DNA of 64,000 nt, taken from positions 1,240,001 to 1,304,000 of the forward strand of contig NW_026250407.1 in the NCBI RefSeq assembly GCF_024521635.1. The letters are read 5' to 3'. Positions 1 through 64,000 of this stretch are shown piece by piece (the first letter of the stretch is position 1; every line of letters begins with the position of its first letter). The stretch comes from Tricharina praecox (taxonomy: Eukaryota). The position numbers were made by a program, and so were the translations under genes. Under the pieces are notes generated by a model. That model did no database searches and had not been told where the DNA came from. It saw only the letters and a program-made list of their open reading frames with translations.

Positions 1-89
1 TTACGTTCTTACGTTCTTTACACGATGCTGCTGCGAGTGTGACAGCAGTCCAGTGAGTCAGTGATGCTCTCTCCTCTATCCTCCTCCTG

Positions 90-1016
90 CTACACCTCCG
101 GATTCCCGCCCCGCGCCCTCCCCACCAGATTCCTTGTCGTGACCCAGGCCTGGGCGGCAGTGGCAGCAGCCCACTCGCTCCACGCCTGCTTGACGACTCT
201 CTCATCGCCATCGCCGCCCTCACCCACATCGAGCACGTCTCCCGCCACGCTCTCCATGCGGCCCTTAACGTATCCACCCACGCGTCTCCATAGCCAGACG
301 AAGAAGTTTGCGACGCCGAGGGCAATAACGATCCACGTGAGCCTGCTGACCCTCTCCCTGCCGCCGAGATTCCCACTCGCGCGCATATTCAGCCAGCTGC
401 TTGGGCCGACGATGTACATGACCTTTGCGAAGCCGAGGAGGCCCAGGCTCGCCAGGCCGCGCAGGAAGTGTTCCGCCCAGCCGCCGCGGGGGACGGGGAG
501 CTCCAGGTTGTCGGGGACGTCGACTAGGTACGTAGCGAGTATGGGACCGGAGACGTAGCCGAGTAGCCACACGATCAGCAGCAGGAGTACGCTGGTCGCG
601 AGGAAGGTCGTGGACGTGCTTGTAAGCCACGACGCGTAGTTCAGCCGTGATAGCCGGTATGGGTACTTGCATGTCGGGCAGGTGTAGGAGGCGGTGCGCG
701 ATGTCGCGCGCCAGGTTTGTAGGCAGACGGTGTGCACGTAGCGCGAGCTGCCGCGGCAGACGCAGGGGGAGAAGAGACGGCCGAGCTCGGGGGAGGGCTC
801 GTACGGTGGCGCAGACGTGTCGAAGCAGATTCGGCACTTGCGCAGCAGGTCGTCGTCGGTGGCGGTGGTGTTGGGCGGGCGACGCGGGCTCGGGGTGCGC
901 GCCGGGCGTGGCGGCTCGGGCTCGTCTTCCACCGTTGGGCTCCGGTAGCTGGTGAAGCGGAAGCTGGCTTGCTCCGGTGTCGGGACGAAGGCGCTGCTGG
1001 CCGCAGATGGGTCCAT
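90..1016 (-). CDS. RING-CH (MARCH-type, C4HC3) membrane E3 ubiquitin ligase
   Basis: CRICF...SPCVCRGSSRYVHTVCLQTW...CPTC RING-variant motif followed by three hydrophobic segments. Likely ATG at 1016 (MDPSAASS); no intron needed. Confidence 0.85.
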   Translation of the reverse strand: MDPSAASSAFVPTPEQASFRFTSYRSPTVEDEPEPPRPARTPSPRRPPNTTATDDDLLRKCRICFDTSAPPYEPSPELGRLFSPCVCRGSSRYVHTVCLQTWRATSRTASYTCPTCKYPYRLSRLNYASWLTSTSTTFLATSVLLLLIVWLLGYVSGPILATYLVDVPDNLELPVPRGGWAEHFLRGLASLGLLGFAKVMYIVGPSSWLNMRASGNLGGRERVSRLTWIVIALGVANFFVWLWRRVGGYVKGRMESVAGDVLDVGEGGDGDERVVKQAWSEWAAATAAQAWVTTRNLVGRARGGNPEV

Positions 1017-2557
1017 CGTGATGGGTGCGGAGGTGGAGGGGCTGGGGAACCGGGAGAGATTAGAGAGATGTTGGGTGGTGGTCGTGGGAGGTGGTGGTTG
1101 TGGCGGTGGTGGTGGTGGAGGTGGGGGGGGGGTTGACGTTGAATGGAGCTGTGCTGTAGGGGGAAGTGCTAAAGACACTGGTGGCACCTACATACGTCCT
1201 ACCTACATACATATGATTCATGCTTACCCCAGGCTACTTTGGTGATGCTCGCGCTTCAGAGACCCACAGATCGTACACCGCCGACGAGCCGACACCTGGT
1301 GATGTTTTAGCGGCGTCTGTAGAACTCCATAAACGAGATGAACCATGCTCGCTTTTAATTCCAGAACTTCCATCCAGGTTTCCCCATTCCCCAGACTTGT
1401 GCTCCATATCTATCCGCTCATCCTCCTCCTCCTGCTCCTCCCCCTCCTCCTCCTCCATCATCCGCCCGTCCCACTACTCCCACTCTACTCAGACCAGCTT
1501 CTCCTCCCTTACGATCCACTTGATCCCTCACGATCACCGGTATCATGTACTCCATTCTACTTCAGCCCTCGCCGACACACCAAAGTGGCCATCTCCCAAG
1601 CCTTCTTGGAGCACAGCTTGCCCAGCATAGCTGCGCTTCGGATTCGGGCCTTCCGGTAAAGAAAGAATGCGAAGAAAGAAAGGCCACAACCACCACCACA
1701 ACCACTCCCACCACCCATCCCTCCCACCTGGCACCACCTGTTTGGGTTCGCAGTCTATTCGCCCTCGCATTTCCAATGCCATTAGTATTTTCTGGCTGTC
1801 AATCACCGCAACAACAACACCCCATCGGTGATCTCTTCCGTTTGTAGAGACAATAGTTCTTTTTCCCCTCGGATGGTTCTTTCGATTACTCTTCCTTCGA
1901 CTGCGCTTCTACACCGACATCAATCGATCCATCACCACCCTGCCGACCCCTCTCGCTTCGCCGTCGCCGTCTGCACTGCGGTAATCTAATCAGCAGCCTG
2001 TGAGTTAGTACTCCTCTCTGCCTACATATCCGGCTACCTATCAAGGTGTGTACGCGCATCTCTTCATGCGGGCCTTGCAAACAGATGAACGGAGTCAACA
2101 TCCCGTGCCGAAAAGTTGTCTGCCTTGCACCCGCGCTTCTGCCATATCCTGCCCCCCCTCCCCGCCGCCGCACCGCATCCACAACTCAAAGCCCCCAACC
2201 CAACCACCCCCCCTCCCTCCATCTCCGACGATCCCCACCGTATTCGTATTAATTCCAACAAACTACCCTGAACTCTCGCAAGGGAAAGAACCGTGAGCAC
2301 TGAGCCTGACTAGACTACCAGTACTAGAGTGGAGCCCTATCTACCTACTCGAGCAGATATCATCCAACCCACAAGCTTCGCTTGCGAGTGTCCGGTCATC
2401 ACACCTCACCGACACCCGCACACGCACTCGCTGGGAATACACAAGAAAACAGTGCATGCGGAGTTACCACGGTCTCTCTTCTCCTGCCTCCGCCGCCGCC
2501 GCCGCCGCGCCTTGATACCCCGCAACAGTCCGAGAGCGGCTCCCACGCAACCGAACC

Positions 2558-4410
2558 ATGTCGGAATCGATGGATCGCGACGAGCGGCGCGATAGCAAAA
2601 TCTCGCTCGAGGAACCGATCGTGAGGTCCGACACGGCGGGCAGCGGTGCAATAACCCCCATGAGCTTGGAGGAGGGTCGCATGAACGGTGTGGACGTGAG
2701 TCGAACGAGTGGACCCGTATCCGAGGCGTCGTCGCCGGTGCGAGGCCGCGAGGCTGATTGAAGCTCGTCTGCGTGTGCACAGTTGTCGAAATTCACGGTG
2801 AGCGCTTTCGGCGACGACCTCTTCGATTCGGTGACGCCGGAAAACAGAAGTCTGCTGTGGAAGCAGGATCTACGGATCGTGCCGCTGTCGGCCTTCATCT
2901 ACCTCCTCTGCTACCTCGACCGCTCGAACATCGGGAACGCGCGCATCATGAACCTCGACGACGGCAATGATCTGGAGTCGGAGTTGAACATCACCGACGA
3001 CAAGTACATCATCTCGCTGATGCTGTTTCTGATCGCATATGCGCTGTTCGAGGTCCCGTCGAATTACTTTCTCAAGGCTGTGTCGCCGAGCGTATGCACA
3101 CCCCGTCAACGCGCTGAGCGGAAAAGAAAAAGACCAGGAACTGATGAGTGCAGAAATGGATTGCATTCTTGATGATGAGCTGGGGGGCCGTTACCATCGG
3201 CACCGGAGGTGTCAGGAATTATCCCGGGCTCGTGGCTACGCGGTTCTTGCTGGGCGTCTTCGAGGCCGGCTTGTTTCCCGGGCTGGTGTACTACCTCACC
3301 TTCTGGTACCGCTCCGACGAGAGGAGTTTGCGCGTGGCGCTCATCATGGCGAGTTCGACGTTGGCGGGCGCCTTCGGAGGTGCTATTGCTTACGGTGAGC
3401 CCATGGAGATCGACGCTTTGGGTGCGGACGTCATTGCTGACCGTGGTACAAGGGATTTCGTTTATGAATAAAGTGGGAGGACTCGAGGCGTGGCGCTGGC
3501 TTTTCATCCTGGGTACGATGTCTCGCTCCATCACTCGGGTGCTATGGTACTGACATCGGTCTAGAGGGTATTCCGTCTTGTCTCTCCGCCATCGCCGTCT
3601 ACTACTATCTCCCGGATTATCCGGAGACTTCAAGTTGGCTCTCTTCGGAGGAGGCACGTTTGGCAGACCAGCGTCTGGCCTTTAATGGATCCAAGGGAAG
3701 CTCCGCTTCCATGACCTGGAAGGAATCGAAAGCAGTCCTTCGAGATTGGCGGTTGTACATTCACTACCTGGTGTGTATCCCCCCGTCCACCGCTTCGTGT
3801 ACTCCACTTGCTAACCGGCCACAAGATCTACTTCGCCTCCTCCGTGCCTTTCTCCTCGCTGTCTCTCTTCGCGCCCTCGATCGTCGACGGTCTCGGCTAC
3901 TCCTCGCTCCAGGCGCAGCTCATGACGATTCCACCGTGGGCCGTCTCCTACGTCGTCACCGTCCTCGTCGCCTTCTCCTCCGACCGCTTCAACGCGCGCG
4001 CAACGCATGCAGCGGCATCGATGCTCTTCGCCGCCGTCGGCTTCCTCGTATCCGCGATCCTCCCACCGGGCAGCTACCTCGCGCGCTACATAATGCTGAT
4101 CGTCGCATGCTCGGGCTCCTTCGCCTGCATCGCGCCACTCCTTGGCTGGATCACCGGTAACCTGCATTCGACGTCTGCCGCCGGTCTCGCAATCGCCCTC
4201 AACGTGAGCTTTGGCGCGCCAGGCCAAATCGTCGGCGTGTGGATATACCGCAGCGAAGAACAGGAGCGCGGGTATCCCACGGGTCACTGGGTCAACGTTG
4301 GCATGCTGCTCCTGGGCTCGATGTGCGTGCTCGGCCTGCGGTGGTGGTATATGCGCGAGAATGAGAGGATCCGGAAGGGTAGTGTTGATAAGCCGCTGTG
4401 GAAGCTGTAA
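2558..4410 (+). CDS. MFS transporter, anion:cation symporter family (allantoate/nicotinate permease-like)
   Basis: Motifs DLRIVP, YLDRSNIGNAR, FEVPSN, RFLLGVFEAGLFPG, WRWLFILEGIP. Frame-consistent introns at 2696-2782, 3092-3153, 3395-3452, 3513-3564, 3771-3825. Confidence 0.92.
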
Positions 4411-7400
4411 GGGAGGGAAAGGGGGTGCGCTGTGAAGTTGATTTGATACCCTGGGCATTTTCGGCGGTGTGGTTTCTTTTGTCGTTCCTTTGTTCTCTCT
4501 CTGTTCTTTTGGATGCATGGCGGTACGCACGGATACCTAGGGTACGAGGTATGTTTTTTTACTTGCTTTTTCTATGCGTGTATGTACCTACTGGTCTTGT
4601 CTTTCCTTTTCTCTTCTCTTCTCTTCAATGACATAAGGGGGCGATGTGGTTGTTCTGGTTTCTGGTTTCTTGTTGCTTGTCTCTGGTTGCTTGTTGCTTG
4701 TTGCTGGGGTGTTGGTGCGATGAGAAATGAGGAAACGGTGAACGGTGAATGGAACGGAGTGGTGAATGGAACGAGAGTACCTAAGTCATTGCCACCTACA
4801 GTACCAAAAAACCAGGTGTATCCGGAACGCTAGCGCTGCGGTCCTCCTACCGCCCTTCGACTTATTGCGCATTGTAGTTTAGAATGCCGCGCTATGACGG
4901 CTGTCTCAGGATTACGTTGCTAAAAGACAACCGAACTGTAGTTTTGGTGCGTAGTGAAATGATTTTTCAGATCTCAATTACCCTGTAGTAAGACCATACG
5001 GCTACCGCTCTTACCTCACTGCGTATTCTTTTAAATGCCAGAGAACTACCGCACTACTCTGGTAGTGTTGATGCAGCTGCACTCAGCAGGCAACCAGTTT
5101 TTGGCGACAACCGCAGTCGAAGGATGACGTTGTCCAAAAACTCCGGCACCGCTACCAGATCTCAGCGGTTTTCTAAAGAAGGGGAAGTTAAACAACAACA
5201 GTACCATTCCCATAGCGGGGCCACTTTATTTGCTTTTCGTAGCCGCAAAACAACCGGATTGCAGTTAACTTGCCGTACCAGTGCCGTACCAGTGCCAGTA
5301 AGGGTCCTCAAAATCACTGGAGAAGCAGCTGGCTGGACTTTAGCGTGCCTAAACGGGGACGGAGGTGTAGTGGAAATTCAGTGTGATTGGCCGACGTAAC
5401 AGAATGCGGTAAACTAGAGAAAAAACCCGTCATCACCAAGAATGCCACATAGCTACCGCAATTGAATTATATTCAGTATTAACAACCTGGGACGTAATAT
5501 AGTAAGTATGGCATCACTATGGGAGATTTTGGATTATGCATTCAGAAGATCAAAATTTTCAGATAATAACCGTGGTCTCTTTCATCCCAGTAGCGGTACG
5601 GCAGACATCAAATAGCCGTACCATAACCGTAGCAATGTGAACTGGCTGTTTCCTACTGTAACTATGTTGGAGGGCGGGGCTCACATCCAGTGGGTTTCAA
5701 CCGAAGCCTTGAGACACGTGAGGCAGGATCTGGGAGCTAAGATGGTTACTTGAGCCGTGACTACAGTTCTTCTACTCGTCGTCTCTCTCGTATTTCTCGC
5801 CGGCGCAAGAGTTGTGGTCCGGTTCTGGTACCTACTCAACTCGGCAAGAGTCAAGACTGGTGACTTGTAAATTTGCGTGAGTGACGCTGCATGTCTTGCT
5901 GGGCCGAAGTCGAAGTCCAAACCGAAGTCCAAACCCTACGGTTAGGTAGGTGTCTTCTCGTGCTAAGTGCGAAGTTCGAACGTTACCGCACCCTTGTACT
6001 AGTACCGCACAATCTAGAGGCATGGAGCTGAAGTATGAAGCATGGAGCATGAATCATGAAGTATGAAGCATGAAGTATGAAGATGTCTGCTAGAGCATAT
6101 ACAAAGCTGGTGGATTTACGGCGGGGATTTGGGGGTTGGATTGCTGCCGACGAAATCTCTCGCAATATACTCCGGCTTAGACCGGAGTACTCCAGTGGCA
6201 GCCTGGCAGGCCCGGAGTGCAACTGGCGGTCTTGCGTCACAGAGCTGAAGATGTCTAACAGGAACAGGAACCGGCCCGCCTATGGTATTGTTCGAACGAG
6301 GGTGGCAGTCGGTGATTCCGAATTTCCAAGCCGCGACTATCAAGACGACTTGGATCGATCCCGATCCCGATCCCGACACCTTCGGCTGTTTAGAAAAAAG
6401 TGATAGTCCGATGCGGAACAGGATGTAAGCGCGAGTGCACACTCGTGAAGCTAGGGAGCTACTAGTAGGGAGCTAGCGAACGACCGTTCTCGTTCTCGTT
6501 CTCGTACTCGCTACATCTGACACAGCACAGCACTAGGGAGCTTCCCGTCTGCTCAGTGCTCACACCACGTCGCCGAAGAAGAAGCCTTCAGGTTTGCTGG
6601 GTAGCACACCCGCAAACCCAGCTTGCAGGCCCGTTCGAGTAGGTATAGTACTGGGTCAACTCTCACTCGGGACGGTAGATACATCTCCACGCTTCTCGAC
6701 GCTTCGCCGAGGGTGCCAGTACCGTCCCGTCCCATCTCATCCGGTCTTCCCCTTTCACATAAAGGCACAATACCTACCTACCTACTGTAGTCTGCGTGTG
6801 CAATTGTACGAGTATGTGCCTATGTAGGTACTTGCTTCAGGTGGTGAGCAAGAATATGATGCTTTTAACATACCATCTGCTAGGCTGTTTTGACTTTCTG
6901 CTGGCCGGAAGTACAAGTACCAGCGCCGTATCTTTCAAGCAAGTGCGCACAGTTAGACGGTTCCCGAGTCAGCCACCCATGATGCAGCCATCCATGATTT
7001 ATCACTCGGTTTATTTTCTGAAGTAGCGTGATTGAAGATGTACTTTGGCACACTCTATCTACATCTCTCTTTGCGGATACGAGAGTCTGCTTTGATAGGT
7101 TATATTCATATGTATTGTTTCCGTCTTTGCAATACCAGCACTACTACCAGATCGTTGCGTGGGTATATATTCAGACAATCACCCTACCAGCGCCACCCAG
7201 CCTGTCCGATGCAATGCCCACGCAACCATCTGGCAGTACATACAGCGACCCACACCGCCCATCGGTCTTCCCGTCGAGCGCAGGAAGGAAGGAAGGAAGG
7301 CAAGAACCCTGCATACAGACAGACAGACAGCCAGACCGACGGCCCTCAGCTCAGCTGCGTGAGTACACAAGTAGAGTGCCGGTATGTTGTATGTTGTGTG

Positions 7401-8870
7401 TTGTGCATTGTGTTGTGTGTACCTGCGCCTTTAGTTAACCGGACTGTGGTGACACTATCGATAGAGTACTCTACGTACCTGAGCACCCCTGCTTCCGCCG
7501 GTAGAAAAGAAAAATCCGAACTAGCTGACAGAGTACTCTACATAAATGCTACTTGGGGAAGTTCACGAATGGATTCTACATAGATCGTAACTGCCGGGGT
7601 GGATAGAGTGGGTAGAGTGGAAGTTCAGGGGAGTTTGGATTTCGGCATTGGCTGCCCGAATGGTTCGTGGCTGAACTCTGGAGTCCTGGATATGCGGGTG
7701 GAGAAAAGGCTGGTATGTACACATCATTGTACCACGAGGTCCCGGACACTAGCAGGACAGTCCGACTGTGATATACTCAGCTCAATCCATTTCCCGATCG
7801 CGCATGGGTGGATTCCCGGTGACACTACAGTACTTTACTCTACGATGCTATATAGTAACGAGAAAGGTGGAAGGAGGAAGGAGACACTGCGGCTACATGC
7901 TAACAATAGCATAGGTATTGGGGCCAGCTGCCACTCGGCTTCGGGTTCAGACTCAATTCAATTCATATCCAGATTCCAGGCATTTCGTTCTCGCTCGTTC
8001 ATTGATTCCAGCGATGCAGCTACTCTACTATCTACCAACCCGGGTGACCCAATCCACTATCCGCAGCGGGCGGAATATTTCATCCGAGAAGCCGCCCACC
8101 ATCCACGCACCTCGAGCGAGAGAGCCTCGGCGGGATAGGATGCGATTCAGACCTGCCGGAGACGGGAGTGATCGTGGGTAGTGCCCTGCATTCGATGCGT
8201 GTGCCCATCATATGTATGTGGGGAGGATACAAGCATCTGCGCGGGGCCGCACGATGTGTACTCTACTCCACTCTACACATCGATGGGCCAAAGTATGTAG
8301 CCAACCAACCATCCAACGGGTGATCTACAGCCTGCGGGTCTAGCCCGACGAAAAAAAATCCGATCATGTCGGACGACCTGCTGTGGTCCTATGGATTCGC
8401 CGCTTTAAGTCGGCCCCAATATATAGGCATGTGTGTATGTGTGTGAGCGGGATTCCCGTGCATAGGGTGGATACGTACCTACCTAAGGACCTTCTGGATG
8501 GCCTCACTCGCCATATCAGGCAGTCAATCGCACACTATTAGCAATATTCCGCCGGTGTTTCTGCGGACGGACAGGGAATGCCACTACCTACTTAGATTAT
8601 GGAGTACCTACCTACGGTAGTATCGCCAACCTTGCCATGAAGAACTTTGGAACATCTATCGGAGTTCGCAGGCAGGTACTGAGCCGAGCAGACGGTCGGT
8701 CGGACGTTGGACAGCCTGTGTGCGAGCGAGCGTGGAGTGAGGATGGAGAGAGGGAGGATAAATAGGTGCGCAATCCCCCCTCTCAGATAGTGAATCCTCA
8801 CCCACGCTCACCTCCTTCCATCCACCACCTCCTCAACTCCACCTCCTCACTCTTCGCACCCTTCTCCACG

Positions 8871-9410
8871 ATGCACTTCTCCGCCCCCCTCTTCCTGACC
8901 GCCCTCCTCGGCGCCCTCGTCAGCACCGTCCTCTCTCAGAGCGAGAGCCCCGACGGCAGCTGCGGCGGCACCAACGCCTTCGCCTGCACGGCGGCAGAGT
9001 TTGGATCGTGCTGCTCCAGCAGCGGCTTCTGGTACTTTTCCCTCCCCCTCCTCCCCCCCGTCTCCCCCCCCCTTCCACCAGCATAGCATGCTAACCCCCC
9101 ACCAGTGGTGAAGGAGTCTCCTACTGCGGCGCCGGCTGCCAAGCGACTTACTCGGCGAACGCGACGGTGTGCTTGTCGAACCCGCCATCCGTTGATGGCA
9201 GCTGCGGCGGGACGACTGGATACACGTGCACGGGCAGTACGTGGGGCGGCTGCTGCAGCAAGTATGGGTTCTGCGGTACTACCGCCGCGTATTGCTCCAC
9301 TGTGGGCGGATGGTGAGTAATCTCCTATGTACCCCGAGGATGGAATTGGTACTGACGATGTGCGGATGAGCAGTCAGGCGGGTTTCGGTGCGGCTTGCAC
9401 GCTGCCATAG
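8871..9410 (+). CDS. Small secreted cysteine-rich protein with two hevein-type (CBM18) chitin-binding domains
   Basis: Signal peptide MHFSAPLFLTALLGALVSTVLS, then two CGG...C...CCSxxGFCG...YC...GCQ modules after removing introns 9032-9105 and 9313-9373. Stop TAG ends at 9410. Confidence 0.88.
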
Positions 9411-9720
9411 ATGGTTGAATAGATGGTGCGGATGGATGGAAGGACGTAATGTGGATATGAGTTGGCGGACTGGGCTGGACGTGGCGGGATGAATGGAACA
9501 ACTTTAATGCTATAAATTATCTTGCTCGTAACCTACCATGATTAATGTGTCGTGAACGAGGAACTCGAGCTGTTGCTTTCGGGTCAAGGAAAGAGGCCAC
9601 ACAGCGCGGGCGTGTAGTCTCCTAGGTACGCAAGAGTCCATGAACCAAAAATTTATTGCCACTTTTAAATACACACCAAACCGATATCAAAAACAAAAGA
9701 AAACAAAAGAAAGCAACAAT

Positions 9721-12700
9721 TTATGTCTCCTTGGCCGCTTTTGCCTCCCCCTCAATCTCCTCCTCATCAATCTGCTCCCCCTCCATTTGTCCCCCCTCCA
9801 TCCCCTTAGCCTCCTCGAGCCTCTCCTCCTCAAAACCATCCAATGCGTCCTCCGCAATAGTCGTGTTCATCGCCGCCGCCTCCTCCCACATGGCACTGAT
9901 GGGGGTGTTCCTGTACTTCCTACACTTCTTGCGCCACTTGACGTTCCACCTATTATGCCAAGCCTGCCTAACCTTGCACATGACGACGAGCGTCTGCTGG
10001 TCGGAGATCTGGTCGATACTTCTGATATCATGTGCCTCGAGCTCCGCAATGACGACGTCGCAGAGGTGATCCCTCTTCTCGTAATGCAGCGCGCCAACCT
10101 TCTTGATGCCCAGTCTGCACTTCGCAACATACCGCTCGAGGGGATTCTTCATCTTCGCGGCGATCTGGCGCGGGCAAAGGTGCTTGAGGTATTCACCGCG
10201 CTTCTCGGAGATGTCGAGTCGCATAGCGGACCAGACCGCGCGGGTATCGGCACCCATCGGCCCGCAGTAGCACGGTAACGACTTCTTTGCGCTGTTCACG
10301 TCCATGTCGTCCAGGAACGAGTAGCCCTTCGTGTGTCCGTTCCAGTTGTAGGGCGAGACGCACACGGGGAGCGAGAACATCCCAGGGTTCCCCGGATCGG
10401 TCACGAATTCAGAGTCGGGCCCGAAGGCGAGTGTCCGTGTGTTCAGCAGCGGGAACCCAGGGTCGTCAGAGGTCGTGCTGTTGGAGGACAGCCGGTAGGC
10501 GCGCGTCAGGAATGAGGACGAGATGATGCTCTGCACGCTCAGGTCGAAGGCTTGGTATTTTTCCCAGCCCCACGGGTCCTCGATGTGGTGCGCGATGGCG
10601 ATGCCGCGGTCCGCCCACCGGTACATGTAGCACACCATTTCCTTGCCGTCCTCGGAGCTGGAGGTGGGAGGAAGGCAGGAGCGGAGGTGTTCGGGACCCG
10701 TGTTGTCTGCGATGCATGTGGATACTTCCTGCACGACCTTGTGCAGGATCGAATTCATGTGCTTCTTGCGCAGGAGGTGCGTCGTGCATTGGATCCAGTG
10801 CTTCTGCGAGCGCAGCGCGGCGTCAAGGGTCTTGTAGTACATATTCTTGGTGATTGCGTCCTCGATGCTCGCATCAGTCCAGTCGTTGAGCGTGCCTTTG
10901 TCCACCGGGAGATAGTTGCCCATCGCCAATGCGTTCGAGAGGTGGGTTTCGCCTGTAATCATCAGTTATCACACGGCTGGGAGGGAAAAGCACAATGGAG
11001 ATCAACTCACCTTGGGGCCCGACAATGGAGGATCCGAACATGGCGTTGACATTCTGCTTTACAATCCTCCGTGAGTATCGTCCGGATTCCTGGACCATGA
11101 ACGCCAAATTTGCCGAGTTCACCTCGTGGTGCTTGTCCGTTCCGGAAAACGTAAAGCTCTCCATGGTCTCGCGGATGTACATGGGCATGGCCAAGTTGAG
11201 GGCGACAGGATACAACTTGCTCATGGCAGTGCGAACGTTGTCCAGCTTGATCGTTATGTTGCTCACCACGTGTTCGATGGACGGCCTGTATCCATATTCC
11301 CCTTGCGCCGAGATCCCGCGCGTCCAGATGTCATAGAGCAGTTCTCGTCTGGACGGGCCGTACTCCTTTCGCCATTGATCGCGGGGGTGCCAGGAACTCT
11401 CCCCCCCAATGGATGCGATCCTCTGGCCGGGCTCCAGGTGCGACGGCGGCTCCGTGTGTCGCAGGTGGTCGATATACCCGTTGTAGCCATGTTTCAGATG
11501 CTGATACATACCGGCGGCGCGATCATACGTTCCATGGACGAGCTCCTTAGTATCTTTCCAGGCGTGACCGACGGCGGACCAGAACCCCTCCATAGTGGCC
11601 CTTCTCCTAAAGTCTGCGCCAATATCGATGCCCCTTCGGTTATCGGCATGATACGCCCTATCTTCGTAGCACATGGGCAGCTGCCTGTCGTAGAAGTAGT
11701 GTTCCCACATCCTTGTGGCATGCGAGTTGACGCGCATCCAGTCCGAGATCGTGGCGCCGCCCGGGTTCCAGCGGTAGTGTCCGCCGTACCGCGGCGGCAC
11801 CCGCAGCGGCTCGATGTTGTTGTTGAGCTGCGTGTACATGATGTCGCCCAGCGTCTCCTCGATCACGCGCCCGCGCCACTCGTCGAACTCGTGGTCGTCG
11901 AAGCGGTCGATCCGACCAGTGTGGTCCAGCGTCACCTTGGCGAGCTTGCTGACCCGGTACAAGACGTAGTCTTGGATCGTAGACCATGGGATAAGTGGAA
12001 CTACCGAGTTGATCGCCGTCTGTGCGCTCCAGATCGTGAGCTGCACGAAAAAGTGCCAGAGCCGCTGCCGCTCCCGCTCCCCCTCCGTCGGCGAGGTGTA
12101 GAAGAAGTCCATCGACATCTTCTGAACCATGCCCTGCAGGTTCATCTGAGATGCCACCATAGTGCCCTGAAAACCCGGAGCAGATCAGTCAATGCAGTAT
12201 CTGCCGTGTGAGTTTCTATGAGGGCACTTACATGAACGGTGTCTAAGACCGACAACATATTCAACGCACTAGCCATGACGAAATAGACTTTCCTGGCCAG
12301 CTCCAGATCATCGATACCTCTGACGACGGTAGGGCAATCGACAGTGCACAACTGAGTGAATCCGATGGCACACTTATAATTATTCATGCCGAGGAAATCG
12401 AAGGCGATAGTGGCGATGAGCCCGTTTCTTTTGAAGTACTCGCGGTCCTTATTCTCGAGGGAGTACTGGCGCATCCACTCCTCGGCCTGGGAGATGTGCC
12501 AGTTGAGCTGGCTGGCGTCGAAGGCGTACGACCGGCAGATCTCGATCGCGTCAATGTCCGACTGCGCAAGCTTGTGCAGGATCTTGGTGTCGTTGAGTAG
12601 CCGCCCCATGGCATCGACGTCGAGCTCGGCGGGTAGGACCTCCGCGAGATCATAGCTGGACTTGGTATCCGACGCAGCCGTAGTGGGGGTAGACGTGGGC

Positions 12701-13452
12701 TCGGCCTCCTCGGTAGCAGAGGTGAGTGGCACAACGGTGGACAGGAGCATGCGCTCGGGTGACTCGTAGTCGAACTGCTCGTCGTCTTCGCCGATGGGCG
12801 AGATCCACAAGGATTCGGAACTGGAGACTGGTCAGCATCTGGAGGAAATCACGGACAGTCTGGACTCACGGCTCAAGATAGAAATCGTCAACCTCTGTCA
12901 CGTCACCATATGCGTCGATATATGTTGCGTGTGTAATAGTCGTGGGATGGGCAGTAATGGACCCAACAGCCGCAGTCTCGTGGTTCGCAGTCAGAGTGGC
13001 AGATTTGTGAGTGGCGGTCGTAGTGGCAAACTCGGGAGTGGCAGTAGCCGTCTCAATGATTATAGCCGTGGAGGTGATTGCCCGAACATCTTCGGCGATT
13101 TTCGTGTGCCTGATACTTTGAGTGGTAGCAGTAATGATGGCCTCTCGTTCGGCGGTGGCATCTTGAGACGTAGCAGGAGTGGCTGTAGCTATGACGGTTT
13201 CCAAACGCTGGAAGCTTTCCTTATTGCCCATCAGCAACTTGTCATCGGTTTGATTCGCCAGGCCGGTCTCGGTCAGGCTCCTGTATTTCCCGTCAGCACC
13301 GTTCCACATTATCAGTCCACGAACACTCACAGATTGTTTTCGCCATTCAAAATGCCAGCAGAAATCGCTATCTCGGTCGATGACAGCACAGGGTCCGCAG
13401 TGGCGACTGCCCAAACGGCGAACGAGGCAGCAGCAGCTGCAAGGAGCTTCAT
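9721..13452 (-). CDS. Large (~1169 aa) secreted hypothetical protein
   Basis: Signal peptide MKLLAAAAASFAVWAVATA. Frame-consistent introns at 13281-13330, 12821-12869, 12167-12231, 10953-11010. Thr-rich N-terminal region, Cys-containing C-terminal region, acidic tail. Confidence 0.8.
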
Positions 13453-16249
13453 CGTGGTGATGATAGCCAGAGGTTGGAGAGTGAAGAAGAGTGTGAATAG
13501 AGTGAATGTTCGCCGGTATATTAGCAGTACCCACTCCCTCAGAAGGAGGAGGAGGAATTAGAATCGGGACCTTGTTGCAGAGGTATTTGGTACGCACTCC
13601 CGCCGCTCTTTTATGAGTGGCAGGCAGTCGTGGCCACTGCAGTTTTGAAGAGTCCAAGCAAAGATAATCAAAATATTTCGAATCGTCACTCCAGGTTTAA
13701 CTTACCACTAACCATACTTTAGTTGAAGTCTTGAGTGGAATAAGATGTAACCTACTGAAGCTTAACGTCTATATAGACACGACACGACACGACATCAAAG
13801 GAAATGGGATGTCATGACCAGCCAACGGGCGCTGGAGGCTGGGCCCGAAGCTGCCTGCAAAACGCCCAGTACACCAATAAATCGCCATTCAGGACTGCGT
13901 TTCAAACGAGAACTCGAGGTATCCGAACGTCTCGCGGCGCGGATCATGACGGGTCACTCAGACGACCCGTGGTGTGCGAGTAGAGACTGGCAAATGCGTG
14001 GTATACAAGGCGCGAGAGTCGACTTGCGTTGGCTTGTATTTCATGCAATTGTTTAGATTTAGGCGGAGACGTCTTCGAGATGCCAGCCTCGGATGGAAGA
14101 CGTCGATGAATGACGAGGAACAGGGAATCGAGTACGATTCCCTCCATAGTCACCCTCTCCACGACCACTAGGTACTCGAGCTGCATCACCCTTCAGTGAA
14201 GGAGCGGAAAATTAGGCACATAGAGTACGTAGACACTCTCCAGGCTATCCCATGTATAGCCGATCATCCCTAGGGATCTGTCTATGTCGAACCTTGATTA
14301 AGGTTAAATACCTCACTCGTAAGTCGACACTAGAGTATATCTCCGAGACTCTCGAACTCAAGCTTCGTTCCGGAAAATTCCACGACCTTCGTTCCGGAAA
14401 GATGACATCTACATTGTCCAGCTTGGACAAGGGGACTCGATTGACAGGCAGATGAGCTAGGTATCGTGATACCATGTGGTGAGATGGAGTGCCAGTAAGG
14501 AAAGACATCCTAGACGCAGTCATGAGAGATCCGCGGCGGGAATATTGATGGCTCCGAGTAGCTGAAAACAACTGCCGTCGGCATGCAACCCATCTTATGA
14601 AGCGGGCTGAATGTATTTATACCTTGCAGAAGTATGTACATCTGTACATAGGGCGGGTCAACCGATGCGTTTACGAGTCTGCTTACTCCTCGGGGGCTTA
14701 CATGCACCTTAGAACGGCCCAGTCGCACTACTGGTCCAGGCATTTCAATGCTCGCGGTCGTTGACCTCCTCGGAGCTCTTGTCGCGGGGAGGCGGGTTTT
14801 AGTGGTGGTTTTCCATCAGCTCTTCACTCAACTTCAGTTTTTCCGCAGGAGCCAACGCCTCAAGGTCTTGCGGCAAGAATACCGAAGAATTGAGTTGAAT
14901 ATGATAGTACTGGTAGGTATCGCTGCATGTTGAGAATTAGCACGTCGAACGATGGTGGGGGAGGGGGTATCTTCTGTATTCCAAGCCTTAAGGAGGTGGT
15001 GGAGGAGGAAGTGCCAAGAGACTAGTAATCTTTGATGGGTTCCCACCCGAGTGGCAAGGATTCCAAGGAAGTCCCGTCGCAAGCCCTCGCAGCCGAAAGG
15101 TCGAGAATCGGGCGATCACAGGTGGCCGTTAAACTGGCGATTGGCTTTAAGCTTCCAACCCTTGGAACCCGCTCCAGAATCTACCCACCTGTTCTGCAAC
15201 CTACAACATAACCTACAATCTGCCACCTTTAACCTACAACCTTCAAACCTACCGCGGGGAGCAGTACTCTACTTCTACGTGGACTGGCTTAGAATACCTG
15301 GCCGATCAGCCTCTTCTCGACTACATAAGGCGTGGGAAGCTCGACCGAACGCGGGAGTACCACCAAGGGGAGACGACCCGCGACGGCTGACTTCCTGACT
15401 GGCTGACTGGGTATTGCTGCTGCTGCATGCAGTAAACGCAGGGTTCGTGTTCTGGAGTAACTTTTTTCTTTTTAACATTTTTTTTCTTTCGTGCAGAACG
15501 AAGGAACCTAATTCCGGATGGCATGAATGGCACACACAGCTGTTTCCTGCCTGCATTGTCGATGTTGATGTTGATTCAGCCGTTCGTTCCAATGGCGGCA
15601 ACGGCTTCGAGATGCCAACTGCCCTGGAAGGTTGTCTGTGTTTGATGTGGAATTGAGTGCGGACACTGGTAAACAAGCAAGCAAACCACCAAGCAAAACC
15701 ACCAAGTTATGCACTAGCCAGTAATTCGAGCTCCGTCCTCTTCGTCTTCGACTTCAGCCCTTCCGTCCAGCTGCAAGGGGAAACGTGCCGCCCTGTCACC
15801 TTGGAAGTTGGCCTTGGAACAGCTGGCCAAAATAAAATAAGATAAAATAAAAAAAGGCTGACATAATCATCCTCCCTCCGAGCCCCCTCACAATAACCCG
15901 GCTGTTTCTTCGCCCCTGAGCCAATCGTGTCATTCCTTCGTGCTTTTTGTGGAGAACCCCTGCTCGTGCACAGGCTCCCTCACACGCTGCGTTCAGCTCA
16001 GGGATATCGAGCCTTACTAACTGCTCAATCACACGAGAGAGCCTACCTAATAAGCTCCACCTGTCCTTTCACATCGCCCTGTCCCTCCTTCTCCCCCTAA
16101 TAACTAACCCCTTCTTCTGCTCCGCAACTCTCTTGCCAAAATATTTGCTTCCCCCTATCCCAAACTTCGAATTGCAGCAAGTCTCCTCACCGAGTAGACC
16201 CTCCCCCAACTTTCAACTCCATCAACACTCCCCTGAGCAATCATCCATC

Positions 16250-17539
16250 ATGTCGAGCGGACCTACCAAGTACGATGAGCACCAACTTTCTGTTCCCTAG
16301 CTTCATCCGCTAACATTGAGCTTCCGTCTCGTCCAGTGCTCCCACTCCTCCCCAGAGCCGTGCCATTAACGAAATCAAACGGCTGCTCTCCCGAGCGAAC
16401 CCCGACTTCACTACCGCGAAGACGCACCTTTCCAGAGCCATTGGTGGAAACCACTCGACTTTGGAGCCTCTCCGCAATGCTATCCGTCGTCCCAACCTCT
16501 CCGACAGCCAGAAGCTCGAGTTCCTGCTTCTCGCCGTCCCAGATGCCGACAATGCCATCATGAGGCTCTACGGCGACGAATGCTTCGAGCCCACCAGTGA
16601 GGTCTATGGCCATTTCTGGCGTCTGGTTGAGACCAGGGGCTACGTGAGGTTGCTGCTCGACATTGTCGTCTCTGCCGCCGACTGCGGAGAGTACGAGACA
16701 GCCGTCGAGTATGCAAGGCGGGTTCTTGAGATGAACCACGGTGACAATAATGGTTGGTCCTCCTCTGTTTTCCGTCTCGTTCCACCGCTCCCACGGGGGT
16801 GTGGCGGTCCCCCTTAGCAAAGCATCGAAACTGACCGTATGCAGGTATCCGTGACCGCGTCCCCGTTTTCCTCCTCCACCTCAACCGTCCGCTCGAAGCT
16901 CTCAACTTCTGTTTGAGCTGGCTCGACACCGCTCACGACGACTACGACAGCACACGCTACTGCCCCAAGGGCGGATTCGCGCAGCTCGACCGCTACACCA
17001 AGGAAGACCTGAACCCCGACCTGTCCCTGAACATCAAGGTCCAGAACCTCGGTCACACGTCATTGATTTTCACCTCCGCCCTTGCGTGCTTCAACCTCTT
17101 TGGCCCCTGCACGCTCTCCACCAGCTGGCTGCGCGAGGGTAACAAGGCCAACAACCACGTCGTTGACCTGTTGCTCGCGCCGGTCGACACCTGGCCCAGT
17201 GGTCCCAACCCTAGCCCCCGCGGACTTGGGTCCGAGCCCGAGGCCATGGACTACGTTTTCTTCGCCCGGAAGCTCTGGGAGACCGAAGAGCCAAGGGAGT
17301 GGGTTCGTGCCACAGCCGACGATGTCGCCAAGAGGGAGTGCTCGGCGAGAGATTGCAGGAAGGTCGAGGCGCAGCGGGGAGAGTACAAGGTCTGTGCCGG
17401 CTGTAGAGCAAGTTGGTACTGCGGTACCGAATGCCAGGCTATCGACTGGAAGATTGGCCACAAGAGACGGTGCAAGGAAGAGAGGAACATCCGGGAATTG
17501 ACCGAGAAGATGGGTAAGGGAATGCAGTGGGGCAAATAA
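16250..17539 (+). CDS. TPR-like helical domain plus C-terminal MYND zinc-finger protein
   Basis: Introns 16270-16336 and 16753-16844 give a continuous frame. C-terminal CSARDC...CAGC...YCGTECQAIDWKIGHKRRC is a MYND finger. Confidence 0.85.
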
Positions 17540-18690
17540 ACACCAACGCCCCCCGAAAAAGAAAAAGAAAAAAGTAATATTGAAATGCATAGATCTGGGA
17601 ATAAGGGTGAAGTAGGGTTGGCTGCTGGGGAGTTTTTCAGTTCAATTTTTTCATGGATCTGCATGAGAATCATCGCATCGGTTTCTGTTTTTTCTCGGCC
17701 TGTGCCTAGTCGGATCTTGCGATGGTTTCACCCCCTTCTTTGCGGTGTCTGGGGGAGCCTTCAAGTTCTTTCTTATGCGTTTCTCGTTTGTTTTTTTCTG
17801 TCGTTGTGTCCTGCTTTTCTTTCTTTCTCTTGCCTTGAAGGTTTTCTTTCTTAAATTGTAGTTTTAGGCACATGTAGTGGAATCGAAGCAAAAGACTGGT
17901 TTTAGCCACGAAGCTGTGCAGACCAGACCAGCACCCATGGCGGTGCAGACTGGTATGTACATATAAACGGACTGCGGTCAGGTGCTCATATGTACCTCAC
18001 GGGCCGACTTACCGTGCGCACTGGGGGATTCCGGCCGTTTCTGCCGCGACATTACGGGAGTGCTACCGGTGTGTACTAGTAGTTATGCCTACCGTCACCA
18101 GACTCCAGTCGACATGCGATGTGGCCGCTCGTGCGGAAAGTCGAAACACGCGGCAAGTTTAGGGACTGGCAGTATAGTACCTACCATAGTACAGCCGGAA
18201 TCCGGAAATACCTTTTCTCCGCATCGGCCGCCGCCGCCGCTAATGCCCGCACATACGCAACTACTACCAAGAATAGTACCGTAGAGCAACCGGGACGAAA
18301 TGGGATCATGATGGAGTCAATCACGGTCCACAATTCGTGATGTGATGTGATACCGATACCTTTCAAATTTCAAGCATGCATGCATGCGTGCGGATAGCTC
18401 CACCAGACTCCAGAGTCCAGTGTACATACATGGCCAGGCTTTCCATTGTCCAGTGTCCAGTGTCCGCTGTCCGGTCCGAGGCGGACCCGTGGTTTCGGAT
18501 TTCTCGCCCGAGTGTGCTCGTGGAATCTACATACCGTACAGCGAGGATCGGGGTTCTCAGCGGGGCGGCCGGCCTGTAGTCCGGTCCGCTAACCGGCGTG
18601 TACACCTGTTCAGGCTGGGAGCGATTTCGGAAAGCCCACGGCACAGGACTGTAACAGAGCGGGCGGGTAGGGGACCCAAGGCTCGAGGTT

Positions 18691-18978
18691 GATATGGGCG
18701 GATATAGGGGGATATGGGTGGATATGGATTGATATGGGTGGATATGTGAGGATATGGGTGAATATGGATTGATATGTGAGGATATGGATTGATATCGGTG
18801 GATGCGGATTGATATTGGTGAATATGTGATGATATGGATTGATCTGGATTAATATGGTTGGATATGGGAGGATACGGATTGATATGGGTGTATATAGGTG
18901 GATATGTGAGGATACGGATTGATATAGGTGGACATGTGAGGAATATACACCCATATCAATCCATATCCTCACATATCC
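18691..18978. repeat. 10-bp-period minisatellite (GATATGNNNN, ~25 units) with three inverted units at the right end
   Basis: GATATGGGTG/GATATGGATT/GATATGTGAG units at 18691-18940; 18948-18978 is the reverse complement of three units. Confidence 0.85.
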
Positions 18979-19827
18979 AGGCTCTACATAGGTACGGTAC
19001 ATAGGACGGATGATCGGTCCCTGCCATCGGGAAGTGAATACCGGTATCCGTGCGGCGGCTCGGTAGGTGATCGCTGTTGCGGAGTGATCGCCGAACTCGG
19101 GAGGTTGATCTTTGAGGTTTCTTGTCAATGTCTGGTCTGGTCTCTCCTTTCTGCTCTCTGCCGAGTATAGGTAAATAGCAAGCCATGGCGGTCTGTGATA
19201 AGCGTCGGCAGGCCGGTCCGATCTTCAGGCCGAAGTTTCGGAAGCCTGATATACGTATATCTACGCTGGCCCGCGTCGGGTGAAGGTGAAGCCGCCCTGT
19301 TGGAACTTGGAACTCTGGCGAGGTTGTTCAGCTGTTTACATAGACGCCTCGAGCTCACTTTTCCTCCTCTTTTGTCTCAGTGCTTCCTGTGCACAATCCT
19401 GAAGTTGCGAGAAGATTGCGAGAAGACACTGTACACTGACGCAGTTTTCTTGCGGGGAGGGCAGGGCTCTTTACTTCTGGCCATACAGTATGGGAGACAT
19501 GGCTGCAGCAATGTTATCGCTCTGACCACTGACGAGATTGGCTTCTTTGGGTTTTCTGCTTGATTATCTTTGTATTAGACTGTCCTAGATCATGGTAGTT
19601 TCGAGATTGGCTTCTTTGCACGAAAGCAAGACGTGCTTGATGGTAGGACCGAGTGAGATCGCGTGATGCAATGGCCTTGCTTGTCATCACGATATCTCCG
19701 CTGCCCTCTCTCGACAGGTCTTTCTGGTACTGCAAAGTCCTCAATTCCTCATATGCGCATTGCTGCTATATCTAAAAGCACTTACCCACCTTCCTAGTAT
19801 ATCTCTGCTCCACCACGTTCTAGGTAC

Positions 19828-20957
19828 CTACTCCACCTCCGTCATGTGCTTCCTAACACTCTCCACCGTCCTCGCGCCACTTTCGCCCTGCTTCCACATC
19901 TCCTCCTCCCACGCCCTGAACTCATCCCACCACCACGTGTGGGTGACTTCATCTTCGCTGCCGCGCTTCCGTCCGGTATTCCACGGCTTATCGACGATGT
20001 AGTGGCAATTCCTGACCTCGTCGTCACGCCAGATATTCGGATGCCAGTAGCGTGCAGTCTTGATGGCATTGTACTGCCATCCGATGGGCATCCATCGCCC
20101 AAAGAAGAAGTGGGCGAGAAAGTCCTGGTCCGGGAAGCTGAACGTCGGCACCAGCGGCGACGTGTGCAGCACTTCGAGCATGTCCGAGAGCATCCCCCGC
20201 GACGGCGTGAACACCACTAGCCCACTGTTGAGCAGCGTGTGCGTCCGTCGCGAGTCAGGCGTGATTGCCGTCGGCTGCGTCAGTGCCCCCGGGTGCGTCA
20301 GCGGCGTGTACGCGCAGTTGGTCTCAACCCTGGGGAAAGGTCAGTTTGGGTGGCTGCAAAACGCGCGAGAAGGACGCGGGACGCGGGGAGTGGAGGACCA
20401 ACCAGTCTTTGGGTGCCCATGGCTGCCGGTCGAGATTGCACACGCACGCATGGTTGGCGGCTATCCAGTCCGGCGGTAGCGGCAGGTCGAAGAGGTCGTC
20501 GATGTTGCGCATCACCAGCATGTCCCCGTCGATCAACACCGCTCTCTGCTGGCTGCCGTCAGCTCGGAAATCTCTCCGTCGAGCGTTCCCGGGGTGAAGA
20601 GAAAGCGACCTGATACTCATCGAACCCGAATGCAGAGAGTTTCGTCCATGTGTCCTCGAACCTTTCGGCAACAACGTTGACGTGCGTCTTAGGCCCGATG
20701 GGCTGTATATACTTCACCTCCAGCCCCGTGGCCAGGAGCGCGTCGACGGCGTATTGCGGCAGCGAGGGAGTCACGGCGACTACCAGTGGGTATTTCGATT
20801 GCACTTTCTTGAGGGAGTGGCCGAGCAATATTATGCCGGGGAGGTAGGACGGCCGTGTCAGAAGTACTATCCAGGCACCTGGTTTCTTCCCTTGCTCGGT
20901 CGTTCCGAGCTCTGCCGCCGTGAGGGCGGAGGGTGAAATGGGCATGTGGTGATTCAT
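19828..20957 (-). CDS. Glycosyltransferase family 8 (glycogenin/galactinol-synthase-like)
   Basis: YLPG, RFEDTWTKL, DxD motif (IDGD), LNSGLVV, FPDQDFLA, HYIVDKPW. Introns 20546-20609 and 20330-20402. Start is ATG 20957 or 20945. Confidence 0.9.
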
Positions 20958-21530
20958 CGAACTGTCGGTTGGAGCATTCAGCAGCAGCAGCAGCAAGGAG
21001 TGAAGTTCAATGGGTATTTGTGCATTGATAATGGAGCTCGAGTCTTGACGTCAGGTCCGTGCTTCCGAGCGGGGGAAGGGGAAATCGGGGAGAGTGAGAT
21101 TCTGTGCTTCCACCGTAGCACATTAGCTGACTCCGGCCGCGGCCATAGAAGTGACGGCTTACTGATGTAATTCCACTCTACCTGTTGTCCTGATCCCATC
21201 CGGAGAGTTATAAATGCACACGATCCTGACTCTTGGAAAATTTGGACACACTGGAAGCCTGTCATCCTGAGAACGAAGACGACTCACTAACGAGCCTGTC
21301 CCGATGCCGCCAGCCGTACACCGTACCATATATTTGCCATCTTTCCCCATTGCTTGCATGGATAGATTCCACTGCACAACTCCACGAGATTCGATCTCTA
21401 AGGGGCACCTCGTACACACACCCCCTGCGTCGGTCTTTTACGCCCCATTTGATACATCACTCAAGCACAGCACTCTCTGTTAACTCCGCACCAAACTCTA
21501 ACCTACACGAAAAAAGACGACAAGCCCACC

Positions 21531-23631
21531 ATGTCCGGCACACCCGGATCACGTCCTCCTCCTCTCAGGTCTCTGGATTCCCGTACGAAGCTGCGGAGAA
21601 ATAACACCACTGGCTCTTCTCGCCGCTACGACACATTCCGCCGAGCAGACTCGACGGCGCCGCCGATGACAAGAAAGATGACCAGAAGCAGCAAATGGAG
21701 CTTTGGTTCGCTGTCCATGGAGCATGTGGTATTCGCCTGTTTCTGGGTCTTCGGGACTATGGTGACCATGCAGTTTGGCGTCGTGGTCACCGCTTCGAAC
21801 GAGTTCGTTCTCTCTCTCCCCCACCCCGCCCCGCATCTCCATTTATCGCGAAGTCACAGACTAATCCCCCCGCAGTCTTGTCGGCACTAGCGCTCCCCCG
21901 GGCTTGATCCTGTTCGCATATACGCTCCCAAGTATACTGGTGCGGATGCTCGTTCCGTACATTACGTTCCCGGACATAACCATTTCCCGCCTCTTCAGAA
22001 TTGGCGGCGACTATTCCCCGGTTGACGGCAAGAAGGGGACACCGGGAACACCACTGACTCCTCCCACCTACCCGGGCAAGAAGAAGAAGGATGCTCAGCA
22101 GATCGACTACCCCACTCGCCTCACGGTGTGTGCTGCCTCGTCTTTCATGGGTCTACAGCTCCTGGCCTGGTGCGACAATGTTGGTATCCGGATTGTCGGT
22201 ATTGCTTTGGCAAGCTTGTCCAGCAATCTCGGTGACATGTGAGGACCACCCACCCACCCAACTGTGCCGGGAAGGGAAATAAACTGATGGGAGAATGCAG
22301 GTCGTTTTTCCAGCTCTGTACGAGGTTCGGTCCGATGATTAATATGTCCTTCGGCGGGTATGCTGCTGGTAGTGGCGCTGCGGGCCTCATCGGCGCCGGA
22401 TTTTATACCGTGCTTACGAATACGTTCGGTGTGCGGCCCGAGTCTGTGCTTTCCGGAGTCGGACTGGTGCCTACACTGATGCTAGCCACATACTTCTTAT
22501 TGCTACCATCTGAGGCGCAAGTCAAGGCCTACAGTGGCCGAGACGACACTGATGAGGATGAGGAAGCGGAGAACGATGAGCAGGAGTCTGTGATGAAGGA
22601 TTTGAAGCTTGGAGATAAGCTGGAGTTGGTGACACCCATGATATGGGGATACATGGCGCCGTTGGCGATCCAGATGTTTTTGGAGAACATCACGACACAG
22701 GTTCGCATCCGGTTCCTGACCACTGTACCGTACCATGCTGATAGACACAAAGGGAATCCTCCCAACGATCCTCTGGCACCTCCCCTTGTCCGACCGCTTC
22801 CTCAAACTCGCCGGCACAAGCTCACTCTTCAGCATGCTCTTCAACACCACCCGCGACTTCTACCCGACCTTCTTCACAATCTACCAAACCGCAATCTTCG
22901 TCGGCCGCACATCCATCAACATAGTGCGTCTTCCCGGCGGCAACCGTGGCTCGTCAACTGCTTACTACGCCCTGTGCATCACCGAACTGATGTGTTTTCT
23001 CACCATGCTCTTCCAATCCCTCAGCATGGCTTACAGCCCCCCACCGGGCTATGCCGATGCCGACATGCTGGTCCGCTTCTCTCCCGTCTTCATCGCCGTG
23101 GTGATCTTCGCCATGGGCCTCTGCGGCGGGCTGGGAATGAGCAACACCTACTGGCGGGTCTCGAAGAAGCCACTACCATCTGCCGTATGGCAGGCGCTCG
23201 AACGTGCGACATCGAAGCGCACACTCGCCAGGCAGGAGGGAGTAATGACGCCGATGTACCCCGTCGAAAACAGCAACATCTCCGACGAGTCCGAGGGAGA
23301 AGGCGACGACGAAGACTACTTCTTCCAGCGGGACCGACCCAGACCTCGCTTCAGAACTGCATTCTCGTCTCGGTCTGCACCCGGCGAAGGTTACGACACC
23401 ATGCGGATGACGCCGGCTGGGGGCGCCCCTTCGTCGAAGGGGAAGATGGCGGCTAGACCGTTGAAGTGGAGCGAGAAGGATGAAACCCAGGTACGCGAGT
23501 TCCTGGTGAGTACCATCGCACTGCCGGATACGGTGGCCATCATGGTCGCGAGCATTGTGAGTCTGTGGTTGCAGCCGAAATTGTGTGAATTGCAGGTCGA
23601 GGGCGGGAGGGCGCTGTGTAGGGGCGGTTGA
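21531..23631 (+). CDS. BTN1: CLN3/battenin (Btn1)-like vacuolar membrane protein, divergent
   Basis: FWVFG...ASNDLVG...ILFAYTLPSILVR..PY, GIALASLSSNLGDMSF, GYAAGSGAAGLIGA and YQTAIFVGRTS match the CLN3 family pattern. Introns 21803-21875, 22239-22300, 22701-22751. Confidence 0.78.
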
Positions 23632-23929
23632 TCTTGAGGATTTCGAGGATATCTTGTTTCGCATGGATCACCCATGCACATACCATTGTGATTTTCATAT
23701 GTATCGAGAAACATACATACTAGTACAAGCATTTTGGCGAAGACCAAGGAAAGGACCATGGATGGCACTGACCCAGTCGAGTATTAATGATTAAGGCAGG
23801 GTATGAAGTGACGTGAAGTGAAGTGAAGTTCCGATGCAGTAGATGGTATAATATTTACAATGTAGTATCTAACCAAACGCCATTTTCCCAAATACCCAAT
23901 CCATGCCTAACTATCGCCACCTACATCCA

Positions 23930-24747
23930 TCACGACCGATACCCCCTCACCGGCGCCTGGACACCTCTATACCCCCCAGTGTGCACCACCGGCGGTTGTA
24001 GAGGCGGCGGTGGAGGATACTCCTGCAGTCTCGGCGGAGTATATTCCACCTGCTGCGTGACTACCCTTCCCGCACTGAACGGCGCACTGAACGAGGCAGT
24101 ACCGGCATGCGCAAGCCCAAGCCCAGTCTCAAGCGCAGGTTCAGGCGCAGCCGCAAACGGCATCCCCCTCATCCTCCCGTCCTCCTGCTCGTCCGCCATC
24201 TTCTGCGGGTTCATCGAGGGCATTCCCCGACCCTCCTCAACCCGCCGCTCCCCCATCGCAGGCGTCGGCACGAAAAACCCCGAGTCGAGCGGCATGCCCT
24301 TCCGCTCCTTCACCGCCTTGCGCCGCCGCTTGCAGCAGCAGAAGTACGCTCCCATGCATGCCGCCGCGAGTACGCCTGTGCCGCCGACTGCCGCTACGAC
24401 GATTACGGTTGTGGGTAGGGGTTGCGATTTCGCTGCGGGCGCGGTGTTGGTTGGGATTAGGTTGCTGATTATGGGCGTGACGGGGGTGATGGTGGTGACG
24501 GTGGTAGGTGAGGTAGGCGAGGCGGTGGGCGCGAGGGAGAGCGTGGAGGTGAGGGTTATTATCGCTGTGTCTACACGGAGGGTTAGCTGGGGGTTTTGTG
24601 GAGGGGAGGGACAAGGGGATAAGGGGACGAACTGCTGGGCTCGAGGGTGGACGTCACGACTACCGCTTCGGTGTTCTGTGTGTTCTGTGTGTTCTGTGCG
24701 GACGCTGAGACCGCGAGGAGGAGCAGCAGCAGGGACGATATCGTCAT
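23930..24747 (-). CDS. Type I single-pass membrane protein with Ser/Thr-rich ectodomain
   Basis: Signal peptide MTISSLLLLLLAVSASA, intron 24571-24632, S/T/P-rich region, TM segment VIVVAAVGGTGVLAAACMGAYF followed by CCCKRRRK. Confidence 0.8.
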
Positions 24748-25815
24748 GAGCGGCGAATGCATCTTTGTTGAATAAATAGGTGAGTATAATGAAGGTGAAG
24801 GTATCCGCGAATCGAAATGAAAATCCAGCACCCGTCGACCAGCGTGAGTGAGTGAAGTGAGTGAGTAAAAAGTGAGCGAGCTTCAAGCCGTGGAGAAGGA
24901 AACAGACAGACGAGATATGAAGGAAACAAACGAAAAGCGAGTGTTGCGAGTGTTCGGAGTAGTCTCCAACGTGAGCATGGGGTGTTTTATCCAGTCCCCA
25001 GAGGAGGACTCCGCCTCAGGCTGCATCGCGAGTGACCTCCCCCCTCTCCAATTGGCCCGCCACCCCCCTCACTACTAATAGTTACCCCCGGTCGGGAATC
25101 GCTATGTTTCACATCGCAAAAATACGCACACCAAACCGCCCACGGCACCCAAACCGCCCAGCCCGCACGCAGGGGTGCGCACCACCCCGAAAGGCTGAAA
25201 CAGCGACACAGCGAAACAGCCTGGCCGCTGGCGAGCGGGAACGATGAAACTTTCTTGACGGGTGCCGGGAGTCGGCATAGGGATATGTAGGGAATATTTT
25301 TGTTCCGAGAGCGAGGGAGAGCGAGGGCGAGAGCGAGAGGAAAGAAATGTATTTTGACATTCTCCACGCGCTGAAAGGGCGCATAGATCGAGTATGTACA
25401 GACATTGGACGATACGTACTTGCATAGCTGTAGGGCAGCTGCGGCGCGGGTATGTATGCGTGCGAACGTAAGCTCGTCGGAGAGTCGGAGGCGAAGGCTG
25501 AAGAGATCGCGTCCGACGTCCTGGCTTGTGACTTTTTTAATTCCACCTGGCACCCAATCGAAAGTGAAGTAGCAAGAAACGGCAGGATGTATTTGCATGT
25601 GCTACATACGGGCTATGTAGAGTAACTAGCCCCTATCCGGGGCGCAGACCGACAACATTGAACATCCATCATGATCAGCCACATTACACACCGCCACACA
25701 GCACACAAAGCAGAATTAAAGCAGAAGTAAAGAACAAGAACAAGACGAGAAGAGAAGGAACACAGCCCACGAAAAAAAAACCACAATTATCTAGGTATGT
25801 ACTTGGTAGGGTACA

Positions 25816-28266
25816 TCAATTCCTCTTAAAGCACGGACCAGATTGACAACCGACGCCACAGAACTCGCGACCACTTCCACACCAGCTGTACGGGCTGCAG
25901 CACTCGCCGCCCTCCCAGCCTTTACAGCTCCGCTGGCTGTTTCCCCTTCCGCAACGGCCGTTTGTGGTCGATGGCGGGGTTGGAGTCGACGTTGGCCCGG
26001 GAATACCAGTCGGTCCGGGAATTTCCGTCGTGTTCCAGTACTGCGTGCTGGTGCTGCGACCTGTGGTCCACGTCTTGAAGGTGGCCGTGTTGAACCACTC
26101 GAAGCTTCGGGTTGCGGTGAAATCTGAGACGTAGGATGTCGTAGTAGTACCTGATGCCGAGAAGAAGTTGCTGGACGGAGATGGTGCCATGTCAGTTGCC
26201 GTCGTCGCGGGTCCATAGGGGAGGATCGTCCTGGAAAGGCTTCTCGCAATGGTTCTCACTCGATCAAACGTGCGGCTTGCAGTGTTGCGTATTCCGGAGA
26301 CTCTAGGTCCAGTGGCCGAAGGAACAGTCTGTGTTGCGGACAGTTTGATAGCAGTGGAACTGTGCCAGTAGTCGTCGATGTGTTGAAGAAGTTGCTGGGG
26401 CTCCGGATATGCGTTTAGAGAAGAGTAGTAGGGCAGCACCACGGACTGGATCTGTTCGATATCCGTTCCCTCAAAGCTCTTCGCACTGAACCGTGGGTCC
26501 ATAGGATCTTCCAGCCCACCAGTGACATTCCCGTAGCCGAAGTTCTCGAGTGATGTGATGTTGAACGCCGCCATCTACGCAGTGTTAGTCTTTACATTCC
26601 AGCCACAATTCTCGACCAGATGAACCCACCATCGAGAAATCCTCGTGCACCATATTGTGACAATGGATCATCTGCGGTGATTAGCCTAGACTCGATGGAG
26701 GCGTCCGGGTGATGTTCACAAAACTCACATACACGCCCTGGTAAGGGACAAATTTCGCCAACACAGTGACCATTTCGTTATCACCCAGAAGTGCAACATC
26801 TTTGATAGCACCCTTCTCATATTCCTCCAAATACTTCCTCCCCGGCTTCTGATTGGGATTTCCCACCATCCTGGACAGAAGCTGCATATCCTACACCATG
26901 TTAGCTTTCTCCTACCATAGATCCCCTCTATTTATTCTTACCACGAGATGAAGGTGTACCGGATGACTCCACCCGCCAGTTCCTCTGAAAGTGTACTTCT
27001 CCACAGTTCCCAGCTGCGGCTTCGCAATGACGCGGGACATAGGGTCCATCCAGGGTTTTCCATTGATAGTCCACGGCTGGCCGATATTGCGCACAAAGTT
27101 GAGGGTGCGTTCGACCTTTGGAGCATCAGTTGGAAAGTCGATTTCCACCAGCTTTGCCGGCAGCGGACCATTGTTGCTGTTGTCGGTGACTCGCGGCCCT
27201 ACTCGGAACTGCATCACCTGGTCGCTCCCTACATAGTCCGTATCGGCAAATATCGTCGTATGTGCGAGCGTGAGATTTTTTCCTGAGAGTCCGGCGAAAT
27301 CGATTATGATCTGGAGGAATGTCAGCACGCCCCATGAGCCAATAGCAAGAAGTGGTGTGGCACGCTCACCTCCCATCTCTCCGCCATAGAAATCATCAAA
27401 CTCGTTGTTTTCACAGGCGTATCTCTGAACCCTCCATCACTAGCAATGACCCAGAACGGCAGTGCCTGCGTCCCATCCATGAGGGTGAGGTTGAACGTCC
27501 TTGAGACCGCAGCATCCAGCAGCCTGAAGCGATACTTCCTCGGCTCGACCTCCAAGTGCGGGAGGATCTGTCCATTGACTGTGAACGTATCACCGTACGT
27601 ACTCGTCCTCTCCATGCTCTCATCGCTAATCCCACCATCCTTCGTAAAGAAATACGAGCTCAAGATCAACGGGACATCGAACCTCCCCTTCGGCAGCCCT
27701 AGTCTTGCCTCGACCCCCTCGTCGACGATGATATACATGCCGACCTGGCCCGCGTACGCATTGAGCGTCGTTACCCCCTCCGCATGGTCGTGGTACCACA
27801 GCGTGCGTCCGCCCGCAGTGTTGGGGTAGTAGTAGTCCTTGAACTCGCCCGGCTGCAGCAGGTCCGCCGTCCACCCGTCCCACGGCGCGCGCGTGAACGA
27901 GCCGTGGAGGTGTACGGACGCCACACGCGCGCCGGAGTTCACGAAGCGGATCAGCGTCTGCCGGCCGCGCTGAATGCGGAATAAGGGCCCGGGGAATTGC
28001 CCGTCGTAGCCGACCAGGGAGGCGGGGGAGAGGCCCGGGAAGAAGGACTTGCTGAATGGGGTGATTGTGATGCTGTAGAAGTCAATCGGCACGCCGGTCG
28101 AAGGGTCGGTGTAGGTCGTGAGAGGAACCTTGACCGGCGGGATCGGCAGAGGGAAGCGGAAGGTGTCGGTGTAGGCCGGGCTGAGGCGCGGGGATGAGGC
28201 TGCGGCCACGAGAGCGGCCGCCAGTACGCCCGCAAGAAGGTGGTGGAGCAGGCTGGAGAAGTGCAT
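25816..28266 (-). CDS. Secreted multicopper oxidase (bilirubin oxidase/CotA-like) with C-terminal Thr-rich linker and hevein (CBM18) domain
   Basis: All four Cu-binding motifs: VHLHG, WYHDH, HPVHLH, HCHNMVHEDFSMM. Introns 27311-27369, 26891-26941, 26672-26728, 26575-26629. C-terminus RCG...SC...ECCSPYSWCGSGREFCGVGCQSGPC. Confidence 0.92.
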
Positions 28267-29635
28267 TGCTGTCGAGTGTTTGCGGTTGTGGTAACGACTG
28301 TTTGTTAGTTTGTTTGATGGAAGTAAGGAACGAAGGAACGAAGGAACGGCACTGCAGTCTGCGATGCCGAATATCAGTGCTGTGGATACCAAGACGTATG
28401 GGATGGGATGTGATGAAACAAGTCGTGCATACCAAGAGATTGCAAGTGTGCGTGCGTGCAGTCTGCAGTGTGCAGTGTAGCTCATCAGATATTATCGTTG
28501 TCAGACGTTGCAGTTCCCTAGGTCCGTACGAGTGACGACCGACGACCGCACCGCCACAAACAGACGCCACACCCAGAAACTTCCTCGCCGAGTGACTTCA
28601 AATGACATCAACTTCGCAATACTACAAGGCTCGACCCAACGACGCCAACCTGGGTAGAGTTACCCACGGAACCCACGCAGGGCACAATGGACGATACTCA
28701 GGCGCCGACGTGGGCTAAGACTACAACCGACGACGGCGTGGCAAAGGGATCAGACCCCCACATCTCCGATGGAGCATCTCGTGCGGCACCGATTGCAAAT
28801 CCAACACCGCAGCCGCCTCCGCAGCAGACGCCGGTCGGTCAGAAACCGCTCGATACGGGTATCTCGTCTGGTAGCCACGGCTCCGAGGCTTCTAAACGGA
28901 AAATACCCTACATCTCCTCCTCCTTCGAGGGATTCGGAAGATACTCTACTGGGGCTCCGTGATGGCCGGTGTCCGCGCAGGGCAAGAACCATTGACTTGA
29001 CTGAACTGGGCCACTGGCGCATGAGGCTGAAGCAGCCAGGGCTGCGGGGCTCAAAAGTCTCGGCTCTCTGGAGTCTACCGCATCGTGCCGTGCTCACCTG
29101 GATGCTGGTGGAAGTCACTTGCTCTGTCACCTACCCCTTCCTAGAACTATGGTGCTGACGCACCGAAGATAACTCCAGAGTCCACCTCAGCAGCGAAGAT
29201 CCTGTAGGCCGTCGGAATACCGCGAGCATGCGGCGAGCAGTCGCTCTGGACCGCATGAAGAAGATCGCCTACCTATGCCGAGGGCTCCGACGGCAAGGCG
29301 TTGTATTATGTATGACGTCTACGTCCTGAATCCTGATGGCGGCCAAATGGACTAAATCGAGCCTCGAGGAGAACGCTAAGCAGCCTAGGGACTGAGGAGG
29401 CTGAGGAGGCTGTCGGGAAGGCTATCGGGGAGGATGAGGCTGTTGGGGAAGACGAGGATGACGAGGAGGACGAGCGGTGGTTCCGGCGGCTGGACTTTAA
29501 CTAGATTTAGATCTGGATTTCTGTAGATGGAGAACATCATGGGGAGTTTCAGGCGCGATGGAATTTGAGGGGTGGCTAAGGAAAAAGTTGCATATCAAGA
29601 CTTGGTTGCAATTGTTTCCGTCTTGGGTTCTTTAC

Positions 29636-29894
29636 TATCCCCTTGGGTGGCATTCCGGGGTGGGGCACTACCTACAGTGCATTAGCGTGTGTAATATGAA
29701 TTAGCGTGGAAGGTTCACGCCAGTAGTAGTATAGCGTATTGAATTCAGGGTCAGTAGTAGTATAGTGCATTTTGGCAGCGAACCTATCTCAATACACTAT
29801 ATTACTATTGGCTTGAATTATCCACGCTAATGCACATTGCACACGCTAATGCACTGTACGTAGTACCCCACCCGGAATGCCACACAAGGGGATA
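29636..29894. mobile_element. Putative MITE / foldback element, TA-flanked
   Basis: Arms 29636-29742 and 29789-29894 are ~106-bp imperfect inverted repeats (TATCCCCTTG.GTGGCATTCCGGG...CAGTGCATTAGCGTGTG...), with TA at both outer ends. Confidence 0.65.
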
Positions 29895-30607
29895 AGGCTT
29901 CTGCCCCCTCGGCTCGTCCCCACCCCACCTTGGCCACCTTGGCCGCCTGGGCGCCGGAACTTGGGCATGAGTCAGATTTGGTGTCCGGAGCGCTGTGCGT
30001 TTTTTGCTACTGTATATGTTTTCCGTCCTTCTGTCCTTCCATGCTGCTTCCTTCCTTCCTTCCTTCCTTCTACTTCCGATCCCGCTTCTGATTCCGATCC
30101 CGCCATCTTACTGATGGTTGTCCCCGCACCGCATATCGATATCCCCCCCCCATCCCCATCCCCTGTGGATGGCCATCGGAAATCCATCACACGTCCAATG
30201 GCAATATAATCAAATTACTCACGCCTCCTCCTCCTCTCCCTCCTTCTGTCCCTCCTGTACCTCCGCCTACTCCTAAGTTATCCTTCCCGTCCCTCCTCTC
30301 CCTCCTGAGTTATCCCTCACAAGTAATCCCTCCCAAGCTATCCCTCACAAGTTATCCCTCATACATCGGGATCTAGGATTCTAGGTATGCATACCACAAT
30401 TCGTTTCAACGGATTAGGGGAGCTCATCTCTGCCCCTCAGTTGGATGGAGACGGATAAACGTATGCATACCCAGGTAGGGGGAACTACCCCAGCTCTTAT
30501 CACATCTCCTCGTCACTACCTGGTACTACCACTTGTTTATCCGGGTATGTAAGGAAACACTTTGCTTTTATGCACTCGGATATTCGGAGGTTTTAGGGAG
30601 CCCGGAC

Positions 30608-30670
30608 CGAAACAAACGAAACAAACGAAACAAACGAAACAAACGAAACAAACGAAACAAACGAAACAAA
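30608..30670. repeat. (CGAAACAAA)n tandem repeat, ~7 units
   Basis: Directly visible. Confidence 0.9.
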
Positions 30671-31314
30671 CAATTAAACTGGAGGGGAGTGAAGAGCGGA
30701 GGGGTAATATATCCCCGCAACCTCACCATCCACCATCATCTTCAGAATCATCGGCATGAATCATAGTCACTAGGAAAGAGTTGAAGAAAGAATAGACATA
30801 AAATATAGAGGTAAGAGGTAAGAGACAGACTGACCGACAGACAGACATAAAGACAGAGACAGACCACCCCCCCACTCGCAAGGTATCACATATCGATCCA
30901 ACAAACAAAACCAAAAGGAAAACACATCCAGATCTCCCGTCAACACAGAATACATGAAGCATGCAACCCCACCCCGCCCCGGTTGCTTTTTTTTTTGCAC
31001 TCCCTCCGTCCCCGCTCGTGCATCCTCCAAGAATCCAACCCGCCCAGCCCAGCCCTTTTTCTGCCCCGTCTACCCAACCCATCCATCCATCGGCGTTCAC
31101 ATCACATAGTCATCATCATCAACATATAGTCTTCATCGCGTCATCACGTCATTAACCCTCTGTCCAATTCCGCGCACCGCAAAGCAAACAGACAAACAAA
31201 ACTTCTTCCTTCTTTCTCCAGCCCCGGCCCGGCCAAATCGAGAAACATCGAAATAATCGAGAACAAATCGAGAAAAATAAAATAAACCAAATCGAAAAGG
31301 AAATGCAAAACACA

Positions 31315-33861
31315 CTACGAAGCATACCTCCATTGGCCGCTCTTCCTAGCGCCATGATGTAGATGAGCATCGCTAGCGCGGTGGGCCCTTCTAGCCGCGG
31401 AGACTGTCGGCGGCACTGGCGCGACATAGTCCTTTTCGTACTGCTCCTGATAGGTGTAGTCCCTGATATCCTTCTCCGGCTTGCTGGATCTTGGTAGTTG
31501 TTGATCCCTATTAGGCGGAGGGCCGCGGCTAGGATCCCTGGGGTGATGATAGGCGGCAGCGGCGGCGGCGGAGGAGTTCGAGGGGTGGTGCGGGGTGGTA
31601 GCCCTAGTCGGCGGACTGGGGTCTTCATATCTGCTCAGCGCCCACATATTAGTCTTCTCTTCGACGGTGTATTCGAGTACTGGCGGTGCCGGCGGCGGCG
31701 ACGCGCCGTATCCAATAACGTGCAGTGACTCATACAATCCATCGCCCTCGTATTTCCGCCCGTAGCCGTCGTACTTGACGTCGTCGTAATCGTCGTCGCT
31801 GTAGCGGTCCGGGCTGTCGTCGCGCCGCCGCCGCACGCTGCGGCCCCGCTTCGCCGCGTGCCGTGCAGATGAGTCTTTGGCCGAGCCGCCCTTGGGCTTG
31901 ACGCTACGTGAGCGCGTGGGCGGCCGCGGTGGCTCCTCGCCTAGCGTCGGCCGCGGGTTGACCTCGTCCCGTCTGGCGTCTTCCCTCCAGCCGGGGGGAG
32001 GCCCGGGGGGAGCGGGGGAGTAGGGAGAACGGTATCGGTCGACTGGAGAGTTGTCTTTCTCCTCGGCGGTCAAGAAGTCCTGAGGGTCGGGGACGACGTT
32101 GGTGGTGGAGTATGGGCGCGAAGTGCGTTTCCGTGTGAGGGAGGGGGGAGCGGGCGATGGAGGATCCTTCGGGCCGTTGTCCTCCGGCGGAGTATCCGAC
32201 GGCCCGTCTCCGCGGACGGAATATCCTCTCCTCCTCGGCTTCTCCGGCTCGGGGAGGCCTAGAGGAACCTTACGCTCATCGTCCGAGTCCTGTGATTCCT
32301 CAGGATAGTCCTCGCGGACGGCTTGCCACCAGCCCTGATAGATAGCACGATCCTCCGTTTGGGGAAAGCATTCCCGAGGAATCATCTTGGGCATCTCGGT
32401 CCCCTGGTCGAAGATGGTCCACTGGTCCAAGACCCGAGAAATACGGTGCCATTCGCGGTGCGGCGCCGTCATCAACTGGGTGAACATCCACACCTCGAAT
32501 CCGCGAGGCGTAAGCCCGGGCAGAGTGGGAGGCTGGTTCGGCTTGGTGGGCACTAGATGATGTTCGACATTAAGGGCACAGAAGAGCTCGGACAGGATCT
32601 TGGGAGAACGCAAGTTGAAGAATCCTGCGAGACCGGTTAGGCAAAAGAATTATAAAAAAGAAAAGAAAAAAAGAAAGAAAACAATCGACGGGATGACAAA
32701 CGTTGCCACTCAGACTCTTCACCCTCTCCTACGGCAAAGGTATTGTAGAACTGAATCAACTTTCCCAGAGTCACCACGCAGCTCTGCGTAGGCTCCAATA
32801 ACGCAACCTATCGCAGCGTTAGTGTCCACTCACTCTCACATTCCTGCCTCAGCGATCGTGTGACATACCATGTAAGCGGCGATTCCGCGGAAAAGCGCGA
32901 CCAGCTTCGGCTTCGGCCTCGGCTCGCGTCCAGGTGCGACCTCAACCAACGGGCCACCCCACAGTTCCCAGGCATGTGCCATGTCATGGGACTTGTTGCT
33001 TCCGAACGACATCTCGGACATCTGCGCGGACACTTTCCTCGCCGGTTCCGGGCGTCCCGACGGAGCCGGAGCCGGCGTTTTAGATGGTGGTGGTGGGGCG
33101 GGTGCCGGCGGCGGGGCCGGGGCCTCGGGTGCGAAAGCTCCGGGCATCGGCCCCGGCGCTGGGGTCTTCGACTTGGGCGGCGGGTGGAGAGGTGGGTGGC
33201 CGCGGCCTTGCGATGGCGGGGGAGCCGGCGCGGGGGGAGGGGGGGATACCTCGCCGCTGTGTGACGATGGGCCGGGCCGGCCGTAGTGGTAGCCGTAAGG
33301 GGGATAACCGTAGTGCATGGGCGGACCCCTAGCCGAGTGCGGGACCCCGTGTGGCGGTGGCATGCCCATCGAAGTGTCGATCCGGGGCGGAGGCGAGCTA
33401 GGGGGTGGAGGAGCCGGCATTGCCGGCACGGCGGGCGCCGGTGCGGGCGACGCGGTCTTGCCCATCTTGAGCCGGTTGAGCTGGTCGATCATGCCCTGGA
33501 GCTGTTCGGGCGACATGTCGTTGAACGGCGCTGGGCTGGCCGAGGGCGCGGGAGCAGGCGGCGGGCCGGGAGGCGGAGGTGCAGGCGGCATCGGTGGGTA
33601 GTCGAGAGGCGGGGGATGGCCGCTGCCTGGCGTGGGAGGAGGACCGGCGCTTGGCGGAGGCATGCCATAGTAGTGGGCGCCGGGCGGCGGGGCATACTGC
33701 GACGGGCTCGGAAACGGGGCGGTAGTATGCGGTCTCGCGGGGGAAGGGCCCGGTGATTGCGGAGGAGGAGGATGGGGGGGGTATCCGGCGGGAGGGTAGC
33801 CGGGCGGGCCATAATAGGAGGCGCGAGCGGGGTCATAGGGGGGGTAGCCGGCATAACTCAT
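31315..33861 (-). CDS. Proline-rich fungal protein with a conserved central domain (resembles DUF7514-type proteins)
   Basis: Introns 32808-32868 and 32625-32701 join a Pro-rich N-terminus to ...PGLTPRGFEVWM...APHREWHRI...MPKMIPRECFP. Family call is from memory of the motif. Confidence 0.8.
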
Positions 33862-36463
33862 GATGGAATCGGTGGCCGATCAGGGCCTGCGATAAAGGCT
33901 GGAGCCAGCAGGCAAGCGACGAGATGGGAAGGGTATGGACGGCTTTCGATTATATTTTTGCGATGAGGATTTTTTTCTAGTTTGCGAGATCAGTGGGCAG
34001 TTGATAAAAGATGGATGAGCAGAGCGGGGGAAATCCACGCACACACGCACACACACACCACATACACAACCTGGGCCAGGAAGGAGGTAGAGTAGATAAT
34101 CGAGAGTAGTTGGCGAGGGGTGGTGAGGAACAACTATGGGAGGGAGAGGGGGCGGGGGACAGGCCTGGTGACGTCCGTCCGTCACAGCAAGCTTGACTGT
34201 TTCGCGACGAAGAAGAAGCGGGAAAGAACTGGACAGCGAAGAAGCGCTCTGTCCGTCGGCAATGTACGATATATATATCTGTATAAATATCGCCAGACAG
34301 CAGATGTCGATGTACGTAGGCAGGAGGCAGAAATATTAACGAGGAGAAGAGAAGACGGTTCTCCAGGTTGGGTCCGCAGTTCCTTCTTCATCTTCTTGTT
34401 CGCTACCACGCAGCCCACCAACCATCCATCCCCTCTACTGCTTATCCTACCTCCCCCGGGCCCCACCTGCTTCTTGCCTGCCTGCTTGCCCTGCCTGCTC
34501 GTCTTATTTGCAGGGAATAAAGCGACAGCCAACGCTGCATGAAATCATCACCTCCACCTCGACGAACCCACCACCACGGTGCGCGCCGGCCAATAGTCCT
34601 CGCGGCGTAGCTAAGTTAACTACTGCATTGTGGCCAGTCATCCAGCAAGCCTATCGCGGTCGCAGTAGTTAGCAGCGGGGTCTTTTGCTGCCTTTTCCTC
34701 AGCAAACGAGAATGAAACACAAATTCACATCAAAGCGCCGAGGGGAGTCGGGAGTCGGGAGGACTCCGGAGTGACTGACTCGCTCGGTGAGGTGATGTCC
34801 TACAGTGAGTGAGGGGAGAGAATGCGAAAGCGAGCGAGCGAGAGAGCGTCGTCAACAAACAACAACAGGCAAGCACCCTATTGTTCCAATCACCACCTCC
34901 CGGCAGCCCGCGTCGGCTAACCAGCCCGTAACGTGATGGCTGGATTAGCAGAGCGAGCCGAATGTCGGAAGCGTGCCTTCTTCTCCTCTTCGTCGTCATT
35001 ATTTATTTGTAGAGTGGCCTCTCTGACGGTTAAGTCTGACCACCCAGAGGCCGGTTTCGATCTCTCTCTCGGTCGCTTGGTGCTGTCGCAGCCTTAGGAG
35101 CAAAGCAGAAGTGAAAAAATGCGTCGTCGAATGGGAGTCCGGAACCGCAATAATAGCTAGAGTACTGGACCGTCGCGAATCCAAATCAGCCAGCGAGAAC
35201 GCCCGCCCTATGTATGTCCCGGTATCAGTCCTAGGCATCAGCCATCTCCATACGGTATGTGTGTGCTTAGTTATGCGCTGCACAGCGACGTTTCATCGAT
35301 GTCTATCTGCTGCGGGGTTTTTTTAGGAGTGCTTTTTTAGGGCCCTTTTTTATCTCATGATTTATCCGTCCGCCTGGAGGTTGCCCTCCCTGCATGCAAC
35401 CACGGTCCACAGCCACGGCCACGGCCAACGAGTGGCCACTGGCTAGTGGCCAACCCACAGAGAAATAAACGAATAAACGAGTCTGGGGAAATCGAGAGAA
35501 AATAAAACGAAAGTGAGGGACACGAAAGGAAACCGAAACGACCCATCCCATCTTGGGGTCCCATCTTGGGATGAAATGCTCTATTTTTTTTGTTTCATTC
35601 GTGTGTTTATTTTTGTTTTTATTTTTATTTGGCAACGAGTCGACGACATCATCATCGTCATCATCATCAACGGCTTCGCCCGTCACCAGACTCGCGACTC
35701 ACGACGCCCAACTATTTCCGTGCTTCGCTTACCAAATATCTGCTCCCAACTCCTAAGAGGAAACGATCTTGGAAGTCGGGAGTCGCGAGTCGGGAGTCGG
35801 ACTGTCGGACTGTTGACGCTCCCGTCTGTCGCTGTGGGAATAGGATGAGGTTCGCAGCTCAAGTCGCGGGCGAAGTAGAGTAGAAGCAGAAGCAGAAGTA
35901 GAAGCGGGCACCTCTTGAATGTTGATCGTGCCCCTCACTTCTCTAGAACCCCATAAAATGAGTCGCGATCCACAAGATCGGCAAGCTCTGGGAAATGAGC
36001 AATGGGATTTCCAGCCAACCGCAAGAGCTGAGCTGAGCTTGGACTCTGGAGCTGTCGAGCCGTGCATGATGCAGAGCTTGAGCTCCCATGCAGCTCGCGA
36101 TTCTGCGGTGGCGCAGTCCCGGAGTTGGCACGGCTGCTGCATAACTAAGCGGCTTCACGGCGCATCGTACAAACAGTACATAGCGGACGGAAGCGGGGTT
36201 ACACGGGGAAGGAGGGCTTCATGCGGCCTCACTCGGTCGGATGGCGAGTCACCCATCAACACTTTTGCCATCGTCATCCAGGGATGGAACAGAGCTCTCT
36301 TATCATCCCATGTTGCGACTGGAATTCTCTACGACCGAAGCGGCACAGAGTCACAGACCGCCCCGGATACATCCATCATACCAGAGACGGTTCGAAAGCG
36401 GGGTGTATTAGTAGCCAGCAGTTCCGCTGCTGCTGCTGCTGCTGCTGCTACTCCTGCTGTGAT

Positions 36464-36556
36464 CCTTTCCCTTTCCCTTTCCCTTTCCCTTTCCCTTTCC
36501 CTTTCCCTTTCCCTTTCCCTTTCCCTTTCCCTTTCCCTTTCCCTTTCCCTTTCCCC
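36464..36556. repeat. (CCCTTT)n microsatellite, ~15 units, next to (GCT)n
   Basis: Directly visible. Confidence 0.9.
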
Positions 36557-39113
36557 GTACCCATCGAGTCATCGAGCCATCCAGCCATTGAGCCATCCAG
36601 CCATCCAGCCATTGAGTCATTAATCAATGGACGGTACCGATCGTGCTCATCGAGTCATCGACAGCTTTTCTCCTCCATCTGGAAAAGTATATACATCGCA
36701 GGCTCCGAGCAGCTAGTTCAACTGCAGGTGATCGATCAATGAAGTCCACCAGTGCCACCCACCACCCGAAACCTTCCAGTGAACTGTGAGGCACATTCGC
36801 CCGGGTATGCCCACTCCCACGATCGAATCCGTTCAAACAAACGGAAACGGAAACGGAAACGAATACAGCCGGATGCAGCTAGTCCTACCGTAGAGTAGAG
36901 TACTTATCAACTCGGGCGGGCCGCTGGCTGATGAATGTCTACCGTACCATAGGTATTACACCCTGCGGCCTGTCGTCCGGTCTGTTGGTCCCGCTTTCGC
37001 CCGCACCACTCTTGAGTCTCGCGCCAGAGATAGGCATGGTTATGGGGAACGATGTGCTCGCTGCCGGACGAATTGCACGGTGTATATGATTAGGTTGTGA
37101 TCCTCTGGCACGCCCTAAAACTCTACGGCGGAAGCTCTCCGCACCGCTGCACACTCCATTCGCCGCGGCCACAGCCCGCACGTCCGGTCTCGCCACTATC
37201 TTCTCGGCCCAATGAAGTCAACGACGAGCTAGGAAACAATCAGAAACTCGAGGCGATCACCCCACTCCCCCCACCCCACTTCACTCCACTCCTTCTGGTC
37301 CGAATCGATTCAACTAAACTCGGCGGCCGAATGATTGGTGATGCTGCGGTGGCACCTCTCAACGGCTACGGAATCGAATGCAGGTGGGTGGGTGGCTGGA
37401 TTGATGGTACGCTCCACAATCGATAATCGAACATCAAACCACTGGTGCTGTTATTGACCGACTAAGTAACGCTACTGCTAGGGTGGTGGGAGTGGGGTGA
37501 GGACGTGCGGTAGGATAGTAGGTATAGGTGATGAGGAGATTGTAACTTTCTGCACAGTACATCACTCGCTGCAAAGACTGGAATGTGTGTTGGAATGTGT
37601 GCACAAGTACCTATTGTATTGTTTGAGTCTGAAAGCCTCGAGAGAAGACAGAAAAGACGGGTGGTAGTCGGCCAGTGCGGCAGTGCTTCACACCGTCATG
37701 ACCACGAAAGCGACTAAGCAACGAGTGAGATATTACAAGAATGTGGGTGGGATATCACTCGTTCTGCGGAAGTAAGTAAAAAGTAGGTAACTGGTCGTGG
37801 GGCGGTATTTGGAGCAGCCAGCTGTTGACAAGCGGCACACCCTTGGAAGAGTCACCCATTATACGGACGATTAACAACGACGCCCCGGGCCCGGCTAAAA
37901 GTACGTCATTCAGGCACGGAAGCACATCGCCACTCTTCGCCGAAGAGAGCCCGAGATCACCATCGAATCTCAGGATCAGATCATCTGATGGCGGCCGGCA
38001 TACAAAGGCGTCCCCGGAACGAGATGGTAACCGAATAAGCGGCACCTCCACCACCTCCACCACTACCACCACCGGCCCGCCAAGTTCCAACTTGGAGACT
38101 GATCTAAAAGAACAAACGCAAAACTCAAGGATTTATTTTTAAGAGACGCCGAATTCGGACCCCGCACATGATGATTATCACTAAGCCCTCCTTCACATCC
38201 TCATTTTGCATTGCCTCCGAAAAGCTTCCTCGTTCCGCTGTCTGTGTAGAGCTCAGTGTATTAGCTACATGTCCTACGTCTTGTTCGGTGGTAGTAATCG
38301 GTGACATACCTGGTAAATTTACTGCTGGAACGGCGTTCCCACCCAGCGTGGAATCCACCGCAGTGTCGTTAGTTTCCACAGCGCCCATGCGCTTCGCTTC
38401 CCCCCCCCCCTCCGGTCTCTAGAAAACATTCCTATTCTCAAAGGAAACTAGGAGCTCGTAGCTCTTTGGGTCCGAAGATTCCCTGGTGAGTTCGGCAGGT
38501 GAAGGACCGACCTGCTGGTATAGTCTCGTTGCCCCCTTCTTCCAGCAAGAAATTTAGAACAACAAGTCAGGACATTACCTCAGTTGTAGATGCCCAGGAA
38601 AATGGGCAGTTCTAGGTAACCAGCCTGGAAAATGTGGCAAGTGTAGTGTCCACGGCGTGACCGCGAGAACCTAATGGTTGGTTAGCTACATAAGCCGCGG
38701 CAGTGATACCAGTTGAGTGGCAACTTACTACTCTGAAGCGCAGGGGGAAATCATTCCCCCCGCTGTGGATGTGGTTCCCGGCGTGTTGCCGGGAAACGTC
38801 GCCGTGCCGCTGCGGCGGCAGGGCGAGCGGGCGCAGCCCGTGAGGATCTGCGGGAACTCTGTATCCCGACGACAATCCTCACATACGTCCCCGAAGGGAG
38901 GGGGCAAAAATGATTTACCCCGGCTGTGGGCGTCGTCCCCGGCTTGTTGCGGAGAAATCCAGTCTTGCTTCGCGTTCCCCTCCCTCCAAAGTCCAAACAC
39001 GCCACAACGTTTCCCTTCTCGAAGGAAACCGGGAGCTAGTGGAACATAGGGATGGAAAACGCCCCGGTGAGTTCGGCGAGGGAAGGCCCAAGGGCCAACC
39101 TGCTGGTGTTTTG

Positions 39114-40570
39114 CCTCCCTTGCCTCCTCCCCGACGCTTCCTAGTCCCAGTCCCGTTGTCTGTGTAGAACCCAATGTATTAGCTGCATATTGATGGGACA
39201 GGCAGAGATTTCGAAGCAATTGTTGTGGGTTGGATACCAACTGGCAACTTACGTCCCCGAAGGGAGGGGGGGAAACTATTCCCCCCACTGTGGTACGTTC
39301 CCCGAAGGGAGGGGGGAAATCATTCGCCCCGATGCCGGCGCGAACCCCGGTTGGTTATCGGCAGCGACGACGGGCCGCGGCTGCGTATAACGGCCCTCAT
39401 GGGGCTGGTCAGTGGCCGCTGAGACGCACTCAGACAACATCTGGTCGAACTGGTTGGTTAGCTACATAAGCCGCGGTAGTGATACGAAGTGGCAACTTAC
39501 CTCCCCGAAGGGTTGGGGGAAATCATACCCCCAAAGCACCCCGATAGCAAAGTCGAAACGATTCGGTCGATCAAGAAGTAGAATTTCTAATCCGGGTGTC
39601 GTCTACTTCTTGTTGCGGACCCAGCAGGTCATGATCGGCGGGCGCTGCGGGCCATCTCCCATGAGTGAGTCGGCCTGGTCCGCGGGGGTAGCATCACTAG
39701 TGGCCCTGCCCTTGCCACGCATCTTGGGGGTCTGCTTCTTGAGGAGGCGGTGGATCGTGTCCATCTATTCAAGAATAAGGTTAGTCAATATTGAGAGGAA
39801 AGAAGAAGAGAATTATCACCTTCTCCTCTTCCAGTTTCTGGTCGGTGAGGTTCTTGCGGCGGCGAGCCATTTCAGCCCTCCTGAGCTCCTGCCCTTGGGC
39901 AGAGAGCGTCACCGCCTTATTGGCGCGCGGCTTTTCTGTCCAGAAGTCAGTAGAGAAAGTCGAACCAGAAACCGGATTCATACCGAAAGTACTCGGGAGC
40001 TCCAGCAGTTCTGCGGTGGTGATGTCTCCCATTCTGGTGAGCTGACGGTTGGTCAAGCGGCTCATGTCTGGCGTACCAGTCCTGCTCAAAAGTTGGGGGT
40101 GGTTCCATCGTCATCGGAATCCATCAGCTCATCGTCGGTCTCCCCTTCGGCATCGTCGTCTCCGTTATCATCGTCGTCGGATTCTTCCTGGATGATCTTT
40201 CTGCCACGGGGGAAACAATTCCCCCCACTGTGGTAAGGTCCCCCGAAGGGAGGGGGGAAATCATTCCCCCCGATGCCGGTGCGATCCCCGGCTAGTTACT
40301 GGCAGCGTCGACGGGCCGCGGCTGCGTAAAACTGCCCTCATGGGGCTGATGCTGGCCACTGGCCGTTTGGTGAAATTGTTGATGGTGGCTAATGTCGATG
40401 TTGATGTATGTGTTGAGGATAGCGAGAGGAGAGAGAGCGGAGAGGGGGAAGAGAGGAGCCTTTTATAAGAAAGTGGGTGCGGCTTGGTGCGGACTGTGTC
40501 GCCGGTGCGGCTGGTGCGAGTTGGTGTGGCCGGTGCGGAGCCCGCATCCCCACACACGCTGGAGAACTAG
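39114..40570 (-). repeat. Left arm of ~1.45-kb inverted repeat (partner 57928-59381)
   Basis: The reverse complement matches 57928-59381, and the mirrored ORFs are identical apart from a one-codon indel and few substitutions. Confidence 0.95.
39603..40203 (-). pseudogene. IES2: Fragment of INO80 subunit Ies2 (PAPA-1 domain), copy in element A
   Basis: Mirror of 58295-58892: RRAEMARRRKNLTDQKLEEEK|intron|MDTIHRLLKKQTPK. Confidence 0.8.
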
Positions 40571-40784
40571 GTAACAGTGTCAAACTTTAGTCGGCCACAT
40601 ACGTCGGCACGAATAAGGTTTCGTGGTGGAAGGTCGAAACCGAGTCTTGACGGCCGCGACGAAGTGTCGACGAGCATATGGTTACGCGGCAGCGGCGAAC
40701 TTTAGGCGGCACTTTAAGAAAGCGGGTACGACTTGGTGTGGCTAGTGCTGATCTTGCATCTCCGCACGAGAACTAGGTAACAGT

Positions 40785-41289
40785 AGGTACATACCTCGAG
40801 CGTCGAATCCTTCATCCACCACATCAGATTTGCGTGCAGCTTCGCAGTTCGAAACCTCCATGGATTATGGATACCGACCAGTCCCCCTTCCAGCTTGACA
40901 CTGTGAAGGTACCTACATACTACATAGCCCGCCGATTATTATCTTATCTTCTCACCTCACGATTTGGCCGGCTATCAAGTAACATACTACCTACATGTAG
41001 GCGGGTATATTGTCTTTTTCGCCGTGTGCCTTCACTGGCTCTCACTCGCCACTCTACTCTACACACCCAGGCCCCTAGTCCAAATCCAGTCCCGTCCATC
41101 ACTATCACCATCGGCCAACTGCGATCCACCCGGCGGCGTGTGGAGTGAACAGATGAGCAAGTTTATTTCTCCCCTTTTTGCCGCCGACGTATGGTGAAGA
41201 TACCTGGATAGAACGGTCATTTATTCCGCATCCCTGACAGACAGCGGAAGAAAAGAAAACGTGCTCAAACGAGCGCATTGAATTTTGTA
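40785..41289 (+). repeat. 505-bp direct repeat, copy 1 (partner 57213-57717)
   Basis: Appears identical at offset 16428; ORFs 40834/57262 and 40964/57392 are identical. Confidence 0.95.
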
Positions 41290-41822
41290 CTGCTTGGCGG
41301 TTGGGTGTGGTGGGGCCGGGGGATGTCGGTGGGGACCTAGAGGGGGGACTCTGGATTGGGGCTCAAATTTGCACGAACAGCCGCTGCCGGCGGAACGTTT
41401 TATTTCTATGTCTTCGCTCGCCAAAGTATACTGCACCGACTCCGGGCAGCCCTATGTACGTCCGTCCGACGCCACGTCTGGCATGCAATGCTTACATACA
41501 TACACCTGGATGAATTGCATCCGTGGGAGTAAAAGAAGTTGCATTAGGCACCTAGTTCGGTATTCCTATTTCAACTAGCCGGCAATTACCGGTGAGATGC
41601 TGGAGGGGAGGGGGGACGCATATGCGCTGGTTTCGTGCGCATAAACACGACCGATTAGGCTGCTATTCGAGCTCAATCGACCGCGACCCTCAACCCTCAA
41701 CCCGCGCAGATAGTCTTTGAATGGTCGGCCAAATATATTCCCACGACTTCCCCGGCAACCTCGTAGACTTGCATCCGTCCGTCACGACAAACCAACGACC
41801 ATCAACAGCAACAATAACCGAA

Positions 41823-43804
41823 ATGAGTCTCCACGACCTATCGGAACGGCACTCGTCAACCCACACGGGCGGGGATGGCAAAGGGACCGGAACCTGGCAC
41901 TGGGGATACGGCTGGCAAACAGTGCCGTGTGTGGGCGTCGAGGCGTACTGTGGGTACATGGATTTGTACTTTAACATGCACGATCTGACCATGCTATACA
42001 CGTACGTACCTGCGGTTGTTTGTCTCCCCCGTGGGGTTGGATGCAACTGACATGGGGGGTGTGATCAAGGTTTTTCCTGTGGTGGGTTGTCGCTGGCCTT
42101 GTTCTCGCGGTTGGGGCGTTACGATTCTGGGCGAGGAGAAAGAGCGCGGCTGGGACAGTGGATGTGGAGGGTCGCAGATGTGGAAAAGGAGGTGTGGTGA
42201 AGGCGCTCCGTGCGAGTATTGTCGCGGCGAGGAGGAGGGGACTGAGGCAGGGGTTTTTACTGGGGACGTTTAAGGGCGTGACGAGGGTTCAGATCACGGT
42301 CTTGGTTATGGTGGTGATATACCTTGCTATATTCTCGTTTGTGCCCCGATTATTCTACTCCAGCGTGGAGTAGTACCTACCGATGGCTGAACGTTGCGAG
42401 GACAGTTTCATCGGCGGGACGTACAACAAAGTAATCCAGGAAGCTACAAAGAAGCGTACCGAACTCGGCTGGTGGTCTAATCGGGTCGGCTCGCTCGCCT
42501 TCGCGCTGACGCCGCTGACACTGATCCTCTCGATGCGGGAGAACATCTTCTCGCTGATCACCGGAATTCCGCACCAGCACTTCAACTTCATGCACCGGGT
42601 CCTTGGCTGGATCATCTTCGCACAGAGCCTTCTTCACACAATCGGCTGGACAGTCGTGCAGGGTTACTTCTTCGAGCCACAGACGCAGCCGCAGTATCTG
42701 GCGATCCAGTGGAAGGAGCGCTACTACAAGTGGGGGTTCGTCGCGCAGATGCTCCTGGCGTTTCTGTGGGTCGGGAGTCTATCCCCGGTCGTGCGGAGGA
42801 TCGGCCACGAGGCGTTCCGGAAGAGCCACTATGTCCTAGCCGTGTTGTACCTGGGCGGCTGCTGGGGCCACTGGCCGGAGATGAAGGAGTGGATGATTGC
42901 CAGTATCGTGGTGTTTTTTTTCGATCGCGGGTGCAGGTTTCTCCGGATCACGCTCATTCACTGCGGGATGAAATCCAAGACTGCCGGCTTTGGGTTCAAG
43001 TACGCGGCTGCTAAGACCGTGACGGAAACGGACGCCGATGGGACACATGTCGTCGTGTTGAGACTCCTCGCGAAGCCGCTGCACTACGTTCCCGGCCAGC
43101 ACTTCTTCCTCACGTTCCCGAGTATCACCCTTCTACAGTCGCACCCGTTCACCCCCGCTGTCGTCAATGGCCACGAGCAGGTGTACGTGATCGTCGGGAT
43201 GGCAGGAGAAACGGGCCGATTAGTGGAAGCGGCACGAGCCGGAAGTGAAGGGGGACTACCAGTGATTCTATGTGGACCGTACGGTTCCCCGCGGGTGATC
43301 GACAATGGCGCGGAAAACTTCCTACTCGTGGCAGGAGGAACAGGAGTATCATTTACACTTCCCCTACTGGCGGCTTTGGTCGAGAAGAAGACAGCCGGAA
43401 AGCTCCACTTCGTGTGGATCATCCGCCGACTAGAGAATCTGGCCTGGATCCGTGCAGAGCTATTAGCATTAATCGATACGGCACTCAACAGTAAGCTTAC
43501 GCTTCAGGTGGTTATTTATATCACCAGAGATGGCGAGGCGGTGGCCCCGACGTTGAGCGAGACAGATAGTACGCATGGACTGGAGAAGTATGCTGCCTAT
43601 GGCCGTCCTATGTGCAAGGAAGTTGTGGCGGCGTTTAGGGAGAGTACCGCTGGTGGCGGTAGATCCCAGGTGCTAGCAAGTGGGCCTGCAGGAATGGGGA
43701 GGGAATTGAGGGACGCAGTCGCAGAATCAAACGACGCAGCGAAGGTGTGGAGGGGTCAGGAAGCGTCGGATGTGGGCCTGTACTGGGATAGCCGGTATTG
43801 GTGA
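41823..43804 (+). CDS. Ferric/cupric reductase-like transmembrane flavocytochrome (FRE/NOX family)
   Basis: Heme His pairs (HRVLG...LLHT; SHY...WGH), HPFT FAD motif, GPYG, AGGTG NADPH motif. Introns ~42002-42069 and ~42336-42405. Start is ATG 41823 (alternative 41721). Confidence 0.88.
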
Positions 43805-45155
43805 GGAGTTTGGGATTTTTCTTTTGGACTCTAGTTTAATGCTGTGATGACGGATTGCGGGAATTCATTTTGTGTCGTGGAGACAATGCGAACTACGAAG
43901 GTACCGTGAACGTAGCAGATCGGATGGCCATGGGTTTTTGTTGTCCAATGAATAGAAACAGTGCTTTTTCCCACTGTATTCCTCACTCGTTGTGAATACC
44001 CAGCCAAAGCCTTCATCCAAACATGAAATCTCACCCACTTTTAGATGCCATTCGCGCAGTTCGTCTCCCTTGCATCACCACGTCGACCAGTAACCCGCCA
44101 CCCAGAATTGGACACGGCTGAATGTAAAAGGATAAAACAAAAAACCACTATCTAGCCATCGAGCCTAGGTTGGAGACAACGTGGACAAGAAATCATCTTG
44201 ATAAATTGCAACTTTCACATTATAAATACAGGTGGGGTAATAATATGTAGCTGTTAACCATCGGTGACCGAGGCGCGCAAGTCCGCCACGAAAAAGAATA
44301 TAACACAATCTAGAGAGATTCGGGGTTTGGGAGCACGAAGGTGGGTGATGGACAGAAGCCGCTTGTGGCTGACAACCGTTGATGGACCTCCGCTCGCGTG
44401 GCGTTCCCGATACTTGGGCAAGCAAGGCAGTTTTATAGCACAGTCGGGCTAATGATAGCCTAAACGTACCAATCCGAATATTCATGGTCAGGCGCCACGC
44501 TTGGCCTCAAAAGTCACCGTCAAAATCAAGTCATCTGTGCCCCTCGCTGTTTCTAGAACCCATATCGTCCGAGGATAAGCTTCTGACAACGACCAAGATG
44601 CAGCATGCAGGGCGATGAGATGAGCGAAGTCGCACTGCCTGAGAAGAAATGCGGAGTGTAGCTGCCTTGGAATAGGTATTCCCCGGTGTACCAATACTGA
44701 CTGACAACATCTTTGCATAGCCCCCCATAGGTACCCGACTGTAGCCTGGGAGTTGACAATGACAAAATCGGAAGGTATCTGGGTTCCAAGAGCTGCTCCT
44801 AGAGTTCTTCACAGACTCCGTCTCTCGAGATCTAGGGATTTGATCCTGTACTGATGGTCACGTAAACAGGTAAACAGGTATTATCATTCGGATTGGACAG
44901 CATCGGAGGAACCGGAGGTAGAATTGCCGGTGATTGTCCAAGATCATCCTAAGTAACCTATATTCCCCCGATAGCGAAAGCAATAACTGCCGGACGCGCG
45001 TGTCCCTTTTGTGTAGCAAACTATTCGAGTAGTCAGAGGCGTCCAGAGCCGAGACGAGAAGCCAAAGCCAAACTCACCCGAAAGCAAAAACCATAAACGC
45101 CAGACTTTTTTGCCGTGCAAACGACAGAACGCGATTCCGCCTCTTTTTCCTCCGC

Positions 45156-45464
45156 TCACATCCCTTTCAATTGATCCAGCAAGTCTTCGACGTTCCCGCT
45201 CTTCTTCTTCTCTTCCTTCTTATCCACGGCCGAGTCCACCTCCATATCCTTCGTCGGCTCCACAAGATCAAACTTTTTGCCGCTTTTCCCACTAAGCAGT
45301 CCCTCACTCACAAGGATAGTGTCCAGGTCATCGGCGAGCAGCGAGTTTTTGTGTTTGATAGATTTAGCACTAGCCTTCGACTTCTTGTTGACGCGGGCGT
45401 TGTGAGTTCTGGTGGATCCAAGAGCCGCGGAGAACTTTTGCGGAGCGGTTTTGCGGCCGGCCAT
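45156..45464 (-). CDS. Small hypothetical protein (102 aa), basic N-terminus and acidic C-terminus
   Basis: Clean ATG-to-stop ORF with protein-like composition; family not recognised. Confidence 0.6.
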   Translation of the reverse strand: MAGRKTAPQKFSAALGSTRTHNARVNKKSKASAKSIKHKNSLLADDLDTILVSEGLLSGKSGKKFDLVEPTKDMEVDSAVDKKEEKKKSGNVEDLLDQLKGM

Positions 45465-48056
45465 TGTGCGATGCTGTGAGTGAGATTGGTGCCGCGTTGG
45501 TGAGGTGAAGTGGGGTGTAACTTAGAGTGGGAGGCGTAGCAAGTCCAGTTACACACGCGTGACGACAAGCTTTGGCTGGCCAAGACCACTAGCTTGTGGT
45601 TAGCGTGAACCTAAGATTGGAGCTATTTAGCGAGTGAGATTGTGTGAGGCTTCGTGTTTTTGGTTCCGGAGGCTAGTTAATTAACAAGGCACGCCTCATA
45701 GTTTCGAGTATGGAGAAGACGGCAGTCAGGTCCCAGTCGCAATATATCTACCTCGGCATGGCCATTTGCGCATTCATCCCAGCCACATGTGCTACAGCTA
45801 CGATTTCAATATGCATTCCGCATCAGCAGCCAAGGTGGATTTCACTCATGGTGGTATTTCGTGAATCCACAGTTGAGAATGATGCATGCATGCAGATCGT
45901 TTTCGGAGCCTCGGCACTGACAAAATGTGCCGTCAACACCCTATGGGGTGGTAACTGAAGACACTTCAGTGGCTGAGTGAAAGAACTGACATAAGTGGCA
46001 GAGTGTCTCTCCGATATCACAGCTACCGCCTAATACAGTAGTTCTAGGGCTACTATATACTATGACAGTATTAGACGTTAATCTGCTCTCGTAAATTCTG
46101 GACATTGGTACACTCAGGCATTTGCCTACTCTCAGTTCAATATGACTTTCGAACATTCATTATCATCTGTTTGGTGAGCTCGAGTTGACAATTATTCCTC
46201 TTTATAGGTTCTATGATATATTTCTCCATATGCGATATGAATTATGTCTTTAGAAGTCAACAATCTGCTGGATATACTCTACTGCACGAGTGAGACCTGT
46301 GAGGCACATACTTTGAAGAGCCGTCCGCCAGCCGTCCTCCAGCCGCGGCCAGCCGCGGCCAGTTTCTACGTGCATATCTTCTGGAAGCCAAATTCCCGAT
46401 CTTCTCCGCCACAATTTTACGTATCCGGCATTCCATTGCTGGTCATGAGGTCCTCAACTAGGAGCTGAAGCGCTGTGTCGATAACCGCAGCGATCCACTG
46501 CCAAACTCCCCCGCTATTGATATTCCTACAGGGCCCAGCGATACCGAATATAAACTAAGTATATACGGAGATATAGGCACATAAGATATGTACATGGACG
46601 TTGGAGTCCGGTAGTGGATGTCCCGCCATTCCCATGCCTGTTCCGGAGTTCTGGGTAGGATTATAGTAGCTGTGCATATGGTTGTGGAGAAACCCTGTAT
46701 AATAACGTCCTACTCTAGTGTAACCCCTCCCCAAAAAGCAGATGAAAGTTTTAGATACAGACGTCGCTGGCTGGAGGGACCATCGGGCTTTTTCCGCGTC
46801 AGGAACTAAACTGTTAATATGTTCGGTTGTGGAGGCTGCGGCGACCGAGTGATTTCCAGTGGAACGCTGTCCTCCGGCCTCAGATGACGAAACGTCATGT
46901 GTTGGACTGCGCAATCGGCGACAAAGCGACGATTCGGACCTGCATCCAGCCACTATCTATATTAGTAGTCCCGATCTCCGACCCACACCAATCTCTGTAT
47001 GATGTCTCATCCCGCCCAAGACCTGACCTCGGATTGCAGCATCAGAACGTTCCTAGCGTATTGGAACGTGGTTGGGACAGCGGTAAACATGACGCCCAGA
47101 CAAGTGTTTCCTAACCCGAGGAGACCTTTCCTCAATGACCGAGCGAATATCTAGCACCTTGTACGAAGTCTCTATATCTGGCTTCTAGGTCAGTCAATCA
47201 TGCCCCGCACATTGACGTGGATTTCCCCACCATGGTGGCCGCAAACCCTAGATGATCGGAATTCCTCATTGCAATTAATCGCATGCCAGAGTAATTTTTC
47301 CTATACATCTCATTGCTCAACAGCTGACTGATGATGCCTCGAGATGCGACCTACTGATGGACCGCCGCAGTATCGAGCCCCGCCATTTCTCTGCATTCAC
47401 CAACGGAACGGATTTCGTTTTCGCTTTTTCCCAGTGGGGCTCCCGGATGGTCGGTGCGCGGTGGTGATCTCCGAAAATACATAGTGAACCCAGGTCGCGG
47501 GGATCGACAGGGGGCCGTGACCGGAGCTTTTTGATCCCCTGATCTCCCTGTTAACTTTGATGATATGTATCGCGCCGAGGTTCTTTACCCTGCACTCACC
47601 GTACATCACCCACCCACCCTTAACGAGAAACAAGATGTCTTATCCAAATCCTTCAGATTAATACCTACGATATCGAAAAAACCATTCCCGGATCGACGAC
47701 ACCACAAGGATCCATCTTGCGGGGAGAGTGCACGGTGTCACCGAGGCTCACGGTAGCCGTCGCCTACGTTTGAGGGCTTTGCTTGCGGCCGGTGATATTG
47801 ACCGACGCCGAAGCTGGGGGGGTATGAAACGTACCTTTACCAGATCGCAAGGCTTTTGCAATATGTTTTTTCTTCTTGGAGGCGATAAAATTCAGAGAGC
47901 AATACATAAACACAGACGTCCACCCGGTTGGATTTCTGGACGTCAAGCGGATCTGCCTGCCTTCCATTCATTCTCTTGTTTGTCCATTCACTCCTTAGCA
48001 TTTGTGTTTTCCATCGAAAGATCCCGGTGATATTGATTCGGCTATCTAGTGCCATC

Positions 48057-51000
48057 ATGAAGCTCTCTGCATTATTACTTCTTACAGCGCTGCAGCTAGC
48101 AGTTGGTAGGCCTCAAGACGGCCATGATCACGAACATACGACCACTACTCAGACCCCGACGGTGAGCGGTACTGAACCGTCTACTACTCGGACTCCGACG
48201 GCGAGCGGTACTGAACCGGCAACAGTACCTTCGCCAATTGGAGCAGCTCCCAGCGATTGCAAAGCCATCTCCACCGACTCGACATGGCCTACTGTCTCGG
48301 TTTGGACTGCTGCTCTTCCCGGTATCGAGGCCAAGCATGTGGAGGATGTCGGGCGGCCGGACTACTTCTACACGGCGACAAATGCGACAGGCGTTCAGGC
48401 TGCAGTCAAGTTTGCTGCCGCGAACAACCTGCGATTGGTAGTCGTCAACAGTGGACATGATTTCCTGGGAAGGTTGGCTGGTTACCGTTGTCCTTCATTG
48501 TTCCCAAATGACTTGTCGCTAACGCAATGCAGGAATGATGCCCCCTCGGGATTGAGCCTTGATATTAGCAAGTTGACTGGTGTAAATGTTCTTACATCTT
48601 TCACTCCCGGAACCACCGGTGCCACTAGCCCCAGCCCATCTGCTGCCGCCAACGTGGTTAAGCCTGTCGCTGGCCAGCAGGCAGCTGTTACTTTCGGTGC
48701 CGGAGTGAGTACGCAGGCCTTAAACGACGCCATTGCCGCTTCTGGACTCTTCACGCTTGGTGCTGCTCACGGTGAGCTCTCCCACGAACCCCATGTCTCT
48801 CTCTATTTCGTCGTTGACAGGAAACAGGTAGTGTCAAGACCGCCGGAGGATGGGGACAGGCTGGTGGTCATGCACCACTCTCTAGCAAGTATGGTCTCGG
48901 CGTGGACCAGGTTTTGGAGTACAAGGTCGTCACCGCGGACGGCAAACTGGTCATCGCCAACTCCAAGACGAATACCGATCTTTTCTGGGCCCTGAGGGGA
49001 GGAGGAGGATCCACATTCGGTGTGGTCGTCGAAGCCACCGTGAAGGCGTACCCATCACCCACGGTCACTGTGACGAACTGGTGGATCAATGCCACCGATG
49101 CCGCAAACCCCGGCCAGGGATTCTGGGACGCCGCCGCCTACCTTCACAGCCAGTTCCCAGCGCTCAATGCCAAGGGCGTCCAGGGGTACTACTATGTCTA
49201 CCCAGCCGCCATGAAGGGTATCTTTCTCACCGCCGACACTGACGCCGGAGAGGCCATCTCCAAGGCTCTCTGGGACCCTGTCCTTACGAAGCTCGGATCG
49301 TACTCCGGTATGTTCAATGCTACCATCAAATTTAACGACTACGCCAACTACAAGGCGTACTTTGATGCCCGCTTTGGGGCCGAGCATGACGATGGCGGAC
49401 ATGAGCACAAGAGGTGGTTGGAGAAGAGACACGGCGATATGACCGAGCCCATGGGAATCACCCCCATGGATAGCCGTCTCCTGGGACAAACCGCCCTACA
49501 GAGCACCGGCTTGGCTGCCGCCCTCAAGGCTGCCATGCCCCAGGTTCCCGATGGACAGCTCCGTGGTCATCTTGTCGGTGGTGGAAAGGTTATGACGTCG
49601 ACCGAGGACACTTCCGTCCTTCCCGCGTGGCGAAAGGCCTACGTCCATCTCATCGGAACCGGTGTTGGACTCGTCAAGACCGACTCCCTCAGGACCTTGG
49701 CTCCCGACATGGGTGCATACGTCAACGAGGCGTCCTCCACCAACCCCAACTGGAAGACCGACTTCTGGGGGACCAACTACGCAAAGCTCTCGACGATCAA
49801 GACCAAGTACGATCCCACGGGCGTCTTCTGGGCCACTCCCGGGATCAACGCGGACCAATGGGCCGTCAAGGACGGCCGTCTCTGCAAGTCCACAACGTCT
49901 TCCGATGCCGTGGCTCCCGCCAACGACAACAAGAACTACGCCACGCGCGGCTCCTCCAACGAGGACATCCTGTCCGCCTTCCCCGGAACCTCAACCGCCC
50001 CCGGCCATGACCACGGTGATGAGGGCGAGAACTGCGAGGAGGATCCGCACTCTGGACACGACGAGATCCCCGCGGGTTTCATCCAGGAGCCCGACCTCGA
50101 CTATCGGCAGACGCCTACCACTCCCGGCGCCACCTTCACCAAGACCCGCCATGGCCCCTATAACATGGACGCCATGGGCATGATCGCGAACCGCCCCATC
50201 ATCAGCCCGCAGAAGCCGTGCAGCAATTGCTACGTCGTTGCGCTCCAGGCCGGACTCGAGTACGCCGATGGCACCCCTGCGAACGTCGATACCGGCGCGT
50301 GGCTCCATCATATGGTCCTCGTCAACGCCGGCACCGGAAAGTATGATCTCGTCTGTGGACGTCCGTCCCCGAAGCGTCTGTATGCCGCCGGTAACGAGCG
50401 CACCACGTCCCGTATCAACGGCTCGGGCAAGTACGGATTGGCCATCGCTTCTTCGGATAGGCTCATGATGATCATGGAGTTGATGAACGAGTCTAACGTC
50501 GCAATGACCGTGTACCTGACCATGGTAAGCCCTCCTTCTCCTCTGAGATCCCCCCATCCGACTTCAAACTGACAAATAAAGACCTACGAGTGGATCCCGA
50601 TGTCCACATCCGGCTACAAAGAAGCGCACACGGCCTGGCTCGACGTCGGCAACTGCGGGGGCTCCGACGTGCCAGCAAAGGAGGGCGTATTCGAGCTCAA
50701 GTCCAACGGGTGGCGGTCCACCGTTGCGGGCCGGCTGCTATTCGCGAGCGGGCACGTGCACGACGGCGGGCACGAGACAGCGATCTTGCTCAACGGAAAG
50801 GAGATCTGCGTGTCGCGCCAGCTGTACGGGATGAAGCCCGGCTATACCGTGCCCGAGGGCGGCCTTCCTGGCGGCAGCGGCCATGACGACGGCGGACATG
50901 GACATGAAGCTTCGAAACATATCTCGACCTCGGGCATCTGCAAGGACTATGGCACTGTTAATGTTGGTGATACCTTAACCGTTGTGGCGAGGTATAATAC

Positions 51001-51082
51001 TACCATGCACCCGCTCATGCCTGGACATGATGGTACGCCGCATCCGATTATGGGTATCTCAAGGACGTACATCGGACCGTAG
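48057..51082 (+). CDS. Secreted FAD-linked (BBE/VAO-type) oxidoreductase fused to a C-terminal putative copper-monooxygenase-like domain
   Basis: Signal peptide; NSGHDFLGR, DLFWALRGGGGSTFGVV, AYVNEA...FWGTNYAKL..IKTKYDP. The same exon runs without a stop into a domain with WLHHMV, GNERT, GHVHDGG and HPIMG. Introns 48473-48532, 48772-48827, 50525-50581. Confidence 0.85.
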
Positions 51083-51178
51083 GGTGTGGGTTGGGGGTAG
51101 CGGGGCTGTTGAACAGCTGGTTGACATTGAGGTTTTGATATTTCTTTTGTGTGACTGGAATTGATTGGCATTCGAGTT

Positions 51179-51209
<31 letters not shown>

Positions 51210-51785
51210 GGATTGTTCATATGTATGTAGGGGGAGACTTCAATCAATAACTACTCAGTCGAATAGGGCTGGTTCGAATGATTCCATGTTGAGGTGCTCC
51301 GCGATGCTTTGAATAATCTTCCCAGAGATGAAGCGTGAAGGTGATACTCCGGCTCAATCATTACCCCCCTCCCCCAGCCGTTTGCTCGTAGGATCCCGTT
51401 GAAGTCTCGAGTCTTGAGTCGGTTATAACCGTTGCAGATCGGAAGTCACTACCGTCGAGTTCGACAACCGGGCCATCCGAGCACCCGCCATGATATGGAG
51501 AAACACAAGTCTTTAGGTATCGTAAAGTACATCATTTTAAGCAGCCATCAGATCATCACAAGTGAGTAGTAGTTACAGCGAAAGAAATCTCGAGTATCGC
51601 CTCCTTTCCCCCACATTATGAAGTAATTCCCAGAAAACGCCGCCGCCAGAATAAAGGAAAAAAACGTAAACATTGATTTCGTAACCATCATTTCATGTTT
51701 CATTCGTAACTTCATTTTCTACCTCCATCCCCCCTAATAGTTATTCGTTCGTGGGTCGATACGTGTATGTAGGTATGCTATTCGC

Positions 51786-52554
51786 TCATAAACGTTCGTC
51801 ATAGACGTACGATCTCGGTCTCGGGCTCCTGGAGCTCCTGGAGTGATGTCCATGGCTCCTCCTGGCACGGCGGGGGCGCTCGGGGTAGCCCGCCGGATCG
51901 GTGTAGACCTTCTCAACGACGGGGGCATCCTCGATGACGACGGTGCGGTTCTTTTCCATCTCCTGTTCGTTCTGCTTGCAGACGACGACGGCCAGGATGG
52001 CGGTGATGAAGAACATGATGATGTTTGCGATGGCGAGGCCCCACGCCGCCTTGATCAGATTGCAGTTGTTGGGGTTGTCCGAGAAGTCCGTCCTGTTGTC
52101 GGTTGCGGTGCCCGTCGGGACTGCGGTTATGCGCTGCCCATCGGACGTGATGAACACCGTCTGCGTCGTGCTCTGCCCGACCGCGTTGCATTCGTAGTTG
52201 GCGATGTTGGAGGTCGTCGCTACGCCCGCGATCAGCGCGCCCATCGCCACGATGTCCCAGAAGGCGATCCACAGGGCGGTGTTGCCCGCGCGGAGGACGG
52301 CGATCAGGATGCAGAAGCTCCAGACGGAGGCGAGGAGCGTCACGATGAAGAGCGTCAGGACTCCGCCGGGGGTGTCGATGTTGTTGCCGTTGTACCTGCG
52401 AGTCTGTCAGCGTTGAGAACGTAGGCCAATGGGACGCTGCGGTCGTGACTTGCCAGCTGACCACTGCGGCCATCAGGGCCCATGCTGGAATCAGCGTCAG
52501 GATCTGGAGGACTCGGAAGACAGTGTGGGCCTGGCCGGCGCCTTCGTTTGCCAT
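51786..52554 (-). CDS. MARVEL-like four-TM membrane protein
   Basis: FRVLQILT..., four hydrophobic helices, CNLIKAAWGLAIANIIMFFITA. Requires the GC-AG intron 52396-52453. Confidence 0.85.
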
Positions 52555-53784
52555 GTTGTCTGTAGTAATCGACGTTTCAGAACTCGAGATGTCTGGCGAT
52601 GGAGCGAGCGAGCGAGCGAGCGGATGGATGTCGATTTCGTTATTTGAAAGAGCTGGGTGATATGTAGCACACGGCTGACGCTGCTAACCAAGCAAGTACG
52701 GTATACGGTAGTGCGTATGTATGAGAACGAAAGCACTTGCTGTTCCTCGCGCCGGGCCTTCTTAAAGCTCTGCCTCGCTCTCGATTCGGCTGCTGTAGGA
52801 CGGCCTGATTTTCGACAGCTGCAGCACTACAATCCGATGACGTCGTTTTGACGATACTCGCAGTATACGGCAGGGAACCCCGGCCCCGGGCGTTTCAATC
52901 TCTACCTGCCGACGATGCGCTGGAAGAATCCTCCGAACCCGACCGATTAATAAATCCCACATGTGTAAACGAAGAAAGAAAGACAAAAAAGACGTGTGCG
53001 GGGTTTCCGGATGTTCTCAGATCCGCCGCTGCGCGAGGAAGGTCGGTTTCGTGGGGACGGAAATAGGAACGGTACATACGTGATCGCACCGCGCAGATCA
53101 CTCGTGCGAAAGCAGGACAGGATATACCTAGGGTACCGGGTGACAACTGGCTCGGCTAGGTATAAAGTATCCTCGTCGTCACATGTTGGCTTTGAATTCA
53201 AGAGGCTGGACAGCGGAGACGCAGCAGAGCCGACGCTGTCGGAATGTCCGATTGGATTACGATGAGTCTGAAATGATGATCGACCTTAACCAGGCCAGGC
53301 GCGAGCACAGTAACCACGGCACTCTATTCCAGTAGAGCCGCCTATGTATAGTACTGTGCTCTGAGTAGTTTATCCACTCTACCGAATCTTCTCTCCGCAT
53401 TACTCCCTTACTGAGCTTTCGTTAACGGCTGACGAGTCCGTACGCACAATCGAGCCGATTGCCAGTACGTCGGAGAATCTTATTTCTGACGTCAAGCTGA
53501 ACTCCTCCGCCGTACCTACTATGTACACACGACACGCTAACAAAAACTGCGGCTGGAACCTTCTGTCGGCCTTCGCCGGGATGGTATGTAGTTATGCCGG
53601 TACTCTATTCACCGTTCACGATGGTGCGACGTCAATCGCGGGAATGCGTGATCCCGCGCCCAACCAACCCCTCCTCGGGATCGGTGCGGTTCTGGGGGCC
53701 GAGGCGTCTTTCTGATGGGCTTAGTCGTCTCGAGACCCGAGACTCGGGTCTGTTCGCACATGCAGTGACCGCAGGTTTATAGCC

Positions 53785-54321
53785 TAGTGTCAAACTTAGT
53801 CACGCGGAGAGGTCGGTACGATTAAGGTTTCGCGCTAATTGGTCGAGTCTCGACGGCCGCGACGGAGTGTCGACGAGCATATGGTTACATACGCAGCGGC
53901 GAACGTTAGGATGCACCTCAGTCTTGTATCTATATGAAGAGATGCCTTACCGCTGATGATAGGTTTTTGGCTGTATTGAATCAATTATCTCTGTTGTTCT
54001 GTCTATATATTTCATCACCCAGCAGATCACTCCAAAGAACAAAAACCTGTGGATGGATTACTAGAAGCATGTAAGCATTCCTTCGTCGTCACAACAAAAT
54101 CACTGCAACGGAGCGGGGGGAACGGGCGGTGCGTGTTTGCAAGGCAGCGCTAGCAGTAATAGTTTGGAGGCTAGGTTGGCGGAAGCCTGGCTTGTGCCGC
54201 GGAGATGGGTGGTACGGCGGGAATGTGCTGCGGCGATGCGTGACTGCCGTTGTCGACTTGACGAGAAAACTTTGCAGGAGAACATGGTCACAAGGATAGC
54301 GTTGGGTGCGCGGTTTGCCAT
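53785..54321 (-). pseudogene. Degenerate segment containing the element 'upstream module', inverted relative to copy B
   Basis: 53785-54020 is homologous to 40576-40715 (same strand) and 60155-60350 (opposite strand). A short ATG-initiated ORF starts at 54321 and stops interrupt the frames downstream. Confidence 0.4.
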
Positions 54322-54379
54322 CTTTTACGAAAGCTGCAGTTTTTTGTTCGCCTTTCGGTCGTCTTGGTTTGCTGGTTCC

Positions 54380-55710
54380 GAGTTCCTCGGCGTGTGCGGG
54401 GATGGGGGGGGTTGCGGGGATGCGGCCTCAGTACCGGCCGCACCGACCGCACCAAGCCACACCCGCCTTTCTTATAAAAGGCTCCTTTTCCCCCCCTTTC
54501 TTATAAAAGGCTCCTTTTCCCCCCCTCTCCGCTCTCTCTCCTCTATCTATCTCTCCTCAACATAGACATCAACATCAACCACTATCAACAATTTCACGCA
54601 ACGGCACTGGCCAGCCCCATCAGCCCCATGAGGGCAGTTGTACGCCGCCGCGGCAGGAAGATACTTACTCGCAACAATCCGGGGTTCTCAACCACAGCCG
54701 GGGCAAATAGTTCCCCCCCTTCGGGGACGTCGGCCACGTAAGTTGCCACTTAACGAGTATCACTGCCGCGGCCTATATAGCTTAGGTGAAGCCGACGCTT
54801 GCTGCCTGTACTAGAGAGATGTTGACCAAGAGTTAGGAATTAGAATGATTACGCCAACTACTCCCTACGTCCTAGGGTTGGCCCAATCCCCGCAGCAAGA
54901 ATCTTCCACTTGCTCTCCATCACCGCCATTAATCTTCCACCGGTGACCTTCCAGTGGTTTTGCCCGATGTCGAGGTGCTTGGAGGGAATGATTTCCCCAT
55001 CCCTTCGGGGAAGTAAGTTGCCACTTAGTATCACTGCCACGGCGTATGTAGCTAACCAACCATCAGGTTCTCGCGGCCACGCAGTGGACCTGGCCAGTTT
55101 GCCTGGCAAGGTCTGCGTTTGCGTCGGGCTCGCGGCTTACGGCCGCTTGCCCTGCCGAAACGATATTTCCCGGCAAATTGCCGGGGTATCGCACCCACAT
55201 CGGGGGGGAACTATTCCCCCCATCCCTTCGCGGATGCGGATGTAAGTTGCCACTTAGTATCACTGCCACGGCGTATGTAGCTAATCAACCATCAGGCTCT
55301 CGCTGCTGATAAGTGGGCCTGCCAGTTTTCCTGGCAAGGTCCACGTCTGCGCCCGGTTCGCAGGCGACTTTGGGCTTCGTGGGCTGGCGGCCGTGGGCTT
55401 TCTTACTTTGTTGGAGCGCTTCAGCGTCTGGTAGAGAGCTGGGTGGATACTGGAGATATGCTAGATTGATGATGAGGAATACAATGGTCTTGAACCGTTG
55501 GGGTGGGGTGCTGTCGTCTGGATAATCTCCATGTTCGGGGTCCGAAGTCGGCGTTTTTTGAAAATAATTACTTGAGTTCTGCGTTTGGTCTTTTAAATCA
55601 GTCTCCAAGTTTGCGGGGTGGCGGTGGTGCCACCCATTCATCGGCCTTCTCGTTCCCGGAGACGCCTTTGTGTGCCGGGTACCATCTGATCTCGATGGTG
55701 ATCGGTCTGT
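54380..55710 (+). mobile_element. Modular gene-fragment-carrying repeat element, copy B
   Basis: Leader with tandemly duplicated TATAAAAGG (54473, 54502), palindrome+intron units (donors 54738, 55013, 55242) and tail module ~55400-55700. Confidence 0.65.
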
Positions 55711-57006
55711 GTAATCGACAGTTCTGGGAGTTGTGGGTCAGCCGCGCGCGTTAATTTCAATGATAATCTCAGGTTCGGCGATGTCTTTTCGTGTCTCGAT
55801 GGCGTACTTCTGGCCGGGGCTTGGGGTGTCGTGGGTCAGTCTTGAAATTGCCACTTGCACCTCTGTGTTGATGGTGACTCGGTCAAGGGTATACCGCCGC
55901 TCGGCCGCACAATTCGCGATCACATCACGTCTTTGGAGTGGCGCCAGTACCTTACCGTGGTGGAGTCTATTCCCCTCAGGTGGCGACCGGCCGCAAAATC
56001 TAGATAGGTAAACTACACTAATGACGAGTATCGGTCAGTGCCGGTGATATTTTTTTAGCAGGCGTACCGCTTGTCGTGGTACCGTCTGCGCACGGCGCCA
56101 TACTTACAGTACTGCGCAGGAAACAGTGGTACAGTACCGCACTGCCCGGTATCAGCGTGCCTCGCCATGACGCCGGTGCGGAGGGTAGAGGGTTAGTCAC
56201 AGACTGGGAAAACCCGCGCCGGAGGAGAGACGCTGTACAGCGTAAGACTGGTCGGTTCGCCACGGCCTGCACATACTCATATCGGTACAGCCAGCGGTAC
56301 CGTTTCCTTCCTGTTCAGTGGGCGGTGGATCTACTATCCATAATGCTCATATCGTAGTCACGAAGGAATCTACCACGTCCTAGGTACATACCAATGATGA
56401 TGGTGGAGAATTGGTCTGCTTCATGTATCACTTGTTCGAGAGTTTCTAACCTATCTCACCTGAAGCAAAAACATTAACAAGTCACCACATAAGCAATTAA
56501 CCCGTGTTTTGCATCTTTCCATACTTCATAAAGTGCCAGAATGTACGCAAGGAGCCTAGATCAGATGAATTGATGTTGTTGGTGTTGCTTGGTACGGACT
56601 GTGTCAGATCACGGCGTCTGGAGGATATGAAGGATCTCTCCTCATGTTCGCTGTAAGGCGCTGGCAATGGTGATTTTTCAAGGAGCACTATTTGAAGGAG
56701 TCAAGGACTCAGCCATGCGAACTTTATCCGGAGGAGGAAATTTGTTCTGGTTTCTGATCTCGCCGGCGTGTCGATCTCCAAATGGCAGACATATTCTGCA
56801 TATTTAGAAGGGTACCGGGCCCGGAAAAGAGGAAGCAAGCAATAAACAGTTACATCTTCCTACATATCCTCCTGTCGAACGTAGTATATTTGACGGACGG
56901 GTATGTGCTACATTACATCTTTTAGGATTTAGGACTGTCGTGCCCTGTCACAGTGCTTTCGAATATGTACCTAAGTAATTCTTCAGCTTGTGCGCGGATG
57001 GGGGCG

Positions 57007-57084
57007 TGCGGGGATGCGGGGATGCGGGGATGCGGGGATGCGGGGATGCGGGGATGCGGGGATGCGGGGATGCGGGGATGCGGG
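57007..57084 (+). repeat. (GCGGGGAT)n tandem expansion, ~10 units, of a leader motif
   Basis: Directly visible. The same 8-mer occurs once or twice at the start of leaders B, C and D. Confidence 0.9.
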
Positions 57085-57212
57085 GAATCTGGGCTCAGCA
57101 CCAGCCGCACCAAGCCGCACCAAGCCACCCCCGCTTTCTTGAAGTGCCGCCTAAAGTTCGCCGCCGACGCGTAACCATATCCTCGTCGATACTCCGCAGC
57201 CGTCCAGATTCG

Positions 57213-57717
57213 AGGTACATACCTCGAGCGTCGAATCCTTCATCCACCACATCAGATTTGCGTGCAGCTTCGCAGTTCGAAACCTCCATGGATTATGGAT
57301 ACCGACCAGTCCCCCTTCCAGCTTGACACTGTGAAGGTACCTACATACTACATAGCCCGCCGATTATTATCTTATCTTCTCACCTCACGATTTGGCCGGC
57401 TATCAAGTAACATACTACCTACATGTAGGCGGGTATATTGTCTTTTTCGCCGTGTGCCTTCACTGGCTCTCACTCGCCACTCTACTCTACACACCCAGGC
57501 CCCTAGTCCAAATCCAGTCCCGTCCATCACTATCACCATCGGCCAACTGCGATCCACCCGGCGGCGTGTGGAGTGAACAGATGAGCAAGTTTATTTCTCC
57601 CCTTTTTGCCGCCGACGTATGGTGAAGATACCTGGATAGAACGGTCATTTATTCCGCATCCCTGACAGACAGCGGAAGAAAAGAAAACGTGCTCAAACGA
57701 GCGCATTGAATTTTGTA
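57213..57717 (+). repeat. 505-bp direct repeat, copy 2
   Basis: Appears identical to 40785-41289. Confidence 0.95.
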
Positions 57718-58030
57718 TTGACACTTTTATCTATCTCCTCACAACTGCGGAAATCTCGCCCTTGGAATAGTTGCTGATGAACAAGTTTTCCTCAGTGTCG
57801 TCACATAGGGTAACTGTTCATCCTCAGCCACTTATCCAATCTCAGATAATAACCTGCAGGAGGGTAGAGGTGAGGGCGGGGGGGCGGGGGGCGGGGGCGG
57901 GGAAGCCCTAAATTTCCGGCCGCGTGACTAGTTCTTCAGCGTGTGCGGGGATGCGGGCTCCGCACCGGCCACACCAACTCGCACCAGCCGCACCGGCGAC
58001 ACAGTCCGCACCAAGCCGCACCCACTTTCT

Positions 58031-58039
58031 TATAAAAGG
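58031..58039 (+). promoter_or_regulatory. TATA box (TATAAAAGG) in the conserved element leader; also at 54473, 54502, 60501 and 40467-40459 on the minus strand
   Basis: Consensus TATA followed by a CT-rich tract and a CA-rich UTR-like stretch ending at a conserved CCCCATG. Confidence 0.6.
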
Positions 58040-58294
58040 CTCCTCTCCTCCCCCTCTCCGCTCTCTCTCCTCTCGCTATCCTCAACACATACATCAACAT
58101 CGACATTAACCACCATCAACAATTTCACCAAACGGCCAGTGGCCAGCATCAGCCCCATGAGGGCAGTTTTACGCAGCCGCGGCCCGTCGACGCTGCCAGT
58201 AACTAGCCGGGGATCGCACCGGCATCGGGGGGAATGATTTCCCCCCTCCCTTCGGGGGACCTTACCACAGTGGGGGGAATTGTTTCCCCCGTGG

Positions 58295-58892
58295 CAGAAA
58301 GATCATCCAGGAAGAATCCGACGACGATGATAACGGAGACGACGATGCCGAAGGGGAGACCGACGATGAGCTGATGGATTCCGATGACGATGGAACCACC
58401 CCCAACTTTTGAGCAGGACTGGTACGCCAGACATGAGCCGCTTGACCAACCGTCAGCTCACCAGAATGGGAGACATCACCGCAGAACTGCTGGAGCTCCC
58501 GAGTACTTTCGGTATGAATCCGGTTTCTGGTTCGACTTTCTCTACTGACTTCTGGACAGAAAAGCCGCGCGCCAATAAGGCGGTGACGCTCTCTGCCCAA
58601 GGGCAGGAGCTCAGGAGGGCTGAAATGGCTCGCCGCCGCAAGAACCTCACCGACCAGAAACTGGAAGAGGAGAAGGTGATAATTCTCTTCTTCTTTCCTC
58701 TCAATATTGACTAACCTTATTCTTGAATAGATGGACACGATCCACCGCCTCCTCAAGAAGCAGACCCCCAAGATGCGTGGCAAGGGCAGGGCCACTAGTG
58801 ATGCTACCCCCGCGGACCAGGCCGACTCACTCATGGGAGATGGCCCGCAGCGCCCGCCGATCATGACCTGCTGGGTCCGCAACAAGAAGTAG
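58295..58892 (+). pseudogene. IES2: Fragment of INO80 subunit Ies2 (acidic region plus PAPA-1 domain) with retained intron
   Basis: DDDAEGETDDELMDSDDD...SRTGTPDMSRLTNRQ...RRAEMARRRKNLTDQKLEEEK|intron 58676-58730|MDTIHRLLKKQTPK...MTCWVRNKK*. Frameshift near 58408, stop at 58890-58892, no N-terminus. Confidence 0.82.
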
Positions 58893-59443
58893 ACGACACC
58901 CGGATTAGAAATTCTACTTCTTGATCGACCGAATCGTTTCGACTTTGCTATCGGGGTGCTTTGGGGGTATGATTTCCCCCAACCCTTCGGGGAGGTAAGT
59001 TGCCACTTCGTATCACTACCGCGGCTTATGTAGCTAACCAACCAGTTCGACCAGATGTTGTCTGAGTGCGTCTCAGCGGCCACTGACCAGCCCCATGAGG
59101 GCCGTTATACGCAGCCGCGGCCCGTCGTCGCTGCCGATAACCAACCGGGGTTCGCGCCGGCATCGGGGCGAATGATTTCCCCCCTCCCTTCGGGGAACGT
59201 ACCACAGTGGGGGGAATAGTTTCCCCCCCTCCCTTCGGGGACGTAAGTTGCCAGTTGGTATCCAACCCACAACAATTGCTTCGAAATCTCTGCCTGTCCC
59301 ATCAATATGCAGCTAATACATTGGGTTCTACACAGACAACGGGACTGGGACTAGGAAGCGTCGGGGAGGAGGCAAGGGAGGTTAAACGAGGATGTGAAGG
59401 AGGGCTTAGTGATAATCATCATGTGCGGGGTCCGAAGTCGGCG

Positions 59444-59572
59444 GAGACTCTAGAGAGTATGGCCACCCTTGCCAAGGCTCTTGCTGCCAAAGACTACAAC
59501 ACCGCGGGTAACATCCAGGTGAATTTGTTGACCAACAAGACCGCCGAGTGCACACAATGGATGACGGGAGTC
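59444..59572 (+). pseudogene. SEC31: Fragment of the COPII subunit Sec31 C-terminal domain
   Basis: ETLESMATLAKALAAKDYNTAGNIQVNLLTNKTAECTQWMTGV resembles the conserved Sec31/SRA1 C-terminus, and it is absent at the homologous site in copies A, B and D. Confidence 0.72.
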
Positions 59573-60109
59573 ATCTTGAAAATAATATCTTGATTTCTGT
59601 GTTTGTTCATTTGAATCAGTCTCCAAGTTAGCGGGGTAGTGATGGTGCCGCTCATTCATCTGCCTTCTCGTTCCCTGGGATGTCTTTGTGTGTTGGGCAC
59701 CATCTGATCTCGACAATGGTGGGTGGAGGACAGTCGAGAGTCGATACCTTCATACCTGCATTGTACGTTTTGTCCGATTAACACCTCACGATCAGGTAAG
59801 TACCTACATACACACCTCCATAATACTTCTCACTTGAGCAAAACTTTTTTTGTTTAATCAGTGATTGCTTGCGACCTATGTAAGTATGTAGATCATGACA
59901 AGATATTTACACACTCCGGTTCCACGTCATTGCCCAACCCGATAGTCATCAAGCGGCCCAATGTGAATTTCACGCCCTCCGGCTCGGCCTGTCCTAGCTA
60001 CGAAGACACTTCTACGTAATCAAGTAAGTAGGTACCCGCTGGTTAATCCCTCCGCATATCGTCTGCGATTCACCACCATGTATGTATCTAAAATAGAACC
60101 CGCCTACCA

Positions 60110-61480
60110 GTCCTGCCCTGCCACAGTGCTCTTGAATATGTACCTACTGTTTGTTGAAATATATGGATAGAACGACAGAGATAATTAATTTGATACAGAA
60201 AAAACCTATTATTAGTGGCGAGGCCTGACTTTACATACGAGACTGAGGTGCCGCCTAAAGTTCGCCGCCGCGTAACCATACTCGGTCTCGACATTCCACT
60301 GCGAAACCATATTCGTGTAGACATCTCTGGCCGACTAAAGTTTGACACTGTTACTTTGCTCTTCAGCGCGTGCGGGGATGGATGCGCACTCAGCACCGGC
60401 CGCAGCAAGTGGCACTGGCCGCAGTAAGTGTCACAGGCCGCACCAAGTCGAACCGGCCGCACCGGCCGCACCACGTCGGAGCCAAGCCGCCCCGCTTTTT
60501 TATAAAAGGCTCCGCCCTCTCCGCTCTCTCCGCTCTCCCCTATCTCTCTCCTCAACACAGACATCATCATCAACATCAACCACCATCAGCAAACCCAGCG
60601 GCCACTGGTCAGCCCCATCAGCCCCATGAGGGTCGTTATACGCAGCCGCGACAGGAAGATACTTCCTCGCAATAATGTGGGGATCTTACCCACAGCTGGG
60701 GAATAATTTCCCCCCTCCCTTCGGGGACGTAAGTTGCCACTTAACTAGTATCACTGCCGCGCGGCTTATATAGCTAGCCAACCATTCCGATCAGCTCCTG
60801 CACAATCCCCACTCCGGAGAAAAATTAGAATGATTACGCCAACTACTCCCTCGTCTCCGGGGAAACGATCCCGAGCTCCGCCTTTCGCTCTTCGCATCTG
60901 CCGTCCGAGGACTCGATGCGTACCGCCTGAGAATTGTTCGACCTCCTGGAGTTGGCCCCATCCCCGCGGCAACAGTGATGTCGTCCGATGTCAGGGTGCT
61001 TGGGGGGAATGATTTCCCCCATCCCTTCGGGGAGGTAAGTTGCCACTTAGTATCACTGCCACGGCGTATGTAGCTAATAAACCATCAGGTTCTCGCAGCT
61101 GAGCAGTGGACCTGCCAGTTTGCCTGGCAAGGTCCGCGTCTGCGCCCGCTTCGCAGGCGACCTTTAGCTTCGTGGGCGGGCGGCCATAGAATATCTTGCT
61201 TTGTTGGAGCGCTTCGGCGTCTGGTAAAAAGCTGGGTGGACACTGGATATTTGCTGGATTGATGATGAGGAATACAATGGTCTTGGACCGTGGGGTGGGG
61301 TACTGTCTTCTGGATAATCTCCATGTTCGGGGTCCGAAGTCGGCGTTTTTTGAAAATAATTACTTGAGTTCTGCTTTTGGTCTTTTAAATCAGTCTCCAA
61401 GTTTGCGGGGTGGCGGTGGTGCCACCCATTCATCGGCCTTCTCATTCCCGGAGACGCCTTTGTGTGCCGGGCATCATCCG
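60110..61480 (+). mobile_element. Modular gene-fragment-carrying repeat element, copy D
   Basis: Upstream module 60110-60360, TATA at 60501, donors at 60729 and 61035, and tail module 61190-61480 closely matching 55400-55690. Confidence 0.65.
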
Positions 61481-64000
61481 AGTGGGTCTGCTGCGCGCGT
61501 TCTGTCTGTGATCTCGTCGTCCATGGTGACTGTGCAATCCGGTGCTCAGCTTCAGCTTCGTCCAATAGCACTGTCTCCGCTGTCCGTCCGGGATTCCCTA
61601 GGAAGGTAACCATCCGTTGTCCGAAGGCGCTGTCCGCTCCTACGAGGTCTCTCGCCTAGTTTCCCTTCAGGAGGCTGAGAAGTCCGAGGGCGAGGCGCCT
61701 ATCCCGGTCAAGCTGTGCTGCTGCCCGTTCTCGACCGCCTAAATACATTGTTTGCACGAGTAAGGTTGCATGTCGTGAGTGATAAGCCGTGGCGCACCTG
61801 CTCGAAGCACTCTCCTGGAAATTCCGGGAGTTCCTCCCTTCTTGGGCAGTATACGTGCATACCAAATCAGCATTCACGATTGCCAAAACAAATCATTCTC
61901 CAGGTCTATTCATAGGTAGGACGTTGATGAGATTTTCACCAGCTACGGTCACAGAACCTTGAATACACGGATTCCCGTCCGTTCAGCCCTAGGTGCATAC
62001 CTACATGTTAAGCAAGGTATCGCCAGGCTGTAGTACCGAGTACTGCAATGGGTGACCATGTGGGAATCCCTGGTAACTAACGTAGTTTCTACTTTGCCAT
62101 GGCGTACAAGTGGTGGCCCGACCTCTCCATTGGCGGCCAGGTGAGGCAAGATGTCATGCCACAAGCAAGTTGTTTACAGTTACCGGTATCATGCTGCTGG
62201 CAGGACATTGGTGACATACTTACCTGCTTACATACCGGTGCGGCAGCTGTGCCACAAGAATTTATATTTCCAATCTACCAACCAGACGAACCGCTTACAC
62301 GGTCCACCGATCTGGCCTCCGCAAAGCCATTTCTAGAGTACTCCAACATCGATTTGGCATCGCGGGTAATCCTCTACACACATAGCCGCGCGGTCCCTCC
62401 CATCTCCTCCTCCCCCTTGCCCCGGCTAGCACAGTCGCTCGTAACTACCTATTATTTCACGGTATTTACTGGCGACACTGAACGGTCTGTTCGATTATGA
62501 ATATCACTGCGCACGTGACCTCCACGGCATCGTAGAGTACTACTACTATTATTACCTAGTACCAGTACAAACATGGTAACGACACGCTAAATATGAGTCC
62601 AGGCACCAAGTGGGTATGTACTCATGTAGGTCGTAGATCTCGACCGCGGAAACCAGCGACGAAACCACAACACCAGATCCGCACCGTCTCGGTTTAAGGT
62701 TGCTGTCAGCGCACCAGGTATGTACCTACAATATACATGACTATCGCCCACGCAGTCCAGGGTATGCTACTCTCCTCTATGTACCAACATAGTTACATTG
62801 AGCGCACTACTCTTCTAGGTAACTATCATAGGCATGTTGTTATCATATCGACATACCTTCATACATACCCGGCACATGCGTGGGTACATACGGTACATAC
62901 GGTATTTACCTAGCCGCCCACGTTATGTAAAGCCACGCCCGGATCCATGCCAGCGTCAAGCATGCATGAAACTCGGCTCCGTTACATACGATCGCTTCAG
63001 CATCCCCGTCAGTCTCCCCGCGCGAGAGAGGGGCAACAGGGCAGGGCGCAGCGGCGCTCCATTCCTTTCCCTTCAATTTTTGCCTCTTTTTCCTTCAGGT
63101 CGCGGGGGAAAACAGCCCAGCCCGGGGCTGGATTCGGCGGGTGATGATGTGAATCGACCCGGAACGAATGCGGGTTTGCTAAAAGGGTTTCTGTCTTCTT
63201 TTCGCTTTCTCTTTCTCTTCCTGTTTTTGATTTTCACTCTTCGACGCCGCGGGGGTATGTACATAGAGTACGGTGCTCGCGCGCGCGCGGTTGCAGTTAT
63301 GCTTATATTTGCAGATTATATAGGTACCTAGTAAGTTACCTAGAGGTCCGCCGCCGGTACGTTTAGCCTGGCTGATCCAAGACCGGTGCTGCGGGCGAGG
63401 GGGGAGGGCGCCTCTGAAACCGTTTATGTACGAACACAGTTCTGCGACGGCGTGTGTATGAGCCACGGTCGTCCATGGGTTTCGTGTGCTATGTAAACCT
63501 ACCTGTGGGCGGTTTTTTCCTTTTCCTTTCTTTTGTTTCGGTGCAGTGGGAGTGCCATTGCCATTGGTGGGGTTCGGTTTCGTTGGAGACGATTGGAGAG
63601 GCGAGGAGGAGGAGGGACTCGGGAGGAGGTATATATGCTCGAGAATGTTGTTTCGTTTAGGCAAGAAGGAGTGGGCGGAGGACACAGACACGGAGAAGGT
63701 GAAGGAGAAGGGAAGGAGAATGTACTGCACATATGTAGTTCTGCGGCCCGTGAGTTCTCGGTTGGCTCTTCGAAGGCGGCGGTGGTGAGCCAAGATGTAC
63801 ATACGGTACATGCGGTACATTCAAGCGTCAAACGAGTCTGAAGACATCGTGCAAGGGTAGATATCCGTTCTCTGTGCAGTGATGACCCTAAAACGTCCTA
63901 GACTGCCACATACCACCCCCACCCACCCACGCCCGGCCAGTGGCCAGTGGACGTTGGTATGTATATAGGATCGTATACCCCTCTCCTCTCCCCTCACCTC

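Follow-up and report, generated by a model that had tools for sequence, protein, structure and literature searches.

Four gene-like loci, two of them with pieces of IES2 or SEC31, form an unclassified, non-coding repeat family in a Pezizales-like fungus

Introduction

How does a fungal chromosome come to hold four loci that are built like genes, lack a conserved reading frame and, in two cases, carry broken pieces of the housekeeping genes IES2 and SEC31? An earlier note on this DNA had proposed either a non-autonomous gene-capturing transposon or an array storing host sequence that could template small or antisense RNAs. We analysed the whole stretch of 64 kb (the window) and tentatively favour another answer, namely a lineage-restricted, non-coding and locally multiplied repeat family in a Pezizales-like fungus, with a build like that of a Pol II gene and with pasted-in gene pieces. 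We rate the family as unclassified and lineage-restricted, and not as a proven RNA-based store of host sequence.

Results and Discussion

Module order of the four loci

The four loci with a common grammar could be recovered at about the coordinates proposed before. Locus A lies on the minus strand and B, C and D on the plus strand, and all follow the same order of a GC-rich upstream stretch, a TATA 17-mer, a CT/CA leader, a short ATG frame, G-run/C-run palindromes, introns and a tail (Table 1). Using both strands of the 64-kb window, we found the TATA 17-mer five times with at most 3 mismatches (0.08 expected), the 14-mer of the intron 5' end ten times with at most 2 mismatches (0.31 expected) and the tail 15-mer four times (0.09 expected). 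All of these matches are located within loci A–D. The motif copies fall into two clusters, separated by 13 kb and contained in 23.5 kb, and the other 40 kb have none. The invariant parts, namely the TATA 17-mer, the surroundings of the ATG, the 5' end of the intron and the AAAATAA in the tail, are hallmarks of a Pol II unit. Loci B, C and D are arranged head to tail within 7 kb. Unrelated genes, a ferric reductase and a BBE oxidase, are present between A and B–D.

While the loci themselves held, their 5' limit did not, as the upstream module U (two copies plus two partial ones, one of the latter inverted) extends the family further 5' than claimed. Nor are the four copies independent, since A and C share 1463 nt (1.46 kb) at 99.4% identity in inverted orientation.

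Table 1: Features of the four loci and of additional family members (introns are predicted).
Feature	Position	Strand	Content and remarks
Locus A, common tail	37983..38206	-	aligns with tails of B, C, D; tail 15-mer 38089-38103
Locus A, internal block, not in C	38207..39107	-	no Pfam domain in six-frame ORFs; palindrome modules 38921, 38761; one type-1 intron copy from 38728; GTATGT intron-like site; 84-nt internal repeat 38425-38508 / 39006-39089 (71%); second copy of type-2 intron 3' end and following exon
Locus A, block shared with C	39108..40570	-	1463-nt alignment, 99.4% to C 57928-59387, inverted; TATA 17-mer 40455-40471, leader, ATG frame, palindromes, IES2 fragment, type-1 intron, second ATG module, type-2 intron
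Locus A, module U (40580-40743), preceded by TATA-less promoter-like module P' (~40722-40770)	40580..40770	-	by alignment; BLAST matches 60248-60454, 57098-57212, 53844-53910
Solo inverted module U	53780..54017	-	370 nt upstream of locus B
Locus B, GC-rich upstream stretch, TATA 17-mer twice, CT/CA leader	54383..54627	+	TATA 17-mers 54469-54485, 54498-54514
Locus B, ATG frame	54628..54737	+	37 codons up to 5' splice site; palindrome 54700-54719
Locus B, type-1 intron copy	54738..54785	+	branch site degenerate
Locus B, spacer s1	54786..54978	+	homologous to D spacer, ~50% alignable; no Pfam match
Locus B, palindrome, TTCG mini-hairpin, 54-nt type-1 intron	54981..55066	+	intron 55013-55066 (GTAAGT, GCTAAC, CAG)
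Locus B, palindrome-rich exon, third type-1 intron	55067..55295	+	exon 55067-55241 (palindrome 55202-55221); intron 55242-55295
Locus B, last exon (X-Z), common tail	55296..55695	+	tail 55521-55695; invariant AAAATAA; hairpin near end
Partial family member upstream of C	56975..57212	+	TATA-less promoter-like module, then first part of U (57098-57212); 5' motif expanded to 8-nt microsatellite; U cut off by 505-nt block
Locus C, GC-rich upstream stretch, TATA 17-mer, leader, ATG, palindromes	57928..58290	+	TATA 17-mer 58027-58043; ATG 58157, frame of 26 codons, stop within palindrome loop; palindromes 58227, 58272
Locus C, IES2 (INO80 subunit, PAPA-1) fragment	58291..58950	+	sense; Pfam PF04795
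Locus C, palindrome, type-1 intron	58951..59045	+	palindrome 58963; intron 58995-59045
Locus C, second leader-end/ATG module	59074..59381	+	ATG 59095; 90% to first module over 141 nt; palindromes 59165, 59209; type-2 intron 59243-59335; following exon
Locus C, tail part 1	59382..59443	+	97% complementary to A 38147-38206
Locus C, SEC31 C-terminal fragment, inserted into tail	59444..59573	+	sense; absent from A, B, D
Locus C, tail part 2	59574..59713	+
Locus D, module U, GC-rich stretch, TATA 17-mer, leader	60152..60625	+	U 60152-60350; TATA 17-mer 60497-60513 (1 mismatch)
Locus D, ATG frame, palindromes, introns, spacer s1	60626..61088	+	frame of 26 codons; palindrome 60698; degenerate type-1 intron copy from 60729; spacer s1; palindrome 61002; type-1 intron 61035-61088
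Locus D, last exon, common tail	61089..61481	+	tail 61313-61481

A loose pattern detected 16 G-run/C-run palindromes in the loci, to which inspection by eye added another at 54981. Their coupling to an intron, previously described as holding for most of them, applies to 9 of the 16 (10 of 17 with the palindrome at 54981, ~59%), where the same intron start follows within 45 nt. The intron is indeed recurrent but not of a single type, as two kinds of canonical introns of ~50–93 nt are predicted; the 5' site, the CTAAC/CTAAT branch site and the YAG are kept in five of the seven distinct type-1 copies. Outside the loci the same loose pattern matches three unrelated small palindromes at 29.9–30.7 kb.

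Coding capacity

The leader peptides read MRAVLRSRGP...GE in A and C and MRVVIRSRDR...GE in D, just as quoted before, and the frame of B reads on. Frame comparison and ORF scans of the loci bear out the absence of a conserved ORF, and in five of six pairs the upstream frame carries 2–5 synonymous versus 10–16 non-synonymous codon changes. The long ORFs of the loci contain no Pfam domain, and no protein relatives were found. Scanning all 114 ORFs of at least 130 aa in the window (106 and a further 8 that are located in the loci) revealed no transposase and no Rep/helicase domain, in line with the earlier statement that a transposase is missing.

Captured gene fragments

Pfam and alignments to homologues confirmed that the IES2 and SEC31 pieces are real. 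The IES2 piece in locus C matches PAPA-1 in two exons (58388-58711 and 58731-58889, E 1.1e-6 and 3.8e-6), with profile positions 2–25 and 26–74 joining across the 55-nt intron 58676-58730. As the profile continues across this intron, the piece is genomic DNA. It is 5'-truncated, with an internal deletion, a frameshift near 58390-58410 and another intron at 58512-58559, and shows 23/25 and 36/42 identities to the homologue P0016 in two different frames (14 IES2 homologues in total). The 130-nt SEC31 piece shares 42 of 45 residues with positions 929–973 of P0005, a 984-aa PF07304 protein, while its own match to PF07304 (E 1.4e-4) is below the cut-off. IES2 is present in A and C, SEC31 in C only, and the other segments are without recognisable gene pieces. 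As the block shared by A and C is 99.4% identical, its IES2 piece reflects one capture event and not two, and SEC31, being present in one of four tails, was inserted after the copies had diverged. Both fragments adjoin palindromes and are in sense to the TATA box of their unit. Intron-bearing genomic pieces of host genes do occur in the family, which supports the proposed gene capture. Microhomology at the capture junctions was read only from protein alignments of relatives.

Do these fragments belong to a leader-repeat-spacer array in which host sequences are recorded and used as templates for antisense or small RNAs against them? Conserved modules do alternate with variable segments, and the IES2 piece occupies the place held by spacer s1 in B and D. 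However, we give this idea hardly any credence, as only two capture events are identifiable, the repeat units follow no regular order or spacing, SEC31 is located within the tail instead of between repeats, and associated protein genes are missing. Among the inter-module segments only IES2 (duplicated in A and C) and SEC31 (in C) can be recognised, and a Pfam scan of 100 six-frame ORFs of at least 30 aa (spacers and flanks for A, B and D, flanks only for C) gave one match at E ≤ 0.01, which is below its cut-off. The suggested antisense role is not supported either: with both fragments in sense, transcription from the unit's promoter would yield no RNA antisense to the host mRNAs.

Identity pattern among the copies

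The identity between copies is a mosaic. Outside their common block the tails of A and C are only 66–83% identical, and the tail of A shows 71% identity to B and 69% to D. Locus A is also longer by ~900 nt, which lie between two copies of one intron-end/exon repeat. Between B and D the identity is 50% in the spacer, 76% in the leader, 84–87% in the exons and 96–98% in intron and tail (54-nt intron 96–98%, tail 97%). Internal duplications include the B2/B3 unit (85%), the Ca/Cb module (90%) and a 29-nt TATA duplication in B, and a microsatellite has grown from the 5' motif. A block of 505 nt is 100% identical at two sites, and its orientation relative to the adjoining units at one site is opposite to that at the other. 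Such a mosaic is what local duplication, unequal recombination and gene conversion would be expected to leave behind.

The inverted A/C block and the 505-nt block might also result from mis-joined repeats in a metagenome-derived contig, and the near-perfect duplicates could in part be such an assembly artefact. Identities of 99.4% and 100% next to family members that have diverged much further would fit this, as would the opposite relative orientation of the 505-nt block at its two sites. We consider this very improbable: A and C are told apart by an in-frame indel of 3 nt and by scattered substitutions and are therefore not a perfect collapse, and as B and D are independent and diverged copies, the family does not depend on A and C.

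Origin of the family

In the reading that we prefer, each member has the layout of a Pol II gene, with a TATA box, a CT/CA leader, a short unconserved upstream frame, GC-rich palindromic exons, two kinds of introns and an AAUAAA-like tail, and all members would descend from one ancestral transcription unit. The units may be transcribed and spliced. Segmental and tandem duplication, gene conversion and unequal recombination among internal repeats may since have increased the number of copies on this chromosome arm and reshuffled them. The palindromes would act as break or stall points, at which template-switch repair or filler-DNA synthesis at short homologies could have pasted in IES2 with its introns and the SEC31 piece.

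Locally duplicated gene or pseudogene families can be homogenised by ectopic gene conversion. Like these, the copies described here are clustered, occur in both orientations and show internal tandem duplications and a sharp-bounded patchwork of near-identical and diverged tracts; unlike these, they have no visible intact parental gene, and they contain pieces of foreign genes as well as dense palindromes. The unrelated genes between A and B–D and the presence of both orientations are left unexplained by local duplication alone.

A rolling-circle transposon could equally generate the family. According to this possible, though rather doubtful, explanation, a non-autonomous Helitron-like element would have taken up a host promoter, 5' exons with introns and a 3' end, followed later by the pieces of IES2 and SEC31, and would be moved by an autonomous Rep/helicase partner elsewhere in the genome. 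HELPO of Pleurotus is reportedly a fungal example of a Helitron carrying gene fragments. Several features resemble such elements: terminal inverted repeats were not found in B or D, the fragments are genomic, keep their introns and have one orientation, own coding capacity is lacking, B, C and D are (nearly) in tandem, and a hairpin of 5–6 bp is located at the end of the shared tail in three of the four copies (A, B and C). Modules U and P start with the same hexamer after different upstream sequences, and these repeated 5' modules resemble the multiple 5' termini of Fusarium Helitrons, among which FoHeli of Fusarium oxysporum is a non-autonomous, gene-fragment-carrying family, as described in the available part of PMC5148889. 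On the other hand, no Rep/helicase partner was seen in the window, all copies are clustered, no insertion-site preference is apparent, no CTRR or ATTTT-type terminus was seen by eye, and neither a 5' TC nor a dinucleotide at the insertion site could be made out. A common sharp 3' end is also missing, as the homology is lost before the hairpin in D and right after it in C, while A and B remain similar for ~150 nt beyond. No copy was detected in three scanned collections, which contain little or no fungal DNA. The family also differs from Helitrons in that its backbone itself resembles a complete gene, with TATA box, introns and a poly(A)-like tail, and contains arrays of G-run/C-run palindromes.

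Pack-MULEs or other transposons with terminal inverted repeats find no support, as such repeats were not found in B or D. Transduplication by elements of this kind is known for Pack-MULEs in plants and for hAT-borne histone H3 copies in Dothideomycetes (PMC6710886, available part). As in those cases, sequence of a host housekeeping gene was copied into a repeat, multiplied with it and is decaying. Those elements, however, possess terminal inverted repeats and target-site duplications and reach tens to hundreds of copies, compared to four here.

The 54-nt intron and the tail are far better kept than the exons, which could reflect function rather than conversion. The loci may then be expressed, spliced long non-coding RNA genes with functional palindromic exons or a functional 54-nt intron and tail, for example as Dicer substrates giving microRNA-like small RNAs, with the gene fragments as passengers. 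The best-kept parts are indeed the TATA box, the splice signals including those of the type-1 introns, the AAUAAA-like motif, the 54-nt intron and the tail, far above the spacers. Moreover, paired palindromes 25 nt apart could fold into a stem of ~19 bp, and the palindromic exon of locus B folds far better than its shuffles (z -4.5). We nevertheless regard this as unlikely. The uneven identity can be accounted for just as well by patchy gene conversion, the tail lacks structure (z -0.45), and Rfam gave no match even at E up to 5. Selected RNA hairpins are not supported, as covariation was not found (double changes in 2 of 12 predicted pairs, covariation term +0.67) and the opposite strand of the palindromic exon gives a fold that is at least as good (z -5.8), as expected of plain DNA palindromes.

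Short canonical introns in near-identical copies that adjoin hairpin-forming sequence, here with ten starts in the window, are also known from introner-like elements (PMC3609843, PMC4457414) and from the symmetrical sister (stw)introns of Hypoxylaceae (PMC8469720), each as given in the available part of these sources. In contrast to both, the intron in this family was copied together with its flanking exons and resides in a non-coding repeat instead of being seamlessly placed inside unrelated protein genes, and the palindrome is not intronic but exonic, upstream of the 5' splice site.

Results and Discussion

Four loci with a common unit plan

Repeat finding and self-BLAST confined the repeat family to four loci, as an earlier note made by reading the sequence had proposed, and every copy of its intron-start 14-mer, tail 15-mer and TATA 17-mer lies inside them. 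This mosaic repeat family is real, unusual and as yet unclassified, and its capture of gene fragments is genuine.

Loci of the repeat family (A–D) and counts of its motifs in the window
Feature	Position	Strand	Copies in window	Expected by chance	Basis
Locus A	about 37.98–40.77 kb	minus			repeat finding and self-BLAST
Locus B	54.38–55.70 kb	plus			repeat finding and self-BLAST
Locus C	57.93–59.71 kb	plus			repeat finding and self-BLAST
Locus D	60.15–61.48 kb	plus			repeat finding and self-BLAST
Intron-start 14-mer			10	0.31	up to 2 mismatches
Tail 15-mer			4 (all 4 exact)	0.09	up to 2 mismatches allowed
TATA 17-mer			5	0.08	up to 3 mismatches

A unit opens with an optional upstream module (U, about 130–250 nt), followed by a GC-rich promoter-like module (P) with the invariant TATA 17-mer at its end and a leader that is first CT-rich and then CA-rich; a small GC hairpin presents the ATG in its loop. 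Each unit has one or more palindrome modules, in which a C(TTCG)G mini-hairpin comes after an 18–21-nt G-run/A/loop/T/C-run palindrome. Immediately 3' of this module lies the type-1 intron (51–54 nt, GTAAGT, CTAAC or CTAAT branch, YAG), and the 3' part of the unit consists of a last exon and a tail with an invariant AAAATAA; a 5–6-bp hairpin closes the shared tail end in every locus except D. Altogether 16 G-run/C-run palindromes were found in the loci by a loose pattern and one more by eye, and the same intron start follows 9 of the 16 within 45 nt. All three intron signals are kept in five of the seven distinct type-1 copies, and the branch sites are spoiled in the first type-1 copies of B and D. 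A second intron type occurs in A and C (93 nt in C) and has its own conserved 3' end. The family introns match those of the organism in size, the two introns within the captured IES2 piece being 48 and 55 nt long.

Coding potential

The earlier note had seen no conserved ORF, and the short leader frame, its codon changes, frame-breaking indels and the lack of homologues all bear this out. The leader peptides that it quoted agree with the sequence of the loci: the frame has 26 codons in A/C and D and stops in the palindrome loop. In five of the six pairs of its four copies 2–5 synonymous changes stand against 10–16 non-synonymous ones, the exceptional pair being the two copies inside C (5 versus 5), and the lengths of the indels between B and D are not divisible by three. 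No Pfam domain was found in the long ORFs of the loci, and protein searches with read-through translations gave no credible homologues. For the ORF at 54844–55242 four matches (E 2e-7 to 2e-4) were obtained among 1.84 billion representatives; all four are long repeat proteins aligned over one short stretch, and we judged them spurious. An antisense ORF in the tail, uninterrupted in all four copies but lacking a start codon in A, was rejected as a gene; none of the 13 candidates from its protein search reached E ≤ 0.001, and about one residue in three differs between B and C (by eye), as expected without selection. Another antisense frame of 280–281 codons (58265–59104, minus strand; 39391–40233, plus strand) runs through the IES2 fragment, introns and palindromes and has no Pfam domain. 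It could mislead gene callers, as can the units themselves, with their TATA box, ATG, introns and long ORFs that arose by chance and reach 280 codons.

Captured gene fragments

The capture of host-gene fragments claimed from the sequence is genuine, with pieces of IES2 and SEC31 identified by Pfam and protein alignment. The IES2 piece gave PAPA-1 matches at 58388–58711 (E 1.1e-6) and 58731–58889 (E 3.8e-6), whose profile positions 2–25 and 26–74 meet exactly across the intron at 58676–58730; because the profile is continuous across this intron, the piece was copied from genomic DNA and not from mRNA. Aligned to the IES2 protein of a close relative (P0016), the upstream part shows 23 identities in 25 residues and the next part 36 in 42, in two different frames, and the acidic region is partly missing. 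The captured IES2 is a 5'-truncated, frameshifted fragment. Its best named relatives come from seven species (51–68% identity), of which the three with checked taxonomy are all Pezizales and the remaining four presumably so; unnamed proteins are closer, with 83–93% identity. The host is therefore probably a Pezizales-like ascomycete outside the species of the named matches. The SEC31 piece (59444–59573) shares 42 of 45 residues with positions 929–973 of a 984-aa PF07304 protein (P0005), its own Pfam match to PF07304 staying below the cut-off (E 1.4e-4). It breaks the tail of C only, the tails of A, B and D being continuous at the same point.

Both identified pieces adjoin palindromes, and the 5' junction of the IES2 piece lies within a C-run common to the parental codons, as judged from protein sequences of relatives. 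No further gene piece was recognisable in a Pfam scan of 100 six-frame ORFs of at least 30 aa, which covered the flanks of all four loci and the spacers of A, B and D; the single match at E ≤ 0.01 was below its cut-off. The earlier note had also considered a leader-repeat-spacer array that stores host sequence and could template small or antisense RNAs. This reading is unsupported and we regard it as scarcely credible, since the other segments hold no recognisable gene pieces and both captured pieces are sense relative to the TATA box.

Relationship of the copies and proposed origin

A and C share an inverted block of 1463 nt with 99.4% identity, whereas their tails are only 66–80% alike, and A carries about 900 extra nt between two copies of one intron-end/exon repeat. 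This arrangement would fit an inter-repeat deletion that turned an A-like unit into C, or a duplication that turned a C-like unit into A. B and D are collinear with an identity of 76% in the leader, 84–87% in the exons, 96–98% in the 54-nt intron and 97% in the tail, while their spacer, at about 50%, is at the level of unrelated flanks. Additionally, an extra palindrome-intron-exon unit (85% identity to its neighbour) and a TATA duplication of 29 nt occur in B, and C contains the ATG module twice (90% identical). Upstream of C lies a TATA-less copy of the promoter-like module, and the motif opening it has grown into a microsatellite in which a G-rich unit of 8 nt recurs about 12 times (56991–57094). 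A 37-nt piece just upstream of family modules recurs at 56937–56973 and 60110–60146 with 89% identity, and the AT-richer unit flanks (59780–60150, 56900–56975, 40780–41000) repeat a short GTACCTAC/TAGGTAC-like motif.

A block of 505 nt is 100% identical at 40785–41289 and 57213–57717 and runs in one direction at both, even though the A/C units next to it are inverted; at the C site it splits the upstream module U. It may be an element in its own right, belong to a rearrangement or stem from the assembly. Partial misassembly behind both the A/C and the 505-nt duplicates is very improbable in our view, and it would leave B and D standing.

The identity patchwork among the copies is the pattern produced by duplication, unequal crossing-over and ectopic gene conversion in a clustered family, and it also makes the SEC31 insertion very recent relative to the family. 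Our best explanation, which we put forward tentatively, is a local one, with duplication and repair as steps that we infer. One ancestral Pol II unit would have been duplicated locally, the palindromes of the units would cause breaks or stalled forks, and repair via template switching or filler synthesis would reshuffle the modules and occasionally copy in pieces of other genes. If the family duplicates only locally, it would illustrate clearly how palindrome-rich DNA in nature drives the shuffling of modules and the insertion of gene pieces, with one very recent event still visible in the SEC31 insertion, which is present in C and not in A.

Comparison with known mobile elements

A Helitron-like non-autonomous transposon family is possible but rather less probable. 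Fungal Helitrons are described (PMC5148889) as lacking TIRs, with oriented genomic captures, head-to-tail runs, repeated 5' modules and a 3' hairpin. The present family fits in that no TIRs were found in B or D, the genomic captures have one orientation, copies stand in a head-to-tail run, 5' modules are repeated, and a hairpin lies on the 3' side in A, B and C. Against this, Helitron copies share defined termini (5' TC, 3' CTRR or an end specific to the family) between unrelated flanks, and here no common sharp ends or terminal motifs are definable. The 3' ends of the four loci lose homology at different points, A and B being alike for about 150 nt further, and towards the 5' end the modules are stacked in varying combinations; four clustered copies are too few to fix the unit ends. 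For the hairpin that Helitrons carry a few to some tens of nt upstream of the 3' end, the candidate here is the tail hairpin of A, B and C. A Rep and helicase partner as found in autonomous Helitrons is not present within the window; in line with the earlier reading no transposase domain, nor any helicase domain, was found in the window's 114 scanned ORFs of at least 130 aa (106 in one scan and 8 lying in the loci in others).

A Pack-MULE or other TIR transposon is not supported, as inverted-repeat searches (seed 8, minimum 14 nt) of 59950–61700 and 53700–56000 returned only internal palindromes pairing with each other, and the TIRs, flanked by target-site duplications, that define Pack-MULE and hAT transduplication (PMC6710886) were not found in B or D. 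Introner-like elements and sister (stw)introns (PMC8469720; PMC4457414) are near-identical introns that sit seamlessly in unrelated protein-coding genes. All ten starts of the family intron are in the four non-coding loci and none in the real genes of the window, and since this intron travels with its flanking exons it does not belong to these classes. LTR retroelements and TRIMs have direct long terminal repeats at both ends, a primer-binding site and a polypurine tract, whereas no unit of the family carries a second promoter/leader module at its 3' end.

Pezizomycetes genomes are large and repeat-rich. We found little on capture by transposons in this class in the open-access literature, where titles and the openings of abstracts showed no description of such a family in Pezizomycetes; 'undescribed' is provisional and refers to this literature. 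If the family is mobile, Pezizomycetes would have in it a gene-capturing element that is not yet classified. A metagenome scan with the intron pattern returned two loci, one AT-rich and the other in a run of long open frames, but both were chance matches in unrelated DNA without any family motif. Scans of prokaryote genomes and viral contigs, in neither of which fungal DNA is expected, gave no match.

RNA families and hairpins

That the units form a functional spliced lncRNA family appears unlikely. In its favour, no parts of the units are better kept than the TATA box, the splice signals, the poly(A)-like motif, the intron and the tail; against it, covariation is missing, and transcription and splicing are predictions from sequence. 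If the units are transcribed and spliced, they would give chimeric RNAs with sense fragments of two housekeeping genes and, with an intron kept better than the exons, would merit study at the RNA level. Searches of 53700–61700 with the covariance models of Rfam 15 (snRNA, snoRNA including U3, telomerase RNA, miRNA and others) gave no match at E up to 5, and no tRNA, tRNA-like features or telomerase RNA template were seen in the loci. The idea of a C/D snoRNA was checked by eye and rejected: the last exons of B and D contain box C-like motifs, but no box D stands at a suitable distance from them, and Rfam gave no match. A possible Sm site in the tail was rejected as it is not conserved in A or C, and a hairpin upstream of the main palindrome was rejected as a conserved feature, being a perfect palindrome in only two of seven modules.

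The palindromic exon of B folds far better than its shuffles (z -4.5) and is surpassed by its own complement (z -5.8), which is the behaviour of plain DNA palindromes; the tail is unstructured (z -0.45). RNAalifold on the seven aligned palindrome modules predicted 12 pairs, two of them with double changes, and a covariation term of +0.67, in a test whose copies are few and related and whose power is therefore low. Neither folding nor covariation thus supports the predicted hairpins as selected RNA structure.

Two neighbouring palindromes can pair in a predicted stem of roughly 19 bp, which is a lead only. One could imagine Pol II-transcribed, spliced hairpin-array RNA genes, in which paired palindromes would give rise to small RNAs and also favour the uptake of host-gene pieces, so that an evolving set of small-RNA precursors could come to target housekeeping genes, IES2 and SEC31 among them, via RdRP-made antisense. 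We consider this improbable; if true, the loci would be heritable small-RNA precursors and would parallel, in a eukaryote and through DNA repair, a locus that acquires spacers.

Setting of the loci

The window is ordinary fungal nuclear DNA (GC 0.49–0.64 per 2 kb), and its genes include those for a RING-variant protein, an MFS transporter, zf-MYND, CLN3, a chitin-binding protein, a multicopper oxidase, DUF7514, a ferric reductase and a BBE/FAD oxidase. An imperfect palindrome of 259 nt (29636–29894, 79.5% self-complementary) is unrelated to the repeat family. At 18689–18946 and 36464–36555 lie a tandem array whose period is about 40 nt (copies 74–85% identical) and a perfect 6-nt tandem repeat. 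The only Rfam match at gathering score in the whole window is a 5S rRNA at 61941–62088 (plus strand; 45.5 bits against a gathering score of 38), which lies 460 nt past the downstream end of locus D and may be a variant or a pseudogene judging from the 14-nt and further small insertions it shows relative to the model.

Follow-up and report, generated by a model that had tools for sequence, protein, structure and literature searches.

A predicted secreted flavoenzyme fused to a Nod19-family domain with a PHM/DBH-like model fold in the cup fungus Tricharina praecox

Introduction

Peptidylglycine alpha-hydroxylating monooxygenase (PHM) and dopamine beta-hydroxylase (DBH), which serve in the production of amidated hormones and noradrenaline, respectively, are the textbook non-coupled binuclear copper monooxygenases and are known mainly from animals. 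Both are described as ascorbate-dependent (PMC12164859). Among flavoenzymes of the VAO type, MtVAO713 and MtVAO615 are reported to react fast with O2 once reduced, and their natural substrates are given as essentially unknown save for a low ricinoleic acid activity (PMC6017366). The function of the Nod19 family has been called unknown or elusive (PMC9632046, PMC10326430), and plant Nod19, whose targeting by the copper-economy microRNA miR398b is reported as validated, drops in copper deficiency (PMC3882225).

Here we analyze a gene within a 64,000-nucleotide stretch of Tricharina praecox DNA (the window, from whose first letter all positions are counted) that joins a VAO/BBE-type flavin domain to a Nod19-like domain. 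Among the papers listed in literature searches, none links Nod19/MtN19 to PHM or describes this fusion; InterPro, Gene3D, and SUPERFAMILY may already assign the fold.

Results

Gene structure and conservation of the fusion

The gene comprises four exons and encodes 950 aa in the present model, running from an ATG at 48057 to a single terminal stop (TAG, 51080-51082). The public T. praecox model, P0001 (910 aa), is 100% identical and differs from the 950-aa model by 120 nt of N-terminal sequence. All three sense introns are GT..AG and contain branch-like CTAAC/TGAC motifs.

48057..51082, + strand: whole gene, predicted secreted VAO/BBE flavoenzyme plus Nod19-family domain of predicted PHM fold (950 aa; P0001, 910 aa)
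48057..48472, + strand: exon 1, with signal-like peptide, His- and Thr/Ser/Pro-rich stretch, and start of FAD_binding_4
48106..48225, + strand: 120-nt in-frame segment (GRPQDGHDHEH...TEPAT), an intron in P0001
48473..48532, + strand: intron 1 (60 nt, GT..AG, in frame)
48533..48771, + strand: exon 2
48772..48827, + strand: intron 2 (56 nt, GTGAGC..CAG)
48828..50524, + strand: exon 3, one open frame that covers the remaining flavin domain, the linker, and the first half of the Nod19-family domain
50525..50581, + strand: intron 3 (57 nt, GTAAGC..AAG)
50582..51082, + strand: exon 4, including the stop codon
48015..51170, - strand: spliced antisense transcript from contigs of two RNA runs (minus-strand GT..AG introns 48429-48485, 50516-50573, and 50947-51003)

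Exon 1 begins with a hydrophobic N-terminal segment, MKLSALLLLTALQLAV, that resembles a signal peptide. The 120-nt segment downstream of it probably encodes protein, since His- and T/S/P-rich sequence is retained there in the Onygenales orthologues and in the partial form P0004. The junction created by intron 2 (AAHG|SV) is validated by a phmmer alignment to the solved oxidase 6f74, which crosses it unbroken, and homologues that do not depend on the intron call read straight through the exon 3/4 junction (..LTM|TYEW..). A raw open reading frame of 556 codons (48902-50572) overlaps exon 3, which itself holds 565 open codons. The original prediction described a flavin enzyme that runs into a further C-terminal domain within one exon; indeed, the BBE motif and the WLHHMVL motif both lie in the uninterrupted exon 3, and the fusion is therefore independent of splice prediction. 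The SGHVHDGG and HPIMG motifs are encoded in exon 4, past the 57-nt intron.

The fusion is real, and its architecture is kept in three Onygenales fungi (P0190, P0191, and P0192; 929-962 aa), whose proteins are 60-62% identical to the Tricharina protein across both domains and the linker. Flavin and C-terminal parts occur together in two partial forms as well, P0004 and P0002, and three His-rich low-complexity segments of the Tricharina protein are conserved in the orthologues. A single origin of the fusion is not decided by a 41-row tree, in which the six fused rows need 3 changes and the starred branches allow 1.

The RNA data could be taken to mean that the locus consists of two genes, or that it is decaying and lacks sense expression. 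All contigs found in two RNA runs are antisense: they are spliced on the minus strand, retain the sense introns, and hold no Met-started ORF over 186 aa. No sense mRNA was seen in these contigs, and the single sense transcript is a predicted one. Such contigs show presence and not absence, however, and the frame is intact across 950 codons, with the domain junction inside one open exon and the same architecture and conserved linker in three Onygenales genomes. We thus consider an artefactual or decaying fusion highly improbable.

A VAO/BBE-type flavin domain

The N-terminal part scores far above the Pfam cut-offs for both FAD_binding_4 (71.6 bits in P0001 vs. 26.4) and the BBE motif (49.6 vs. 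20.6 bits). Among solved structures, it lies closest to the VAO-type oxidases 6f74 and 6f72 (E 4e-44 over query residues 61-532, phmmer alignment to 6f74).

48357..48955, + strand: FAD_binding_4 (PF01565; P0001 61-221, E 7e-20), split by introns 1 and 2
48456..48458, + strand: His codon of the NSGHDF motif (P0001 H94), aligned with the His of 'tGHD' in 6f74
49382..49438, + strand: His-rich loop with two Lys-Arg pairs (EHDDGGHEHKRWLEKRHGD), an insert in the flavin domain
49715..49846, + strand: BBE (PF08031; P0001 475-518, E about 2e-13 to 4e-13)

From its motif, we take the NSGHDF His to be the 8-alpha-histidyl FAD attachment site, and covalent attachment of FAD through this residue is expected. 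A Cys for the second, 6-S-cysteinyl link is absent from the corresponding stretch of the flavin domain (..GAAHGSVKTAGGW..). The replacement of this Cys had been read from the AAHGSV motif, and this reading holds: the motif (AAHG|SV) spans intron 2 and contains no Cys. The protein therefore groups with monocovalent VAO/BBE members. The loop EHDDGGHEHKRWLEKRHGD is kept in the three Onygenales orthologues and is absent from 6f74.

A divergent Nod19-family domain with a PHM/DBH-like model

Beyond the BBE motif, a flexible linker leads into a second domain.

49892..50098, + strand: linker (P0001 ~534-602, ~65 residues)
50099..51079, + strand: C-terminal Nod19-family domain (P0001 ~603-910, ~310 aa), two predicted beta-sandwiches of PHM/DBH-like type, split by intron 3

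Model confidence in the linker is low (pLDDT 33-41 over the modelled part, P0001 559-588), and orthologues share several of its short stretches as well as one Cys. The C-terminal domain itself scores 13.9-16 bits against PF07712 (SURNod19), under the gathering cut-off of 25. In an alignment of 41 sequences (A1; the domain and 40 relatives), 38 of the 41 match PF07712 (best E 6e-6), and bacterial relatives recovered with the same profile score 26-44 bits, over the cut-off. The nearest ESM Atlas clusters are all PF07712 (TM 0.73-0.81). Since its direct score lies below the cut-off, we class the domain as a divergent representative of the Nod19/MtN19 superfamily, outside the curated family. This superfamily comprises about 2,600 sequence clusters across plants, fungi, and Actinomycetota.

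An AlphaFold model of the domain (pLDDT 88.1, pTM 0.85) was compared with known structures, as the original prediction had proposed in setting the PHM fold against that of PNGase F. Foldseek returned DBH (4zel, E 5.4e-9) alongside numerous PHM entries, whose E values range from about 1e-7 to 1e-6, all with probability 1.0, and VIA-align ranked PHM 1sdw (Z 13.6; 225 aligned, rmsd 4.7) and 5wm0 (Z 12.9) above DBH (Z 11.6). PNGases come next, at Z 8.2 and 7.9 (range 7.6-8.2) and a Foldseek E of 2e-5 for 7zgn. At the sequence level, none of the A1 sequences (0/41) matches PF01082 or PF03712 at E <= 0.1, and searches of PDB by sequence with exon 4 and with the A1 profile returned no chain at E <= 10. 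Profile-profile comparison in hhalign (local mode) pairs the Nod19-like profile with bacterial PHM-like proteins (PF01082/PF03712) at E 3e-4 to 6e-4 and a probability of 28-39%. Judged by its predicted structure, the C-terminal domain shares the two-sandwich PHM/DBH fold.

The PNGase F-type proteins, as the next structural neighbours, leave room for a reading without redox coupling, in which the domain is a glycan- or peptide-directed binding or hydrolytic module that targets the oxidase or performs a separate pathway step. The PHM/DBH scores are clearly above those of the PNGases, however, the PHM ligand positions are the ones that carry invariant His and Met, and relatives are tied to four or five unrelated electron-donor types (see below). 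We regard such a module as quite unlikely.

Candidate metal ligands

Residue conservation was counted over 167 aligned rows, comprising the C-terminal domain and 166 relatives.

50306..50311, + strand: HH (P0001 H672, H673), 167/167 rows; aligned with the bacterial PHM-like HH, equivalent to PHM H107/H108
50477..50485, + strand: E-L-M (P0001 E729, M731), Glu/Asp in 160/167 and Met in 147/167
50753..50761, + strand: HxH (P0001 H802, H804), each 166/167; aligned with bacterial GHxHxxG at the PHM H242/H244 position
50873..50905, + strand: disordered His/Asp/Gly-rich loop (pLDDT below 50), kept in orthologues
50918..50920, + strand: H857 of the 'HIS' motif, 145/167
51050..51052, + strand: M901 of ..IMGI.., 158/167; aligned with the Met of bacterial '..DEMC' at the PHM M314 position

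The motifs WLHHMVL, SGHVHDGG, and HPIMG had been picked out as ligand-bearing from a single protein, and the counts for HH, HxH, and Met place these motifs far beyond chance. HxH is paired with HxH in three hhalign runs, HH with HH, and the Met with the Met of DEMC; the bacterial PHM-like motifs in turn align to PHM HH and QVH. In a weak profile-profile alignment, the conserved HH, HxH, and Met thus sit at the positions of the PHM CuH His pair and the CuM His2Met set. The CuM set (H242, H244, M314) is matched by HxH and Met, the latter supported both by hhalign and by the register of the structural alignment, since M901 lies 9 residues before its end, as M314 does in the PHM chain.

The three-His CuH set (H107, H108, H172) is incomplete. 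The third His had been reported as not evident, and its place is taken by E729, which pairs with the His that corresponds to PHM H172 and has M731 two residues on in the same strand. The PHM variant H172A is reported to still bind two Cu (PMC12164859), and the missing third His is therefore no argument against a copper H-site. The fusion orthologues of the three Onygenales have Ser in place of H857, which is therefore not an obligatory ligand. In addition, a GNER motif is strictly conserved (~162/167 rows).

By sequence, the His-His pair with Glu/Asp is as reminiscent of a 2-His-1-carboxylate iron site as of a copper site. Binding of non-haem iron (or Mn/Zn) there, with chemistry unlike that of PHM, would accommodate the replacement of the third His across the family, as well as the ferric reductases that adjoin relatives. 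Against this, the second site keeps His2Met, described as typical of Cu(I) (PMC12164859), a conserved Met flanks the first site too, and the microRNA reported to regulate plant Nod19, miR398, is one of copper economy (PMC3882225). On balance a metal other than copper appears improbable.

Electron-donor links of relatives

Relatives that lack the flavin domain were surveyed for their neighbours, as was the window itself, which contains a ferric-reductase gene 4.2 kb upstream of the fusion gene on the same strand.

42374..43801, + strand: ferric-reductase (FRE/NOX-type) gene, main exon (Ferric_reduct E 5e-26, FAD_binding_8, NAD_binding_6)

In one protein, P0107, a ferric reductase follows the Nod19-like domain. 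The window gene was considered as an orthologue of the P0107 reductase and ruled out at 23% identity, and its adjacency to the fusion gene may therefore be chance. A homologous Nod19-like/ferric-reductase pair lies head-to-head on contig L099, the only one of 79 metagenome loci in which a partner gene was seen, most of these contigs being too short for neighbours. In 80 bacterial loci the gene directly downstream encodes a PQQ dehydrogenase (4 loci), PepSY_TM (6), or DoxX (5), with DoxX_2 nearby in 4; most of the loci have no recognised redox neighbour, and the counts are not independent because the loci come from related Actinomycetota. Known PepSY_TM members are described as reducing ferrisiderophores, and CrpH as supporting copper-dependent oxidases (PMC13038864). 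One Atlas cluster contains PF00127 (cupredoxin) in 38% of its 61 members; no cupredoxin fusion was found among 22 long bacterial ORFs scanned, and the cluster is a lead only. The bacterial PHM-like proteins (L081-L085 and 766 relatives) carry a cytochrome c domain. A separate candidate, an apparent Nod19-PQQ fusion at locus L035, was rejected as a wrong-frame ORF, the two genes being adjacent and unfused.

Since stand-alone relatives are recurrently linked to electron-delivering proteins, this pattern suggests that electrons must come from an external source throughout the family. The same partners bear on a role in metal handling, in which the Nod19-like domain would capture extracellular copper (or iron) and the flavin domain would reduce the bound metal for uptake or protein loading. 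FRE and PepSY_TM are metalloreductase types, with the PepSY_TM activities noted above; the three His-rich segments conserved in orthologues would help capture; and plant Nod19 is reported to track copper supply via miR398 (PMC3882225). A His2X/His2Met two-site layout on a PHM fold is nevertheless of the catalytic oxygenase type, PQQ dehydrogenases and a BBE-type oxidase would be odd partners for a simple metal shuttle, and the near-invariant GNER suggests a substrate pocket. We therefore hold metal handling to be unlikely, while rating it above the other alternatives considered here.

Discussion

Our preferred reading, held at roughly even confidence, is that the Tricharina fusion is a self-reducing flavo-copper oxidoreductase with putative metal content and electron coupling. 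The C-terminal domain would bind two metal ions, most likely copper, and oxidise an extracellular substrate in an O2- or H2O2-dependent manner. The flavin domain would oxidise an alcohol- or sugar-type donor and supply the copper domain, either through electron transfer to the HH site or through H2O2 produced beside it. With its electron source built in, the fused enzyme would require no ascorbate-like external reductant. In its boldest version, the flavin domain may re-oxidise the alcohol made by the copper domain, for a net reaction R-H + O2 -> R=O + H2O that uses no external reductant.

A flavoenzyme joined to a PHM/DBH-like copper-binding domain had been proposed at the outset; the modelled PHM/DBH fold, the aligned ligand positions, and the conservation of the fusion in fungi bear this out in part, and membership in the Nod19/MtN19 superfamily had been overlooked. 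Two further features absent from the original prediction are the Glu/Asp, with a Met two residues on, in place of the third CuH His and the electron-donor linkage of relatives.

A broader and distinctly more tentative proposal is that Nod19/MtN19 forms a third branch, spanning kingdoms, of the PHM-type two-copper oxygenases, always provided with a dedicated electron donor, of which the fungal fusion would be the self-sufficient form, its flavin feeding the copper sites. If Nod19 shares PHM/DBH chemistry, this would give a testable function to plant 'stress nodulins', to secreted proteins of Venturia (plant-pathogenic fungi), and to hundreds of actinomycete proteins, and would offer a simple answer to why a copper-economy microRNA targets Nod19. 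The fusion would then be an experimental handle, combining in one polypeptide a flavin that serves as a visible reporter and a built-in supply of electrons, and a reductant-free C-H oxidising enzyme would interest biocatalysis.

Plant Nod19/MtN19 proteins (PF07712) belong to the same superfamily as the Tricharina C-terminal domain, and to our knowledge none is fused to a flavoenzyme. They are described as stand-alone proteins with a C-terminal hydrophobic helix (PMC10326430). For the flavin domain, the best solved matches are MtVAO713 and MtVAO615 of Myceliophthora thermophila (PDB 6f74 and 6f72/6f73), and the His of the covalent-FAD motif is conserved. Like the Tricharina protein, MtVAO713 is reported without the Cys for a second FAD link (PMC6017366). 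Both enzymes end where the Tricharina linker starts, and both lack the His-rich KR loop.

The supply of electrons or H2O2 from an extracellular flavoenzyme to a copper oxygenase is the same idea as that described for AA7 oligosaccharide dehydrogenases and cellobiose dehydrogenase (PMC8035211). In those systems, however, the partners are separate proteins and the oxygenase is a histidine-brace LPMO of unrelated fold, whereas in Tricharina a single polypeptide carries a PHM-like domain. The bacterial cytochrome c-PHM-like fusions follow the same logic of a built-in donor, here a one-electron one; they differ in using a c-type cytochrome in place of a flavin, in matching PF01082/PF03712, and in keeping the third His (HYH).

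In PHM and DBH (PF01082 + PF03712), a strand of the first sandwich bears HH, and the second sandwich holds HxH with a C-terminal Met, as in the modelled Tricharina domain. Like the predicted secreted Tricharina protein they are secretory-pathway or extracellular, and they and it presumably need two electrons per turnover. The Nod19 family differs in its lack of a significant PF01082/PF03712 match, in the replacement of the third CuH His by Glu/Asp with a Met, and in its extra conserved His (H857), GNER motif, and His-rich loop. Its members come from fungi, plants, and Actinomycetota, whereas PHM and DBH are known mainly from animals, and where the latter rely on ascorbate, the Tricharina domain is fused to a flavin oxidase.

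Gene structure and transcripts at the locus

The gene reads as four plus-strand exons separated by three introns of 60, 56, and 57 nt, each with GT..AG ends.

Exons of the fusion gene, from DNA reading and scripted translation
48057-48472, plus strand, exon 1
48533-48771, plus strand, exon 2
48828-50524, plus strand, exon 3
50582-51082, plus strand, exon 4

Scripted translation of this model gives a 950-aa product. The public protein P0001 ('hypothetical protein BZA05DRAFT_434459', 910 aa) is 100% identical to the translated region of the cup fungus T. praecox, a harmless saprobe, and the sole difference between the two models is a 120 nt in-frame segment (48106-48225) that is spliced out in P0001. 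This segment encodes a His-rich, Thr/Ser/Pro-rich stretch immediately after a signal-like peptide. Because comparable stretches are kept at this position in three Onygenales orthologues and in P0004, a Choiromyces venosus protein, the segment is probably coding and the annotated intron of the public model probably wrong. The BBE motif of the flavin half and the WLHHMVL motif of the C-terminal domain share a single open exon of 565 codons; the flavin enzyme runs into the C-terminal domain within one exon, as the original prediction held, and the fusion is therefore independent of any splice model.

The run search listed no match recorded as RNA; two contig sets from two runs, tentatively classed as RNA and containing 0.86 and 0.83 of the sampled words, include contigs that span 48015-51170 with three joints. 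Each joint has CT..AC ends, and the joints are therefore GT..AG introns on the minus strand, while the sense introns are retained.

Antisense introns, from contig joints (57-58 nt)
48429-48485, minus strand
50516-50573, minus strand
50947-51003, minus strand

Two of these three introns overlap sense introns, and the contigs break at 51171-51220, just downstream of the stop codon, where a (GT)n run precedes a stretch of about 25 G. In the spliced antisense RNA, Met-initiated ORFs reach no more than 186 aa. The contigs show a spliced antisense transcript over the whole gene, perhaps read-through from a convergent gene at about 51.8-52.6 kb, and have no bearing on the sense mRNA; the predicted sense gene model rests on homology.

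The flavin half and its fusion in other fungi

P0001 matches the Pfam domains FAD_binding_4 (E 7e-20) and BBE (E 4e-13), and the best solved relatives of its flavin half are 6f74 and 6f72, VAO-type oxidases of Myceliophthora thermophila (E 4e-44). Their alignment covers residues 61-532, crossing the intron-2 junction, and the linker starts where these solved enzymes end. The His of the SGHD motif is retained, and there is no Cys in ..AAHGSVKTAGGW.., a segment that we take to be the usual place of the Cys for FAD attachment; the Cys of bicovalent attachment had indeed been read as replaced. Inserted in the flavin domain at 49382-49438 is a loop rich in His that contains two Lys-Arg pairs (H-x-H-K-R-x-x-x-K-R-H). 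It is kept in the three Onygenales orthologues and missing from 6f74, and it could be cleaved by a Kex2-type protease or bind metal. According to PMC6017366, the FAD of one of the M. thermophila pair is bound monocovalently through His and that of the other bicovalently, with a fast O2 reaction of both when reduced and almost no substrate known.

A search among longer proteins uncovered three further full-length fusions, all from Onygenales: P0190 (962 aa), P0191 (Helicocarpus griseus, 940 aa), and P0192 (Malbranchea cinnamomea, 929 aa). They share 60-62% identity with P0001 over both domains and parts of the linker, and their Pfam domains are the same. Both parts are also present in P0004 (585 aa, evidently an incomplete model) and in the metagenome fragment P0002. 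In a 41-row tree the six fused domains fall in one 22-row clade (support 95/90), within which Onygenales and P0002 form a clade (support 100/99), and the fusion may have arisen once or more than once. That the gene is unexpressed or mis-joined is much less likely than the other alternatives considered below.

The C-terminal domain belongs to the Nod19 superfamily

Exon 4 alone matches PF07712 ('stress up-regulated Nod 19') weakly and below the cut-off (E 0.0055). The exon-3 portion of the domain, used as query in a word-indexed search, returned 43 proteins, most of them stand-alone (320-430 aa), including P0006 (a 380-aa paralogue in T. praecox), Venturia inaequalis proteins, and one actinomycete protein. 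In alignment A1, built from the domain and 40 of these proteins, 38 of 41 sequences match PF07712 at E <= 0.1 (best E 6e-6). An exhaustive HMM search with A1 reached 2,608 representative clusters (E <= 0.001); 1,529 of them pass E <= 1e-10 and 525 pass E <= 1e-30. Every ESM Atlas neighbour, whether by features or by structure, is a cluster with PF07712 from plants, Ascomycota, or Actinomycetota. These relationships place the domain, as a divergent member, in the very large Nod19 superfamily. The function of this superfamily is explicitly called unknown in PMC9632046 and PMC10326430, and the latter shows an AlphaFold model of the plant protein but names no related fold.

Many bacterial Nod19-like proteins, namely P0167, P0176, P0183, and nine ORFs of 556-601 aa (L017, L029, L031, L033, L038, L039, L057, L062, and L076), have an apparent N-terminal extension of ~250 aa with no Pfam match, which could be a novel domain or could reflect start codons placed too far upstream in high-GC DNA.

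The predicted fold resembles PHM and DBH

AlphaFold2 on A1 produced an all-beta model of two sandwiches (mean pLDDT 88.1, pTM 0.85), with pLDDT < 50 limited to residues 1-31 of the 352 modelled, which form the linker, and to residues 284-294, a loop rich in His, Asp, and Gly. The top Foldseek matches in the PDB are to human DBH 4zel (E 5.4e-9 and 1.9e-8), followed by about thirty PHM entries (E about 3e-7 to 1e-4, probability 1.0). VIA-align, a Foldseek-independent search of 48,161 chains, returned PHM 1sdw (Z 13.6, 225 residues, rmsd 4.7), PHM 5wm0 (Z 12.9), and DBH (Z 11.6), and next PNGase-type proteins (Z 8.2, 7.9, 7.8, and 7.6). The comparison of PHM and PNGase-F folds proposed with the original prediction thus places PHM/DBH above PNGase-type proteins for this model, an outcome in favour of that prediction. 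The presence of both in the ranking also bears on a reading of the domain as a module of the PHM/PNGase fold class that targets the enzyme or performs a second step without redox coupling, a reading that we consider distinctly unlikely.

Candidate metal ligands

Ligand positions were assigned by profile alignments, and not from model coordinates. In PHM itself, the two sites are separated by about 11 A. A PF01082 search of 401 Actinomycetota whole genomes gave five weak matches, to proteins of 534-801 aa that carry a cytochrome c domain and, after it, weak matches to Cu2_monooxygen and Cu2_monoox_C. Alignment of one of these PHM-like proteins with PHM chains places HH on ..VHHM.. and Q-x-H on ..QVH.., which are H107/H108 and H172 in the numbering used in a portion of PMC12164859. 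In a sizeable bacterial family (L081-L085, P0195-P0314), represented by 766 relatives at E <= 1e-5 with frequent Ilumatobacter or Acidimicrobiales labels, a cytochrome c domain, sometimes accompanied by YceI, is joined to a weak two-part PHM-like region (HH, HYH, HxH, DEMC); by their sequences, its members resemble copper enzymes of the PHM type that carry their own haem donor.

With hhalign, A1 and the five bacterial proteins aligned in the HxH strand alone (E 6e-4, probability 28%). Larger profiles, with the domain and 166 relatives of 270-480 aa as query (112 kept by hhalign) and 70 of 120 listed relatives of the bacterial PHM-like protein as template, aligned over 232 columns (E 4.8e-4, probability 32%), and trimming the template to its PHM-like part gave 246 columns (E 3.1e-4, probability 39%). 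The residue pairing is consistent across these runs, and the weak E-values carry weight solely through agreement with the predicted fold match. Structural alignment agrees on M901/M314, each chain stopping nine residues past the Met (352 in the model, 323 in the chain).

Candidate ligands and other conserved positions (P0001 numbering), with hhalign pairing and conservation in 167 rows
H672/H673: bacterial HH; PHM H107/H108; 167/167 for each
E729: first His of bacterial 'HYH'; PHM H172; E/D in 160/167
M731: second His of bacterial 'HYH'; no PHM equivalent; 147/167
H802/H804: bacterial HxH; PHM H242/H244; 166/167 for each
M901: Met of bacterial '..DEMC'; PHM M314; 158/167, gap in 5
H857: 145/167
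GNER motif: about 162/167
Four Cys: 161-166 of 167

In the three Onygenales fusions Ser stands in place of H857, which on this comparison is not essential. The third CuH His, earlier described as not evident, corresponds to E729 here. Since PHM H172A still binds two coppers, according to a passage in PMC12164859, a missing third His would by analogy be no bar to a copper H-site. The His-His-carboxylate set would also suit iron, and a metal other than copper is accordingly conceivable, if very unlikely.

Redox partners of Nod19-like proteins

The predicted protein P0107 (1,018 aa, from one contig) joins an N-terminal Nod19-like domain through an acidic Ser-rich linker to a complete ferric reductase (Ferric_reduct E 9e-22, FAD_binding_8, NAD_binding_6). 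On the metagenome contig L099 (GC 0.49, probably fungal), a ferric-reductase gene (1261-3388, minus strand) and a Nod19-like gene (4311-5276, plus strand) lie head-to-head about 0.9 kb apart, with 37-43% identity to the corresponding parts of P0107. The window encodes a ferric reductase as well, only 23% identical to that of P0107.

Other genes and ORFs in the window
42374-43801, plus strand, ferric-reductase (FRE/NOX-type) gene, 4.2 kb upstream of the fusion gene, with a further 5' exon likely near 42065-42373
31318-32649, minus strand, ORF with DUF7514 match (E 3e-25)
59141-59590, weak SRA1 match

Of the 21 large ORFs scanned at 31-64 kb, none outside the fusion gene gave a Pfam match at E <= 0.001 other than these three, and no ORF with a Pfam match lies between the ferric-reductase and fusion genes (43.9-48.0 kb, GC about 0.49). 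The reductase pairings are in line with metal capture and reduction as a role for the domain or the fusion; we consider this role unlikely.

For bacterial loci, 143 of 173 candidate stretches were confirmed and the best 80 of the 143, mostly Actinomycetota, were kept. Neighbours were surveyed by Pfam on 94 predicted ORFs from 20 loci and by tblastn over all 80.

Neighbours of Nod19-like genes among the best 80 loci
PQQ-dependent dehydrogenase, directly downstream: 4 (L015, L020, L035, L059)
PepSY_TM protein, directly downstream: 6 (L011, L040, L043, L052, L064, L068)
DoxX, directly downstream: 5 (L002, L003, L007, L008, L009)
DoxX_2, nearby: 4 (L001, L005, L006, L013)
DUF4396: 4 (L019, L034, L037, L055)
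Unknown 195-aa ORF: 6 (L001, L004, L005, L006, L010, L013)

These counts are not independent events because the genomes are related, and the remaining loci had no recognised partner by Pfam (20 loci) or tblastn (80 loci). Known PepSY_TM proteins are described in part of PMC13038864 as haem-dependent periplasmic reductases, one of which supports copper-dependent oxidases. In one Atlas cluster, 38% of the members have a cupredoxin domain besides PF07712, a pairing not found in 22 long ORFs scanned from the bacterial loci. In plants, a section of PMC3882225 reports bean Nod19 as a validated miR398b target that falls under copper deficiency and rises under excess, alongside Cu/Zn superoxide dismutase.

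Comparison with known copper monooxygenases

The simplest account is that the Nod19 superfamily comprises PHM-related metal-dependent redox proteins that act outside the cytoplasm with electrons from a partner, and that in this fungal lineage a VAO/BBE flavoenzyme is that partner in cis. The metal would most likely be copper. The flavin could serve the copper domain by direct electron transfer across the flexible 65-residue linker, or alternatively by local H2O2 production. In our searches of the open literature we found no paper linking Nod19/MtN19 to PHM and no description of a BBE-Nod19 fusion; automated fold-superfamily databases may already carry the fold assignment. We rate the finding, from sequence and model comparisons, as a putative scaffold of the PHM type whose H-site is altered and whose flavin donor is part of the same chain. 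This matters to the study of copper enzymes and to the numerous proteins of plants and their pathogens that are annotated 'Nod19'.

Follow-up and report, generated by a model that had tools for sequence, protein, structure and literature searches.

The genome of Tricharina praecox contains, within one region, a short module (cassette) that recurs many times and consists of a palindrome with a G-run and a C-run as its arms, a second hairpin built on C(UUCG)G, and an intron-like piece of 54 nt. This combination raises the question of whether the module is a proliferating intron, a functional RNA or protein-binding site, a part of a transposon, or a product of rearrangements at the DNA level. We analyzed a single stretch of 64,000 nt (hereafter, the window), which corresponds to positions 1,240,001-1,304,000 of the forward strand of contig NW_026250407.1 (NCBI RefSeq GCF_024521635.1); when the cassette is called local, this refers to the one 64-kb window. 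Judged from the Pfam matches of its long open reading frames (ORFs) to multicopper oxidase, BBE/FAD oxidase, CLN3, DUF7514 and RINGv, together with a ferric reductase at 42374-43804 (Pfam match), the window is a nuclear region of a filamentous fungus.

The motif is real and lies far beyond chance expectation. The exact form, GGGGGAA-N3/4-TTCCCCC, occurs nine times in the 64-kb window against 0.00 expected copies, and three of these perfect palindromes (39268, 40208 and 40253) are copies of those at 59210, 58273 and 58228 in an inverted duplicate, leaving six that are independent. A looser scan (6-bp arms, one mismatch allowed) detected 17 sites, all of them in two clusters, in addition to one unrelated site at 32361. 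Five of the 17 sites fall in the segment 39108-40570, which repeats 57928-59387 in inverted orientation, and were therefore counted as duplicates; the remaining 12 are independent modules (A1-A3, B1-B5, C1, C2, D1 and D2). The preliminary description of this locus had reported more than 12 palindromes with preserved arms; the motif that it recognized stands, and its count was too high, as is evident from the six perfect palindromes, the 12 independent modules and the five duplicates.

The arms are perfect over 7-8 bp in half of the 12 modules, and the other six carry one or two uncompensated arm changes (A1 at 54701, A2 at 54983, B3 at 58964, B4 at 59167, C1 at 60698 and D2 at 38921). On the sense strand, the loop reads TGAT in six of the 12, TAGT/ATAG in two, and TAAT, TTGT, CTA and TCAT in one each, and the spacer of hairpin 1 is 3, 4 or 5 nt long. 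The C(UUCG)G hairpin that was expected behind the palindrome (hairpin 2, CCCTTCGGGG) is present in 13 exact copies in the window, and the intron start (GTAAGTTGCCA) is present in 10. The order of the parts, with an intron (donor, branch site and acceptor) behind the palindrome and the C(UUCG)G hairpin, had thus been read correctly from the outset: GTAAGTTGCCA was found at the donor positions that had been proposed, the GTATGT donor variant is located at 38886, and the extra upstream hairpin is present at 55169-55185 (7 bp) and 38775-38795 (8 bp), this third hairpin being perfect in only two of seven aligned copies.

All modules lie in two clusters (37983-40784 and 54395-61487), and self-comparison and alignments placed every module inside a larger repeated unit of 1.2-1.8 kb. 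A unit starts with G-rich and CCGCACC-type short repeats, which are followed by a TATAAAA box, a CT-rich tract and a CAACA-type leader; downstream are an ATG with a 26-codon ORF, the cassettes with variable 'cargo', and a conserved 3' block with an AATAA-rich stretch. Two or three short GT..AG introns are predicted per unit. The units, the modules and other features of the two clusters are as follows.

54395-55695, plus strand: unit A, with two TATAAAA boxes (54473 and 54502), ATG at 54628, modules A1-A3 and then the conserved 3' block.
54700-54719, plus strand: hairpin of module A1 (unit A), with the donor at 54738.
54982-55066, plus strand: module A2 (unit A), the module originally flagged; hairpin 1 at about 54982-54999 with one arm mismatch (GGAGGGAA..TTTCCCC), hairpin 2 (CCCTTCGGGG) at 55001-55010, and the 54-nt intron-like GT..CAG piece with a GCTAAC branch site at 55013-55066.
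55203-55221, plus strand: hairpin of module A3 (unit A), with hairpin 2 at 55224-55233 and the intron-like piece at 55242-55295.
56975-57212, plus strand: partial unit start E, with (TGCGGGGA)x12 at 56991-57086, then GCACCAAGCC repeats and a promoter-like piece without a TATA box.
57928-59713, plus strand: unit B, with TATAAAA at 58031, ATG at 58157, a second ATG at 59095 and modules B1-B5.
58227-58257, plus strand: module B1, without an intron.
58273-58290, plus strand: module B2, without hairpin 2 and without an intron.
58291-58950, plus strand (sense): fragment of Ies2, an Ino80-complex gene with the PAPA-1 domain, assigned by protein search and a PAPA-1 match.
58963-58992, plus strand: module B3 (unit B), with the intron-like piece at 58995-59045/59054.
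59165-59195, plus strand: module B4, without an intron.
59209-59240, plus strand: module B5 (unit B), with a longer intron-like piece at 59243-59335.
59438-59572, plus strand (sense): piece of the Sec31 C-terminus (SRA1 domain), 45 codons, of which 42 are identical to the Sec31 of a relative.
60280-61487, plus strand: unit C, the most complete unit, with TATAAAA at 60501, ATG at 60626 and the end of the 3' block at about 61487.
60698-60726, plus strand: module C1 (unit C), with the intron-like piece at 60729-60794.
61002-61032, plus strand: module C2 (unit C), with the intron-like piece at 61035-61088.
37983-40784, minus strand: inverted cluster, comprising 39108-40570 with copies of B1-B5, then D2 and D1, then the shared 3' block down to about 37983.
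38901-38922, minus strand: hairpin of module D2 (inverted cluster), with hairpin 2 at 38889-38898 and GTATGT at 38886.
38743-38760, minus strand: hairpin of module D1 (inverted cluster), with the intron-like piece from 38728 down to about 38671.
55499-55689 (plus strand), 61291-61481 (96% identical), 59517-59707 and 37983-38179 (minus strand): conserved 3' block, with a small hairpin TTCGG-GGT-CCGAA and the AATAA-rich stretch.

The homology of four copies stops at about the same 3' point, and between units A and C the last approximately 170 nt contain 5 differences, compared with 28 in the preceding 221 nt. From this layout, we infer a small Pol II transcription unit, which would be transcribed and spliced. 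The homology over larger units, including the promoter-like and 3' parts, and the clustering of the copies are the characteristics of a local segmental duplication.

The unit and its cassettes are probably non-coding. The motif is readable as GGNDFPPPFG, a reading for which the protein search found no relative, and units A and C do not keep one common frame, as their G and C runs are of unequal length (sequencing errors could account for part of these run-length differences between copies). Substitutions between paralogues, sorted by codon position (14/10/9, P = 0.53; 4/5/4, P = 0.93; 3/6/5, P = 0.61), showed no codon periodicity. Among 1.84 billion representatives, the longest ORF common to A and C had only two matches, both of them unrelated repeat proteins, and the 208-aa read-through ORF had no relatives among 302 candidates. 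Without a conserved frame, codon periodicity or homologues of the motif, a protein-coding repeat gene was rejected as an explanation; the parental repeat-protein gene, which had been named at the outset as the alternative source of the motif, was searched for, and none was found. An antisense ORF was rejected as a real gene, since its identity of 92%, against 96% for the underlying DNA, indicates no constraint. In the frame of the upstream ATG, the stop codon that closes the 26-codon ORF sits in loop 1 (TGA in B1 and B4, TAA in C1). This loop-stop frame was also rejected as a coding frame, being the longest open frame upstream in only four of 10 modules.

The copies carry several traces of events at the DNA level. 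The two copies of the inverted duplicate (39108-40570 and 57928-59387) are 99.4% identical and differ over 1463 nt by 6 mismatches and one 3-nt indel, and a direct copy of 508 bp (40785-41292 = 57213-57720) has 1 mismatch; the different orientations of these recent 1463-bp and 508-bp copies indicate a complex rearrangement. In the 7385 nt of the clusters, 27 perfect hairpins of 6 bp or more were counted (3.66/kb), compared with 53 in the 56615 nt outside (0.94/kb), and the 17 that are left in the clusters after removal of the 10 hairpin-1 copies are still an enrichment (Poisson P = 8e-4). At 18 of 20 positions, hairpin A3 matches the reverse complement of A1, and the CTA loop of A3 is therefore the inverted TAG loop. 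Replication template switching has been described to create perfect stems, multi-base compensatory changes and inverted loops (PMC8794818), so that stems can stay perfect and loops become inverted in the absence of selection, and conserved stems need not imply function. The mutation spectrum is mixed (transition/transversion 22/16 and 43/25), so that repeat-induced point mutation is not shaping the copies and was rejected as the cause of their divergence.

Unit B, moreover, contains pieces of two other genes. The Ies2 fragment is located directly after hairpin B2, its reading opens with PRGRKIIQEE, at a point that still falls within the last C's of the arm, and at this junction at most a few C's can be common to both. 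The fragment has an internal deletion, a frame break near 58400, two retained introns, a stop at 58890-58892 and about 60 nt of 3' flank. Four proteins among 46 candidates of the protein search passed E 0.01; the Ies2 motifs and a match to the Ies2-like acidic part are common to all four, and two of them are named Ino80 subunit 2 in their clusters. The Sec31 piece is inserted after ..GAAGTCGGCG, with TCGGCG (6 nt) common to the unit consensus and the insert, and is absent from units A, C and D. Each of the two pieces begins at a palindromic motif, both are sense-oriented, and captured pieces are found only in unit B and its recent duplicate. Derivation of the motif from the codons of Ies2 or Sec31 was rejected, as the native proteins do not have the motif and the fragments begin only at the palindromes; the 3' part of the unit was likewise rejected as the Sec31 3' end, with only 45 codons matching.

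The explanation that we prefer, with a probability of about 0.5, is that this is a lineage-specific, locally amplified and probably non-coding unit whose palindromes drive template switching at the DNA level. It takes up what was established directly, namely the anatomy, the clustering, the larger units, the absence of a coding signal, the mosaicism of the copies, one loop inversion and two captured gene pieces, and it adds that the palindromes would be the cause of the rearrangements. Segmental duplications, both tandem and inverted, would have increased the number of units locally, with a further multiplication of the cassette within units; in this explanation, the cassette is an internal sub-repeat of a gene-like unit and not an independently moving intron. 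Where replication or repair exposes single-stranded DNA, the G-run/C-run palindromes would fold into hairpins, and these hairpins would provoke template switching and breaks; template switching would in turn keep or restore perfect arms and flip or mutate the loops. Some intron copies may have collapsed to a remnant of 9-15 nt (..GTACCACAG..), recombination or conversion would have moved cassettes from one flanking context to another, and short shared sequences would have been the places where filler DNA of other genes was taken up.

Segmental duplications shaped by template switching at short inverted repeats, which are described as low-copy and with chimeric pseudogene content, resemble the present locus (PMC8794818; PMC10766183) in their local direct and inverted copies, mosaic junctions, gene pieces starting at palindromes, loop inversion and perfect short stems. 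The present repeat differs in including a complete-looking short intron at a double hairpin, which is better conserved than its flanks. Outside the window, a metagenome scan for hairpin 2 with the donor found seven loci, all of one unrelated conserved sequence without hairpin 1, and a scan of viral contigs for the cassette gave no matches. A tRNA scan of the sequence found no genes, and no mention of four sequence strings of the window was found in the literature.

The captured pieces could also point to a transposon, and the units would then be non-autonomous copies of a gene-fragment-capturing element, Helitron-like or Pack-type, in which the tandem cassettes would represent repeated termini and the hairpins, close to an end, would signal recognition or termination. 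Two host-gene fragments with introns in the sense orientation inside unit B, and a shared core that is sharply bounded at hairpin 1 and variable at the other end, are what such an element might leave. Fungal Helitron2-type elements, known from Fusarium and other Pezizomycotina, are described with terminal hairpins, sometimes multiple 5' termini, and gene-fragment capture (PMC5148889), all of which have counterparts here. We nevertheless consider this alternative improbable, since the similarity continues past every candidate end. No terminal inverted repeats are present around units A and C, where the scan for terminal inverted repeats and target-site duplications of the TIR/MITE type gave only palindrome-to-palindrome pairs, and the unit ends have neither of the known forms of Helitron termini (5' TC together with a hairpin and CTRR, or else asymmetric terminal repeats and an ATTTT end). 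The FoHeli terminal motifs are absent, their 1 and 4 matches at 3 mismatches being no more than chance and none of them lying in the clusters; a Rep/helicase or transposase domain was found in none of the 88 ORFs scanned. All copies, furthermore, are in one neighbourhood, with the captured pieces confined to unit B and its duplicate. Unlike the Fusarium Helitron2-type elements (PMC5148889), the window is thus without defined termini, asymmetric terminal inverted repeats, an ATTTT end, FoHeli motifs or a Rep/Hel protein.

A different alternative assigns a function to the hairpins themselves: a spliced transcript, either non-coding or with a micro-ORF, would carry the double stem-loop as a working RNA element. 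Located 1-2 nt upstream of the 5' splice site, and having the ORF stop in loop 1, this element would regulate splicing or translation or be bound by a protein. All units begin in a promoter-like manner, and, from inspection of the sequence, GTAAGT is present in all eight intron-bearing modules, whereas donor, branch site and acceptor are complete in six of them (A2, A3, B3, B5, C2 and D1). In B5, a branch site and an acceptor are present once more in the 3' part that was replaced, and this, together with the complete splice signals, suggests real, maintained splicing and thus possibly a working RNA. The intron and the 3' block are conserved islands, and the 26-codon ORF stops exactly in the loop in B1, B4 and C1, a frame that, as noted, is the longest upstream in only a minority of modules (4/10). 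The hairpin pair is predicted to fold with both hairpins formed at -19.1 kcal/mol as RNA; as DNA, the value is -10.4 on either strand, so that the palindromes are equally stable on both DNA strands, which does not favour a role in RNA. The z-scores of the fold (-0.5 to -2.4) are modest because the G/C runs pair in shuffled sequences too.

The preliminary description had proposed a covariation analysis and a comparison with Rfam, and neither supported an RNA function. In the 12 modules, 89.5% of the stem cells pair compared with 87.6% in shuffled alignments, a value that 34 of 500 shuffles reach, and the number of pairs with double changes is 2, which 23 of 500 shuffles reach with only 12 sequences available. 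When the partner was slid by one column as a control (slide -1), pairing was 92.2%, because the arms are G- and C-runs. The RNAalifold covariation term was +0.67, and no significant covariation was found in the 12 modules, either by pairing against shuffles or by RNAalifold; Rfam 15 gave no match to the modules at E up to 1 and none at the gathering score. One stem change in D2, from G-C to U-G, would be tolerated in the sense-strand RNA only and thus favours an RNA element, whereas the uncompensated arm mismatches in six of the 12 modules and the third hairpin, perfect in two of seven aligned copies, speak against it. Structure-specific selection on the stems was accordingly not demonstrated in 12 sequences, and of the function once proposed from conserved stems, the part that builds on stem-specific conservation was not shown, given the slide control, while a structure-forming role of the palindrome as single-stranded DNA may be kept. 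On balance, a working RNA element appears unlikely.

Chytrid and Allomyces mitochondria are also known for several copies of GC-rich hairpins that follow one another in pairs, their stems being conserved and their loops variable. Those double-hairpin elements are mitochondrial, dispersed and without an intron; the cassette has a similar double-hairpin layout and, unlike them, is nuclear and joined to a spliceosomal-type intron. In a bolder version of the RNA interpretation, which we regard as quite unlikely, the units would make up a recently arisen family of spliced RNAs, non-coding or with a micro-ORF, the double stem-loop at the 5' splice site would be a protein-binding or splicing/translation switch or a target of stop-codon recoding in the sexual phase, and the 54-nt intron and its exon tag would propagate as one cassette; such propagation as a unit would be a new way for introns to multiply. 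A-to-I editing of the loop stop fits poorly, with UGAU in six of the 12 loops, as fungal A-to-I editing is described to prefer U at -1 and UAG (PMC11156358).

The remaining question is whether the 54-mer is an intron that spreads on its own. The preliminary description had called it near-identical, which holds for A2, A3 and C2 (52-53 of 54 positions agree) and not for the others: B3 (44-46/54) and D1 (48-50/58) have diverged, the 3' part is altered or replaced in A1, C1 and B5, and B1, B2 and B4 have no such piece. The 54-mer is nevertheless the best-conserved piece, better kept than both flanks in three of four tested pairs: A2 and A3 are identical at 53/54 positions within it and at 65/90 in the flanks (Fisher P = 3e-5), the corresponding values for A3-C2 and A2-D1 are P = 0.0016 and P = 0.0026, and the difference for A2-C2 is not significant (P = 0.20). 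Two intron subfamilies, with and without an AAC insert, do not track the upstream context, A3 and D1 having the same context and different subfamilies. With no link between subfamilies and flanks, patchy conversion can explain the conservation of the 54-mer, and the mosaicism fits recombination or conversion; selection on the 54-mer, or its recent spread, would explain the conservation equally well.

That the 54-mer is introner-like, namely an intron that propagates itself, either with a short exon tag attached or by insertion beside the double hairpin, could be argued from this conservation in at least three different flanking contexts and from the existence of modules without the 54-mer (B1, B2 and B4). 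Its donor, branch site and acceptor are canonical in silico, as in introners. A hairpin module precedes all 10 exact GTAAGTTGCCA donors, none of which is elsewhere in the 64 kb, and the matches to the intron core are all in the clusters behind hairpins (8/8), with none in the other approximately 50 kb. Thus the intron without palindromes in unrelated genes, which the preliminary description had suggested looking for, was not found (0/10 donors without hairpins), near-identical introns in unrelated genes with unrelated exons are absent from the 64-kb window, and introner behaviour was not seen in the window, since every exact donor follows hairpins inside the same larger unit of one repeat family. 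The 54-mer is also neither longer than ordinary fungal introns nor stably folded, its predicted fold of -5.2 kcal/mol (z = +1.49) being no better than that of shuffled sequences. The sequences after filled and 'empty' sites are not homologous, and the linkers between tandem modules (..GTACCACAG.. and ..CTTACCACAG..) resemble the end of the intron from branch site to acceptor. These linkers may be collapsed intron copies, and the likeness of the B1 and B4 linkers to the intron 3' end points to deletion rather than to an empty site. We therefore regard a self-propagating intron as very unlikely.

The introner-like elements of Dothideomycetes are described as numbering in the hundreds, in unrelated genes, and as longer than ordinary introns with stable predicted folds (PMC3609843). 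The likeness is limited to several highly similar spliceosomal-type introns in one fungal genome; relative to that description, the present ones are 54 nt long, unstructured, tied to the same exon end and restricted to one repeat family. The sister (stw)introns of Hypoxylaceae (Sordariomycetes) are described with terminal inverted repeats of 45-55 nt and a palindrome WTTCTAGAAA inside the intron, and with seamless integration at new positions in unrelated genes (PMC8469720). Proliferated similar introns, an association with palindromes and absence from Rfam are common to both, whereas the palindromes here are exonic and of a different sequence, and the flanks are shared.

Finally, that the palindrome is a double-stranded DNA binding site of a dimeric factor, with GGGGGAA/TTCCCCC as half-sites and a free spacer, might be suggested by the conserved arms with a varying or inverted centre and by G-rich repeats such as (TGCGGGGA)x12 in the promoter-like region, but is extremely doubtful, given that a rigid dimer site would not allow the spacer to vary between 3, 4 and 5 nt, that the sites lie beside splice sites in the putatively transcribed part and not upstream, and that we know of no fungal factor which binds such half-sites.

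The locus gives reason for caution in one general respect, as the mechanics of mutation alone can yield 'conserved stems, variable loops'. If the cassette should prove to be dispersed or functional as RNA, it would represent a new kind of proliferating intron. If instead our preferred explanation by palindrome-driven template switching is true, the locus would be a compact natural case, in a fungal nuclear genome, of short palindromes that drive duplication, loop inversion, intron collapse and the capture of pieces of foreign genes, and it would mean that a cassette of an exon end plus an intron can multiply without being a mobile intron, which bears on the origin of new introns and new chimeric transcripts.

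The genes for a ferric reductase and a BBE oxidase lie inside a region of approximately 13-17 kb that is flanked by two sets of nearly identical copies, one inverted and one direct:

39108-40570 and 57928-59387: inverted copy pair, 1463 bp, 99.4% identity
40785-41292 and 57213-57720: direct copy pair, 508 bp, 99.8% identity

The arrangement is the product of a complex rearrangement of very recent date, or else a problem in the assembly.

A tandem repeat was found at the head of the partial unit start, whose promoter-like piece has no TATA box:

56991-57086: 12 tandem copies of TGCGGGGA

The corresponding place in the other gene-like repeat units has one or two copies, compared with the 12 copies here. 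The TGCGGGGA copies contain GCGGGG, which we take to resemble the sites of C2H2 zinc-finger proteins. Elsewhere in the window lie a long imperfect palindrome of about 260 nt (29636-29894; 79% match to its own reverse complement), which has no relation to the cassette, and diverged tandem repeats with a register of about 10 nt (18689-18942; shifted copies 77-79% identical).

A match to 5S rRNA is located about 450 nt downstream of unit C, one of the gene-like repeats:

61941-62088, + strand: 5S rRNA model, 45.5 bits (gathering score 38)

The match covers 148 nt compared with the 120-nt model, with 14 nt in one loop where the model has a single nucleotide and more inserts elsewhere. It probably represents a 5S copy that has diverged or decayed.

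A well-conserved sequence of about 250 nt, common to all seven metagenome contigs matched by the 22-mer query (hairpin 2 plus the donor), includes the query by chance. Hairpin 1 is absent from this sequence, which is unrelated to the cassette.

Within the units, the 26-codon ORF starting at the unit ATG ends at the stop codon that makes up a hairpin loop (TGA at 58235, TGA at 59173 and TAA at 60704), and a 60-codon ORF in the second exon of unit C is likewise closed by a loop TGA (61010). Every copy of hairpin 1 is self-complementary and hence also complementary to every other copy, as in two tandem module pairs:

58227-58290: tandem module pair B1-B2 of unit B
59165-59228: second tandem module pair

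For B1-B2, the predicted RNA fold has a long-range helix of about 20 bp joining both modules (-43.6 kcal/mol, z = -2.4), and modules at separate exon ends could engage in the same kind of mutual pairing.
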